DNA from: Ylistrum balloti
Lineage: Eukaryota
Assembly (NCBI RefSeq): GCF_031769215.1
Contig: NW_026782015.1
Span: 930,001 to 994,000, forward strand
Length of the DNA stretch: 64,000 nucleotides
Reading direction: 5' to 3'
Part shown: positions 1-64,000 of the stretch, piece by piece
Numbering within the stretch: the stretch's first letter is position 1
How the letters are laid out: each line of letters starts with the position of its first letter
Translations under genes and position numbers: made by a program
The notes under the pieces: generated by a model
The model's database searches: none
The model's input: only the letters and a program-made list of their open reading frames with translations
What the model was told of the DNA's origin: nothing

Positions 1-4
1 TGTA

Positions 5-44
5 TTGTCGACCGGTTTCATTCTCCCAGGCTTCTTCAGGACAA
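5..44 (-). ncRNA. Type I minimal hammerhead ribozyme-like motif (stem II decayed)
   Basis: Minus strand reads TTGTC-CTGAAGA-agcctgggagaat-GAAAC-CG-GTC-GACAA: stem I TTGTC/GACAA (5 bp), CUGANGA and GAAA core, GUC site, palindromic ACCGGT in stem III; stem II cannot be paired well. Confidence 0.45.
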
Positions 45-770
45 AAATCATTTTTTACTTTCCTGTAGTACTTATAATTGTGACTCTCTATATGCTAAAA
101 ATAGTGTGCTATTATGCGGTTATACAATTATAAGTTACTCAGATTCCTAAACAAGGAACACCCGATGTACAAAATTGAGCCAGAAATCGTCCAGGACAGG
201 ACTAGGGAAGAGGGCAAGAAACTGTCCTCCAAGAGACCATTCGAAAACCTTACTTAGTCCCAGTTGGAGCATGCAAAGTTTTGGGTGGTCCCAGCTTATC
301 AAAGGGAGACCATCCGAAAAAAGCCAGGGCAATAATGGATCAGGCAATCAACTTGCTGAAGGAGGACCTCACTCTTAGCAACAATTCCGAAGCATCTAGG
401 TCAACACTGAACATGTCAGAGAATGAATAGGAAGGAACAGAGACCAGGGACTAATGAAGTTACAATATATATATCGGCAACAATGTCTACAATATGTCTG
501 GATGAACATCAAGATGTGAACAGGATTGTATGAACAATTAACAGTGATGGATATCCTTTATTAGTGATAATGAATTTAAAGGATATGGACACTATCTAAA
601 TATGATATAATTAGGACGCATGCGAGTGTATACCTACAGTTACTAACCAAGTTTATGTAAATCAGAGTAACGGAACTTGTAATGGTATAACATCATAATA
701 GCAGATATACTACATTTAGCATATAGGGAACCCAAATTTAAATACTTTAGGAGAGTTGAAAATGAAATTT

Positions 771-807
771 TTGTCCTGAAAAAGCCCGAGAGGGCGAAAC
801 GGTTGTC
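771..807 (+). ncRNA. Hammerhead ribozyme-like motif (core decayed, stem II intact)
   Basis: TTGTC-CTGAAAA-A-GCCC-GAGA-GGGC-GAAAC-GGTTGTC: perfect GCCC/GGGC stem II with GNRA-type loop, but G8 of CUGANGA is A and the stem I partner is disrupted. Confidence 0.4.
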
Positions 808-1742
808 AATGCCTAATAAAATACTGCAACTCTAAAATCTGTTGTGATTTACATATTTAATCTACAAAAAAAATTAACACATTGCATAAAACAAAATTTA
901 TTCAAAATCAACAAATCTTTTGACATATCCTGATGCATTTACGAATTAAAAACATACAAAATTAAAATAATGACATCTCCGAATTCTATAAAATCTCCAG
1001 TTAGTTGTATACCATCTTGCACCTTTTAAATATATAGCACAGGTTTCCTCTACCTTTTGACACATATAATCTATTACTATTCTATTGAAAGCTCTTGATG
1101 ATCTGGCATGTACGCATCGTTTTTAAGGAAGCTTTAGCACTGAAAAACAACTTATAAAATACCCACGTGATTTTCACTTTAGCACCATCTATACAACATA
1201 CCAAGCATTTATTTTAGCACTAATTAGAAACATATAATCTAGATTCTAACTCCAGCTAATATTCACTATAGCAGAAATTGGGAACTAGTGAACTCAATCA
1301 TTTGCTGCAACATTGATCGCAATCCTCATTTTATCTTAACATGTTATTACCAGTCATACATAAGTCGATAAAAGTTTGTGGTTAAAGAGATATCTCTGTA
1401 TAGTGTGTTATAACAATAACAAGTGACAACTGGCCAAGCTAAAACTAATCAAGATGAACTCAATTGGCAGGAAACACATAAACATTGGATAGGTTTTAAA
1501 CCGTAAAATCGTATGCCTGCATATCATTTGATCCATGTCTGAACCAATAAAAATAAATCCTTCATGACTTGAGCATACAGTAATCAGATTCATAGCAACC
1601 CTTTAACATGAAGAACAGGTAGGTTTGTCTATCACTATGTTCCTTGGTATCAATAGGTCAACGCTTTGATGATACGTGTTTGACAACCCAAGATAAAAAC
1701 CGGGAAGCTGATATATCACATAGTTGATAACACTTTACTTGA

Positions 1743-2339
1743 TCAATGCTGGGACGAATCATCATTAGATGACCCCTGACCCTGATTGACGTTTAGAGTC
1801 TGTAACAGTGGCAACAGTCCAGAAAGCAGTGGCATATTGGCCTGTGGCTGAGGTAGGGTTTGCTGTGCCAGTCCTCCCAAGTACGGTGGCATTCCCATCA
1901 TAAGCTGATTCCCTGCTAGGTTAGTCTGCATGAAGTTCATCAGTTGGGGTGTCATACCTGCCTGACTTGTAGCAAATTGCGGGTTCATTAACTGGGGTGT
2001 CATACCTGGCTGGCTTGTGGCCATATATTGCAGGTTGACATCAGGGGTTCTTGGAGCGTTGGTGTACTGCTGGTTCAGGACACAGTGAGGCTGCTGAAAT
2101 GGAACTGAGCCTCTTACAAACTGATTTGTCAGACTCGGAATCTGTGCCCCTAAATGGGCCTGAGGCAGCATCATGGTCTGTAACAGCATCTGTTGTTGGG
2201 CCAGGGTGTTCAGTAGTTCCTCATTGGTAGGGGTAGTCAACTGACTGGAGGTGGCAGGATTCGTCTGATACAGTTTATTCTGCATAGGGGCAACAACATT
2301 CGTCTTAATGGGCGACGCATTGGATGTAGATGTGCCCAT
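1743..2339 (-). CDS. TDRD5: TDRD5-like exon 22 (terminal, Q/M/P/N-rich low-complexity tail, stop at 1743)
   Basis: Acceptor TTTATAG|ATG at 2340/2339, phase 0 matching exon 21; 198-aa open frame to TGA. Confidence 0.75.
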   Translation of the reverse strand: MGTSTSNASPIKTNVVAPMQNKLYQTNPATSSQLTTPTNEELLNTLAQQQMLLQTMMLPQAHLGAQIPSLTNQFVRGSVPFQQPHCVLNQQYTNAPRTPDVNLQYMATSQPGMTPQLMNPQFATSQAGMTPQLMNFMQTNLAGNQLMMGMPPYLGGLAQQTLPQPQANMPLLSGLLPLLQTLNVNQGQGSSNDDSSQH

Positions 2340-5300
2340 CTATAAACATGCAACAGATATATAAAAATGTTCATGTAATTTTTACTGAATCATCCAGTCA
2401 AAGATTGGCCTGATGTCTGGTATTATATTAATTGCTGTTCCATTCACAAGACAATTCAATGAAAGTGAAGACAAGACCACATTTACTGTATGTTTTTAAT
2501 CCTTGGTAATCAAAATGAATATTGAGACAGCCAACTAACTACTTTCACATGATATGATTTTTATATGAAACATAATGGAATACAAAAGTTGTAACAACAG
2601 ACCATTATTACTTAACAAAACATATCAAATTTTTCACTGACCTGTGGTATTCCCTTCAATGGAGACACTCGGATGTGGTCAAACACGTCCTCAGAAACAG
2701 CAGCTTTAATTTTGTTATCTGTTGTGGCAACTCTAGTTGGTCCTGGAGGACTTGATGTTATTTTCTTTTCTGGACTGTCTGGGTCCAGAGCTGTAGAAAA
2801 TACACCAAATATATTCACATCAGGCAACTAAAATAGGAACTGTTGTAACAAATAAACAGTCGATAGTCATCACAGGGATTCAGTCACATCGAACTCTCAT
2901 CACAGGGATTCAGTCACATAAACCTCGTATCACATGAATTCAGTCCATAAACCTCGTATCACTGGAATTCAGTCACATAAATCTCTCATTACAGGGATTC
3001 AGTCACATAAACCTCATCACTGGATTTCAGTCACATAAACCTCTCATCACAGGATTCAGTCACATAAACCTCTCATCACAGGGATTCAGTCACATCAAAC
3101 TCACATCACAGGGATTTTGTCACACCAATCTCTCATCACAAAGATTCAGTCACATAAACCTCTCATAACAGGAATTCAGTCAGATAAACCATTCATCACA
3201 GGGATTAAGTCACATCAAACTCTCATCACAGGGATTTCGTCACATAAACCTCATCACAGGGATTTAGTCACATAAACCTCTCATCACAGGGATTTAGTCA
3301 CATAAACCTCATCACAGGGACTCAGATAAACCTCTCATCACAGGGACTCAGTCACATAAACCTCTCATCACAGGGATTTAGTCACATAAACCTCTCATCA
3401 CAGGGATTTAGTCACATAAACCTCTCATCACCGGGATTTAGTCACATAAACCTCTCATCACAGGGATTTAGTCACATAAACCTCTCATCACAAGGATTCA
3501 TGCACACATAAATCTATCATCACTGGGATTTAGTCACATAAACCTCATCACAGGGATTTAGTCACATAAACTTCTCATCACAAGGATTCAGTCACATAAA
3601 CCTCTCATTACAGGGACTCAGATTCAGATATATGCATTTTGTATCTAACTCTATCAAACTGAATTGAATACAATACAACATATGATTTTACTACCAGTAT
3701 CCATGTTTCGTTCAACACTGTGATATAAGCACCGAAAAAAGGAGCAAAATTAATCATTTCTTGAAAGGGTCATAACACTTCATAATTGCATATTCTGTGT
3801 AACTGACTTTCACCTTTACGCTGCCGTTGCTGGTCCTGCATGTCCCTCAGTACACTTATCTGGTCCTCAACTTCCTTCAGCTGGTTCATATCATTCTCCA
3901 TATCTTCTGGGTGAGTCATCAAATTTTGAAGAATCCTTTTCCTAGAAGAAAATAATATGACAATTTTCAAAACAAATAAACAACAATATATCCTTATCAT
4001 TGGTGCAGCTAAATGTGTTTTCTGGATGCTGACTTTATAAGTAAAGAATATTAGAAAAGTACAACAGATATGTCATCCACATCACAGTAATTTACACTTC
4101 AGCGACTTTGTCAGAAGAGTTATCAGAAAAGTAACATGAGAGTGTTATCCACATCAGAGTAATTTACACTTCAGCGACTTTGTCAGAAGGAGTTATCAGA
4201 AAAGTAACATGAGAGTGTTATCCACATCACAGTAATTTACACTTCAGTGACTTTGTCAGAAGAGTTATCAGAAAAGTAACATGAGAGTGTTATCCACATC
4301 AGAGTAATTTACACTTCAGTGACTTTGTCAGAAGAGAATATTGGAAAAGTTGTTAAAGTTACTGTGTTGTTATAGTTACCGTTTGAACTGCAGGAGCTGG
4401 AGACTGTGTTGTTATAGTTACCGTTTAAACTGCAGGAGCTGGAGACTGTGTTGTTATAGTTACTGTTTGAACTGTAGGAGCTGGAGACTGAATTGCTATA
4501 GTTACCGTTTGAACTGCTGGAGCTGGAGACTGTGTTGTTATAGTTACCGTTTGAACTGCTGGAGCTGGAGACTGTGTTGTTATAGTTACCGTTTGAACTG
4601 CAGGAGCTGGAGACTGTGTTGTTATAGTTACCGTTTAAACTGCAGGAGCTGGAGACTGTGTTGTTATAGTTACCGTTTGAACTGTAGGAGCTGGAGACTG
4701 TGTTATAGTTACCGTTTGAACTGTAGGAGCTGGAGACTGTGTTGTTATAGTTACCGTTTGAACTGCATGAGCTGGAGACTGTGTTGTTATAGTTACCGTT
4801 TGAACTGCAGGAGCTGGAGACTGTGTTGTTATAGTTACCGTTTAAACTGCAGGAGCTGGAGACTGTGTTGTTATAGTTACCGTTTGAACTGTAAGATCTG
4901 GAGACCGAGTTGTTATAGTTACCGTTTGAACTGTAGGAGCTGGAGACTGTGTTGTTATAGTTACCGTTTGAGCTGTAGGAGCTGGAGACTGTGTTGTTAT
5001 AGTTACCGTTTGAGCTGTAGGAGCTGGAGACTGAATTGCTATAGTTACCGTTTGAACTGCTGGAGCTGGAGACTGTGTTGTTATAGTTACCGTTTGAACT
5101 GCTGGAGCTGGAGACTGTGTTGTTATAGTTACCGTTTGAACTGTAGGAGCTGGAGACTGAATTGCTATAGTTACCGTTTGAACTGTAGGAGCTGGAGAGT
5201 ATGTTGTTATAGTTACCTTTTGAATTGTAGGAGCTGGAGACTGAGTTGGATATCTTCCAGACTGACTTGAAAGTCTGACAAGTCCTCACTGGCCTGACTC

Positions 5301-8300
5301 TCTGAGTCTGGGTAGTCCTCACCCTGAAAAATCCAGGAGCATTATTTCAGTGAAAATCACATATTGTTAATTATAACTACAATTAAAAAAAAAAATAAAA
5401 ACAGATATAATTAGATCTATTTAAATGTGACTGTTTCACATGTTAGTGTACATACCTTCCAGTAGGGGTCACATGGGTCAAACATCTGGATAAGCTCTTT
5501 CACATTGGTTCGTAGCTCCTGACATTGGTGCTCAAACAGATCCAGAATGAACGGCACCCTACAAAGAGAAAGTTGTCTCCCATACACATTAACTATCTGA
5601 TATCAGTGGGAAGAAAGATGAAATGGTGAATAATATAGATTAATTTTATGACATCAATATATGAAGAAAGACAGATTCAACACCTGTGTATATGATTTGT
5701 TTGAAGATTGAAGGACTAGGAATCCAACACTTGAATGGGGAAAGCTGACGGTTCATTACGACAACAAAAGAATGAGTAAAGCAGAAATTATTTATCCCTT
5801 GGTGGAGTTTAAGGTAAATGGAAGAGTACCTGTCAGCCCAAGAAATAATAATCAAGAGGGCAAATGGGCCTGTCTCACTCATCTGGTATAGTATCATAAC
5901 ATCTCACAAAAACATTAGCATTTTACATCATTGGCATTCCAGCCTTGGCTGATAAGATTAAGTTGTTAGAAGTTTTCAACAAATTTGACCCCATGACCTT
6001 GAATAGTTGTCAAAGTTTTTTTTTCTTTTCATAATCTTTGATGAGATTTAACTCCAGGAACTATCAACCAAATGTCATAACACTGGACATTTTAGTTCAT
6101 AAGAAGAAGTTGTACAAAAGTTTTAACCAATTTGATCCCTTTTAACCTTGCGTATGGCTTATCAATTCATCTCTTTTCCAAATTTTGTCACCATTAATAA
6201 AAGAAACTTTCCTGTCAAATAAGATTCTGCACCTTTTGATTATCAGATTTAAGTCTTTTGATGACTTAAACAACTTTGACCCCTGTGACCTCCAATATGA
6301 GTCAAAGTCATTTCTTTTCCTCGTCTTTGTAAAGCTTCAGCCCAGGAACTTTCTAGTTAAATAATGACTCTAAGCCTTTTGGTAGATCAGAAAATGTTGC
6401 TGAAAGGGAAAAGTTGAAGCCAGACAAACAGACAATGGCCACCCACCACAGCAGAAGTCAATAAGCTATTAAATTATCCATTTTGTTATATAAGAAACCC
6501 TAAGAATTAATATCTTGGCACAACATCAGAATGACTTTCAATACTTACCTGTTGAGTTCATACAATGAGATGGACTTCTTCTCATTGTCTTGAAATACAC
6601 CACATCTAAAATATAAAGACATCCTTAATTAAAAACAAGATAACCCATTCCAACTTAAGATGGGAAAAAATATAATTATAAATTTGACAAAGTAAAGGCA
6701 AAAGCAAAAAAGACAATGGACTTATCTGATAGGGGAGTGATCAGGGCATAACATCACTATCATATATAGCCACCTCAATCTACAGGGAAGAAAGAACCAG
6801 GTATAAATATATACAACCACAAATATGGATTACCTCCCTTTATCTGTTTCTCTAAAATGTACTTACTGACGGAGATCCTCAAACACTTCTGGGTATTTGT
6901 CCTGTCTCAGAGTCAGTCTGCTCACAGGTATGTTTTGTTGTTCCAGCTAAATATAACAGAAACAGGCACATCAGTCCAACACAAAGAGTTAAAAATATCT
7001 TTGAGGATATTTCAGTTGGTACAACAATACTTCAGTAGACATGAGAGAGAAGACATTGTCTTACCAGTTCTTTGAGGATGTCAGCCTCCCAGAGGTAGAC
7101 TAACACTTAAGTAAACCTGACAGAGAGGACAGTAACTTACCTCATCTTGGAGGATGTCAGCCTCCCAGAGGTAGACTAACACTTCAGTAAACCTGACAGA
7201 AAGGACAGTAACTTACCTCATCTTGGAGGATGTCAGCCTCCCAGAGGTAGACTAACACCTCAGTAAACCTGACAGAGAGGACAGTAACTTACCATTTCTG
7301 TGAGTATGTCAGAATCCCAGAGGTAGACTAACACCTCAGTAAACCTGACAGAGAGGACAGAAACTTACCTAATCTTGGAGGATGTCAGCCTCCCAGAGGT
7401 AGACTAACACCTCAGTAAACCTGACAAAGTGGACAGAAACTTACCTCATCTTGGAGGATGTCAGCCTCCCAGAGATAGACTAACACCTCAGTAAACTTGA
7501 CAGAGAGGACAGTAACTTACCTCATCTTGGAGGATGTCATCCTCCCAGAGGTAGACTAACACCTCAGTAAACTTGACAGAGAGGACAGAAACTTACCTCA
7601 TCTTGGAGGATGTCAGCCTCCCAGAGGTAGACTAACACCTCAGTAAACCTGACAGAGAGGACAGTAACTTACCATTTCTGTGAGGATGTCAACCTCTTAG
7701 AGGTAGGCCAACACCTCAGTAAACCTGACAGAGAGGACAGTAACTTACCATTTCTGTGAGGATGTCAACCTCCTAGAGGTAGACAAACATCTCAGAAGAC
7801 TTGAGAGAGAAGACAGTATCTTACCGTGTCTGTGAGAATGTCTGTCTCCTAGAGGTTGATCAACAATTCAATAGTCATGAGAAAGAGGACAGTAACATAC
7901 CATGCTTGTGAGGATGTCTGCCTCCCAAAAGAATCCCGAAATCTCGCCAGACATCAGATAGGCAGTATCATTAAGGTTGATCAAGTTAACGATGTGTTCT
8001 CCTGTAAGCTGGATTCTGTAATACAGGAATCAGAATGCATGCACATCAAATTTAAAGCACATTCTGTAGAACTGATAGAAAATCATCATGTTCCTGGAAA
8101 ATTTAATTCTTCTTGGCTTGTATCATTTTCTTTAACGCATGCACTCAGTTACCAGTCCAAAAACTTACGGTTGAACAAAACGTCTGCTTAATTCTCGTGT
8201 CTCAATCTTGTTTTGCACCTGTGGCTGGACAGGCTGCTCCACTCCCACTTTGGGTTTAAATCCTTTTTCATAGACATAGGAATAGTCTGGCACCTACACA

Positions 8301-11300
8301 TAAAATTTTACAAATGGTGACTCAGGTCAGAAATTTTAATTAAAAGCTCTGATCAAGATGAAGTTACAACGTTTTCTCGCCCGCTTCAAAGATGCGTTCC
8401 AAGTTTTGATAGGGAAACATAACTCTTTCTTTCCGGAAAGGCAGTTCACGTGCACCTTTATTCTAAAAAAATTCTTAAAATCATCAAATGTGATGGAAGT
8501 CTTTATCCCCATAAACAAGATCATGATGCACTCTCAACAGAGTTTATTAATATGACATTTTTAATGGCCCGTCAACACATAAAAGATCTTTAGGGCCATA
8601 AACCAGTAAAACACACAGCAATCCAAAAGGAAATAACATCAAACAAACTAAAAGGTAAAAGACAAATGCTAAAAATGTTCAATGGTTATATCATCACAAA
8701 AGATTAAAATGGTTAGTCATAATATATTATATAGACCAAATTCTTTCAGATAACCTACGATTTTACAAAATCCAAGTCTCAACAGTTTCAAAAAGGGTCT
8801 TAAGACTTGTAATGTTACAATGTAGTGTTTATTGTTTTATTCTGCATAACCATATGCATGTCACAATTGGATACCATAAATCAATGTTGTCACACTCCTG
8901 ATCGACCAATGATGATCCAGTATTTGATGTGAATCTGAATACTAATAAATCATCTCAACCCTTGGAAAAGGACTTTCAATGTTTGGCACTTGACAACGCC
9001 CAATATCTTAAAGATGTTTTGTGTATTATCTCATACCAAGGATAGTTTTAATTTGTAAAGTTTACCAAGTGACTATGAGAGAATTAAATCTATGAAAATC
9101 CATACCTTCTAAGCAAAACTGAGGTTCACCACAATTTTGGCATCTGATTTTAGATTTAATATATCATACTGTTAACCTGGTAAAATATTAGCCACAATAT
9201 ACCCCTCAGTTAGAGAGAACTTAATTGAGCGTCAGGCTGATAAGACAAGAGTCTTGACTCGAATTTTGCAGAGGAATTGAAAGAAAAAATTACTTCCTTC
9301 ACAATACTTTTTAAACTGAACTGAAGTACATCACAATTTTTCCATCCAGATTTGGGTTAAATACAGCCATATTTTATAAATTTGAGTTAAGGCATACCTT
9401 TGGTCAAATATACCATATCTTTAAAACTTTATTGAATTCAAGAGTACATTTAATATGTATTATACCAGTAAATTCGGATTTTTACCTGGATTACCTAATC
9501 AAACCATTAATATGTTGTCGCTGTACCATTGCCGCTCACATTTAAATGGCTATACCATGCCAACTTTATGAGGTCGGATCACCACCCTTCAGCAGTAAAT
9601 GACCGACTTTCCCTTATCATTGATCTTCACTTCAATATACTGCTAGTCACCGAAATCAATCTCACTCAGGATAAGTAAATAACAAGTCCGTGTTGGAATC
9701 GTACTGCTATAGTGATTCTCAGATGTATAAGTGCTTCACCAATATACTTAGCTGTGATAACTACAATATCCGGGACAAGTTTTATCAACTTCAGTAAAAC
9801 TTTGGACGTTAAAACACGTCATGGTCTCTACTCCACTTCTATAGCCTTCTAATGCCGTTTTTATCAATGTCTTGGCCCTTTTCTGGCAATTAGCCAACAA
9901 ATGTCTATTTCTGAATCAGTTTTACAATTATTGCCAACAAAATAATTCATTTTATAATTTAATGATAACTTGGTAACCCCTTTAGCTAATGGTAGGACAA
10001 ATAATAAACACAGTAAATAAGTAACTCAACTATTCAAGGACTAGAATTCATCTGTGCTGCAAATTTTAAAAGCAGTTGTTGGAATTAAACATGAATATTG
10101 AAAAATGAATCAAAATCATATTTTCAAATCAAAATTTCAAAGAAAAATCAATTTCACTATGTATTTTGTCTTTTTAATAAAGGGGTATGGGAGTGGGTGG
10201 TAAGGGTGTTGGAGGTATATTCAGCATTCAACATTTTGAACAAGCAAACTTTAGAAACGATATCTGTGGAACAGTTAATGTAGAGTTACAAATTTCATCA
10301 TTTCATCAGGCTACAATGTACTGTAGAAATGTTCTCTCCTAGTCTAAAAACTATAATGATTACTATAACAATAATTGTGAGATATCAAGTAAACAAAACA
10401 GTGAAACTGCAATTAGCATAATCATATGTTAGTGCAATACTTTCAGCACAAGAAGTGTTAAAATAAAATTACCACTAAAACATATTCATTCACAGTAAGT
10501 GAAATAGATTTTATCTAAAATCTGATTTCACTTCATAGATGGGCTTCATGGATACCTATATAGACACTGCCCTCCTGTGATGTACTGCTATACAAAGTCC
10601 ATACATCAAAAATGCACATATAATGCATTTAAGGTCAAGGTCAAATATCCAATGAAGGTTACAGTATCCCAACTTGAATATAGAACACATTGCCTCCTCA
10701 TGTTGTACTTATTTCCCACTGATGGGAGATATATGGTCTGAAAACCTGTATTTCGTTTTTAATTTAGAATTTACAATCGTGCAAAGTAATGCAGAAGTTG
10801 CAGTGACCTCAATTTAGTACCTAACACACTGTCATATTCTGATCATGTTTTACAAATTTCTATGTCCATATGTTAAGGAAGCACATGATTAATATGATGT
10901 ATCACTTTTGACATCAGTTGATGCAGGTACAGAAGATAAAAAGAGTACAGGTTGGTAGTAATCATACCTTAAGCTATATAAGGTGGGAGTATATGGGAGT
11001 TAAGTAGATGGGAGTTTTGATTATTATATATCATTATACAAATGCCCTATCCAACAATGACCTGACAGAGTGACCTACCCTTGGTACTGATGAGACAGAA
11101 GGACTGAAACATGAACGAAACATTACACACCCACAGCCCTGATCAGTAAATGTATGTATTGGAAAAGTCTGATATTGGTTAATTGTTGTAGTAAATGTCC
11201 CTGCAGACAGGTTAGCAGGCTTGTGTGTATATATAATGAAAGTCAATACCTAACTAACATACATGTAGCAGTGAAAAATTGGCTGTCACCAAAACAAATA

Positions 11301-14300
11301 TATCAAGCAACTTACTTTACCTATACCAGAACCTACGTAGGATTATAGGTAATTTAAAATATCTTTTATCTATCTGATTGAATACCAAATGTTAGCTGTC
11401 AATGTGCAGAATGTATCGCCCAACAGACATATTGACATTATTGTGGAAACCCAGTGAGGCGACTCTCTACAAGGCTATGATTTAAGTCAGTGAGGGGACA
11501 GACCTAGGTAAGTCATTCCCCACATTGGGACTGAGCCACGCCTGACCGCACCTCCACAGGGCCTACTGGACAGACGCGGCCCAGATTATATGTATTGTGC
11601 CTGTTGGTATTTTGTATTCCTGGTCTTAGTTAATGTTTGCACTGGAGTTTATGAGGAGATTAACTGGGGTCAAATCTTTGTGAGCAGGACTGTCCACCCC
11701 AGGGAGTGCTGAACTCTACATGTATTGTTGACACTGGACTTAATACTCTGGACTTACTGTACGCTGCAGACTTCAATATATCACTCCATTCTGATGTCCA
11801 ACATTTGAAGGATTAGAAAAAAATTTCTGACATAGGTGAGTTAATGCAAAAATGCAAAATCATAATTTGAGATGAAACTATATGGGACAATGCTTTCCGA
11901 AGGGCAATGGTAGAACATGTACAATTTATACACACTGTCAACATGGCTCTCTTTGGTAGTAACAGGGGGACACATGAGGACAGTTTCTGTAAACAAGGCT
12001 CTCTTTGGTAGTAACTGGGGGCACATGAGGACAGTTTCTGTAAACAAGGCTCTCTTTGGAAGTAACAGGGGGACACATGAGGACAGTTTCTGTAAACAAG
12101 GCTCTCTTTGGAAGTAACTGGGGGCACATGAGAATAGTTTCTGTAAACAAGGCTCATTTTGATAGTAACAGGGGGACACATGAGGACAGTTTCTGTAAAC
12201 AAAGCTTTTTTTGCTAGTAGCAGGGGGACACATGAGGACAGTTTCTGTAAACAAGGCATTTTTTGCTAGTAGCAGGGGGACACATGAGGACAATTTCTGT
12301 AAGCATCACTCTCCATGGTAGTAACAGAGGGACATATGAGGACATGAGTTTCTATAAACAACTCTCTTTTTTAGGTCCCTGTATCAAAAAGTATGGGGGG
12401 TTGTTAAACAAAATGAAATGTAAGATATGTTAATCTTTTTTAAATTAATCAAAATAGTAGGAAGAGCACAACAGCTGAGGCCAGGTATAGTAATACTGTG
12501 ACTGCCGACATTTTTTAAAATTATTTAAATCAAACAAAACTAAGCTACTATTTCTTGTATATTGATAACTATTATAAACAATTAATTTCAAATTTTCTAA
12601 ATTTTTCTGTATTCCTACTGTTCTCTAAGGAATGACCTGTTTGAATGCCAGGGTCACAAATTAGTAGGAGGTATTTCTGATGTACATGTACTGATATGCT
12701 GTGAGGATCAAACGATTCAGTCAGCCTTAAAAGAAACCTTATAGCACATGCTTCAGTAGAAATGCTATATATAACAGGATATCAAATTATGAATTAGTAA
12801 TTAACAGGTAGAAACTATGAACATATTAGATTACAATGACTGCATACCATTTCACTTATATCCAATCAGATACCAGTACTGTAGACTAAAGTATATACTA
12901 CTTGGAAAATTGGTTTCAGGTGTTGCTTTTTTTCCTTAATATTTGAATTTTGGATTTTAAGTGGACTGTGTATACCAATATGGGATCACCCTAAAACCTT
13001 GTACACAGACACTTATAACATATGCTCATTGGACATTTTCTCTGCTGGTATTATATAAAATTTGCTTGTCTTGTCCAACTGCAAAATGTGATCAAAATCT
13101 GGGCAAGACTTTGGGAGAGGTGGGTCATAATCACCTCAATTATTCCTATTGGATCCTGTCCGTCTCACCCTCAGGGTCACAGCTACTATAATTGTAAAAC
13201 TATGATTGTCCTCCCCCAAATATATTTTCAAACTTGGTTAAAATCCATTCAGGAGACAGGTGGAGTAAACTTTTTAAAGGAGTCATTCATGGACAACACA
13301 CAGAACATAATATGGTTATAGCCATTCTGACGACTTTGATAACCAAACAAAAAATCTCAAAGGATATTGGTACAATCATGGTACAATCTTAATTAATTTT
13401 ATTTAAGTTTTTGTTCATTATTTCACTTATTTGCTCTGAATCATCCATTATGTTTTTTTTTTCTGTTATTACCAAAATTGAACATGCATGAAATTTGAGA
13501 AAGACCCCTCGGAGGTTTAAAAAATTGTGATAACAATATTTAACTGTGTAGATATAAGAAGAAGATGTCTGCCTATATTGTTAATTCTATATTACTGATC
13601 AATCCCAAAATTTAACAAATACAAGTAAAAACAATGGGAACATACACATGACGTTTGAAAATGATCTCAAGAGAAAGTGATTAAAAGAAGAGGATGGATG
13701 GACAAGTTATAGACCAATGAAGGGCTACTAGTAAGCCAATCATTTTATAAAAGTCAGAAATATGAAAAGTAGTGGTCAAGGTGTAGGAAATATCAACACA
13801 TCTGTCTAAGAGTTGATATGGCTTGAGGAGGAAATACCAGGACTAATGTTGTGTGGGCAGTACCAAAGCTTGAGGAGGATAGGTTCTTAAAGCCAACAGT
13901 GCCAAATGTGATCACATGATATACACAATGTCTGGCTACCTTTTATAACATTGTATTTTTAACACAGATATTTTACGCTATACTTGCGTTTTGCTTGTGC
14001 CACTATTGAACATATGCCACCTATATTAACCTCTGTCTACTAATTCTATGTATCTCTACCAGAGCCCAACACTATGACTATTGTTATGGAATATCATAAT
14101 GCCTCATTAAATTGCAATTAGTTAATAACTTTTGGCCTACATAAAATCCTTGTGTGTATATCATACTTAAAACTATGTACCATCACACCTCTTAAATATG
14201 TAGCACCTGAACTTTTGTCATGTTGATGTTTATTCATTAAACAAGTGTGTCCAGGGTTCTGCTGTACAATCTAACTAAACATTTGCATCTGTGAGGAAAA

Positions 14301-17300
14301 TCGCCTCCATCTCTTAAGGGATGTTGATCTTGATGAGGGAGACGCTACTATAAGGGCAATATTATTCTAGGATATAAACCCTTCATTGTGTTAATATCAT
14401 TATAGGACTCATCTTTTCACAAATTTACATAAACTTTACAGGCAGAGAAAAGGAAAACATACTATACAACCCGACCATGTACAATGTATACAATGATCCT
14501 GTAGGCTGATCCTATCTAAGCTGTTATTCTGTATCAATATTACTGTGACACAATCAATCCCACCGAAAAGACTGAAATTGAAGCCTGGAAGCTGATTTCC
14601 TGAGCTGCACCTGTGGGGGATTCTATCAAGAAAATAGTTTCACTACCTGTTGACTAATTCTCATTCAAACAAGAAAAGCAAATCCATGTAAACAAAATTC
14701 CAGCACAGTTAACCTAGCAGGACATATTGATTTCTTGTCACATCTCTCACTGATCAATATAGCATTTCCTATTTTCCATATATGCTTCAACTCATGACAG
14801 GTATACTGCTATCAACTCCAAGTACCACAGCTAGCTGTACTTCAATATCTGGTTAATGTTATGGTCATGGGCCATTACAACCAACTCTCAGCACCACAGC
14901 TAGCTGTACTTCAATATCTGGTTAATGTTATGGTCAGGACCATTACAACCAACTCTCAGCACCACAGCTAGCTGTACTTCAATATCTGGTTAATGTTATG
15001 GTCAGGACCATTACAACCAACTCTCAGCACCACAGCTAGCTGTACTTCAATATCTGGTCACTGTAATAGTCAGGACCATTATAACCAACTCCAAGTACCA
15101 CAGCTTGCTGTACTTTAATATCTGGTTAATATTATGGTCAGGACCATTATAACCAACTCTCAGCACCACAGCTAGCTGTACTTCAATATCTGGTCACTGT
15201 AACAGTCAGGACCATTATAACCAACCCCAAGTACCACAGCTTGCTGTACTTTAATATCTGGACAATATAATCGTCAGGACCATCTTAACCAACTCTCACG
15301 GCTAGCTGTACTTCAATATCTGGTTAATATTATGGTCAGGACCATTACAACCAACTCCAAGTACCACAGCTATCTGTTCTTCAATATCTGGTTAATATTA
15401 TAATCAGGGCCATTACAACCAACTCTCAGTATCACAGCTAGCTGTACTTCAATATCTGGACAATATTATCGTCAGGACCATCTAAACCAACTCTCACTAT
15501 CACCGCTAGCTGTACTTCAATATCTGGTTAGGTGTCCAGATGTGTCAGGTTTACTGTAGTGATACACTGGACTGTACCGATGTGTTAGTTAAAACTGTAG
15601 GTTACACTGGACTGAACAGGTGTGTCAGGTAAATTGTAGTGTTACACTGGATGGTACAGGTGTGTCAGGTTTACTGTGGTGTTACACTGGACTGTACAGG
15701 TGTGTCAAGTTTACTGTAGAGTTACACTGGGCTGTACCGATGTGTTAGTTAAAACTGTAATATTACACTGGTGTGTACAAGTGTGTCATGTTTACTGTAG
15801 CGTTACACTGGAGAGTACAGGTGTGTTAGGTTTACTGTGGTGTTACACTGGACTGTACAGGTGTGTCATGTTTACTATAGTGTTACACTGGAATGTACAG
15901 GTGTGTCAGGTTTACTGTGGTGTTACACTGGACTGTACCAATGTGTTAGTTAAAATTGTAGGTTACACTGGACTGTACAGGTGTGTTAGTTAAAACTGTA
16001 GGTTACACTGGACTGTACAGGTGTGTTAGTTAAAACTGTAGGTTACACTGGACTGTACAGGTGTGTTAGTTAAAACTGTAGGTTACACTGGACTGTACAG
16101 GTGTGTTAGTTAAAACTGTAGGTAACACTGGACTGTACAGGTGTGTTAGTTAAAACTGTAGGTTACACTAGACTGTACAGGTGTGTCAGGTAAATTGTAG
16201 TGTTATACTGGAATATACAGATTGTACAGGTGCCTAAGTAAACTGTAGGTTGCACTAGACTGTACTGATCTGTCACATTAAATGTATGACAGGATTATCC
16301 AATAATCATTCCTACTGGTATATAATTACACTTGATCCCGTTAAATCTTACCTGTATTTACAATGTCCCTCATAATTTTCTTCTCCCACTAGGCATTGGA
16401 TTGTCAGTGTTTATTCATAATGCAAAGAAATTCTGCTAAGAAATTTTGAAATGCACCAACAGTCAAAGAAATAAAACTTCTCTTCACCTGAATACACTGT
16501 CTCAAAGGTTACAATGCATATTAAAATGTTGAAATGTAATACCTTATCAAATCAGCATAAACACTTTATAACTGATCTGCATTGTAATAAAAATATACCC
16601 GTTAAATTAAATGTCTATTTCAAAACTAAACAATATTTAAATTAATTGAAAAAAAATCTACAAATAAATTTTCCTGTGTGCATTTTGTTCTCAAATTTCA
16701 AATAATAGAATTCTATTTTGCTGAAAGTACATATTACTGGTATGACTGATAATTAAGTAACAACTATCTTCCTGATCACAATACAATTGTGTTTTCAGCA
16801 TTGTTATCCTTGTCAATCCTAAATACAAGAGTAACCCAGTGAAGCATATCAACTGGGTCCTGGTTCATCGGTAATGAAATAGTTATAAATAATAATTTCA
16901 TTGGAATAGCAAACTTTATTATCCCTAAAGTATATATTAATGGATATCACACACCAATTGCTGTAATCAATAGAACAGCTGTTTATTGTGTGTCAACTCA
17001 ACTCACAAAACAACGTTCTAATCCCCATTGGTTAAATGACATTTATCGGAAAGTTCAGCGGGTAATTACATACACATATTTATCTCCATGATAAAAAATT
17101 AAATGCAGCCAGGTATGAAGACTTCAGTCTTGAGTAAACCTAGTGGATAGACTGGTATGAACTATACCAGTGGGTAGACTGTGATGTAAATTAAATCCAG
17201 TGGGTACACTGTGCTGTTAACCAAACCCAGTGGGTGCAATGTAGGTTAAGTTTTAAATAAGGGGAAAATATAGTGTAAACTCTACCAAGCTGGTCGACTG

Positions 17301-20300
17301 TGGTGTAAAATATACCCAGTGGGTAGGTTGTAATGTATATTAAACCCAGTGGGTAGACTGTAATGTAAATTAAACCCAATTGGTAGACTGTGATGTAAAT
17401 TAAACCCATTTGGTAGACTGTTGTTTAAACTAAATGCAGTGGGTAGACTGTAGAGCTAACAAGTCCCAGTGGGTAGACCATGGTGTAAACTTTACACAGT
17501 GGGTAGACCGTAGTGTAAACTAAACCCAGTGGTTAGACTGTGGTGTAAACTTAACCCAATGAGTTAACCATGGTGTAAACTAAACCCAGTGGGTAGACCA
17601 TGGTGTAAACTTTACACAGTGGGTAGACCGTAGTGTAAACTAAACCCAGTGGGTGGACCATGGTGTAAACTAAACCCAGTGAGTAGACCATGGTGTAAAC
17701 TAAACCCAGTGAGTAGACCATGGTGTAAACTAAACCCAGTGGGTAGACCGTGGATTAAACTAAACCCAGTGGGTAGACCATGGTGTAAACTAAACCCAGT
17801 GAGTAGACCATGGTGTAAACTAAACCCAGTGAGTAGACCATGGTGTAAACTAAACCCAGTGAGTAGACCATGGTGTAAACTAAACCCAGTGGGTAGACCA
17901 TGGTGTAAACTAAACCCAGTGGGTAGACCATGGTGTAAACTAAACCCAGTGAGTAGACCATGGTGTAAACTAAACCCAGTGGTTAGACCATGGTGTAAAC
18001 TAAACCCAGTGGGTAGACCATGGTGTAAACTAAACCCAGTGGGTAGACCATGGTGTAAACTAAACCCAGTGAGTAGACCATGGTGTAAACTAAACCCAGT
18101 GGGTAGACGGTGGATTAAACTTTACACAGTGGGTAGACTGTGATGTAAACTAAACCCAGTGGGTAGACCGTGGATTAAACTAAACCCAGTGGGGAGACTG
18201 TGATGTAAACTTAACCCAGTGGGTAGACCATGGTGTAAACTAAACCCAGTGGGTAGACTGTGATGTAAACTAAACCCAGTGGGTAGACGGTGGTGTAAAC
18301 TAAACCCAGTGGGTAGACCATGGTGTAAACTAAACCCAGTGAGTAGACCATGGTGTAAACTAAACCCAGTGGGTAGACCGTGGATTAAACTAAACCCAGT
18401 GGGTAGACTGTGATGTAAACTAAACCCAGTGGGTAGACTGTGATGTAAACTAAACCCAGTGAGATTAGACTGTGGCATTAACTAAACCCTGTGGCTAGAT
18501 AGTAGGCTAAACTTGCAAAAACCAAGTCCTGTGGATAGCTTGTAACATTTAACTCAAATTTCATCCCATGAGTATTCACTATCTCTATGCTGTTTATTTA
18601 TGCATCTAGACTGAATTTGTACAGGAAATCCAATCAGTTTTTGATACCTGTTCAATAAGCTCTCCCTAGATTGAGTGGCTGATCACTTTCGTGTGGACAA
18701 CCTATCAGCACACACAGCCAACCCTGGACAACTCTGCATAGATCACAGGTGATTTACTGACCATAACCAGTATTGACTGTTTATCTCACTGGTGACACAA
18801 CAGTCTGCTGGACCGAACCACTGAGAACAGGACATCTTAGAATAACCCTGACCACTCTCAACACAGAGTTGGATATTATCAAACATTGCCACATAGAATC
18901 TGACAACTCAACAGTGACATAGTCTGGACAGTGGTTTTTGACATAAGCCTCAATATTGGATATATCTTCATATGATAAAAATTATTATAATATTGCATAC
19001 AATTTATAGTTCCAGCCAGGTATATCTGAGTGTAGACTTGTCATCGTGATGGCCTGGATTTTATGCTACCTTACTATGTCTTGCTTAAGCTAACCTTACA
19101 TTAAAGCTTAGTCTACAGCTTAAAACAAAAGACAATTGTTCACTTTGATCATTCTGACACACGACATGATCCAAGAAGAGGCAATCTAGTAATGAAGGCA
19201 ATGAAGATAAAAATTTACAGGGACTATAGAATGGAAATGTGTGGAGGAACAGACCTTAAATAGCTTCTCCTTCACCTAACATAGACAACCTCACAGTCTT
19301 CTGTGATGTCTATATAAGGTATTGAACTGTAAATGCTTTCACCTGAGCCATAGTTAAGACCCCTACAAAGGAAGAACTTGTACTGATGACTTGGGGACAT
19401 ACCTAGTGTTCAATCTCACTGAAAGTCTACTGGATTAGCTACACAAGGTACCTTTCTTACTGTGTAGCACCTTGTTGACACCCTAGATGTGTACTTTTTT
19501 TAAATGTCTACGAGCTTTTCATCAGTGTAACATTACTTCAACAATCGAGCATTCAATTGGGAAATCAAACATGCTAGAAAGATGTAAGCTGTATCGAAAG
19601 TATTTCATCTGATGTATGACCAACTCCTGACGCGTATTTAATCCCTTCAGAATATCATCAAAACGATCACTTCATAGACATACTGTGGCTACTACTGGAC
19701 ATTTACCTGATTGGATTGGGATTTCTGTGGAAATTTAAGAACAAACAGGGAAATATGTGTAGTACAAGTGTGGATGATGAGGGCTGTCAGAGGCTGTTCT
19801 CACGGGTAAGGTGTTGAGCAATACTGAAGGTGTATATTATGATCTCATCACTTTACATATATATTTAATATATATGGATTTCAACTTGAGAAAATCATTG
19901 ATTAAGTACATCCTTTGAAATTATCTCTGCACAGAGTTTTAAAGTGACTTGCCTTTGATTGAGAAGACCTTTACACTGAATGGTAAATTCAAAAAATCAA
20001 ATAGGTAATGCATGATGTAGTTTAAAGATTTTGTGAAGGATATCAGATTAATAATGAAGTAATTACAGAATTTTCCTGTGTACAGTAACATTTTAGATTA
20101 ATAATGAAGTTATTACAGAATTTTCCTGTGTACAGTAACATTTCAGATTAATAATGAAGTGGTTACAGAATTTTCCTGTGTACAGTAACATTTCAGATTA
20201 ATACTGAAGTAGTTACAGAATTTTCCTGTGTACAGTAACATTTCAGATTAATAATGAAGTTATTACAGAATTTCCCTGTGTACAGTAACATTTCAGATTA

Positions 20301-23300
20301 ATAATGAAGTGGTTACAGAATTTTCCTGTGTACAGTAACATTTCAGATTAATACTGAAGTAGTTACAGAATTTTCCTGTGTACAGTAACATTTCAGATTA
20401 ATAATGAAGTTATTACAGAATTTCCCTGTGTACAGTAACATTTCAGATTAATAATGAAGTGGTTACAGAATTTCCCTGTGTACAGTAACATTTCAGATTA
20501 ATACTGAAGTAGTTACAGAATTTTCCTGTGCACGGTAACATTTCAGATTAATAATGAAGTGGTTACAGAATTTTCCTGTGTACAGTAACATTTCAGATTA
20601 ATACTGAAGTAGTTACAGAATTTCCCTGTGTACAGTAGCACTTTAGATTAATACTGAAGTAGTTACAGAATTTTCCTGTGTACAGTAGCACTTTAGATTA
20701 ATAATGAATTGGTTATAAAATTTTCCTGTGTACAGTCACATTTCAGATTAATACTGAAGTAGTTACAGAATTTCCCTGTGTACAGTAGCACTTTAGATTA
20801 ATACTGAAGTAGTTACAGAATTTTCCTGTGTACAGTAGCATTTTAGATTAATAATGAATTGGTTATAAAATTTTCCTGTGTACAGTAACATTTCAGATTA
20901 ATACTGAAGTAGTTACAGAATTTTCCTGTGTACAGTAACATTTTAGATTAATAATGAAGTAGTTACAGAATTTTCCTGTGTACAGTAACATTTCAGATTA
21001 ATACTGAAGTAGTTACAGAATTTTCCTGTGTACAGTAACATTTCAGATTAATACTGAAGTAGTTACAGAATTTTCCTGTGTACAGTAACACATCAGATTA
21101 ATACTGTGGTCTTCCAGGTCTGCTCCATGCACATTAGTTACATTTCAGAGGAGTTGTTACTGAATTTTCCTATGAACAGTAACATCTCTCTCTGATAATT
21201 TATACTGAAGTAGTAACAGAATTTTCTTGTGTACAGTAACATCTCTGATAATTTATACTGAAGTAGTTACAATATTTCCCTGTGTACAGTAACATTTCAA
21301 ATTGATAAGAAAGTATTTAAAGAATTTTCTTGTATACAGTAACATTTCAGATTGATACTGAAATAGTTACGGAATTCCCTGTGCACAGTAACATTTCAGA
21401 TTTATACTGAAATAGTTACAGAATTTTCCTGTGCACAGTAACATTTCAGAATGAAACTGAAGTAGTTACATAATTTTTTTGTGTAAAGTAACATCTATGA
21501 TGATTAATATTGAAGCAGTTCAGAATGTCCCTTTATGCAGAAATCACTTTAGTTGACTTGAACAATTAAAATGCCACCATTGTGGAAAATTACAAAGAGA
21601 TACTGTGTCCCCCATTATTAAGGAAAAGTGTTGTGAAAGATGTCAAGCTAGAAGTCATCATATTATGAACAACAAAAATATCAAGTTTAAAGCGAAATGT
21701 GGGAAGCAGGAAAAAATGAAATTTGAAACGACTGTTTGACTCCTGATCATTAAACAGGAAAAATGAACTTCTTAAATAACCAGTTTGCAGCTGTTTTGTA
21801 TCAACTGACCAAAACAGCACACTCAGTATATGCTCTGGGACAAAAAGTAGGGTTGAGGCACAAGAAGCTAATTTTCTTAACACTGTATAGCATAACACTA
21901 TGTGTACATGTATTAGACTAATCTTCAACATAAATCATGAGCCATGCCAAGCTAAGTTTGTATGAAGACTTCTATATTTTCCATTTACAGCTTCATTGAA
22001 CTGTTTACTGGTGGTGACATATCAAAAATAAAAATTGTGTTACTAATAAAGAACAGGTATAGAAATGTTAAGAATCGAGTATGAATACACAGTAATACCA
22101 AACAATGGACAATACAGACTAACGGAACAGTGGGTACATGTACAGGTATATATATAACAGATCTATGTAAACTCTTGTGTGTTTGTAAGAACACTCCAAC
22201 TCATACACCAACCCACTCAGACCATTTTTAAATGCCCTAAAATGTCCTTGACAAATACCTAACTCCTTTATAGTGTTGCTGTGGACTAACATATCCATTT
22301 ACATCGATATATACTGGGAGTGTGGGCCTTCAGCTTAATACTGGTTTCCAGTTTAGACCAGTGTTTTTTAAAATATCAAATGATATATACATATGCAGCT
22401 GTGTATACATCATTGCAAAAGAAAGCAAACTGTATGCGAAATTATCCTTATATCTTATCAGCCTCTGGGAGGCTTCAACCCCCTACCCCCTTTAAATGGA
22501 GATTTGCCCCTGGACAATGACCCCCTACACCCCTAATTCCACCCGTGTACACACCAAAACTGTTTGACTATGTGTGGGCGTGTAGGTGACTTGATAAATT
22601 AGGTCAGTTTACACACACACCTCAGTTGATATAGGTTTCTAGATTGATTAGAAATGGACAGATTTGTTTACTGATGCTCAATTGAGACATATGAATATTT
22701 AAAACACCTCTTGTTACAACTTTAACATGGGAGATGGATTTCTGCATGGAATTTTTGTCCATAATGTAGGCTTGTGATGTAGAACCCATCTTGACTGTGA
22801 TGGTGACCTGTCATCACACCCATTACTTAATCACATCTAAAATTAACCTCTAGTGAAGTGATGACTTTATAGGTTTCTACATCCGATTTTGGAAAGTGCA
22901 AGTCCACAAACATAATGACTGAACCATTATCAGGATTGATGGGCTGTGATGTTGTTGCCACCAAAGGAAACTGTATATAATTATCCACCACACAATTTAT
23001 GACAGTTAAGCACAGGAGTTGGAGCCATATGAGCTGTACATCAATAATACATACTGAAGGTTCATTAGTCTACACTCAGCCTCCACCCAACAACATACAC
23101 AGGTCTGACCACTACACCCAGCCTCCACCCAACAACATACACAGGTCTGACCACTACACCCAGCCTCCACCCAACAACATACACACATCTGACCACTACA
23201 CCCAGCCTCCAACCAACAACATACACACATCTCACCACTACACCCAGCCTCCACCCAACAATATACACAGGTCTGACCACTACACCCAGCCTCCACCCAA

Positions 23301-26300
23301 CAACATACACACATCTCACCACTACACCCAGCCTCCACCCAACAACATACACAGGTCTGACCACTACACCCAGCCTCCACCCAACAACATACACACATCT
23401 GACCACTACACCCAGCCTCCACCCAACAACATACACAGGTCTGACCACTACACCCAGCCTCCACCCAAAAACATACACAGGTCTCACCACTACACCCAGC
23501 CTCCACCCAACAACATACACACATCTCACCACTACACCCAGCCTCCACCCAACAATATACACAGGTCTGACCACTACACCCAGCCTCCACCCAACAACAT
23601 ACACACATCTCACCACTACACCCAGCCTCCATCCAACAATATACACATCTGACCACTACACCCAGCCTCCACCCAACAACATACACAGGTCTGACCACTA
23701 CACCCAGCCTCCACCCAACAACATAACAACTACACCCATACACACATACACACTGACCACTACACCCAGCCTCCAACCAACAACATACACACATCTCACC
23801 ACTACACCCAGCCTCCACCCAACAATATACACAGGTCTGACCACTACACCCAGCCTCCACCCAACAACATACACACATCTCACCACTACACCCAGCCTCC
23901 ACCCAACAACATACACAGGTCTGACCACTACACCCAGCCTCCACCCAACAACATACACACATCTGACCACTACACCCAGCCTCCACCCAACAACATACAC
24001 AGGTCTGACCACTACACCCAGCCTCCACCCAAAAACATACACAGGTCTCACCACTACACCCAGCCTCCACCCAACAACATACACACATCTCACCACTACA
24101 CCCAGCCTCCACCCAACAATATACACAGGTCTGACCACTACACCCAGCCTCCACCCAACAACATACACACATCTCACCACTACACCCAGCCTCCATCCAA
24201 CAATATACACATCTGACCACTACACCCAGCCTCCACCCAACAACATACACAGGTCTGACCACTACACCCAGCCTCCACCCAACAACATACACAGGTCTAC
24301 ACACAGCCTCCACCCAACAACATACACACATCTGACCACTACACCCAGCCTCCAACCAACAACATACACACATCTCACCACTACACCCAGCCTCCACCCA
24401 ACAATATACACAGGTCTGACCACTACACCCAGCCTCCACCCAACAACATACACACATCTCACCACTACACCCAGCCTCCACCCAACAACATACACAGGTC
24501 TGACCACTACACCCAGCCTCCACCCAACAACATACACACATCTGACCACTACACCCAGCCTCCACCCAACAACATACACAGGTCTGACCACTACACCCAG
24601 CCTCCACCCAAAAACATACACAGGTCTCACCACTACACCCAGCCTCCACCCAACAACATACACACATCTCACCACTACACCCAGCCTCCACCCAACAATA
24701 TACACAGGTCTGACCACTACACCCAGCCTCCACCCAACAACATACACACATCTCACCACTACACCCAGCCTCCATCCAACAATATACACAACTGACCACT
24801 ACACCCAGCCTCCACCCAACAACATACACATCTGACCACTACACCCAGCCTCCACCCAACAACATACACAGGTCTGACCACTACACCCAGCCTCCACCCA
24901 ACAACATACACACATCTGACCACTACACCCAGCCTCCAACCAACAACATACACAATCTCACCACTACACCCAGCCTCCACCCAACAATATACACAGGTCT
25001 GACCACTACACCCAGCCTCCACCCAACAACATACACACATCTCACCACTACACCCAGCCTCCACCCAACAACATACACAGGTCTGACCACTACACCCAGC
25101 CTCCACCCAACAACATACACACATCTGACCACTACACCCAGCCTCCACCCAACAACATACACAGGTCTGACCACTACACCCAGCCTCCACCCAAAAACAT
25201 ACACAGGTCTCACCACTACACCCAGCCTCCACCCAACAACATACACACATCTCACCACTACACCCAGCCTCCATCCAACAATATACACATCTCACCACTA
25301 CACCCAGCCTCCACCCAACAATATACACAGGTCTGACCACTACACCCAGCCTCCACCCAACAACATACACACATCTCACCACTACACCCAGCCTCCACCC
25401 AACAACATACACACATCTGACCACTACACCCAGCCTCCACCCAACAACATACACAGGTCTGACCACTACACCCAGCCTCCACCCAAAAACATACACAGGT
25501 CTCACCACTACACCCAGCCTCCACCCAACAACATACACACATCTCACCACTACACCCAGCCTCCACCCAACAATATACACAGGTCTGACCACTACACCCA
25601 GCCTCCACCCAACAACATACACACATCTCACCACTACACCCAGCCTCCATCCAACAATATACACATCTGACCACTACACCCAGCCTCCATCCAACAATAT
25701 ACACACATCTCACCACTACACCCAGCCTCCACCCAACAACATACACACATCTCACCACTACACCCAGCCTCCATCCAACAATATACACACATCTGACCAC
25801 TACACCCAGCCTCCACCCAACAACATACACACATCTCACCACTACACCCAGCCTCAACATACCAACAAATATACACAGGTCTGACCACTACACCCAGCCT
25901 CCATCCAACAATATACACACATCTCACCACTACACCCAGCCTCCACCCAACAACATACACACATCTCACCACTACACCCAGCCTCCATCCAACAATATAC
26001 ACATCTGACCACTACACCCAGCCTCCACCCAACAACATACACACATCTCACCACTACACCCAGCCTCCACCCAACAACATACACAGGTCTGACCACTACA
26101 CCCAGCCTCCACCCAACAACATACACACATCTCACCACTACACCCAGCCTCCATCCAACAATATACACATCTGACCACTACACCCAGCCTCCATCCAACA
26201 ACATACACACATCTCACCACTACACCCAGCCTCCACCCAACAATATACACATCTGACCACTACACCCAGCCTCCAACCAACAATATACACATCTGACCAC

Positions 26301-29300
26301 TACACCCAGCCTCCATCCAACAATATACACATCTCACCACTACACCCAGCCTCCATCCAACAATATACACATCTCACCACTACACCCAGCCTCCATCCAA
26401 CTATATACACATCTCACCACTACACCCAGCCTCCACCCACCATCACATATACATGTGATATTCTAAGGATGGCCTAGATTTGTTGTACAGCCATATCACT
26501 GTTTCCGTTCCTGACACTTAAACTGCATGTACCACCTACTCTTAAGCATGAAGGTTTGGTCACCAGTTACCAAAGTCATCAGGGTTTAGCTAAGAATTTC
26601 TGTGGTTGTCTCAATAAACTGAGCTACCATGACTAGGGAGGGAAATTACAAAACTTTGCTCTTAATGCCTTTTGAGTTCTCTTTTGAAAATATTGTAATG
26701 ATCATTTCCTAGTATGTGTTTTAATCTTGAACACCTATGGTATAACCGGTGCTCATCTTTTATACAACAAATGTGTTTCAGAGTAACAGCATCATGGAGT
26801 CGTCAGAGCAGACAGAACTGGTGATTCCACGTCAATTCCTGTGCTGTAAATTGTGTGATGATGACCTTAAGAAACCAAAGTATTTACCATGTCTACACAC
26901 CTTCTGTCTAAAGTGTATGGAGGAACACATCCTGTCTAACACTGACAGTGATGGTTACTTCCCTTGTCCGACCTGTGCCACAGAAACAACCCTGTCCTCT
27001 GAGAGTGTTGACAATTTACCGAGCAACATTTTAGCCATGCGTTTATTGAACCCTGTGACAGAACAGACAACATGTGATATGATCTGCAGTACGTGTAAAA
27101 ACAGCGGCAACTTCGTAGATGCCGAGTCTCACTGTGTAACATGCGACAACTTCCTGTGTAAAACATGCTCTGATTCCCATGACTCCCAGGACGAGACCTC
27201 AGCACATAAAACACAATCAATGGATGATTACAACAGGAGAACCCCATCCAATCCTAAACAGGGGGAGATAATTCCAACATGTTGTAGTAACTACGACCCC
27301 ATTGATATTGGGGCCCTGTTCTGTGTTGACTGCGACATGTCAGTCTGTGCTGACTGTCACATAGCCAATCATGGTGATCATCGATGTACAGAACTTATGG
27401 CAGTAGCTAACAACTTTGAACAGAAAATTCAGGAGCCTCTGTCTGAACTTGATAATGATCATGACATTTTGATGGAGACTCTTAGAAATTTGGACAAAAA
27501 GCAGATGACTGCAGAGAAAATGCAAAAGAGTCTGACTGACAATGTTAAGAGGAGAACTCAAGTTCTTTGTGGTTTGATACAGAACTATGAACGTTTGCTG
27601 CTTGAAGAGATCGGGAAACGGCATCATCAGCAGTTGCAGGAAATAAAAAACCAGAAATATGATATGAAAACCCATCTTTCTGCCATCAAAGGTGTGAAGG
27701 ACTTCACTGAAACTCTGAGAAATTATGGAACATATGAAGAAAAAGTTTACATGAGGAAAAAGGTTGGATTTCGTATCCGTGAACTTTGTGAAGAACCATT
27801 ACTACCAGAGACTAAGGAAATTCTGGATTTAAAGCTAACAGAGCCCCATGTTACCGTAGAGACAATCTGTGATATGTTTGGGGAGCTGAAGGAGGTTGGT
27901 GCCCCAGAAACAAAAACACCAGGTTTAGAAGACTCTTTGTCTGCAAGTTACAACTTATCTCATGCTCTGGACTCTGGCCATGGAAGTGATAATGACCCAG
28001 AGCTAGTAGAGATCCTGAATTCAGCCATCGCCAATGGCATGCTGAGCCAGTCCCACAGCGGCTCAGATACAGACATGCTAGGGGCCAGCAACACTTCAGA
28101 AAACATGCGCAATGTTAAATTCAGTGAAGAGGTCACAGAATCGGAGTATGAAACTGATTTAGGATACAACCTTGAAAACCCGAAACGTGAGTTTGTCCTC
28201 CCCCCCGGGATACAGCGAGAATGTTTTAAAGGTATGGGTGTCAATAACAACGGTGACATAATTGTAGGGACAACCTGTAAGGACCACCAGAGCATCTATG
28301 TGCTGGAAAAACACGGCATTCTGCGAGGACAAGTACCTGTGGAGAATGGTTGGAATATCCATTCCGTTTCCAGTGATGGTAAGGTGGCCCTTACTGTGCC
28401 AAGAGGAGATAATCGTTTTAAAGTCCGAGTGCTCACAAATGACGGCTCTGGACATGCCTTAACAGATTCTCATGTGGAGAGCTTTGGATTAAATTTTGTG
28501 ACAGCTGACAAGAATGGTAGATTGATGATAACATCTAATCGCTACGCACAGATTCGTAAGAGTCATGGCAAATCTGCAAAGTCAGGTGGAAACGTTGCCG
28601 TGTTTGAACGAGATGGTCATCTGATGCAACGGATCACAAATGAGGATTTCCAGGAGGCAGGCATGTACCTACTGGAGAAGCCCCAGTGTATTGTGTGTGA
28701 TGACAAGCGCCGCAGGTTTTACCTAGCTGACTCGGGCAGCCATTCTGTGATCAGTTTTGAGCAAGACGGACAGCTCGTGTTTCAGTATGGAAATACTGAT
28801 ACTGAGGATGAGGTTTATCAAGGACCAGACATGGTTGCCTTCGATAAGTATGGCAATGTCATTGTCACCGACAAACGGGAAGGACGCATTGATATTCTCA
28901 GTTCAAAAGGTGATCTCAAAAAGTCGTACTTCATGGATGATATTCCTCGTTTTGTAGGCGCTACCCCAGACAAGCTTCTGATGACAGCCATGACGGATGG
29001 TAGTGTCAAGTTTTACGAGTACCTGTAACTTCTGTGGCCTAGCTTACTTCTGTGATACAAATACTGTTATTTATTTTTAGTCGAGTATTGCTGTTTGATA
29101 TAGTCATTTATATGAATAGTTCACAAAGGCATGTGTCTTAGCGTTGACATTTAAATGGCAAAATCTGTCAAAGAAAAATCTGCTTTTGAATATCATATGT
29201 CATACATTTGGGTATAACCTTTAATTGGTCAGTACAAATTATTTGAGTAAGCAGAAAATACTGACCATTTTGACTATATTACAGTCAAAATATTCTTATT

Positions 29301-32300
29301 GTCCAACTATTAATTATATCAATGTACCTTGGATATGGGTCAAGACAGGAAAAATTCATATGCTGAAAGTCGGACATAGATGAAGAGATGGAAAAATCAA
29401 AACATTAAATGTAGGACACGGGTTAAGGGATGGAAACCTTTAAAGCTTAATTAAGGACTCAGATTAAGAGACAGAAGACTTTAATGCTGAAGTTAGAATA
29501 AGGAATAAGAGAGGGAAAACTTAAAAACAGGACACAGGTTATGAGAGAGGAAAACTTTAATGTTTACTGTAGGACACATACAGAATGAAAACAAGGATTT
29601 TCTTCTATGCTTATTCAGCTTTTAATTTGGTCAGTCCAGTATAATCAATTTCATTTTCAGTTGATAGATTTGAATTACATGATTACCAGTAGTTAAAGTA
29701 TCAATCAGGTGATACATATTACAATCCCAATGTTAAAATTTATATAACTATTGATATAGTTTGGTAAGTCTTTCTGCATGCTTTCAGTCATTTTAATCTT
29801 ATCATAGCAGACTGTGTAACTTCATATTCTTTTTGTTTTTAAAGTTTCAGACAACATCTAAACAACGTGTGTAGACTTCTGTAATGATACTCTTAAGCTC
29901 ACTTTCATTTAATCATTACATATTTTATTTGAAATTTGCGATAAATATTTCCGAGTACGATTAAACACAATGGACTAGATAAGGTTTGATTATCAGATAT
30001 CTGTTTCAATTCAAATATGTGATGAAGTAGTGTTAAAAAGACCCGCGTGAGACCAAATTTTAAGTTTCCGCAGTCTGGTCACTGACCGAATCTAGAACAG
30101 AAACTTCACATGTTTCACCTAGGATACTTTGTACATTTCTTCGTCAGCAGTCTAGTTTCAAATATGTTAGACTATGTGTATCTCAACTTAATAAAAATAC
30201 AGAGATATATTAGTAACAAAATGGAAATTATTATCACTACTTAAATGATCCAGCAAATTTTAAGCGTAAAAACTTAGTAAACTGTACTCCGTACCAAACA
30301 GTTAATCTATAGTGACTCAGGAGAATTTAGAAATATTTCATTTTATTTATGTGTCATTTTTATTATTGTTTTCTAGTTGCAGAATGTTTTAGTGTTGTAT
30401 ACTGACTTTGGTTGTTATTAAATTTCCTTGTTATATTTCATCTGAAATAGTGAAGAGTTGAAAGTCTTTCAGTTGTCATTATGTGTTTCCTGATTTTTTT
30501 AATCAACATCTGTAGTGATCTATCAACACATACAGCAGTCAGACAGATCAATGAACAGGGACAAATTAATAATTAATGTTGATCAATTAGCATAGATATT
30601 AATGAATCAGCACCCAATATTTGTGCTGACAGTAATGAATTAATTCTGATGATAATTTAAATTGAAATGGACAAAATAAATTTCATTCATTTTGAATATA
30701 TTTATAATCAATGTACCAAAACACACTACACAAATGAAATTTGATTTAGAGATAAACATTTAAGGTATTTGATGATCTATCAATTGTCTGGTATTGTTTT
30801 GTTGTTGTTAACCTTGTTCTCTTTAGCATTATTTACTTAGATTAACCAAGATTAACATGGCAAGTGTTGTCCATGAAGCAGAAGATACTAACCCTTCTGG
30901 AACACCTGGTCATGTTTTCTTTGTACTTTTTCGAGGCTATATAAATAATGTGTTTGTTCATATTTTGTTCTAAGTTTCATCAAGTTTGAATTTGAATTAT
31001 GTTTCTCTGTTGATATTTAGGTGGCTTTTTTCTAAAAAAAAAAAAAAAAATCTGTTTCCTGTGATACAAACAAGCATGAATAATGGTACAACAGATTAGA
31101 AAAGGTTCACAATAAGCAGGGAAAGAAGTCATAGTCACCACAGCTAGAGATAAATTAACACTGTCAGCTAGAGATAAATTAAAGAAGTCATAGTCACCAC
31201 AGCTAGAGATAAATTAACACTGACGGAGTTCAAAATAAGCAGGGAAAGAAGTCACAGTCACCACAGCTAGAGATAAATTAACACTGACGGAGTTCAAAAT
31301 AAGCAGGGAAAGAAGTCATAGTCACCACAGCTAGAGATAAATTAACACTGACGGAGTTCAAAATAAGCAGGGAAAGAAGTCACAGTCACCACAGCTAGAG
31401 ATAAATTAACACTGACGGATAATAAATAGTCACCAATGACGGAGTTCAAAATTCAGTCACCACAAGGACAAGGCTTAAAGTATCTTTATGAATATCGAAA
31501 TAACGACACCAAAATGCAGGTGATTAAATATATATAAGTGTATTAACAGGCAGTGACAATCAAGACTAATAGATCAATATCCCGCACCAACATAGGCACT
31601 GACTTTAATTAACATTAATCTCTAAAAGCAACCAAGTGTGAAATTAAAACTGGAGACAGTCAATTCAGGTTACTGGGTGTAGAATGATGTTACCTTAGAC
31701 TGTTTGGGAAAGTAGAGACATCTAATTTCCTTAATATTTGTTTTCAAACAGCCAAGATCATTTGAAGACAGGCACACAGAGACATGTACAGACCATGAAT
31801 ATGAAGAACCTAAGCAATGGGGTAGTAAGGCAATCCTAAATTCTTCAGTATTATAAAATACAACAAAAGACCAACGCAAATCCCTCTAACCCAATATAGT
31901 CACCATCATTCTTTACTGTGTAATGTACAGCTGGTCTAGCAACTGGAAGCAAAGTACTAATAACAAAACATCAAGAAAATACCAACATGGCAACATAATT
32001 ATAATTCAAACTCAAATTTTATAAAACTGGGGGAAAATATGAACAAAAGAAAGATAGGCATGGAGACTAGGAGAATAAGACCAGGCGTTCCAGAAGAGTA
32101 AGCATTTCCTGCTTCATCTACGATACCTGCCATGTAAACATTGGTCAATCCAAATAAGTAATGTCACATTCTCAAATGAGAACAAGGTATAGAACAATGT
32201 AACCAACAGGCAAACTCACGAGCATCAAATATAAAATACTGCTCGTCTAATAAGGAAAAAAGTAGGTAAATGCTGATTTTAGTTACAAGTAATAATATTT

Positions 32301-35300
32301 GACATTGATACTGGATGGGTTAGGAAACCAGTGGATTTTTCAGTCTGTAGCAGTATTCACTAGCAGGTACTCCTGGCCTTTCATATTGATTTATAAGTCG
32401 TATGAACAGCATAGTGGCACAGAAAACAATTCAAATTTCATCATTAGAGAGGAATCTAGAACAGTGTAGTAACCACAGCACTAAATGACCACATCAGTCA
32501 CTGGTGATACAGCTTTACACTTATCAATATTTCATTACTGTATCTGATAACATATCTAGCTTATTGGTAGGTTCCTGCCAGTCAGACTAAACTACTAGAC
32601 TTAACCCTGACAGAGTACTGGTATACTGTCCTACAGATAATGGGTAGGGTCCCTTCTGTCAGAATACCCAACACACTTAACCCTGACAGTGTACTGGTAT
32701 ACTCTCCTGTAGATAATGGGTAAGTCCCCTTCTGTCAGAATACCCAACACACTTAACCCTGACATACTCTCCTACAGATAATGGGTAGGTCCCCTTCTGT
32801 CAGAATACCCAACACACTTAACCCTGACAGAGTACTGGTATACCCTCCTACAGATAATGGGTAGGTCCCCTTCTGTCAGATTACCCCACCACACTTAACC
32901 CTGACATACTCTCCTACAGATAATGGGTAGGTCCCCTTCTGTCAGACTACCCATCCACACTTTACCCTGGCATACAATCCTACAAATAATGGGTAGGTCC
33001 CCTTCTGTCAGACTACCCAACCACACTTTACCCTGACAGAGAAATAGTATACAGTCCTACAGATAATGGGTAGGTCCCCTTCTGTCAGATTACCCCACCA
33101 CACTTAACCCTGACAGAGAAATAGTATACAGTCCTACAGATAATGGGTAGGTCCCCTTCTGTCAGATTACCCCACCACACTTAACCCTGACATATTACTG
33201 GTATATGCTCCTACAGATAATGGGTAGGTCCCCTCCTGTCAGATTACCCCACCACACTAAATCCTGTCATAGTACTGGTATACTCTCCTACAGATAATGG
33301 GTAAGTCCCCTTCTGTCAGAATACCCAACACACTTAACCCTGACAGAGTACTGGTATACCCTCCTACAGATAATGGGTAGGTCCCCTTCTGTCAGATTAC
33401 CCCACCACACTTAACCCTGACATACTCTCCTACAGATAATGGGTAGGTCCCCTTCTGTCAGACTACCCATCCACACTTTACCCTGACAGAGAAATAGTAT
33501 ACAGTCCTACAGATAATGGGTAGGTCCCCTTCTGTCAGATTACCCCACCACACTTTACCCTGGCATACAATCCTACAAATAATGGGTAGGTCCCCTTCTG
33601 TCAGATTACCCCACCACACTAAACCCTGTCATAGTACTGGTATACAGTCCTACAGATAATGGGCAGGTCCCCTTCTGTCAGACTACCCATCCACACTTTA
33701 CCCTGACAGAGAAATAGTATACAGTCCTATAGATAATGTGTAGGTCCCCTTCTGTCAGACTACCCATCCACACTTTACCCTGGCATACAATCCTACAGAT
33801 AATGGGTAGGTCCCCTCCTGTCAGACTACCCCACTACACTTAACCCTGACATATTACTGGTATATGCTCCTACAGATAATGGGTAGGATCCCTTCAGAAA
33901 ACTATACAGAATTATGAAGGACATAATTTTGACAAGAACTTTGCTTTGAAAAATATGTCTCTGGTCAATAATTTCTCACAAATAAAACTGATGATATTCC
34001 AAAAAAAAGTTGGTCCTGTTGGCTATAATCTAACACAGGTTACTATGTTACATTAACTGATCCCTCTATACAGAAAGCAAACTGAAAAATAGAAATAGTA
34101 TTTGTTTTGAAAACCATAAAATTAAGCCCCACAAAAATATATGACTTTACAGTAAACAGTTCAAATCATCCATGATAATCACAACACAATATGACTAGGG
34201 GTGACTATTGAGGCTAATAAAAATCACAATAGTGTTGCGATAGTAAAATTACTATTGTGATATTACTGAATTTATTTTTTAACCTTTTTAACCCTTTAAA
34301 TGTATCAGAATGCCCAATTTAGCAAATGCTAGAACTGAACAAAAATTATTTACAGTTTTTATACAATCAAATAGGCTGCACAGGGATATTTTTTACACTT
34401 TATTATATTATAATATGTTCATTTCATACACACACAGCTGGACTCAAGACTATTACCACATGTAAGCCTGACATATTAAAATAAATTTAGCATAATTTCT
34501 CCTTATTTCAAACTTGTTTCATGATTTAAAAGGAGATTAAATAATTAAAAAATCATATGATTATTTGCTTTTGACATCATGCTTGATGCACTTTACCACA
34601 TAATGGCATATTACTGGTATATGCTATTAACCAAATGAAAGGTAGAAATTTCCTAACGGTAGCTTAATTAAGATCAGTTTTGTGACACCACATTTTAATT
34701 TGACTGACATATTACTGGTATATGCTCCTGGGAACAATAAAATGTTGCTATCACCACACACCATGTTTTTTGATCAAATTGGGTCATTTCAAAACTATAC
34801 AGAATTATGAAGGACATAATTTTGAAAAGAACTTTGCTTTACTACAGTTTGTAATAATTAATCACAAATAATATTGGAAACAAAAGATATGGCACTTATA
34901 TGGATATAAAATCTAACAACTTACACATCATGTTACTTCCATTAACTGATCCCTCTATAAAGAAAGCAAAGTGAAAATAGAAATAATATTTGTTGTGAAA
35001 ACCATGGAAATTGAGCCCCACAAAAGTATATGACTTTACAGTAAACAGTTCAAATCATCCATGATAATCATTATACAATATGACTAGGGGTGACTATTGA
35101 GGCTAAAAAAAATCACAATAGTGTTTCAATAGTAAAATTACTATTGTGATATTATTGAAATTTTTTTTTTACCTTTCAAACCTTTTCTTACTCAGAAATA
35201 AATTTAAGTCACCAACTCTTTAAATGTATCAGAATGCCCAATTTAGCAAATGCTAGAACTGAACAAAAATTACTTACAGTTTTTATACAATCAAATAGGC

Positions 35301-38300
35301 TGCACAGGGATATTTTTTACACTTTATTATATTATAATATTGTTCATTTCATACACACACAGCTGGACTCAAGACTATTATTTTCATGTAAGCCTGAGTT
35401 TTAAAATAAATTTAGCATAATTTCTCCTTATTTCAAACTTGTTTCATGATTTAAAAGGAGATTAAATAATTAAAAAATCATATGATTATTTGCTTTTGAC
35501 ATCATGCTTGATGCACTTTATACATCAATGGCAGAAGATAGTACAGCTATTAACCAAATGAAAGTGCCTGAAATTTCTCTAACGGTAGCTTAATTAAGAT
35601 CAGTTTTGTGACACTTTGTCATTAATTTTCATTTGACAACAATGCTGTCCTACCCTTATTTCTGCCTCTTTATTGGGAACAATTTTTAAAATGTTGCTAT
35701 CTTCCACCATGTTTTTTGATCAAATTGGGTCATTTCAAGGATGGGTCTAAAACATGGACCCAGAGTTAAAGAAGTCACCACCTCCCCTACTACAGTTTGT
35801 AGATTTAATTACATCATATTGGAAACAATAATGATATGGCACTTATATAGGATATAAACTCTCACCGACGTAACAACTTACACATCTTTTCTACTTCCAT
35901 TCTAAGTAGGTGATTGTGCTGTTCTTGTTTTTAGCACTACCCTGATTGAAGCCCAAAGGCCCAGCATTACATCCCAACATATGAACAATGCTGGTGATTT
36001 AACATTATGAGTATAAATTTTACTAATCATTACATAAAGGTGAGGGAGGACAAGTCACAGAACGTCACACAATGATGACTTTGTAAGGGTTTTGTTTTTA
36101 TTACTATGGGAATGGGGCCAATAGCTTTGAATTTGGCAAAAAAGCGAATCAAATTCAAAAATTCAAACAGCATTTGAAAATGCTTCTTAAAACAAAATAA
36201 AAGCTTACCTCTTTGTGTCAAACATCAAAACTGAGACCTGTAAAATCCTAGTAACATAGATCAAACATCCTCCACTTTGGCATATCCTTCTGTCACCAAG
36301 AGGTCATTAAGGACAACATCCAAACTGGTCGAGGTGTCCACCAATACCAGCGACAGTACACGATCCTTCAAACAATAGATCAAACATCGAACACTAGAGA
36401 CAGTACACGATCCTTCAAACAATAGATCAAACATCAAACATCAAACACTAGAGACAGTACACGATCCTTCAAACAATAGATCAAACATCAAACACTAGAG
36501 ACAGTACACAATCCTTCAAACAATAGATCAAACATCAAACACTAGAGACAGTACACAATACTTCAAACAATAGATCAAACAATAGAGACAGTACACGATC
36601 CTTCAAACAATAGATCAAACATCAAACACTTGAGACAGTACACAATCCTTCAAACATCAAACACTAGAGACAGTACACATCCTTCTAAATCAAACACTAG
36701 AGACAGTACACAATCCTTCTAACAATAACAAACATCAAACACTAGAGACAGTACACAATCCTTCTAACAATAGATCAAACATCAAACACTAGAGACAGTA
36801 CACAATCCTTCTAACAATAGATCAAACATCAAACACTAGAGACAGTACACAATCCTTCTAACAATAGATCAAACATCAAACACTAGAGACAGTACACAAT
36901 CCTTCAAACAATAGATCAAACATCAAACACTAGAGACAGTACACAATACTTCAAACAATAGATCAAACAATAGAGACAGTACACGATCCTTCAAACAATA
37001 GATCAAACATCAAACACTTGAGACAGTACACGATCCTTCTAACAATAGATCAAACATCAAACATCAAACACTAGAGACAGTACACGATCCTTCTAACAAT
37101 AGATCAAACATCAAACACTAGAGACAGTACACAATCCTTCAAACAATAGATCAAACATCAAACACTTGAGACAGTACACAATCCTTCAAACAATAGATCA
37201 AACATCAAACACTTGAGACAGTACACGATCCTTCAAACAATAGATCAAACATCAAACACTAGAGACAGTACACAATCCTTCTAACAATAGATCAAACACT
37301 AGAGACAGTACACAATCCTTCAAACAATAGATCAAACATCAAACACTTGCGACAGTACACGATCCTTCAAACAATAGATCAAACATCAAACACTAGAGAC
37401 AGTACACAATCCTTCTAACAATAGATCAAACACTAGAGACAGTACACAATCCTTCTAACAATAGATCAAACACTAGAGACAGTACACAATCCTTCTAACA
37501 ATAGATCAAACACTAGAGACAGTACACAATCCTTCTAACAATAGATCAAACACTAGAGACAGTACACAATCCTTCTAACAATAGATCAAACATCAAACAC
37601 TAGAGACAGTACACAATCCTTCTAACAATAGATCAAACACTAGAGACAGTACACAATCCTTCTAACAATAGATCAAACACTAGAGACAGTACACAATCCT
37701 TCTAACAATAGATCAAACATCAAACACTAGAGACAGTACACAATCCTTCTAACAATAGATCAAACATCAAACACTAGAGAGTGTACACAATCCTTCTAAC
37801 AATAGATCAAACATCAAACACTAGAGACAGTACACAATCCTTCAAACAATAGATCAAACATCAAACACTTGAGACAGTACACGATCCTTCTAACAATAGA
37901 TCAAACATCAAACACTAGAGACAGTACACAATCCTTCTAACAATAGATCAAACATCAAACACTAGAGACAGTACACAATCCTTCTAACAATAGATCAAAC
38001 ATCAAACACTAGAGACAGTACACAATCCTTCAAACAATAGATCAAACATCAAACACTTGAGACAGTACACGATCCTTCAAACAATAGATCAAACACTAGA
38101 GACAGTACACAATCCTTCTAACAATAGATCAAACACTAGAGACAGTACACAATCCTTCAAACAATAGATCAAACATCAAACACTAGAGACAGTACACGAT
38201 CCTTCTAACAATAGATCAAACACTAGAGACAGTACACAATCCTTCTAACAATAGATCAAACATCAAACACTTGAGACAGTACACAATCCTTCTAACAATA

Positions 38301-41300
38301 GATCAAACATCAAACACTAGAGACAGTACACAATCATTCAAACAATAGATCAAACATTAAACACTACAGACAGTACACAATCCTTCAAACAATAGATCAA
38401 ACATTAAACACTACAGACAGTACACAATCCTTCAAACAATAGATCAAACATTAAACACTACAGACAGTACACAATCCTTCAAACAATAGATCAAACATCA
38501 AACACTACAGACAGTACACAATCCTTCAAATAACAGATCTGAAATCAAACACAAGAGACATTATATGATCCTCTAAACAATGAATTAGCAGTTATCTGTG
38601 GTCAGTTGACACAGATCTAGCACAAGAGTTATACATACCATTTCAAAGCTGGCTAAGGCTATCAGGGGTCTGTTAGTGACTACGTTTAAGAACCTGTTTC
38701 TAGCATTCAATGTCCAGTTCTGTAAAGATACCAAATCATTATGTAAAATATAAAGCATCAAAAGTCATCACACCTCCAGTCTAACAATAATCCCAAACCA
38801 GTGATAATCTGTACTTACATTTTCAGGGCAATGCCACTACATACGCTAATGAATAAAGTAACATAATGGTAAGACATCCATAGGGTGACCATTATAACCC
38901 CATCAGTACAACACCCATAGAGTGACCATTATAACCCCATCAGTACAACACCCATAGGGTGACCATTATAACCCCATCAGTACAACACCCATAGGGTGAC
39001 CATTATAACCCCATCAGTACAACACCCATAGGGTGACCATTATAACCCCATCAGTACAACACCCATAGGGTGACCATTATAACCCCATCAGTACAACACC
39101 CATAGGGTGACCATTATAACCCCATCAGTACAACACACTGAGAAGATAAGAAAAGAGTCCATCACATTCATTAACAAATTAATTATTTTTGTGTGTTATT
39201 GATAAATTACACAAAAAGCAAAGTGTACTCCTGGCATAACTGCAAGCTTACACTAAATTTTAGTGTCAATGCTCAATAAAACAAGAAATCACTGATGCTT
39301 ATCCTTAAATAGACACTGCCTGTTATCTACTGTCATTCTAATACACTTCAAATAATGCCATTTCAATATAAAAGGATAGCCGTACACTAACTCACTTATA
39401 GTTCCATGCTTAAAGTACAACAGTACACATACTCCCTTATAGTTCCATGTTTAACTTACAGTAGTACACTCACTCCCACACAGTTCCATGCTTAAAGTAC
39501 AACAGTACACTTACTCCCACACAGTTCCATACTTAAAGTACAGCAGTACACTTACTACCACAGTAAGTTTCATGCTTAACTTACTGCCTTATAGTTCCAT
39601 GCTTAAAGTACAACAGTACACTTACTTCCACACATTTCCATGCTTAACCTACAGCAGTACACTTACTCCCACACAGTTTCATGCTTAACTTACCGTAAAT
39701 ATTCGCGTATAGTGCCCACCCGCGTATAGTGCGCAGGTACTTTTTGGAGATCAGATTTAAAAAAAAAAAATTTACAGAAAAATTAATTGACTGGTCACTG
39801 CGACGAAACATTTGATGTGGTCTGATCCATTAATAATTAGGAAACCACAATGAGCGTGACCCTAACACATGTAATTACCTTAAGTAAACAAATTTACCCA
39901 GGTGACCTAACAAGCATGAAAGGCTTGGCTGATTGTATAATTAACGGTTAATGACAGTTAACACGTTGAGTATGAGGAGACTGATGACACCCGGCTTGGG
40001 CTGAACGCGTACTATTGGTCAGAAAATGATGTTGTTTTAACTGTCTGATTATTTTCAATCCTACCTTGTCCCCATAAAAGCAGGTGGTTTGTTCAGTATA
40101 GGCATGATCTTTCATGGTATCTGTACCCACCGCGGTATCCGAAGGTATTTTATGATAGATTGTTTACACCGACTTCGACATGGGGAAACTGCGAACGCCA
40201 TTTGACTACGCCGAGAGACTGGAGTTTCGTGCCGCCGGTCGCCATTTCGACATTCCAGAGTGAAATATCAAGGCACGGAAGAAAGAAAAGACCGTCTAAA
40301 GTCCCAACCACTGACCAGAAGGGCTGACATAGGTGCGACAGTGAAACACACAGAGATGTATGCGATCGCCGATATCCCGGCATCGCTGCCAGTACAACAG
40401 AACTGCGCGTGCGGGCCATGCAGATCAAGAGAGGTCATGGGGTCACCAACTTTTGGCATCGGTGGGATGGGCTGTCCGATTTATGAACAGAACGACAATC
40501 GCCTAAAAACTTCCGGATTCATTGAATTCCACAGATACAACATCATCAAAATGAGGCAGAAATTCAGACACTACTATAGCCCCGACCAATAGTAAGACCG
40601 ACGGGAAACGAAAAAAAATTAGATTCACCGTAATGCTAGCGTGAATGGCAGATGATTAAAACATTCGAAATTTATTTTATTTTTCTGTTGTTTTTATCTC
40701 CAAACTATCATATAAGACCGACGACTTTTACATATAACTATATGAAGGGAGGTAATCCAATATGGCGGATGCAGAACTCGGGAATGATAACCCCAGGAAT
40801 GGCATGTACCTGCGTATAGTGCGCAACCCCTTTTTGACACGACAGTTTCAGCTTAAAAAAGTGTGCACTATACGCGAATATTTACGGTACTCCCTTATAG
40901 TTCCATGCTTAAAGTACAACAGCACACTTACTCCCTTATAGTTCCATGCTTAAAGTACAACAGTACACTTACTCCCACACAGTTCCATGCTTAAAGTACA
41001 ACAGTACACTTACTCCCACACAGTTCCATGCTTAAAGTACAGCAGTACACTTACTCCCACACAGTTCCATGCTTAAAGTACAGCAGTACACTCACTCCCA
41101 CACAGTTCCATGCTTAAAGTACAACAGTACACTTACTCCCACACAGTTCCATAATTAACCTACAGCAGTACACTCACTCCCACACAGTTCCATGCTTCAA
41201 GTACAGAAAGATCACTTAATCCCTCTCAGTTCAAAGCTTAACATACAGCAGAACACTTACCTCCTCCAGAGGCTGTAGATGGGCGAGGCGAGCTTGTATA

Positions 41301-44300
41301 GCTTGAGCTGGCAGCTTCAATAGTTTTGATCTGAAAAACAGAATCCATTCATTTCAGTAAGTGTAATTTCATACAGAGACAGAATGAAACATGCACTGAA
41401 GATAATTTATCCCCTCCCTATTATTCTCTCCCCAGTGTAATCAGCAAGACATTGTAGGTAGAATGTCAGGTAAACAGGGAAGTGAGGCTCCCTTCTGGTA
41501 CCAAAGTCAAGTAAAGATCACATCCATTGCCAACTTTCCTTCAACAGAGGCTGTTTCAGAACTTTCATTGAAATTGGTTCATTTGTTTAAAAGTTAACCA
41601 GGTTATCATTCAAAATGACGGTGCAAAAGAAGAAAAAACACAAAAGGACAAGTGTATCAGTGAAACTGATGAATGTTCCCTGAAAACAACTGTATAGGAC
41701 AAAACAAAGGGCAATAATTCTGTAATTAATTGGCTGTGGGTAATGAATTTGGTACACTGCTAATTCCCTTAATATGACTAATGTATACACCAAGTTTCAT
41801 TATCCTAGTTTTAATGCAAGCAAAGCTACCTGGTATGCTTATTACATAAAATATTAACAAAGGGCAATACCTATGTATTGAGGGATCATGTGTCCTTACT
41901 CTGTTACACTGCACCTTGATTTTGCATGACTGATGTATACATCATGTTTTAGTATCCTAGTTTAAATGCAGGTCAAATTATGCTACGGACACAAAATTTT
42001 AACAAAAGGCAAACTGTGATTAAGACAATTTTGATGTTGACCCTGAAATTGGTACACTGCACATTGCCTTTATATGATCAATGTATACACCAAGTTTCAT
42101 TATCCTACCTTAAATGCAAGTTATGGTCTGGACAAGATATTTTTATCAAAGGGCAATAACTCTGTAATTTAGGGGTCAAGTGCCCTAAAATAGGTACATG
42201 GTTTCATGATCTTTGCTTAACTGTGGGCAAAGTTATGCTTCAGACTTAAGTGGACAGAAAGAAAGATGGACAGACGGACTGACAAAAAAGGTGGCGACCA
42301 TATGTTCAAAAATAAATGTAAAACTTCCCTAAAACTTTGTCATGAGAAATATTGCCTTCTTCACAGAAGATATTGCTACACGACATCTTTGTGATTAATC
42401 AACAGTAAGGTGTGAGGAAAAAGAGCTTTCTACTACCTTTTCCACCAAGATCACTTACCTAAGAAGTCGGATATTCCGTCTGTGAACCAGTAAGGTGTTT
42501 CCAAAGTCTACAAAGTACACCTAAGAAAGAAAACAAAACTGGCTAAAATCCCTTTATCAACAAGGAAGGAGAGGAAAGCTGATTGAGCTCATTCCTCCTG
42601 ACAACTGTAAAATATCAAATACCAGACATATTTATAAGTCACATTCCTAGGTCTTTATCACTGACCTATAAGGACTTACCTCCACATATTTGTCTACGTT
42701 GAGAGCTGAGACCACACATCGATGCCAGTTGTTATCCTCTGGGAAGATGGCAGCAACTATTTGACCAACAATCAGTAAGTAGTCGGGCACCTTGTACTGG
42801 TCACCTTCAGCACTGCAGTATAACTTCCTGAAACATGCAAATCATCCTATGATGAAAATGCTGCCAAAGCTTCAAAGTGCATGAGTGAAACAAACATGGT
42901 GCCAGTATAGAAAACAGAGCACATTGAAGTATCTGCAGCACCAGCAACTTACAAAAGCTAGGCCTAGACATAAATTGGTATAATATTCTCTTGCCTTTCT
43001 TCTTCAACATTGATGATCAGTAATTATCCCTGGCTACTGACAACTATTCAATTACTTGCTTGTTGATCCAATTAGCTGGGATTTATTATTATTATTATTC
43101 TTTCAAAGTAACTTAAACAATAGTGACCAATAACATTTCATCAGCTCATAGAGCAATGCAAGTTATCAGTTCTCAACCATAAAGTGTATGTTTTAAACTG
43201 ACGAGTCATACTGATACTAGAAGTTGTAGTAGCTAGTGGTTGTCATAGTCACCTTTCTAGCCTTGGCTAGTGGGAATTTCTCAGTAGTAGAATGTCGGGC
43301 TAGAGACCAGGAAGAAAAAAGAACTCAAGCTATAGGCCTAATTTAAACCCCAGCAGCTAGGAACTATGTTTTCATTACTCCTTCGAATTACATCTGTATA
43401 TAAAGTATATGCATCAAAATCCAAGCAGATCTAAATATTTTCATTTTGAATTCAAAATATGAACCCATCACGTCTTCAACAGATCTATCTACCAATGAAA
43501 TTTTATGTTGATAACTCTTATAGTTTTTGTGTTATGCTTTGGACAAAATTATGACAAACGGACAGACGGACACACAGAGCAGTGACTATAAAAATCATTT
43601 AGGCCTATTAGGTGTCCAAGCATTTAAACATGCTCTTCATGACATGCTGTAAATTCATAATTAGGCCTATAAGCTTATGACAAAACATGAACATGTAATC
43701 AGAACTGTCGCCCATATTAAGATAATTACTAACCTTTATTAGCACATATCTGATGAAGTAATCTAACGACTGCTTTGTTCCATCTAAGTAGTTTGCAGAC
43801 TGCATTTAATTTCTTTAAGCAATAAATCTGTCACACTCTTGATCATTTTCTCGTACAAACAAAGTTTAAGCTTATCATCAGAATTAAGTATAAAAAGCAA
43901 ACTCCACACTAGTCGGTGTTGTTTCATATTTAAGTTTTCATAAACATTTCAAATAGTTCATTGTTAAATAATTTTTTAAAAGGAAAAGTATTTCAAACAT
44001 ATATTTGATAAATCAAGTAAAACCTTTATCTTGGAGGCATAGTGGTACCACAGACTTAGATACTGATAGCAATTCCATGGCGGTTAGCCTGCTGAAAATT
44101 AGACTAAAATACAAACTTCCACTGGTAGAATTATGTCGAAAATTATTACTTTTTCAAATAAGCACAATCATCTCTACAATACTGATATTTTCCATCGAAT
44201 GATCAAAAATATATATAAACATCTTTTCAGTTATGTCATGGAATTAAGACCTTATCACAAAATATCTCATGTATAAGAAACTTGAAAAGCATGGATGAAG

Positions 44301-47300
44301 GGAGATAAATCGAACAATGTATACAGTATGATTTTTCTTCCAAACTGAGAAGAAGCGTAGTAATGTCTGTAGAAATAAATCCATTAGTCATTTAAAACAC
44401 GACATCTTGTATCATTTTTACGTTTTCTTTTTATCTATATATTTTCTATACATATATTTAAAAATAACAGCGACAACTACTTCAGGAACAAATTTTAAAA
44501 TACATTTTATATCCTTTTCGTGAAAGTACTTGTGCATTGTTGGGTCTTGTTGTGGTGTAAAATTTGGTCCAAGCTATAAATAGCCTAGCTAAATAGCAGC
44601 TGATCCTGAAGATGGCTACACATGCTAAGCACCCTATAGATGCACAGAGTCTAAATAAAAACAACAATAATGAAGTATTTTCAGATTTGCACTTGGAATC
44701 AAAAATGAAATTTGATCATGTTCATGTAGCTATGATTTTACAGTTTGCCAGTCTGAATCATCTATGTCATAAAATATTAGCATTATGCTGCTAATAGAAT
44801 TTGACCTCTGTGACCTTGACACTTGGCATGGTCTGCTCAGATTAGTTGCTATACATAAGTATACCCAAACATGGCTGCTCTCTTTACTTACTCTAATTCA
44901 TTCATACACTTTTCAAGGGCTAAAGTTGTACGTTTCCCACGCAGCTGTATCCAGAACAGACCAGGCGATACCACATTTGAAACAAATATTTCTATGTATT
45001 CATTAAGGGGAGGTAACTCTAGAGGTTTGTAGAACACTTTCGGTCCAATAGCATCTGAAGGAATGTTATTTGTCTTATCTTTGTCCTGCAATATAAAAAC
45101 ATTTGAATACTGACTTAGTAAGCACTAGATTAAAGGTACAATTATCTTAAATATATTCTGTTAAACTCCCTGTACATAATAAATGTTAATTGAACCAAAC
45201 TACAATACACTTATCAGAAAGAGCAGCATACTAGAATCTTACCTTGGCTTGTGGTGTCTTATCTTGTCATAAAATGTCTTATCTTGTCCTGTAGAATCTT
45301 ACCTTGGCCTGTAGAATCTTACCTTACCTATGGTGTTATAATTAACCTGTCATATTGTGTCTTAATTCATAGTATGGTGCTTGTGTTTTAATTGACCTGT
45401 CATATTGTGTCTTAATTCATAGTATGGTGCTTGTGTTTTAATTAACCTGTCACATTATGTCTTAATTCATAGTATGGTGCTTGTGTTTTAATTAACCTGT
45501 CACATTATGTCTTAATTCATAGTATGGTGCTTGTGTTTTAATTAACCTGTCACATTATGTCTTAATTCATAGTATGGTGCTTGTATATTAATTAACCTGT
45601 CATATTATGTCTTAATTCATAGTATGGTGCTTAAGGATGTATTCCTCTGATGTTTTGACCAGAAGTGAGACATAATTCAATGTAAAATGAATTCCAACAC
45701 AATATCTTTGACTTTTGTCTTTTTATATACTTTATCTTCTATAGTTGTATTCATAAGTTAAAAAAGGAGGATTTATATGTTTTGAAGAAATTTCACTTGG
45801 TTAACAGTGCCAACAATTTCAATATCTTATTGATTCTAAAGTAATTCCCTTGAGTAAAACTGTGGAAGTTTTTGGTAGATTTCAACGAACTTTTGCAGGA
45901 ATTATTACCACAAACCAAAATTTCAAATATGTGAATTCCAACTTGGTGACCACTTTCCCTGATTGTTAAGACCCGAAAATAAATATTTCAGCTGGTTTCT
46001 TGATCTTGGAAAAACTGACTACCTGGGTGAAAATTGCAAAAGCTAAAATAGAAAATTTCTCTAACAAGATTTAAAGTCCTCAAAAAAGCTTGACAATACA
46101 GGATGGTCAAAGAAAAAATTTATGTCATTTTGGAACATTTTCATTTTAAGGTTTCTTTGCAGTTAGAAGCTCGTTAAATCAAATGAAAAACTTAGCATCT
46201 TCAAATGATTTTTTAGACAATGTCTGTTATCCTGGGAAAAAAATGAGAAAAATATATGGAAATTAATTATTTCCTATGAATAATTATCTATTACATATAT
46301 CCTGTACCAGAAAAAGTTGTGCAGCAACATCTTGATTTTTTGCTTGTAATCTACTATTTAAAATCAAACCTTTCAAAATTCTTCACCAGAAAAAAAAGTT
46401 AAATACTGCTTTTGATTTTGTACTTCTCAGGAGTACATCCTTAACTCCAAGGATTCTTTACTCCATTTTAGTCTAACTTCACCTACTTCCAAAATAAGGG
46501 CATCAAACAAGGAACACTACCTAAGACACCTCCAGTTGGTCTTGTTGCCTTTGTTATCACCTACTGAACATTTCTATATAAAGAAACTCAAGATATCTTC
46601 AATAATTATATAACAGTCCTGCCTTCAACATTTTCAATTCTTACCTCATCTTGTGGAGGGTTGATGATAAGATCTCTGCGAGGTGGTTTCCCTGTGTTCA
46701 GAGCATATACCAACATACAACCTGTCGGTACAATACATACTCTCTAAATTACTTTTAAAACAAATTCAACAGAATTAACGACATGTTATCAATAGTCAAA
46801 GAAAGACAGTGAATAAACAGAATTTTTACAACTTGTACATGTTTTCTAATTTTAATCTAAGATGTGGCATTTTCATGTATTTTCCACAGTACTACCATTG
46901 TTTCGTCATACTACCGAAGCATTTCCATATCATAACCATAGTACTTCTGCAACACTACCCACACGAAAACTGTTTGAAAACGTTCAGTCAAAAAAATTTA
47001 CGGATCATCAATTTATTAACTGAAAACATTGTTTTGATCTTATATACACACCAGATAATACATCTCAATATTATGATTTAATTGTATCCAATATCAAATC
47101 TCGGAAATATTATCTATATGGTTTAAATGGTTTCCAAAGAGTCTGCATGTATATATGTACAATTTGTAATTACATCACACCAATAACATTACCAGTCGGC
47201 GGTGTGCCACATTCGTTTAAATTTATTTCTGATGTAACATGGTCAGTGTTAAAGAAATAGCTGTTATTATGTTATTTCAATGCAATAGCATACAATAACA

Positions 47301-50300
47301 TACAAGCTCCTCTGAGCTCATTTGTATTCCAAATGTACAACAAAGTCTGTGAGTAGGATCCTGGTAGGGACAGATGGACAGACAGAAAGACAAAGAGAAA
47401 GAGGAAGTATGGTATTACCGTCTCCTTTGTATTCCAAATGTACCACACTGTCTGTGAGTGGAATCATAAAGAACTCAATCTTGTCGTAGCCTAGTTCTCT
47501 AAATGGCAACACCTCTCCTGTCAATTCCTGTAACAAAATAATTCCTATCTTACATCAGAATAATTCAATATGCTTGTCATCAAACTAGCTATTGACTAGT
47601 AATTAGAGAACTATGTTTACATACTTCACTATGCAGAAGTTTATCATATAGAATCACTAAAATTGTCTCCACTATTCATGTATTTATTCGTTTATTTTCA
47701 ATATCCTGTGAATTGCCAGGGTCACTTTGTACATTACCGTAAATTTGCGGGTATAGTGCGCAGGTACTTTTTTGGGGTCAGATTAAAAAAAAAAAAATTT
47801 CTACAGAAAGATTAATTGACTACTGGTTACCGCAATGAAACCGTTGTGGTTTGATCCATTGATAATTAGGAAACCACAATCATAGTGACCCTAACATATT
47901 TAATTACCTTATGTAAACAAATTCACACAGGTGCCGGACTTAACAAGCGTGAAATGCTTGGCTAATTGGATAATTAACGGTTCTGTAAAGGTAACAAACA
48001 CGTTGAGTATGAGGAGATTAATGACACCCGGCTTCGGCTGAACGCGTACTATTGTTCAGAAAATGATGTTGTTTTAACTGTCTGAAAAGTTTCAATCATA
48101 TCCTGTCCCCATACCTGTACCTATCCGAAGGTACTTAGCTATAGACTGTTTACACCGATTTCGACATGGGGAAACAGCGAACGCCATTGACTATGCCGAG
48201 AGACTTGAGTTTCGTGCCGCTGGTCGCCACTTCGACATTCCAGAGTGAAATATCAAGGCACGGAAGAAAAAAAAAGACCGTCTAAAGTCCAAACCACTGA
48301 CCATAAGGGCTGACATAGGTGCGACAGCGAAACACCCAGAGATGGAGAGAGAGCTGTTCAACTCTGTATGCGATCGCAGAGATGCCGGCATCGCTGCCAG
48401 TACAACAGAACTGCGCCTGCGGGCCATGCAGATCAAGAGAGGTCATGTGGTCACCAACTTTGGGCATCGGTGGGATGGGCTGTCTGACTTTTGAACAGAA
48501 CGACAATCGCACAAAAACTTCCTGACTCATTGAATTCCACAGATACGCCATTAAAATGAGACAGAAATTCAGACACTACTATAGCCCCGACCAATAGTAA
48601 GACCGTCACTATTCGAACGACGGGAAACGAAAAAAAATAGATTCACCGTAATGCTAGCGTGAATGGCCGATGATTAAAACATTCGAAATTTATTTTATTT
48701 TACTTTTTTGTTGTTGTTGTTTTTATCTCCTAACTATCATATAAGACAGACAACTTTTATATATAACTATGTGAAGGGAGGTAATCCAATATGGCAGACG
48801 CAGAACTCGTGAATGATAACCCCAAGAATGGCATGTTCCTGCGTATAATGCGCACCCCCTTTTTGACATGACAGTTTTAATTTGAAAAAGTGCGCACTAT
48901 ACGCAAAAATTTACGGTACTTGTAATAGCTGGTGGCTCTCTCAATGAACCATATATGGGAGACCCATCAAATGCCATCTAGAGTAATCAGGGTTAAGTGT
49001 CTTGACGAAGGACACAACCATGACATAGAGCAGTCAGTTTCTCAATTTCCCGAGACAATTAAAATGACATTGGTAGAAAGCATTGAATCATGCACTTAAG
49101 ATTTTCACCTTAGGTTACCTTATATAGGCTGGAAAACTTGTTAAGAAGCAAAACTATATATTTACACCTGTACACCTTACCTTACATAGGCTGGAAAACT
49201 CATTGACAAGCACACCTCTAGCATTACACCTGTACGCCTTACCTTATATAGACTGGAAAACTCATTGAGAAGCACACCTCTAGCATTACACCTGTACGCC
49301 TTACCTTATAAAGGCTGGAAAACTCATTGAGAAACACACGTCTACGTTTACACCTGTACATCTTACCTTATATGGGCTGAAAAACTTGTTGAGAAGCAAA
49401 CCTCTAGGTTTTCAAGCTAAAAACTATACACCTTACCCATTACAGGCGGTAAATTGTATTCAGAAACACACCTCTAGGTACACATTGTTACACCTTTACA
49501 CCTTACCTTATATAGGCTGGGAAACTCATTGAGAAGCACACCTCTAGGTTTACACTGTAGCACCTGTCTAATTTTTTCCTCCAGTTGTGAATCAAACTCT
49601 CCTCGGCTGCTGTATCTTCCTTTGGAATGTATCTCTATTCAAGATAAATAATGAGAGCTGCAAGATGCCCTGACCATCCATACTATGTTAACGATAGTAA
49701 CACCAGTTAAATCTAGCATCCAATTATAAATCACATGCCCCTTTCTTAATTTGGTATCACATTTCAAATCTGATACTTTAACATTTATTTAACATTTTAC
49801 TTTAACATGCTTTCAAAGGCTTCAAACATAAATACATATGTTAAAACTTTTAAATTCAACTTTACTTCCCTAATCGTTCAAACCATGAAACAATGTCTGT
49901 TCAAAATTGTTTATTTAATTGACCCTTCCTCCAAGTGTCTTAACAGACTTGTTCAAAGTATTGGGACATATTCAATAACAAAGTACCTACCAGTATTAAC
50001 TATGACTGGGGGGAGGGGGTCAGAAATTCATTTATAACTTTATCTATTTTACAACAACAGCACGAGACATCTTACTGAGGGAGGAAAACCCCATGTGGTT
50101 GGACAGGTGACCCCTACCCTTTCACATCCATTAACGGAATCAAACTCTGTATGACTAGGTGAAAGGCTACCACCCTAAAATCTATGTCATGTGCATTCTA
50201 ACATCCCCTTCCCTCTCGCCGTACTCCCCTAAATAATAGTCAACAGGCCAAAAATGTTGTCATGATTGCACCCTCTAGAGCACACATACCTCTTCTTGTG

Positions 50301-52565
50301 GGAACTGTTTCCTGCTTCTGGATAACTGGTTTGTGTTTAACAGGCAGTCTGGCATCAAAGCAAAGCCAGTCGCCATTATCAGTAGGTCGCTCCAACCGCA
50401 TCACCTCAGGTAGTGAGTCCAACATCTCCACCAAACTCCAGTAGCCATAGTCCCGAAACGACAGTTCCTTTCCATATTGTTTCTGAATATTGTAAACAAT
50501 GCATCCAATTGAAAAATATAATAACCCCAGTTTTGAACCACAAAAACCACAAAACAACACCTTTCAGCTTGACAACTGATAGTAGTACATATGTTTTCAT
50601 AGAGTCAATGGTACGGCTACAAAGTTTGTAATGAAAATTGATTAATAATTGAATCGAAGTCTAGTAATTTGCTTTACTTCCCTAAAATTAAAGTCAACAG
50701 TAGTGTGGGATATTCATATTTACTGTCCTTGTTACATAAACTTTTAAGTTCAACTGTCAAAATTATGTAAGGGCGTGTATCACGTAAATACCAGATATAT
50801 CGCTGGCAGCTGTATGGCCCAAATTCCTTCCTTTCTCTCCTCTAGAATCTGTTCATAGAAAAATCCATGTATAAATAAATAGGAACATTGTACAAGATAG
50901 CACCATAAAAACCTACCCAGCAATAGATTTTCAGGTTTTACCGTGAATTTTTGTGAAATGGTCAAAATAGTATAAAATCAAAACCTATTTTCCAAACATT
51001 CAAATGCATGCACACTTAAGAATGGAATTTATTTTAAGTTGATCAGTTACTGTTTTACTCACCTGTCTAAGGTTGTTTTGTACCACTTTGCTAACAATAC
51101 TGATATCAAATTCACCCGAGGTCATCTCCACAGACCCCCCACTAAACGTACTGTCATGGCCCAGGGATCTCCTATCTTCACTGCGGTCTCCAGTTCGTCT
51201 TCTTCCTTGTAATCAAAGAAAAAGGATATTTGTAAGCAATGAAACATTCAACAAATGGAAAACCACAGCAGTTCCCCGTTGACATTACTAAATCAAACTG
51301 AATCATTCATGTAGAGGAATTTGAAACAATCAATTAAAACCAAAATGGGTAATATTCAATAAATCATATTTATATCATGTTTATCCTTTTACTTTTTTTA
51401 AACAAATTCACATCTACTGTGTCAGAACATAACAAGTCAATTGAAGTGTTGAAATATTAGACACAATGAAATCATATTGTTTCCTGTTACGATTTCACCT
51501 CTAGCAAAAAAATATCAATCTACTGAAATAACCTCGTCCCCGTGGCGCATGAGATGCTGATGTTGGGGAAACACAAATGCCAACAGGGGAAATTGGAGCT
51601 TTGTTATTGAGGTTTCCTTGTCCTTGCATGGAAATAAAATTGTCAGGCTCCTCGCTGTGAATGTCCTCTATGAAGTCTCCTTCCTCTATTCCAGCTGGCT
51701 GGAAATTCATTTGTGATTGATCGGTCTTCTTCGTTCTGTCAAAGTTTGAAGCTTTATTGTATTTTTTAACTGATTCACTGCTGGTCTTAAAACCTCCAGA
51801 ATGTTCAGCTGCCCTCTGAAAACCCTTGCTGGGTTTTGACTTATTGTTCGGGAGATGTGGAGGCTTGTAGTCAGGAATTTGTTCCCCAGAGTTGGACCGA
51901 CTGGCCACTGATTCAATGTAAGCTGGAGCTACACGCCATTCTCCACCTTGATATTCTTTTAATTTTGCTATATCAGGAAGAGAATGCAACAGGTCTTTCA
52001 TACAATCAAAACCAAGACCAGACGGGCTAATTGGAACACCAAACCTTCGGGAAAATGCAGTGTCAAAATGTGTTAATGGTAACCCATTAGGATAAGACTT
52101 GAGAAGTTCTGTAATTTGTTTTCGTATGTATGCCGAGATATTAGGTGGAGGATTTCGTGGTGGTGTGTGCCTCTTCTGCCATCTAGATCTGTTACTATTG
52201 TAAGACCTGGGCTGTGGAGGTCGTCTAGGACGGGTAGAGGGTCCACCTTGTCGTAAAGTTGCCCATTTGTTTTTGTTATTTACTTTCTGTTTTGACACTA
52301 GTTTTTGTATATGGACAGATGCTTCTTGCGCTACTGGTGCAAGGCACATGACGCCATTTTCCCATGAAACTCTCAGAGCATCCGGCATGTCTTTAAGTAA
52401 ATCCTCAAGAGTAGTGTATCCGAATTCCCTGAAGGGGATTGGGTCGCCCATAAAATCATGATAGTCTCTCTTCAGCTCCTGTATAGTCAACGCAGCTGGA
52501 GCCGAAAGAAGTAAAGCTCTCAGCTGCTTTTTAGTCTCTTCCTTCTTCTGTGCTTTGTCAGCCAT
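1743..52565 (-). CDS. TDRD5: Tudor domain-containing protein 5-like (Tejas/Tapas family): 4 LOTUS (OST-HTH) domains, one extended Tudor-SN module, conserved C-terminal region, Q/M/P-rich tail; ~22 coding exons, ~1280 aa
   Basis: Manual splicing with GT-AG sites and consistent phases: 52565-51533, 51205-51063, 50848-50792, 50482-50290, 49634-49507, 47527-47419, 46721-46645, 45085-44892, 42827-42680, 42520-42459, 41330-41261, 38719-38639, 36365-~36276/36267, 8293-8169, 8015-7901, 6946-6867, 6605-6549, 5558-5456, 5323-5217, 3941-3814, 2790-2642, 2339-1743. Recognisable motifs: LRALLLSAPAALTIQELKRDY..IPFREFGYTTLEDLL (LOTUS), VSNVVSPGLFWIQ, AAIFPEDNNWHRC..VYFVDFGN (Tudor), KLPAQAIQARLAHLQP, VLSLVLVDTS..NDLLVTEGYA. 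Exon 13 donor unresolved; extra small exons in intron 13 cannot be excluded. Confidence 0.85.
2642..2790 (-). CDS. TDRD5: TDRD5-like exon 21
   Basis: TTTTCTACAG|CTCTGG...CCACAG|GTCAGT; 149 nt, phase 1->0; ALDPDSPEKK...LKGIPQ. Confidence 0.7.
2868..3622. repeat. Minisatellite, ~27-30-bp unit (CAGTCACATAAACCTCTCATCACAGGGATT), ~25 copies
   Basis: Direct reading of tandem units in intron 20. Confidence 0.95.
3814..3941 (-). CDS. TDRD5: TDRD5-like exon 20
   Basis: TTCTTCTAG|GAAAAGG...CGTAAAG|GTGAAA; 128 nt, phase 2->1; KRILQNLMTHPEDMENDMNQLKEVEDQISVLRDMQDQQRQRK (coiled-coil-like). Confidence 0.75.
4070..4335. repeat. Tandem repeat, ~72-bp unit, ~3.5 copies
   Basis: ACACTTCAG recurs at 4094, 4166, 4239, 4311. 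Confidence 0.9.
4345..5216 (-). repeat. 42-bp minisatellite derived from TDRD5 exon 19 end + donor, ~21 copies
   Basis: Minus unit CAGTCTCCAGCTCCTACAGTTCAAACG|GTAACTATAACAACA vs genuine junction CAGTCTCCAGCTCCTACAATTCAAAAG|GTAACTATAACAACA at 5217. Confidence 0.95.
5217..5323 (-). CDS. TDRD5: TDRD5-like exon 19
   Basis: TTTTTCAG|GGTGAG...AAAAG|GTAACT; 107 nt, phase 0->2; GEDYPDSESQASEDLSDFQVSLEDIQLSLQLLQFK. Confidence 0.75.
5456..5558 (-). CDS. TDRD5: TDRD5-like exon 18
   Basis: CTCTTTGTAG|GGTGCC...TGGAAG|GTATGT; 103 nt, phase 2->0; VPFILDLFEHQCQELRTNVKELIQMFDPCDPYWK. Confidence 0.8.
5975..6450. mobile_element. Fragment of bivalve-type interspersed repeat (HINE/MITE-like)
   Basis: Internal ~150-bp recurrences of TTTGACCCC..TGACCTT..GTCAAAGT and a terminal CAGACAAACAGAC microsatellite-like tail, as in the elements at 41520 and 43440. 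Confidence 0.4.
6549..6605 (-). CDS. TDRD5: TDRD5-like exon 17
   Basis: TATTTTAG|ATGTGG...CAACAG|GTAAGT; 57 nt, phase 2->2; CGVFQDNEKKSISLYELN. Confidence 0.8.
6867..6946 (-). CDS. TDRD5: TDRD5-like exon 16
   Basis: TATATTTAG|CTGGAA...CCGTCA|GTAAGT; 80 nt, phase 0->2; LEQQNIPVSRLTLRQDKYPEVFEDLR. Confidence 0.8.
7040..7900 (-). repeat. 76-bp minisatellite derived from TDRD5 exon 15 end + donor, ~11 copies
   Basis: Minus unit ...TGGGAGGCTGACATCCTCCAAGATGAG|GTAAGTTACTGTCCTCTCTGTCAG... vs genuine TGGGAGGCAGACATCCTCACAAGCATG|GTATGTTACTGTCCTCT at 7901. Confidence 0.95.
7901..8015 (-). CDS. TDRD5: TDRD5-like exon 15
   Basis: CCTGTATTACAG|AATCCA...AGCATG|GTATGT; 115 nt, phase 2->0; IQLTGEHIVNLINLNDTAYLMSGEISGFFWEADILTSM. 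Confidence 0.8.
8169..8293 (-). CDS. TDRD5: TDRD5-like exon 14
   Basis: TTTTATGTGTAG|GTGCCA...CAACC|GTAAGT; 125 nt, open only in phase 0, ends phase 2 matching exon 15; VPDYSYVYEKGFKPKVGVEQPVQPQVQNKIETRELSRRFVQP. Confidence 0.75.
11940..12350. repeat. Minisatellite, 51-52-bp unit, ~8 copies
   Basis: GGCTCTCTTTGGTAGTAACAGGGGGACACATGAGGACAGTTTCTGTAAACAA repeated. Confidence 0.95.
14795..15530. repeat. Minisatellite, ~68-bp unit, ~11 copies
   Basis: ACCACAGCTAGCTGTACTTCAATATCTGGTTAATGTTATGGTCAGGACCATTACAACCAACTCTCAGC repeated. Confidence 0.95.
15531..16270. repeat. Minisatellite, 39-40-bp unit, ~18 copies
   Basis: GTTACACTGGACTGTACAGGTGTGT(C/T)AG(GTTTACTGTG/TTAAAACTGTA)G; abuts the 68-bp array with no spacer. 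Confidence 0.95.
17135..18500. repeat. Minisatellite, 30-bp unit (TAAACCCAGTGGGTAGACCATGGTGTAAAC), ~45 copies
   Basis: Homogeneous core 17560-18460 with degenerate edges. Confidence 0.97.
20040..21500. repeat. Minisatellite, 50-bp unit, ~29 copies
   Basis: CAGATTAATA(A/C)TGAAGTAGTTACAGAATTTTCCTGTGTACAGTAACATTT; degenerates after ~21100. Confidence 0.97.
23066..26445. repeat. CA-rich minisatellite, 40-42-bp unit, ~80 copies, with higher-order blocks
   Basis: CACTACACCCAGCCTCCACCCAACAACATACACAGGTCTGAC; marker variant CCCAAAAAC recurs at 23464, 24028, 24607, 25190, 25482. Confidence 0.97.
26794..29028 (+). CDS. TRIM-NHL-type E3 ubiquitin ligase (RING C3HC4, B-box1, B-box2, coiled coil, NHL repeats), 744 aa, single coding exon
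   Basis: CKLC..PKYLPCLHTFCLKC..CPTC (RING); CSTC..HCVTCDNFLCKTCSDSH (B-box1); FCVDCDMSVCADCHIANHGDH (B-box2); helical E/K/Q/L-rich segment; PQCIVCDDKRRRFYLADSGSHSVISF and GPDMVAFDKYGNVIVTDKREGRI (NHL). Real ATG at 26794 (ATCATGG) just after an acceptor TTTCAG|AG at 26781; the track's GTG start at 26749 is intronic. Confidence 0.92.
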   Translation: MESSEQTELVIPRQFLCCKLCDDDLKKPKYLPCLHTFCLKCMEEHILSNTDSDGYFPCPTCATETTLSSESVDNLPSNILAMRLLNPVTEQTTCDMICSTCKNSGNFVDAESHCVTCDNFLCKTCSDSHDSQDETSAHKTQSMDDYNRRTPSNPKQGEIIPTCCSNYDPIDIGALFCVDCDMSVCADCHIANHGDHRCTELMAVANNFEQKIQEPLSELDNDHDILMETLRNLDKKQMTAEKMQKSLTDNVKRRTQVLCGLIQNYERLLLEEIGKRHHQQLQEIKNQKYDMKTHLSAIKGVKDFTETLRNYGTYEEKVYMRKKVGFRIRELCEEPLLPETKEILDLKLTEPHVTVETICDMFGELKEVGAPETKTPGLEDSLSASYNLSHALDSGHGSDNDPELVEILNSAIANGMLSQSHSGSDTDMLGASNTSENMRNVKFSEEVTESEYETDLGYNLENPKREFVLPPGIQRECFKGMGVNNNGDIIVGTTCKDHQSIYVLEKHGILRGQVPVENGWNIHSVSSDGKVALTVPRGDNRFKVRVLTNDGSGHALTDSHVESFGLNFVTADKNGRLMITSNRYAQIRKSHGKSAKSGGNVAVFERDGHLMQRITNEDFQEAGMYLLEKPQCIVCDDKRRRFYLADSGSHSVISFEQDGQLVFQYGNTDTEDEVYQGPDMVAFDKYGNVIVTDKREGRIDILSSKGDLKKSYFMDDIPRFVGATPDKLLMTAMTDGSVKFYEYL
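30190..30195 (+). promoter_or_regulatory. Candidate polyadenylation signal of the TRIM gene
   Basis: AATAAA ~1.16 kb after the TRIM stop in AT-rich sequence; not unique, other AATAAA exist nearby. Confidence 0.3.
31110..31460. repeat. Tandem repeat, 64-bp unit, ~5 copies
   Basis: AAATAAGCAGGGAAAGAAGTCA(T/C)AGTCACCACAGCTAGAGATAAATTAACACTGACGGAGTTCA. Confidence 0.9.
32595..33895. repeat. Minisatellite, alternating ~62/75-bp units, ~18 copies
   Basis: CCTACAGATAATGGGTAGGTCCCCTTCTGTCAGA(T/C)TACCC..CACACTT(A/T)ACCCTGACA with optional 13-bp insert. Confidence 0.95.
33895..35890. repeat. Imperfect tandem duplication of ~0.9-0.95 kb unique-like sequence
   Basis: Matching anchors: GATCCCTCTATA 34059/34948; AGCAAATGCTAGAACTG 34321/35245; CCATGTTTTTTGATCAAATTGGG ~34761/~35708. 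Confidence 0.9.
36276..36365 (-). CDS. TDRD5: TDRD5-like exon 13 (end of extended Tudor/SN fold); 3' boundary uncertain
   Basis: TTGTTTGAAG|GATCGT, phase 0; DRVLSLVLVDTSTSLDVVLNDLLVTEGYAK follows naturally from exon 12 LIALASFEM. Only weak phase-0 donors (AAA|GTGGAG 36276, GAT|GTTTGA 36267) before an in-frame TGA at 36263-36261. Confidence 0.7.
36366..38580 (-). repeat. 42/47-bp minisatellite derived from TDRD5 exon 13 acceptor + exon start, ~45 copies
   Basis: Minus unit GATGTTTGATCTATTGTT(T/A)GAAG|GAT(C/T)GTGTACTGTCTCTAGTGTTT; last copy runs directly into the true exon (GAAG|GATCGTGTACTGTCGCTGG). Confidence 0.95.
38639..38719 (-). CDS. TDRD5: TDRD5-like exon 12
   Basis: TCTTTACAG|AACTGG...GAAATG|GTATGT; 81 nt, phase 0->0; NWTLNARNRFLNVVTNRPLIALASFEM. 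Confidence 0.85.
38875..39135. repeat. Near-perfect 37-bp tandem repeat, ~7 copies
   Basis: TAGGGTGACCATTATAACCCCATCAGTACAACACCCA. Confidence 0.97.
39385..41260 (-). repeat. 41-bp minisatellite starting at the exon 11 donor, ~16 copies, split by a DNA transposon
   Basis: Minus unit GTAAGTGTACTG(T/C)TGTACTTTAAGCATGGAACTGTGTGGGA; first unit is the real donor GAG|GTAAGTGTTCTGCTGTATG at 41261; array occupies 39385-39690 and 40890-41260. Confidence 0.9.
39693..40887. mobile_element. Non-autonomous TIR DNA transposon, TA TSD (Tc1/mariner-pogo, Tc2/Kanga-like termini), copy A
   Basis: TA-CCGTAAATATTCGCGTATAGTGC ... GCACTATACGCGAATATTTACGG-TA (23-bp perfect TIR), subterminal GCGTATAGTGCGCA repeats; no transposase ORF. 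Confidence 0.9.
41261..41330 (-). CDS. TDRD5: TDRD5-like exon 11
   Basis: GTTTTTCAG|ATCAAA...GAGGAG|GTAAGT; 70 nt, phase 2->0; SKLLKLPAQAIQARLAHLQPLEE. Confidence 0.9.
41520..42310 (+). mobile_element. HINE-like (non-autonomous Helentron-associated) element with ~150-bp internal tandem repeats
   Basis: Four imperfect recurrences of AAAGGGCAATAA(C/T)TCTGTAA..GGTACACTGC..CAAGTTTCATTATCCTA, followed by GGACAGACGGAC microsatellite; architecture is that described for bivalve HINE/CvA-pearl elements. Confidence 0.55.
42459..42520 (-). CDS. TDRD5: TDRD5-like exon 10 (Tudor core)
   Basis: TTTCTTAG|GTGTAC...CTTAG|GTAAGT; 62 nt, phase 0->2; VYFVDFGNTLLVHRRNIRLL. Confidence 0.92.
42680..42827 (-). CDS. 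TDRD5: TDRD5-like exon 9 (Tudor core)
   Basis: GTTTCAG|GAAGTT...GTGGAG|GTAAGT; 148 nt, phase 2->0; KLYCSAEGDQYKVPDYLLIVGQIVAAIFPEDNNWHRCVVSALNVDKYVE. Confidence 0.92.
43440..43590 (+). mobile_element. 3' fragment of HINE-like repeat
   Basis: TTTTATGTTGATAACTCTTATAGTTTTTGTGTTATGCTTTGGACAAAA followed by GGACAGACGGAC tail. Confidence 0.4.
44892..45085 (-). CDS. TDRD5: TDRD5-like exon 8 (N-terminal part of extended Tudor)
   Basis: ATATTGCAG|GACAAA...TTAGA|GTAAGT; 194 nt, phase 0->2; ..LELPPLNEYIEIFVSNVVSPGLFWIQLRGKRTTLALEKCMNELE. Confidence 0.92.
45335..45630. repeat. 50-bp tandem repeat, ~6 copies
   Basis: ATTAACCTGTCACATTATGTCTTAATTCATAGTATGGTGCTTGTGTTTTA. Confidence 0.95.
45635..46440. mobile_element. 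MITE with TTAA target-site duplication (Kolobok-like termini)
   Basis: TTAA-GGATGTATTCCT ... AGGAGTACATCC-TTAA: 12-bp TIR with one mismatch, AT-rich non-coding interior of 806 bp. Confidence 0.75.
46645..46721 (-). CDS. TDRD5: TDRD5-like exon 7
   Basis: GTACCGACAG|GTTGTA...GATGAG|GTAAGA; 77 nt, phase 1->0; CMLVYALNTGKPPRRDLIINPPQDE. Confidence 0.8.
47419..47527 (-). CDS. TDRD5: TDRD5-like exon 6 (LOTUS 4, second half)
   Basis: TTTTGTTACAG|GAATTG...GAGACG|GTAATA; 109 nt, phase 0->1; ELTGEVLPFRELGYDKIEFFMIPLTDSVVHLEYKGD. Confidence 0.88.
47737..48916. mobile_element. Non-autonomous TIR DNA transposon, TA TSD, copy B (same family as 39693-40887)
   Basis: TA-CCGTAAATTTGCGGGTATAGTGCGCA ... TGCGCACTATACGCAAAAATTTACGG-TA; interior collinear with copy A over its full length, same orientation. 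Confidence 0.9.
48990..49018 (-). mobile_element. Short SINE-core-like fragment
   Basis: Revcomp GTTGTGTCCTTCGTCAAGACACTTAACCC resembles the GTTGTGTCCTTGRGCAAGACACTT motif common in metazoan tRNA-derived SINEs; too short to be sure. Confidence 0.3.
49100..49506 (-). repeat. 62-bp tandem repeat derived from TDRD5 exon 5 end + donor, ~6 copies
   Basis: Minus unit CTAGAGGTGTGCTTCTCAATGAGTTTTCCAGTCTATATAAG|GTAAGGCGTACAGGTGTAATG vs genuine CTAGAGGTGTGCTTCTCAATGAGTTTCCCAGCCTATATAAG|GTAAGGTGTAAAGG at 49507. Confidence 0.92.
49507..49634 (-). CDS. TDRD5: TDRD5-like exon 5 (LOTUS 4, first half)
   Basis: CTTGAATAG|AGATAC...TATAAG|GTAAGG; 128 nt, phase 1->0; EIHSKGRYSSRGEFDSQLEEKIRQVLQCKPRGVLLNEFPSLYK. 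Confidence 0.85.
50290..50482 (-). CDS. TDRD5: TDRD5-like exon 4 (LOTUS 3)
   Basis: AATATTCAG|AAACAA...AGAAGAG|GTATGT; 193 nt, phase 0->1; KQYGKELSFRDYGYWSLVEMLDSLPEVMRLERPTDNGDWLCFDA. Confidence 0.9.
50792..50848 (-). CDS. TDRD5: TDRD5-like exon 3 (LOTUS 3)
   Basis: CTATGAACAG|ATTCTA...TATCTG|GTATTT; 57 nt, phase 0->0; ILEERKEGIWAIQLPAIYL. Confidence 0.88.
51063..51205 (-). CDS. TDRD5: TDRD5-like exon 2
   Basis: TTTGATTACAAG|GAAGAA...AGACAG|GTGAGT; 143 nt, phase 1->0; RRRTGDRSEDRRSLGHD..ISIVSKVVQNNLRQ. Confidence 0.85.
51533..52565 (-). CDS. TDRD5: TDRD5-like exon 1 (LOTUS 1 with C-terminal extension, LOTUS 2, disordered linker)
   Basis: ATG in ATAATGG context; KKQLRALLLSAPAALTIQELKRDYHDFMGDPIPFREFGYTTLEDLLKDMPD..ASVHIQKLVSKQK (eLOTUS) and IRKQITELLKSYPNGLPLTHFDTAFSRRFGVPISPSGLGFDCMKDLLHSLPD; donor GAG|GTTATT, phase 1. 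Confidence 0.9.
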
Positions 52566-53454
52566 TATTGAGGCATGTGTTTATCGTATAAACATATACT
52601 TGACATTCATTCCCGCCACCTCCTACTTTCAATTTGATGAAGTGACCACGTGAATTTTTCGCTACAATAACGTAATATGTAAATACAATAGTCCATGCAA
52701 ACTTTTGCTAAAATTCCTTAACTCCGTTCAACTGATAAAACTCATGGAAACAAAGTATCAAAAACAATTAGAACTTTCAAGTAGGCATTATGTTCCTCAC
52801 GGTCTTCCGTCTGCTGAGCTCGTCTATAAAAGTACGAAAATACGGATGTCAATGTGACACAGCGAAATTCAAACAGAAACCGGATTGCGGAACTGCCATA
52901 AAAATTAACGCTAAAGGCAAAATATATTTCAAGATTTTTGGTGGACATGAGTAGACTAGAACGTTTTCATTTTGCCTTCCAAGCTATATGTCGAGTAAAT
53001 AAAACTAAAACAGCCATACGCTCGTTCATACCACGAGAACGTGCTCATTTTTTTTATATCGTGATCACTACATTTGGGTATGGTAACGTAATGATCACAC
53101 CATTCCGATCATGTCTAAAAGCCACATTTAGATTTGTCCACTTTTTGTATTTATATCTGAATATTGTTGTAATCCCGTTGTGGACAAAATGATGTCAAAT
53201 GTGTTATAAAGACTCCATGTCGGCTTAATTTAGCTAACGGTACACATCTAACATGCTTCTGAACTTAACGTACAGTAAACTTGTAGGTGGGGTGGGTAGG
53301 GGCTCCTATCCATGCCCCTACCCCTTGGAACATTAGTTCCTTGGTCCCATTCCCACCACTTGGGACATAGTTTCTGGGTTATATCTTTGAAACAGTTAAG
53401 ATCCTCGCTCCATAACAATATATAGCATTGCTAGACACCAAAAGACCAACACAA

Positions 53455-53589
53455 TTTTTTTTTTTTTTTTTTATTTTTTTATTTTTCAAGAGTTTTTAAT
53501 GTACATAACAATTACATCAACAAAACATCATCAAACATACAACATACGATATGCTCACTCACACATCACCATAATCTTGATTAAGTTGT

Positions 53590-53620
<31 letters not shown>

Positions 53621-53736
53621 CCACCATCATCGCCTGCATTTTCATCAACACCCTTACTAACATCACAACACTACCCTTACACACCCACTCCTACACATAC
53701 ATCAATACTACACATAAAGATAAAGAGGAGAGAAAA

Positions 53737-53780
<44 letters not shown>

Positions 53781-54010
53781 GGGGGGAGAGAGAGAGAGGT
53801 GATCTGGGTTAGTAAAAATTGCAATAATCCGAAACCACTTGGGACTGGTAAATAAATAAATAAATAAATACTATAAGGGTAAGCAAGGGGCCTTATATAA
53901 AGACAGAGAATTAAAATAACATAAACAGTAAATGTATTTAAAGTTAAGAATTGGCCAATTTAAGATCTCATTAAAACTTAACTGTGCCTGTTCACCTTTA
54001 CTATTGGCAT
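53455..54010 (-). mobile_element. Possible 3' end of a LINE/retroposed fragment with microsatellite cluster
   Basis: Long T-run (poly-A tail on minus) at 53455-53485 followed by (CAT)n, (GA)n and (TAAA)n tracts; no clear TSD or RT motif. Confidence 0.3.
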
Positions 54011-54984
54011 AAAAACAATATATAGCATTGCTTTGTGTAGACATGCCTTATATATGTAATATTTAATGATAATTAAAGACAAACACAATTTTGATTGATC
54101 TTTGAATTGGCCCTGGTTTCTGGCCCTACCCATCGGGAGTTAATTTCGCGATTATATCTTTGAAACAGCTGAGATCCCCACCCCATGACCATATATAGCA
54201 ACTGCTAGTCATGCTATAATCTCTGTCATGATGTAACTTTGTACACAAAGCAAACATAAACATAAATGTGCTTCTATATAAAAAGAAAGTAAACAAGGAT
54301 TAATTACGCATTATCACTCATCAACAGCATTGTAAATCAAACCAGGACAAAACGACAAGTGTGGCTTGCCAAAGGCAACCACTTGTGTCTTTCTTCACCC
54401 TCGCAAAAATACAGCTTATATTATAAGACATTAATAATGTATTCTTTATGTATTTGGTCAGGTTTTACCACTTCATCAAGTTTAGGCATGTTCGTACAGC
54501 GTGTATTTGGACTGGCAGATTAGTTTTCATGACGTCACCAACTTTCGGCATGCATGTATTTTGACAGTTCTGATAAGTTTCGTGACTTCATCAAGTTCGG
54601 AATGCTTGCAAAGTGTGTATTTGCATCGTTGGGTTATGTTTTTATGATGCCATCTTGAAATATGACGTCTTGAAAGATTTACATAGCAGGTGTCCTCAAT
54701 AAGACATTGAAGACCTTCACTCTTTCGGAATTGCTGGTCTTATTCTTGCACTAGTCTCTGTGTAAATCTTTCTTTTCTTCATATTTTGCCCCAGCTTTAT
54801 TGAACTTGAGTTTGGATTATGATTTTGTTGACATTTTTATATTTTGTTCTTCTTTGGTTTGATGGAATAGTTTCTTCTGGTGTTCTCCAGTTCCTCCTGT
54901 CTTGGAATGGGGTCCTATTAAGACATCCTTTCAGGGAGCCTGTTTTGATGATTGCTTAAAATAACTTTTGAATCAGATTTGATT

Positions 54985-55470
54985 CTATGTTGTCCATTTG
55001 TCATTATTTGTCATAGTTTGACACAATTTCCCTTGATCTGGCAGCATTTTGTCAGAATTTGTCTCAATTTGTCAGCATTTGTCATAGTTCATATCACTTG
55101 GTCATAATTTGTCAGTTTGGCATCATTTTGTCAATTTGCCATCATTTTGTCTGTAAAATTTGACTTCATCTGTCATCATTTGAATTATGAATTGTCATGA
55201 GTTGTCTACGTTTTCTCATAATTTTCAATTATTTGCTATCATTTTGTCATAATTTTTCTTGATTTCTCATCATTTTCACTATTTTTTTGCTCGTTTTACT
55301 ATATTTTCTAACTTATTTTGTGACTTCTTTGGTAAATTTTGTTCTACATTTTTTCATTCGTTTTCTTCCATGTCATATCATTTTTTCACTCATTTTTAAT
55401 GTCATGCAAAAGTTAATAATATTTTAAGCAAAATGATGACAAACAATGACATTCTATGACAAAATATGGC
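54985..55470. repeat. Low-complexity TTTGTCA/TGACAAA-rich region
   Basis: Scrambled TTGTCAT motifs to ~55400, then reverse-orientation TGACAAA motifs 55430-55465. Confidence 0.6.
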
Positions 55471-56379
55471 AATTGTGCAACATCAGAGCTCTCTGTGTAG
55501 TCCACATCTGGTTCACCGAGAAAATGCCCTGTCGCTCTCAAAGGAACTAGAGAGTTTGTTACATCTGTTTACAACTGATACAGCAAGACAGGAACCAGAT
55601 AATTCATTACAAAGATATTCTATCACTCCCAAAGTAACCAAAGAATTTGTTACAATCTTTTCACAATATACAGTAACAAGGAACAGACAGAAGGACAGAC
55701 AGAAACAGGTGTGTAACACCAGCTGTAGACATAAGAACAGAAACCAGATGATAAAACACCAGAATAGACAGATGTATATTGAACAGTATCGTGTAACATA
55801 AGAGGTAACTCCATGTAGTACTTTTCATTCACCATTTATTTATAACATTTATAATTATGTATTCAGAACTCACATGTCCTGGTAACAGGTGTTGTAAATC
55901 ACATGAAATCTTGTAACTTGTAGTGTTACAGTGATGATAAATGTACATTACGATGTTATAACGACAGCATGTAACATACATGTATAATATCGGTCTAAAA
56001 CCATGGTTCACCAAAGAATGTGATGAATGATAGATTATATATTTATACATTATTCCAGAAAAACGGGCATTTCAGTATTTTAAATTAATTATTTCAAGAC
56101 CATATGATTCTTAGCACTTCAAGAGACTTTTAAACTCTGTTTCCTCTGAACCTTTATTCCTCTACCCTATGGCTAGTACAATATTTAAAGTAAGTCAAAT
56201 TAAAGTAAAGCATTATTTTCCCACAACCACATTACTTTTTACAAAATACATATCCACACATCCATCACAAGGGTCTCTGTCCTGGACTGATAGTGTTGAG
56301 TAAGTGTTTATCTCTTAGATATTCTCATTTAACTGTGAACAGTACATACATGTTCCTAAAACCTCAGCCAGCATAACCA

Positions 56380-57370
56380 GACTTTCTTAAACTTACACAC
56401 AGCTTACACATGTACATACACAGTTTAAATGTGTACCAAAAGCTAAGCCATTATATCCAGTCATTTCAAAATCTTGAACAAAGTTTACACATGCATTTAC
56501 CAAAACCTCAGCCAAAACATATCCAGACTTTCCTAAACTTACACACAGTTAACAAATGTACTTACACATAATTTAAATATGTACCAAAACTTAAGCCAAC
56601 ATATTAAGTCTTTCCAAAACTTACACACAGTTTAAATATGTAGCTACACACAGTTTAAATATGTACCAAAACCTAAGCCAGTATATCAAGTCTTTCCAAA
56701 GCTTGCACACAGTTTACACATGTAGCTACACTCAGTTTAAATATGTACCAAAACCTAAGCCAACATATTAAGTCTTTCCAAAACTTACACACAGTTTAAA
56801 TATGTAGCTACACACAGTTTAAATATGTAGCTACACACAGTTTAAATATGTACCAAAACCTAAGCCAGTATATCAAGTCTTTCCAAAGCTTGCACACAGT
56901 TTACACATGTAGCTACACTCAGTTTAAATATGTACCAAAACTTAAGCCAACATATTAAGTCTTTCCAAAACTTACACACAGTTTAAATATGTAGCTACAC
57001 ACAGTTTAAATATGTAGCTACACACAGTTTAAATATGTACCAAAACCTAAGCCAGTATATCAAGTCTTTCCAAAGCTTGCACACAGTTTACACATGTAGC
57101 TACACTCAGTTTAAATATGTACCAAAACCTAAGCCAACATATTAAGTCTTTCCAAAACTTACACACAGTTTAAATATGTAGCTACACACAGTTTAAATAT
57201 GTAGCTACACACAGTTTAAATATGTACCAAAACCTAAGCCAGTATATCAAGTCTTTCCAAAACTTGCACACAGTTTACACATGTAGCTACACTCAGATTA
57301 AATATGTACCAAAACCTGAATCAATGTACCCAGTCTTTCCAAAATGTATACACAGTTTACACACGTACTT
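56380..57370. repeat. Compound tandem repeat with 187-bp higher-order period (~4 copies plus degenerate flanks)
   Basis: TAGCTACACACAGTTTAAATATGTACCAAAACCTAAGCCAG recurs at 56641, 56828, 57015, 57202; built from ~21-bp and ~75-bp subunits. Confidence 0.92.
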
Positions 57371-58788
57371 TCTTCTGCCTACCACAAATATCCTATATGA
57401 TTCTATAACTGGTACCTTCGGACTGTTGAGACACTACCTTAGAGATTCATAATTCACAGTGTATATATGCTACTAAATGTACATGTAATAATAGTTTTTT
57501 ACATGGAGGTCGAGAATACATCCTCTTAATATCCCTAAAACACATAGAGCACCCTACCTATGTACCAACAACATTACCTCACCTGTATAGAGTCCTTTGT
57601 ACCGTGTCTTTGTGTTGTTAAATCAGTCATATTCTGACATAAAAGTTCGCCTTTTTTGTGATATTGCAGCATAAATACTTGATATCTGCCATGTGCAAGA
57701 TTATTTCCTAGAATAACAATGACTTTGCATTGCCATCATGTCTAACAGAATACATCTTCCTAATCCTACCTACAACTCCAGATTCCATTTATAGAGACCT
57801 GCTGTGTAAAACTGTACATTAATCTGGGCATTAAATTCTAGTACTAGCATGACATGTCTTTGGTTTCCATAAAGTTATACACTGAAGCAGCTTATAATAA
57901 AACATTTGGATAATTTTGTTACCTGATAATGTACTTATGTAAATAACTTATTTGATGTCACTGATACTAGTGAATCATTGAGTTGATGGTTTTGTGTAAA
58001 TAATTTTGGCTGGCTGAGTACTATGTTTAAATGATTAGCAAACAGTCACTGTCACATTGATAAGTTATGTTTAAGTAAGATAACCTCTCTCACACACACA
58101 TGCACAGGTATATATATATAAACATATAGCTGAATTCACAGTGTCTGGTGACTTATGCTTAAATTGAAGTGTTGTTTGAAGTTATTTTAATATATATATA
58201 TAAATAATGAAATTGAAAATGCCTTTGATTAGTAAAGCACAAGCATTTTGGTATGCTTTTTTTAACTTTCTAATATACATGTATATTACAGTTCATGTCA
58301 TATCACACAACACATGCAATTTTCATTTTCTCTACTCTATCTGATATACAATGGCACAAGACATAAACTGTACAGAATTTTAAAACACTTCCATTAGTTT
58401 TACTAATCAGAAGTTCTCCAATTTTACTAATTTTCTATATATGTACCAGACACTCTGAATTTTAACTTTTTAATATCTATTACAGTTCATGTCCATGCCA
58501 TATAATACAATATATGTATTCAATTCTCTTTTTCTCCACAACATCTGACATACAATGGCACATAAAACCTGTACAGAAGATTAAAACTCTTTATGTGTAG
58601 GAGATATGTATCATCAATATACATCTGATGCATTGAAATAGAAATCCAATTAATGTTTAGACTACTAAATGCAAAAGAGGTCCTCACACAACCTGAAGAA
58701 TTATTTTTTTTATGAATGAAATAATTAGACAAGTATTTGTGATATTTCTTTAGATGAAATCACCCCTATTGTGAAACGGACTCCCTGC

Positions 58789-61054
58789 CTACTCATACTG
58801 CCCTATGAGGACCATCATATATATACCGACTAGAAGTGCGAAGATTTCCTTTACAGATTGACCTAGAGTAGAGTCTTCCAACAGCTCTGGTATAACAGAC
58901 ACTGTAGCTATATAGATAAACCCTCCTGCAGTAAATGGAAGAATCCAGACAGTAGCTGCTTCCCCGACACCTTCTGCAAGCAGACTGCATACTGTCCCTA
59001 GCATGGCTCCAATAGCTGTGGAGAACTGCAACATCATGGCCTGTAAAAAACAACAATAGGTTCTAAATTAAAGGAACAAGATAACTCATACACAACTAAC
59101 AATAGGTTTTTATGCCAATTCAAATGATTCTTCAGATTTTCATACAATGAAACTTCACTCATAAGACCACCATTGGAACTAGACAATAGTGGTCTTAATA
59201 GCAAGGTGATTGGAATAGTATGACCAAGTAAGCAAACTTCCCTCATAACCATTAACTCATAAAAAGGATTTTTTTTGGGCTGTAGTCAATTCAAATAGGC
59301 AGAATGGGGGACCATAGACTCTCACACATCTATGACCAAGTGTTAAACAAAGCTTAGCCGAACTGACTACAGTACATTGTTACCATCTAGTGTATTGTTT
59401 TGGTCTATAATCTGTTTACCATCTCGTCACACTATTTTCAACATTAGTGTTCATAGGATTATAGTGCAACCGAAAAAGTTGGTCGATCCCGTACCATCTC
59501 GTACACTATGTACGTCGGTGCTAGTACACTCCACACTGGTCATTTGTCTGATGAAGGTGACTGTGTAGTCATCGAAACATCACACTCTAATCTTCTACTG
59601 GTTGTGTTATAAGAAATACTATTCTATGGCAAATCTACAGCTAATGAAACAAGTTGTTAAAACCTCTGAAGTTTGAGTCTATACCTTTCTTTTTGTGCAG
59701 CCAGATTGGACAAGAATTGCAAAATCTCCAATTTCATGTGGAATCTCGTGTAGAAATATTGTGATTGTCGTGATGATTCCAAGGTTGCGGCCCATCAGGA
59801 AAGATGCCCCAATCGCTAGTCCATCCGTAAAATTGTGAGCAAAATCTGCAGCAAGGTTAAGGTAGCCAGCCACCTTGATATCCTCTACCGGTTCAGCTGA
59901 TGAAGATAGAGAGAAACCAATTCTACAAATGTTTATGTATATCATATATCTATATGTATACACCCATTGAAAACACAATACCTATAAAGGTCTTGTGAAA
60001 ATTAATGACTGTTGGAAACAAATAATTTGATTGTTCTTTGATCTAACAAAAATGAAATCAAATCGATAGACTTGACTATAGATAAAAGTTAAGAAATAAA
60101 CAATTACATAATAAGAAATATTTAGAGTTAACAAGCCCTGATGACTGCTCAATCATTTTTTTTACAAATGTTTAAAGATGAAATAAAAATGTAATACCTC
60201 CCAGGATAATACAAAATCCTTTAATGAGTATTATCAATTCATTCTTATGGAAGGAGAGGAATTATACCTGGACTTTTCGTTTCTTTTTTACCAACAGTAT
60301 CATCTTTCTTGTTAGTTTTCCCTTCATCAGTGGTTTTTGAATCCTCCTTTTTAGTGTCCTTTTTGGCTGGTGCCTTTATTGCCCCATGACTATGGGAATG
60401 GGAGTGTCCACCTTTAACATAACGAACAAATTTCTCCACAATAAGGAAAGCGACAATTCCAGCAAGTACCCATAAACCGATGGACATGTCATGTGAATGT
60501 CCACCTTCCCCTTCATGGGAATGACCATGGCTATGGCTGTGGGAATGTTCCTCGCCATGGCTATGGGGCGAGACGGCATGTGGTATAAGATGAAGGAATG
60601 CATCACCAAGGAGACCACCTGAGGCAAAGCTTAGTAAAACTTTCAACAACGGTGAACTTTCCTTTGTGTTTTCTAATGGAATAAATAAGAGAATAAATAC
60701 AGGTGATATGCTTATGATAAACGTGGCCCCTATGGCTTGAACCCAAAGCATCAGGCCAGATTCTCTACGGACAGTCTTGCTGGCGATCGGCGGTTGTGTA
60801 TCGTCTGCGTGTCCATGAGCGTGACCATGTCCATGTGCGTGCCCATGTCCATGGTCGTGTGCATGTCCATGATCATCTTCTACATTAGCTTTCTTCGAAT
60901 ACTTAAATGACGGGTTTTCTTCCGGTTGTTCATGGCTATGGCCGTGTTCATGACCACCCACAAAACCGATAACAATACAGGCAAACAACAACAGAACGAC
61001 AGAGACCGAGAACACAACCCTTGGGAAGTTTCCCCGTATGCCGGTGTTCGTCAT
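58789..61054 (-). CDS. SLC39A7: Zinc transporter SLC39A7 / ZIP7 (Catsup/KE4-like), 3 exons, 416 aa
   Basis: Exons 61054-60268 (phase 1 donor CAG|GTATAA), 59896-59685 (ATCAG|CTGAAC; AAG|GTATAG), 59040-58789 (TTTACAG|GCCATG; TAG). Signal peptide, His-rich N-terminus and loops, [47 protein letters not shown] (LIV-1 HEXPHEXGD motif), [22 protein letters not shown]. Confidence 0.96.
59545..59584 (+). ncRNA. Penelope-type minimal hammerhead ribozyme motif in SLC39A7 intron 2 (antisense to the gene)
   Basis: TGT-CTGATGA-A-GGTGAC-TGTGTA-GTCATC-GAAAC-ATC-ACA: intact CUGAUGA/GAAA, 6-bp stem II, 3-bp stem I TGT/ACA; GAAACATC is one CpG-type transition from canonical GAAACGTC. Confidence 0.6.
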
Positions 61055-63049
61055 AGCTATCCCTTTGCAATGTACGTGGCCTAAAAATCAACACCTTAAG
61101 AACGCTTCATTCCGACGAAGAGATATACTTAGAATACAAACGTGACTGCGAGGTAGATTTTTCGCGTCGACTCGGATACTCTCTTGATTTTTCTCCCGAT
61201 AGGGAAACTGAAAGTAAAAGTAGGAAAAATTAACACTCGGAAGATTGATTTAGAAAGAAATGTTCCATATATCGTTATTCTTGAATTTATAACCTTAATT
61301 AACATGGTAGTATGTTAAATGTTTTTAAACATACCAAACGCCATATAGACTAAATGCATATGTCCCTGTAGTTATTGTAATGCATGACGATTTCATCTAA
61401 ACCTTTTTCCCGTTCTGAAATCATATCATCATATATCGTTGCATCTTTGAAAATAACCTTTTTGACCCAAGTAGATAACTACGCCAAGCATTCTAAAACA
61501 ATACACATTTGTGTAAATTTCGGAACAATAATTCGCATTCGAGTGGAAAATATTTTTTAGTACAGACATTTTCAGTTTATCTTGAGAAAAAAAAAAAACA
61601 TCTAGAGTGTCACGAAAATTCAATCTACGGCTATAATACCTTTAAAGAGACAACAGCTACCTACCTATCACGGATATCACGAAATCTTGTCTTTTTACTG
61701 TCATACGGCGGCATTTCAATTATGCTTGTTTCCTTGGTATGAGCAGAGACGTATAATCTGTTATACCCTATGCAACCCTAGTATGAGCTAGTGTCTCTAA
61801 AGTAAACATGATAATATGGTCAGCTTTATTCTTAACCTTCACGACAGGACAAGAACTACGGTCTCTGAACTTCAGCAAAATGACGTGCTCAGTGTAGAAA
61901 GACGGCTTTGTCAACTTGTTAAATATTAACTAAAATTCCTCTAGGTATTTGCGTGAATTTTTCACCGTTGATAACAATATGGTACCAACCCCAGAAATTC
62001 AAATTCAATTATATACAGATGTCATGGATAATAATCATCTTGTTATTATTTTTCTTTCCAGTTGCAGATTGGAACACTTCGCCAGATTTCATAAAAAATT
62101 AAAAAATTAATATAAATTCAAATCCAATTTTAAAGATAACAATTCTGATGATCTCTTTGTCCGCTACACATTGTACTCGGCTCTATATATCCATTTAATC
62201 CAAAGTAAAAGAGTCACACCACTGTTCCGATTAAATTACATAATTTAATAATTAATAAGTTGTATTGTTATCGGGTTTGTAAAATGTAATACCTTAAATA
62301 CTGTACGATGAGGTAATGTAACGTGCTTTTTTTACTTGAATGGATAGCATTGTGATAGTATTGTTATTAATGTCTGGAAATGATCAAGTCCGCAATTCGA
62401 ACAGGAGCGTATATATATATATATATATATATAGGTTTCTGGTCAGATAGTTACTCTAAATCTACAGAAATATACAGGGTCAGTACACAACATTCATAGT
62501 ATCTATCAAATACATGTACACCACAGACAAATAAAATACATAACATGATTGCACCATTTTTTTTTTTTTTTTAATCAATAACAATTTCAAAGATACACAA
62601 TACAGACGGCCATAATCTGAGTACAATGTAGTGTTTGCCCGCAAAGCTGTGTCGTTAATAACAGTCTTAGATGAATGCTAATGATTATGTCGTTTTAACA
62701 TCAGTACAAGCCCTTTAGGCCTCTGAAAGCGTATCTTTGTAGGATCAATTGTCAGAGCGGGTAATAATAGAACATGTACTTGTAAACTTGGAGGGTTCGT
62801 CGCTCCAATGTTTGTTTAGCCGCGATTTAAAGTAAAGCATCTAATTCATAAACGTTTCATCCAAAGCTTGCTGTCTTATACAGATTAAAATACCGACAAA
62901 CAAGAAAGTATAATAGATAAGTAAAATGATTTACATATATGCATATCTAATATACGTAATGCGCAATTTAATGCCAAATATGGCAATCAAAGGGAAATCT
63001 AGGTGTACGACAGATCAAGTAAAGCTATTCAAACGCTGACAAGAGGAAC

Positions 63050-63195
63050 TTCCCCCACCCCAACACTAAGGCAGTATTGGACACCTGTAGACACCATTTC
63101 CCTCAGCAACACTAAGGAAGTGGTATACACTCTCCTCTCCTTCCAACACGAAGGAAGTTGCGGACACCCTTTCCTAGCCAACACGAAACAACCGC
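63050..63195. repeat. Degenerate ~42-bp tandem repeat, ~3.5 copies
   Basis: CAACAC(T/G)AAGG(C/A)AGT...GACACC recurs at ~63061, 63107, 63144, 63179. Confidence 0.6.
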
Positions 63196-64000
63196 AAACA
63201 TGCTTCATATTACGTTAACGTTGTACTAACAATGCCGGTTCCGGCTGCTCCACGCTTCCCCCAAACACCAATGGAATCTGGTTACTCGCAAATATATATA
63301 ATACCTTTCGACTGATGTACTGTACGCATAACTAGTGCTAAGCCGGAGAAACACAGCGGTGCTGATTAAGGTAAGTAATCTTCGCACCACGTGTTAACGA
63401 GCACAACGAGTGGACGTGGTGGTAATATATTATCCTTACCACCACGCGGTGCTCTGTGTATTGAACCGACACGTGTACAAGTGTACATGTTTTGTTTCAT
63501 ATGTTATTTGTAGGTTCATATGTATTGCTGTTACGATAGCCGACAAGAGCCATATCATTCTGTAACATAGTACATTTGTTCATGGTAAAAAAATATGAAC
63601 GTGCACTTTTTTATGTATCATCGTTGGTACAACATGGACAAATATCTTCTCATCGCATTTGTATGTTTTTGTACCAGAATAATGGCCGCAAACAGCCATG
63701 GTACACAACTAGAATGAAAGGTTACCATGTATGACAAATTACATCCTGATAAGGCTGTCATCACAACTAGCGACATTTTAACGTAATTTTTATTTGGTAC
63801 AAAAGATATGAAAATTCATATTATTTTGTTAGGCTCTTGTCGGCCATCGTATGATGTACACTGTCCTGTTAAATGCTGTATTTGTACGTGTCTACTGTTA
63901 TCAGGTCACACACATGTATACACTGGAGGTCACTTGCCTGATGTAGAAACATTGTATGTATGACTTCGTCCATTATTGTAAATATTACACACCTGTGCGC

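What the first reader, a model, noticed from the sequence alone, without database searches (positions are those of the whole stretch)
4345..49506. Gene-wide system: minisatellites seeded on the splice junctions of TDRD5 (ladders of decoy splice sites)
Seen: five independent arrays with unrelated units (62 bp at exon 5 donor, 41 bp at exon 11 donor, 47 bp at exon 13 acceptor, 76 bp at exon 15 donor, 42 bp at exon 19 donor), plus partial junction copies at exons 6 and 8, all begin exactly at a real exon boundary and amplify the splice site with flanking exon sequence into the intron; together ~100 extra splice-site copies. In four of them each unit contains a GT...AG pair only 13-24 nt apart, and read-through or decoy use hits a stop within a few codons. 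The coding exon itself is never expanded. Inference: either a junction-biased repeat-birth mechanism (e.g. R-loop/spliceosome-stalling or slippage in a germline-transcribed gene, akin to intron gain by tandem duplication) filtered by selection, or a functional decoy/ratchet architecture in which VNTR copy number tunes splicing and NMD of a piRNA-pathway gene.
Basis: partly seen in the sequence, partly recalled or inferred. Interest (0 to 1): 0.85.

Follow-up and report, generated by a model that had tools for sequence, protein, structure and literature searches.

The report
Splice-junction minisatellites in scallop TDRD5
In this scallop's TDRD5 gene, five introns are swollen by tandem repeats copied from their own exon-intron junction (about 100 spare splice sites). 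This kind of repeat is real but already known ("mirages"), is reported across this genome, and shows no sign of being a TDRD5-specific regulatory device.

Summary
The window is Ylistrum balloti (scallop) DNA. TDRD5 lies on the minus strand with 22 coding exons (52565-1779).

Five unrelated minisatellites are built from the gene's own junctions: E5, E11, E15 and E19 donors and the E13 acceptor. The authentic site is always the exon-proximal copy, and there are about 100 decoys. Using a decoy donor would give a stop within 1-10 codons.

Two sub-claims fail. The exon 6 and exon 8 "copies" lack the splice site. Exon 13 is not untouched: its 3' end is replaced by one array unit with an in-frame TGA.

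The "gene-wide decoy system" reading is not supported:
- Arrays make up 32% of this gene and 44% of the Pecten maximus ortholog, against 4% in oyster and 13% in mussel (neither has a junction array).
- Pecten shares only the 76-bp E15 array, has a different array at E11, and has one at the E5 acceptor instead of the donor.
- Decoy GT/AG columns are no more conserved than other columns.
- Enrichment depends on the null: 5 observed against 0.97 expected (P=0.002) with uniform seeds, but 2.65 expected (P=0.06) once the tiny pre-expansion introns are accounted for.

The kind is known from amphioxus "mirages" and the human F7 IVS7 repeat. This scan has already noted it in many other genes of this genome.

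The parts
1779..52565 (-). TDRD5-like gene, 22 coding exons. E1 52565-51533; E2 51205-51063; E3 50848-50792; E4 50482-50290; E5 49634-49507; E6 47527-47419; E7 46721-46645; E8 45085-44892; E9 42827-42680; E10 42520-42459; E11 41330-41261; E12 38719-38639; E13 36365-36267 (core); E14 8293-8169; E15 8015-7901; E16 6946-6867; E17 6605-6549; E18 5558-5456; E19 5323-5217; E20 3941-3814; E21 2790-2642; E22 2339-1779.
   Evidence: Exact threading of P0155. Alignment of the relative's mRNA L002 and of P0154. Pfam finds LOTUS x4 and Tudor.
49115..49565 (-). 62-bp minisatellite spanning the exon 5 donor. The authentic junction is the first copy, followed by 6 decoy donors.
   Evidence: 59 exon nt lie inside the array.
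47317..47360 (-). Single intronic copy (86% identical) of the last 44 nt of exon 6, 105 nt downstream. The donor itself is not copied.
45232..45325 (-). 20-bp repeat in intron 7 whose units resemble the first ~15 nt of exon 8. The acceptor is not copied. Weak case.
40888..41260 (-). 41-bp minisatellite starting at the first base of intron 11 (block a). Each unit starts with a GTAAGT or GTGAGT donor-like motif.
39371..39693 (-). Block b of the same 41-bp array, separated from block a by a transposon insertion.
39691..40889 (.). 1.2-kb non-autonomous element with 29-nt terminal inverted repeats (97% complementary) and TA flanks, inserted into the 41-bp array.
36352..38581 (-). 47-bp minisatellite filling intron 12: 48 decoy copies of the exon 13 acceptor (20 intron nt + 27 exon nt) plus the authentic last copy.
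36209..36266 (-). 3' end of exon 13, replaced by about 1.1 units of the 47-bp repeat. In-frame TGA at 36263-36261. The ancestral donor region (AAAGAG|GTAAGC) follows at 36209/36208.
   Evidence: score 51 against the unit, shuffle maximum 31; no significant match to the Pecten exon end.
7032..7927 (-). 76-bp minisatellite spanning the exon 15 donor (62 exon nt + 14 intron nt per unit): authentic copy plus 11 decoys. It fills intron 15. Same period and register as in Pecten maximus.
4361..5248 (-). 42-bp minisatellite spanning the exon 19 donor: authentic copy plus 20 decoys.

Best explanation
These are 'mirage'-type minisatellites, by-products of a very high rate of small tandem duplication in scallop introns.

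Proposed sequence of events:
1. A 40-76-bp tandem duplication happened to span an exon-intron junction. This is geometrically likely because the host introns were only about 90-460 nt long before expansion.
2. The duplication was then amplified by slippage or unequal exchange into 7-49 copies.
3. Only arrays that grow into the intron survive. The spliceosome goes on using the exon-proximal copy: the first donor, by 5'-to-3' scanning or exon definition, and the last acceptor, next to the real exon body. Rare use of a decoy gives a premature stop and is presumably removed by NMD.

The arrays evolve in concert, can persist for a long time, are hit by transposons, and can occasionally damage the exon (the exon 13 tail). 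They are not a device of TDRD5.

Shown: the anatomy, the ancestry of the exon ends, the species comparison and the statistics. Inferred: the duplication mechanism, the splice-site choice and NMD.
For: - The exon ends inside the units are ancestral. They align to a related scallop's mRNA and to Pecten exons right up to the junctions.
- The authentic site is always the exon-proximal copy.
- Scallop loci are saturated with minisatellites: 18 array blocks (32% of the gene) in Ylistrum and 25 blocks (44%) in Pecten. The oyster ortholog has 3 arrays (4%) and the mussel ortholog 6 (13%), and neither has a junction-spanning array.
- Pre-expansion intron lengths were 90, 134, 180, 461 and 1590 nt. Given the host intron, 2.65 junction-spanning arrays are expected against 5 observed (P=0.06). 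In Pecten the figures are 2.22 against 3 (P=0.35).
- Births are lineage-specific and occur at either kind of site. The E5 donor, E13 acceptor and E19 donor arrays are found only in Ylistrum, and the E5 acceptor array only in Pecten.
- Decoy GT/AG columns are no less variable than 16-51% of other adjacent column pairs.
- Read-through or decoy use meets stops within 1-10 codons.
- Published precedents report that such arrays do not disturb splicing: amphioxus mirages (PMC3087553, PMC3902484) and the human F7 IVS7 repeat, where the most upstream donor wins (PMC1557585).
- Earlier scan notes list the same arrays in many unrelated genes of this genome. I did not verify these.
Against: - Under a uniform-seed null over the whole gene, the excess is about 5-fold (0.97 expected, 5 observed, P=0.002). 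Some bias towards junction-proximal sequence or short introns is therefore not excluded.
- The 76-bp E15 array has the same period and register in Pecten, although the two species differ by about 0.47 substitutions per 4-fold site. This long persistence could also reflect selection.
- No transcript data from this species were available, so silent decoys and NMD are inferred.
- The NCBI model ends at exon 13, so normal splicing across the exon 13 region is unproven.
Confidence: 0.7

Rival explanations
1. A junction-biased birth or retention mechanism. Tandem duplications arise, or survive, preferentially at exon-intron borders of transcribed genes, and selection only trims the outcome. Possible causes are replication or repair problems at sites of co-transcriptional splicing or R-loops, or a retention advantage because deletions reaching into the exon are lethal.
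For: - The uniform-seed null gives a 5-fold excess (P=0.002; P=0.014 if E11 is left out).
- Junction arrays arose repeatedly in both lineages of this one gene. The E11 donor carries arrays in both species with different periods and no detectable unit homology, so they may be independent births at the same site.
- Several scan notes describe the same phenomenon as 'more frequent than chance' elsewhere in this genome (unverified).
Against: - Conditioning on the host intron removes most of the excess (P=0.06; Pecten P=0.35).
- 12 of the 17 distinct arrays in this gene do not touch a junction, including all 8 in intron 13.
- The window was selected because it looked striking.
- One earlier follow-up in this genome found frequencies matching random duplication in short introns.
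Confidence: 0.22
2. A functional decoy/ratchet architecture. The arrays act as U1 or 3'-splice-site sinks, or as recursive splice sites, and their copy number tunes TDRD5 splicing and NMD.
For: - Decoy donors at E15 match U1 better (7-8 of 9 positions) than the authentic site (6 of 9).
- The E5 and E15 units contain a CAG|GT motif, preceded by a pyrimidine run in the E15 unit.
- The E15 array is retained in two diverged scallops.
Against: - There is no extra conservation of decoy GT/AG.
- The CAG|GT motif of the Ylistrum E15 unit is absent from the Pecten unit.
- Arrays sit at different junctions in Pecten, and no junction-spanning array is present in the oyster or mussel TDRD5.
- The same repeats are reported in housekeeping genes.
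- GT...AG spacings of 13-24 nt are too short for introns, and an AG is expected by chance at such distances.
- In human F7 the pseudo-sites are silent (PMC1557585).
Confidence: 0.05
3. An assembly artefact: the arrays, or their copy numbers, are mis-assembled repeats.
For: - Tandem arrays are error-prone in assemblies.
- The odd exon 13 tail lies next to a 2.2-kb array.
Against: - An independent assembly of another species (Pecten maximus) carries the same 76-bp array at the same junction and similar arrays at other junctions.
- The arrays show internal variant structure, and one contains a transposon insertion.
Confidence: 0.03

Closest known systems
Amphioxus 'mirage' minisatellites (Adh3, globins BflGb6 and BflGb9, troponin C, PGBD5). 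Sources: PMC3087553 and PMC3902484, which cite Canestro et al. 2002.
   Same: - Tandem repeats whose unit spans an exon-intron boundary, at either donors or acceptors.
- Splice signals are repeated.
- Units evolve in concert.
- Reported not to disturb normal splicing.
   Different: - Here the host is a mollusc.
- Five arrays lie in one gene, with up to 49 copies.
- One array is shared between two species that differ by about 0.47 substitutions per neutral site.
- One array appears to have overwritten part of the exon.
- Length instability was not testable here.
Human F7 intron 7 37-bp VNTR (PMC1557585).
   Same: - The first monomer contains the exon-intron junction.
- It is followed by identical 5' pseudo-sites.
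- This provides the mechanistic precedent: the most upstream donor is chosen.
   Different: - A single array of 5-9 copies in a mammal, with splicing tested by experiment.
- Here splicing was not tested, and some decoys are stronger than the authentic donor.
Intron gain by tandem duplication across AG|GT proto-splice sites (the Rogers model, as discussed in PMC3087553).
   Same: Tandem duplication creates extra donor and acceptor pairs next to an exon.
   Different: No new intron or exon has been created here. The decoys lie in pre-existing introns, and the GT...AG distances within units (13-24 nt) are too short to splice.
Recursive (ratchet) splice sites. Basis: established knowledge from Drosophila and vertebrate long introns; no paper was read on this here.
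   Same: The Ylistrum E15 and E5 units contain juxtaposed CAG|GT, with a pyrimidine run before it in the E15 unit.
   Different: - The host introns are about 1-2 kb, not tens of kb.
- The motif is not conserved in the Pecten unit.
- There is no expression evidence.

Membership tests
Mirage-type (junction-spanning) minisatellite | Head-to-tail array of a 10-160-bp unit inside a gene. | tested here: met
   TRF and in-register copy tables give periods of 62, 41, 47, 76 and 42 bp with 7-49 copies.
Mirage-type (junction-spanning) minisatellite | The unit contains the exon-intron boundary, and the authentic junction is the terminal copy of the array. | tested here: met
   Exact exon map and ortholog mRNA. 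Exon nt inside the arrays: 59 (E5), 14-27 (E13), 27-62 (E15) and 32 (E19). E11 is borderline, with at most 11 nt of exon similarity.
Mirage-type (junction-spanning) minisatellite | Splice dinucleotides are repeated in the copies. | tested here: met
   GT is present in 6/6, 11/11 and 20/20 donor decoys. AG is present in 47 of 48 acceptor decoys. About 15 GT-containing copies lie at E11.
Mirage-type (junction-spanning) minisatellite | Regular splicing is not disturbed. | not testable with these tools
   No transcripts of this species were available. Indirect evidence only: the NCBI model uses the authentic sites up to exon 13, and exons 14-22 keep an intact, conserved ORF.
Mirage-type (junction-spanning) minisatellite | Length instability or polymorphism. 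| not testable with these tools
   Only a single assembly was available.
Regulatory splicing VNTR / decoy splice-site array | Decoy splice sites are under constraint beyond the array background. | tested here: not met
   16-51% of adjacent column pairs are as invariant as the GT/AG pair.
Regulatory splicing VNTR / decoy splice-site array | The architecture is conserved in orthologs. | tested here: not met
   Only the E15 array is shared with Pecten. The E5, E13 and E19 arrays differ between the species. The oyster and mussel orthologs have no junction-spanning array.
Regulatory splicing VNTR / decoy splice-site array | Copy number is linked to isoform ratio or expression. | not testable with these tools
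   Needs population long-read DNA and RNA data.
Recursive splice sites | A conserved pyrimidine tract followed by CAG|GTAAGT-like sequence, in a long intron. | tested here: not met
   The motif is present in the Ylistrum E15 and E5 units but not in the Pecten E15 unit. The introns are about 1-2 kb.

The most novel reading that the evidence does not exclude
Scallop genomes may have a mutational or retention bias that seeds minisatellites on splice junctions of transcribed genes several-fold more often than uniform tandem duplication predicts, for example through replication or repair trouble at sites of co-transcriptional splicing. Some of these arrays would persist over about 0.5 neutral substitutions per site. 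This would be a lineage-wide link between splicing and tandem-repeat birth, and a natural library of hundreds of competing splice sites.
Probability: 0.22. Interest if true: 0.65.

Novelty: new member of a known kind. Interest (0 to 1): 0.35.

Why it matters
If the arrays are only tolerated clutter, the value is practical in three ways:
- They explain truncated or odd gene models in scallop annotations. Here the NCBI TDRD5 model stops at exon 13.
- They warn that repeat masking hides real splice junctions.
- They offer natural test cases for how the spliceosome picks one site out of 7-49 near-identical ones, including decoys stronger than the real donor.

If a true junction bias exists genome-wide, it would point to a new source of tandem-repeat birth tied to transcription or splicing. 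The exon 13 case also shows that such arrays can corrupt coding sequence, which is a cost that has not been emphasised for mirages.

Tried and rejected
- Constraint on decoy splice sites: column-variability test, no signal.
- Homology of the Ylistrum 41-bp and Pecten 45-bp E11 arrays: not significant outside the donor hexamer. I do not claim they are shared.
- Two short mussel arrays near junctions (L004 16260-16376 and 17707-17840): wholly intronic, so not mirages.
- Pecten 22-bp array 34 nt after the E9 donor, and the array in the neighbouring bromodomain gene (L001 78414-78737): neither is derived from a junction.
- Search for further scallop orthologs to date the arrays: only Pecten maximus and one transcript were found.
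- The 'partial junction copies' at exons 6 and 8: these are exon-only copies without the splice site.
- Mapping the ZIP gene upstream to test its arrays: only two exons were placed by Pfam, and I did not pursue it.
- Literature searches for junction minisatellites in scallops or molluscs: nothing relevant found.
Full report
**Identity and gene model**

The window is eukaryotic. It has no N, about 37% GC, and more than 20 minisatellites. ORFs on the minus strand carry LOTUS domains. A full-database HMMER search and two word-based searches led to molluscan TDRD5 proteins. One of them, P0155 (NCBI 'tudor domain-containing protein 5-like [Ylistrum balloti]', 799 aa), matches the window at 100% identity.

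Exact threading of P0155 gives exons 1-13, all with GT/AG borders. A 5-kb mRNA contig of a related scallop (L002, encoding P0154, 1345 aa) aligns exon by exon and fixes exons 14-22. These form a 475-codon ORF without stops that is 74% identical to P0154.

**The observation**

In-register copy tables show the following:
- **E5 donor (49507):** 62-bp unit (about 42 exon + 20 intron nt), 6 decoys.
- **E11 donor (41261):** 41-bp unit that begins at the first intron base, with at most about 11 nt of exon similarity; about 15 decoys.
- **E13 acceptor (36365):** 47-bp unit (20 intron + 27 exon nt), 48 decoys. The authentic copy is the last, and the array fills intron 12.
- **E15 donor (7901):** 76-bp unit (62 exon + 14 intron nt), 11 decoys.
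- **E19 donor (5217):** 42-bp unit, 20 decoys.

That makes about 100 decoys in total. The exon parts are ancestral, because the related mRNA and the Pecten exons align right up to each junction. The arrays therefore derive from the exons and not the other way round.

An AG within about 24 nt is expected by chance, and such distances are too short for an intron.

The 41-bp array is split by a 1,199-bp element with 29-nt terminal inverted repeats, so it was once a single array.

Two sub-claims fail:
- The exon 6 and exon 8 'junction copies' hold exon sequence only.
- Exon 13 is not untouched. After its conserved 99-nt core, the last 58 nt match the 47-bp unit (score 51; shuffles have mean 14 and maximum 31). 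They do not match the ancestral exon end seen in Pecten and the related mRNA. This creates an in-frame TGA, at which the NCBI model ends.

**Is it more than chance?**

Arrays occupy 32% of the gene (18 TRF clusters, 17 distinct arrays). I tested two nulls.
- **Uniform seeds.** I collapsed every array to one unit and dropped a seed of the unit's length uniformly on the collapsed gene, excluding wholly exonic seeds. This gives 0.97 expected junction-spanning arrays against 5 observed (P=0.002; P=0.014 if E11 is not counted).
- **Conditioned on the host intron.** Before expansion, the host introns were very short: 90, 134, 180, 461 and 1590 nt. Conditioning on the host intron gives 2.65 expected (P=0.06).

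For the Pecten ortholog the two nulls give 1.18 and 2.22 expected against 3 observed (P=0.11 and P=0.35). Much of the 'exactly at the boundary' effect is thus geometry: a 40-76-bp duplication in a 100-200-nt intron includes a junction about half the time. A residual bias towards short introns or junction-proximal DNA is possible but not established. The window was also chosen because it looked striking.

**Comparison with other species**

The Pecten maximus ortholog (L001; same 22 exons) is 44% arrays.
- At the E15 donor it has a 76-bp array with the same 62+14 register.
- Ylistrum decoys are 68% identical to Pecten decoys and 64% identical to their own authentic junction. Pecten decoys are 96% identical to theirs.
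- With 4-fold-site divergence of about 0.47 between the species, this fits one old array that was recently re-homogenised in Pecten.
- At the E11 donor Pecten has a 45-bp array. Its unit shows no significant similarity to the Ylistrum unit beyond the donor hexamer. This means either independent birth or divergence beyond recognition.
- Pecten has a 54-bp array on the E5 acceptor and none on the E5 donor, E13 acceptor or E19 donor.
- The oyster (L003) and mussel (L004) orthologs are 4% and 13% arrays and have no junction-spanning array.

The architecture is therefore not a conserved property of TDRD5. It is part of a pectinid load of minisatellites, with births at both donors and acceptors.

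**Function**

Decoy GT/AG columns are no more invariant than 16-51% of other adjacent column pairs. At E15 the decoys match U1 better than the real donor (7-8 of 9 positions against 6 of 9), which is also true of some silent pseudo-sites in human F7. The CAG|GT 'ratchet' motif of the Ylistrum E15 unit is absent from the Pecten unit. Nothing points to a decoy or ratchet function, but no RNA data could be consulted.

**What is known**

[quoted passage not shown] They occur at both kinds of boundary, evolve in concert, and are reported not to disturb splicing (PMC3087553 and PMC3902484). The human F7 intron 7 VNTR starts with the authentic junction. There the most upstream donor is chosen by an oriented scanning process, even against stronger downstream pseudo-sites (PMC1557585).

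I found no report of these repeats in molluscs. Earlier notes of this scan describe the same arrays in many other genes of this genome, including housekeeping genes, BAG6 and an SLC15A4-like transporter, and reach the same classification. I did not verify those loci. The 'mirage' lead came from one of those notes, and I confirmed it in the papers.

**Verdict**

The repeats are junction-spanning ('mirage') minisatellites: local tandem duplications in short introns that are tolerated because the exon-proximal site is used. They are common in this scallop lineage, sometimes old, and occasionally damaging (exon 13). The TDRD5-specific, piRNA-related or decoy-system reading is not supported. A general junction bias in repeat birth remains an open question that needs genome-wide data.

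Noticed in passing
window 26749-29028 (+); L001 31814-40948 (-); L003 21957-33487 (-): An intronless RING/B-box/NHL (TRIM-NHL-like) ORF of 759 aa lies antisense inside the 28-kb intron 13 of TDRD5. A RING gene sits antisense in the matching large intron of the Pecten and oyster orthologs, so the nesting looks old.
   Followed up: partly
window 36209-36266 (-): The 3' end of exon 13 is overwritten by one unit of the neighbouring 47-bp array, giving an in-frame TGA (36263-36261). The NCBI protein ends there, yet exons 14-22 keep an intact, conserved ORF. Exon 13's 99-nt core is phase 0/0, so a weak donor at 36267|36266 or skipping of the exon would keep the frame.
   Followed up: partly
window 39691-40889: A 1.2-kb element with 29-nt terminal inverted repeats and TA flanks, with no Pfam hit in its ORFs (MITE-like, Tc1/mariner-style), is inserted into the 41-bp array.
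   Followed up: partly
window 23070-26439: About 80 copies of a 42-bp C/A-rich unit (GC skew about -0.78) end roughly 300 bp upstream of the nested TRIM-NHL ORF. No junction is involved and its origin is unknown.
   Followed up: no
window 59679-61054 (-), 60810-60872: A ZIP zinc-transporter gene lies upstream of TDRD5. Pfam Zip hits fall in two ORFs, and an 18-bp x 3.5 repeat lies inside the larger Zip-matching ORF.
   Followed up: partly
window 56497-57367: A higher-order repeat (periods of 23, 82, 105 and 187 bp; 97% matches at period 187 bp) lies between the ZIP gene and TDRD5. Its relation to any exon was not determined.
   Followed up: no
L001 60-8587 and 66765-69136: In Pecten, a composite of 33-bp and 145-bp satellites is repeated several times upstream of TDRD5. 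The 145-bp satellite recurs inside intron 17, which looks like a satellite carried by a mobile element.
   Followed up: no
window 2867-3621 and 4030-4350: Two further arrays (30-bp and 72-bp units) fill most of introns 20 and 19 without containing a junction. The introns of this gene consist largely of arrays.
   Followed up: partly
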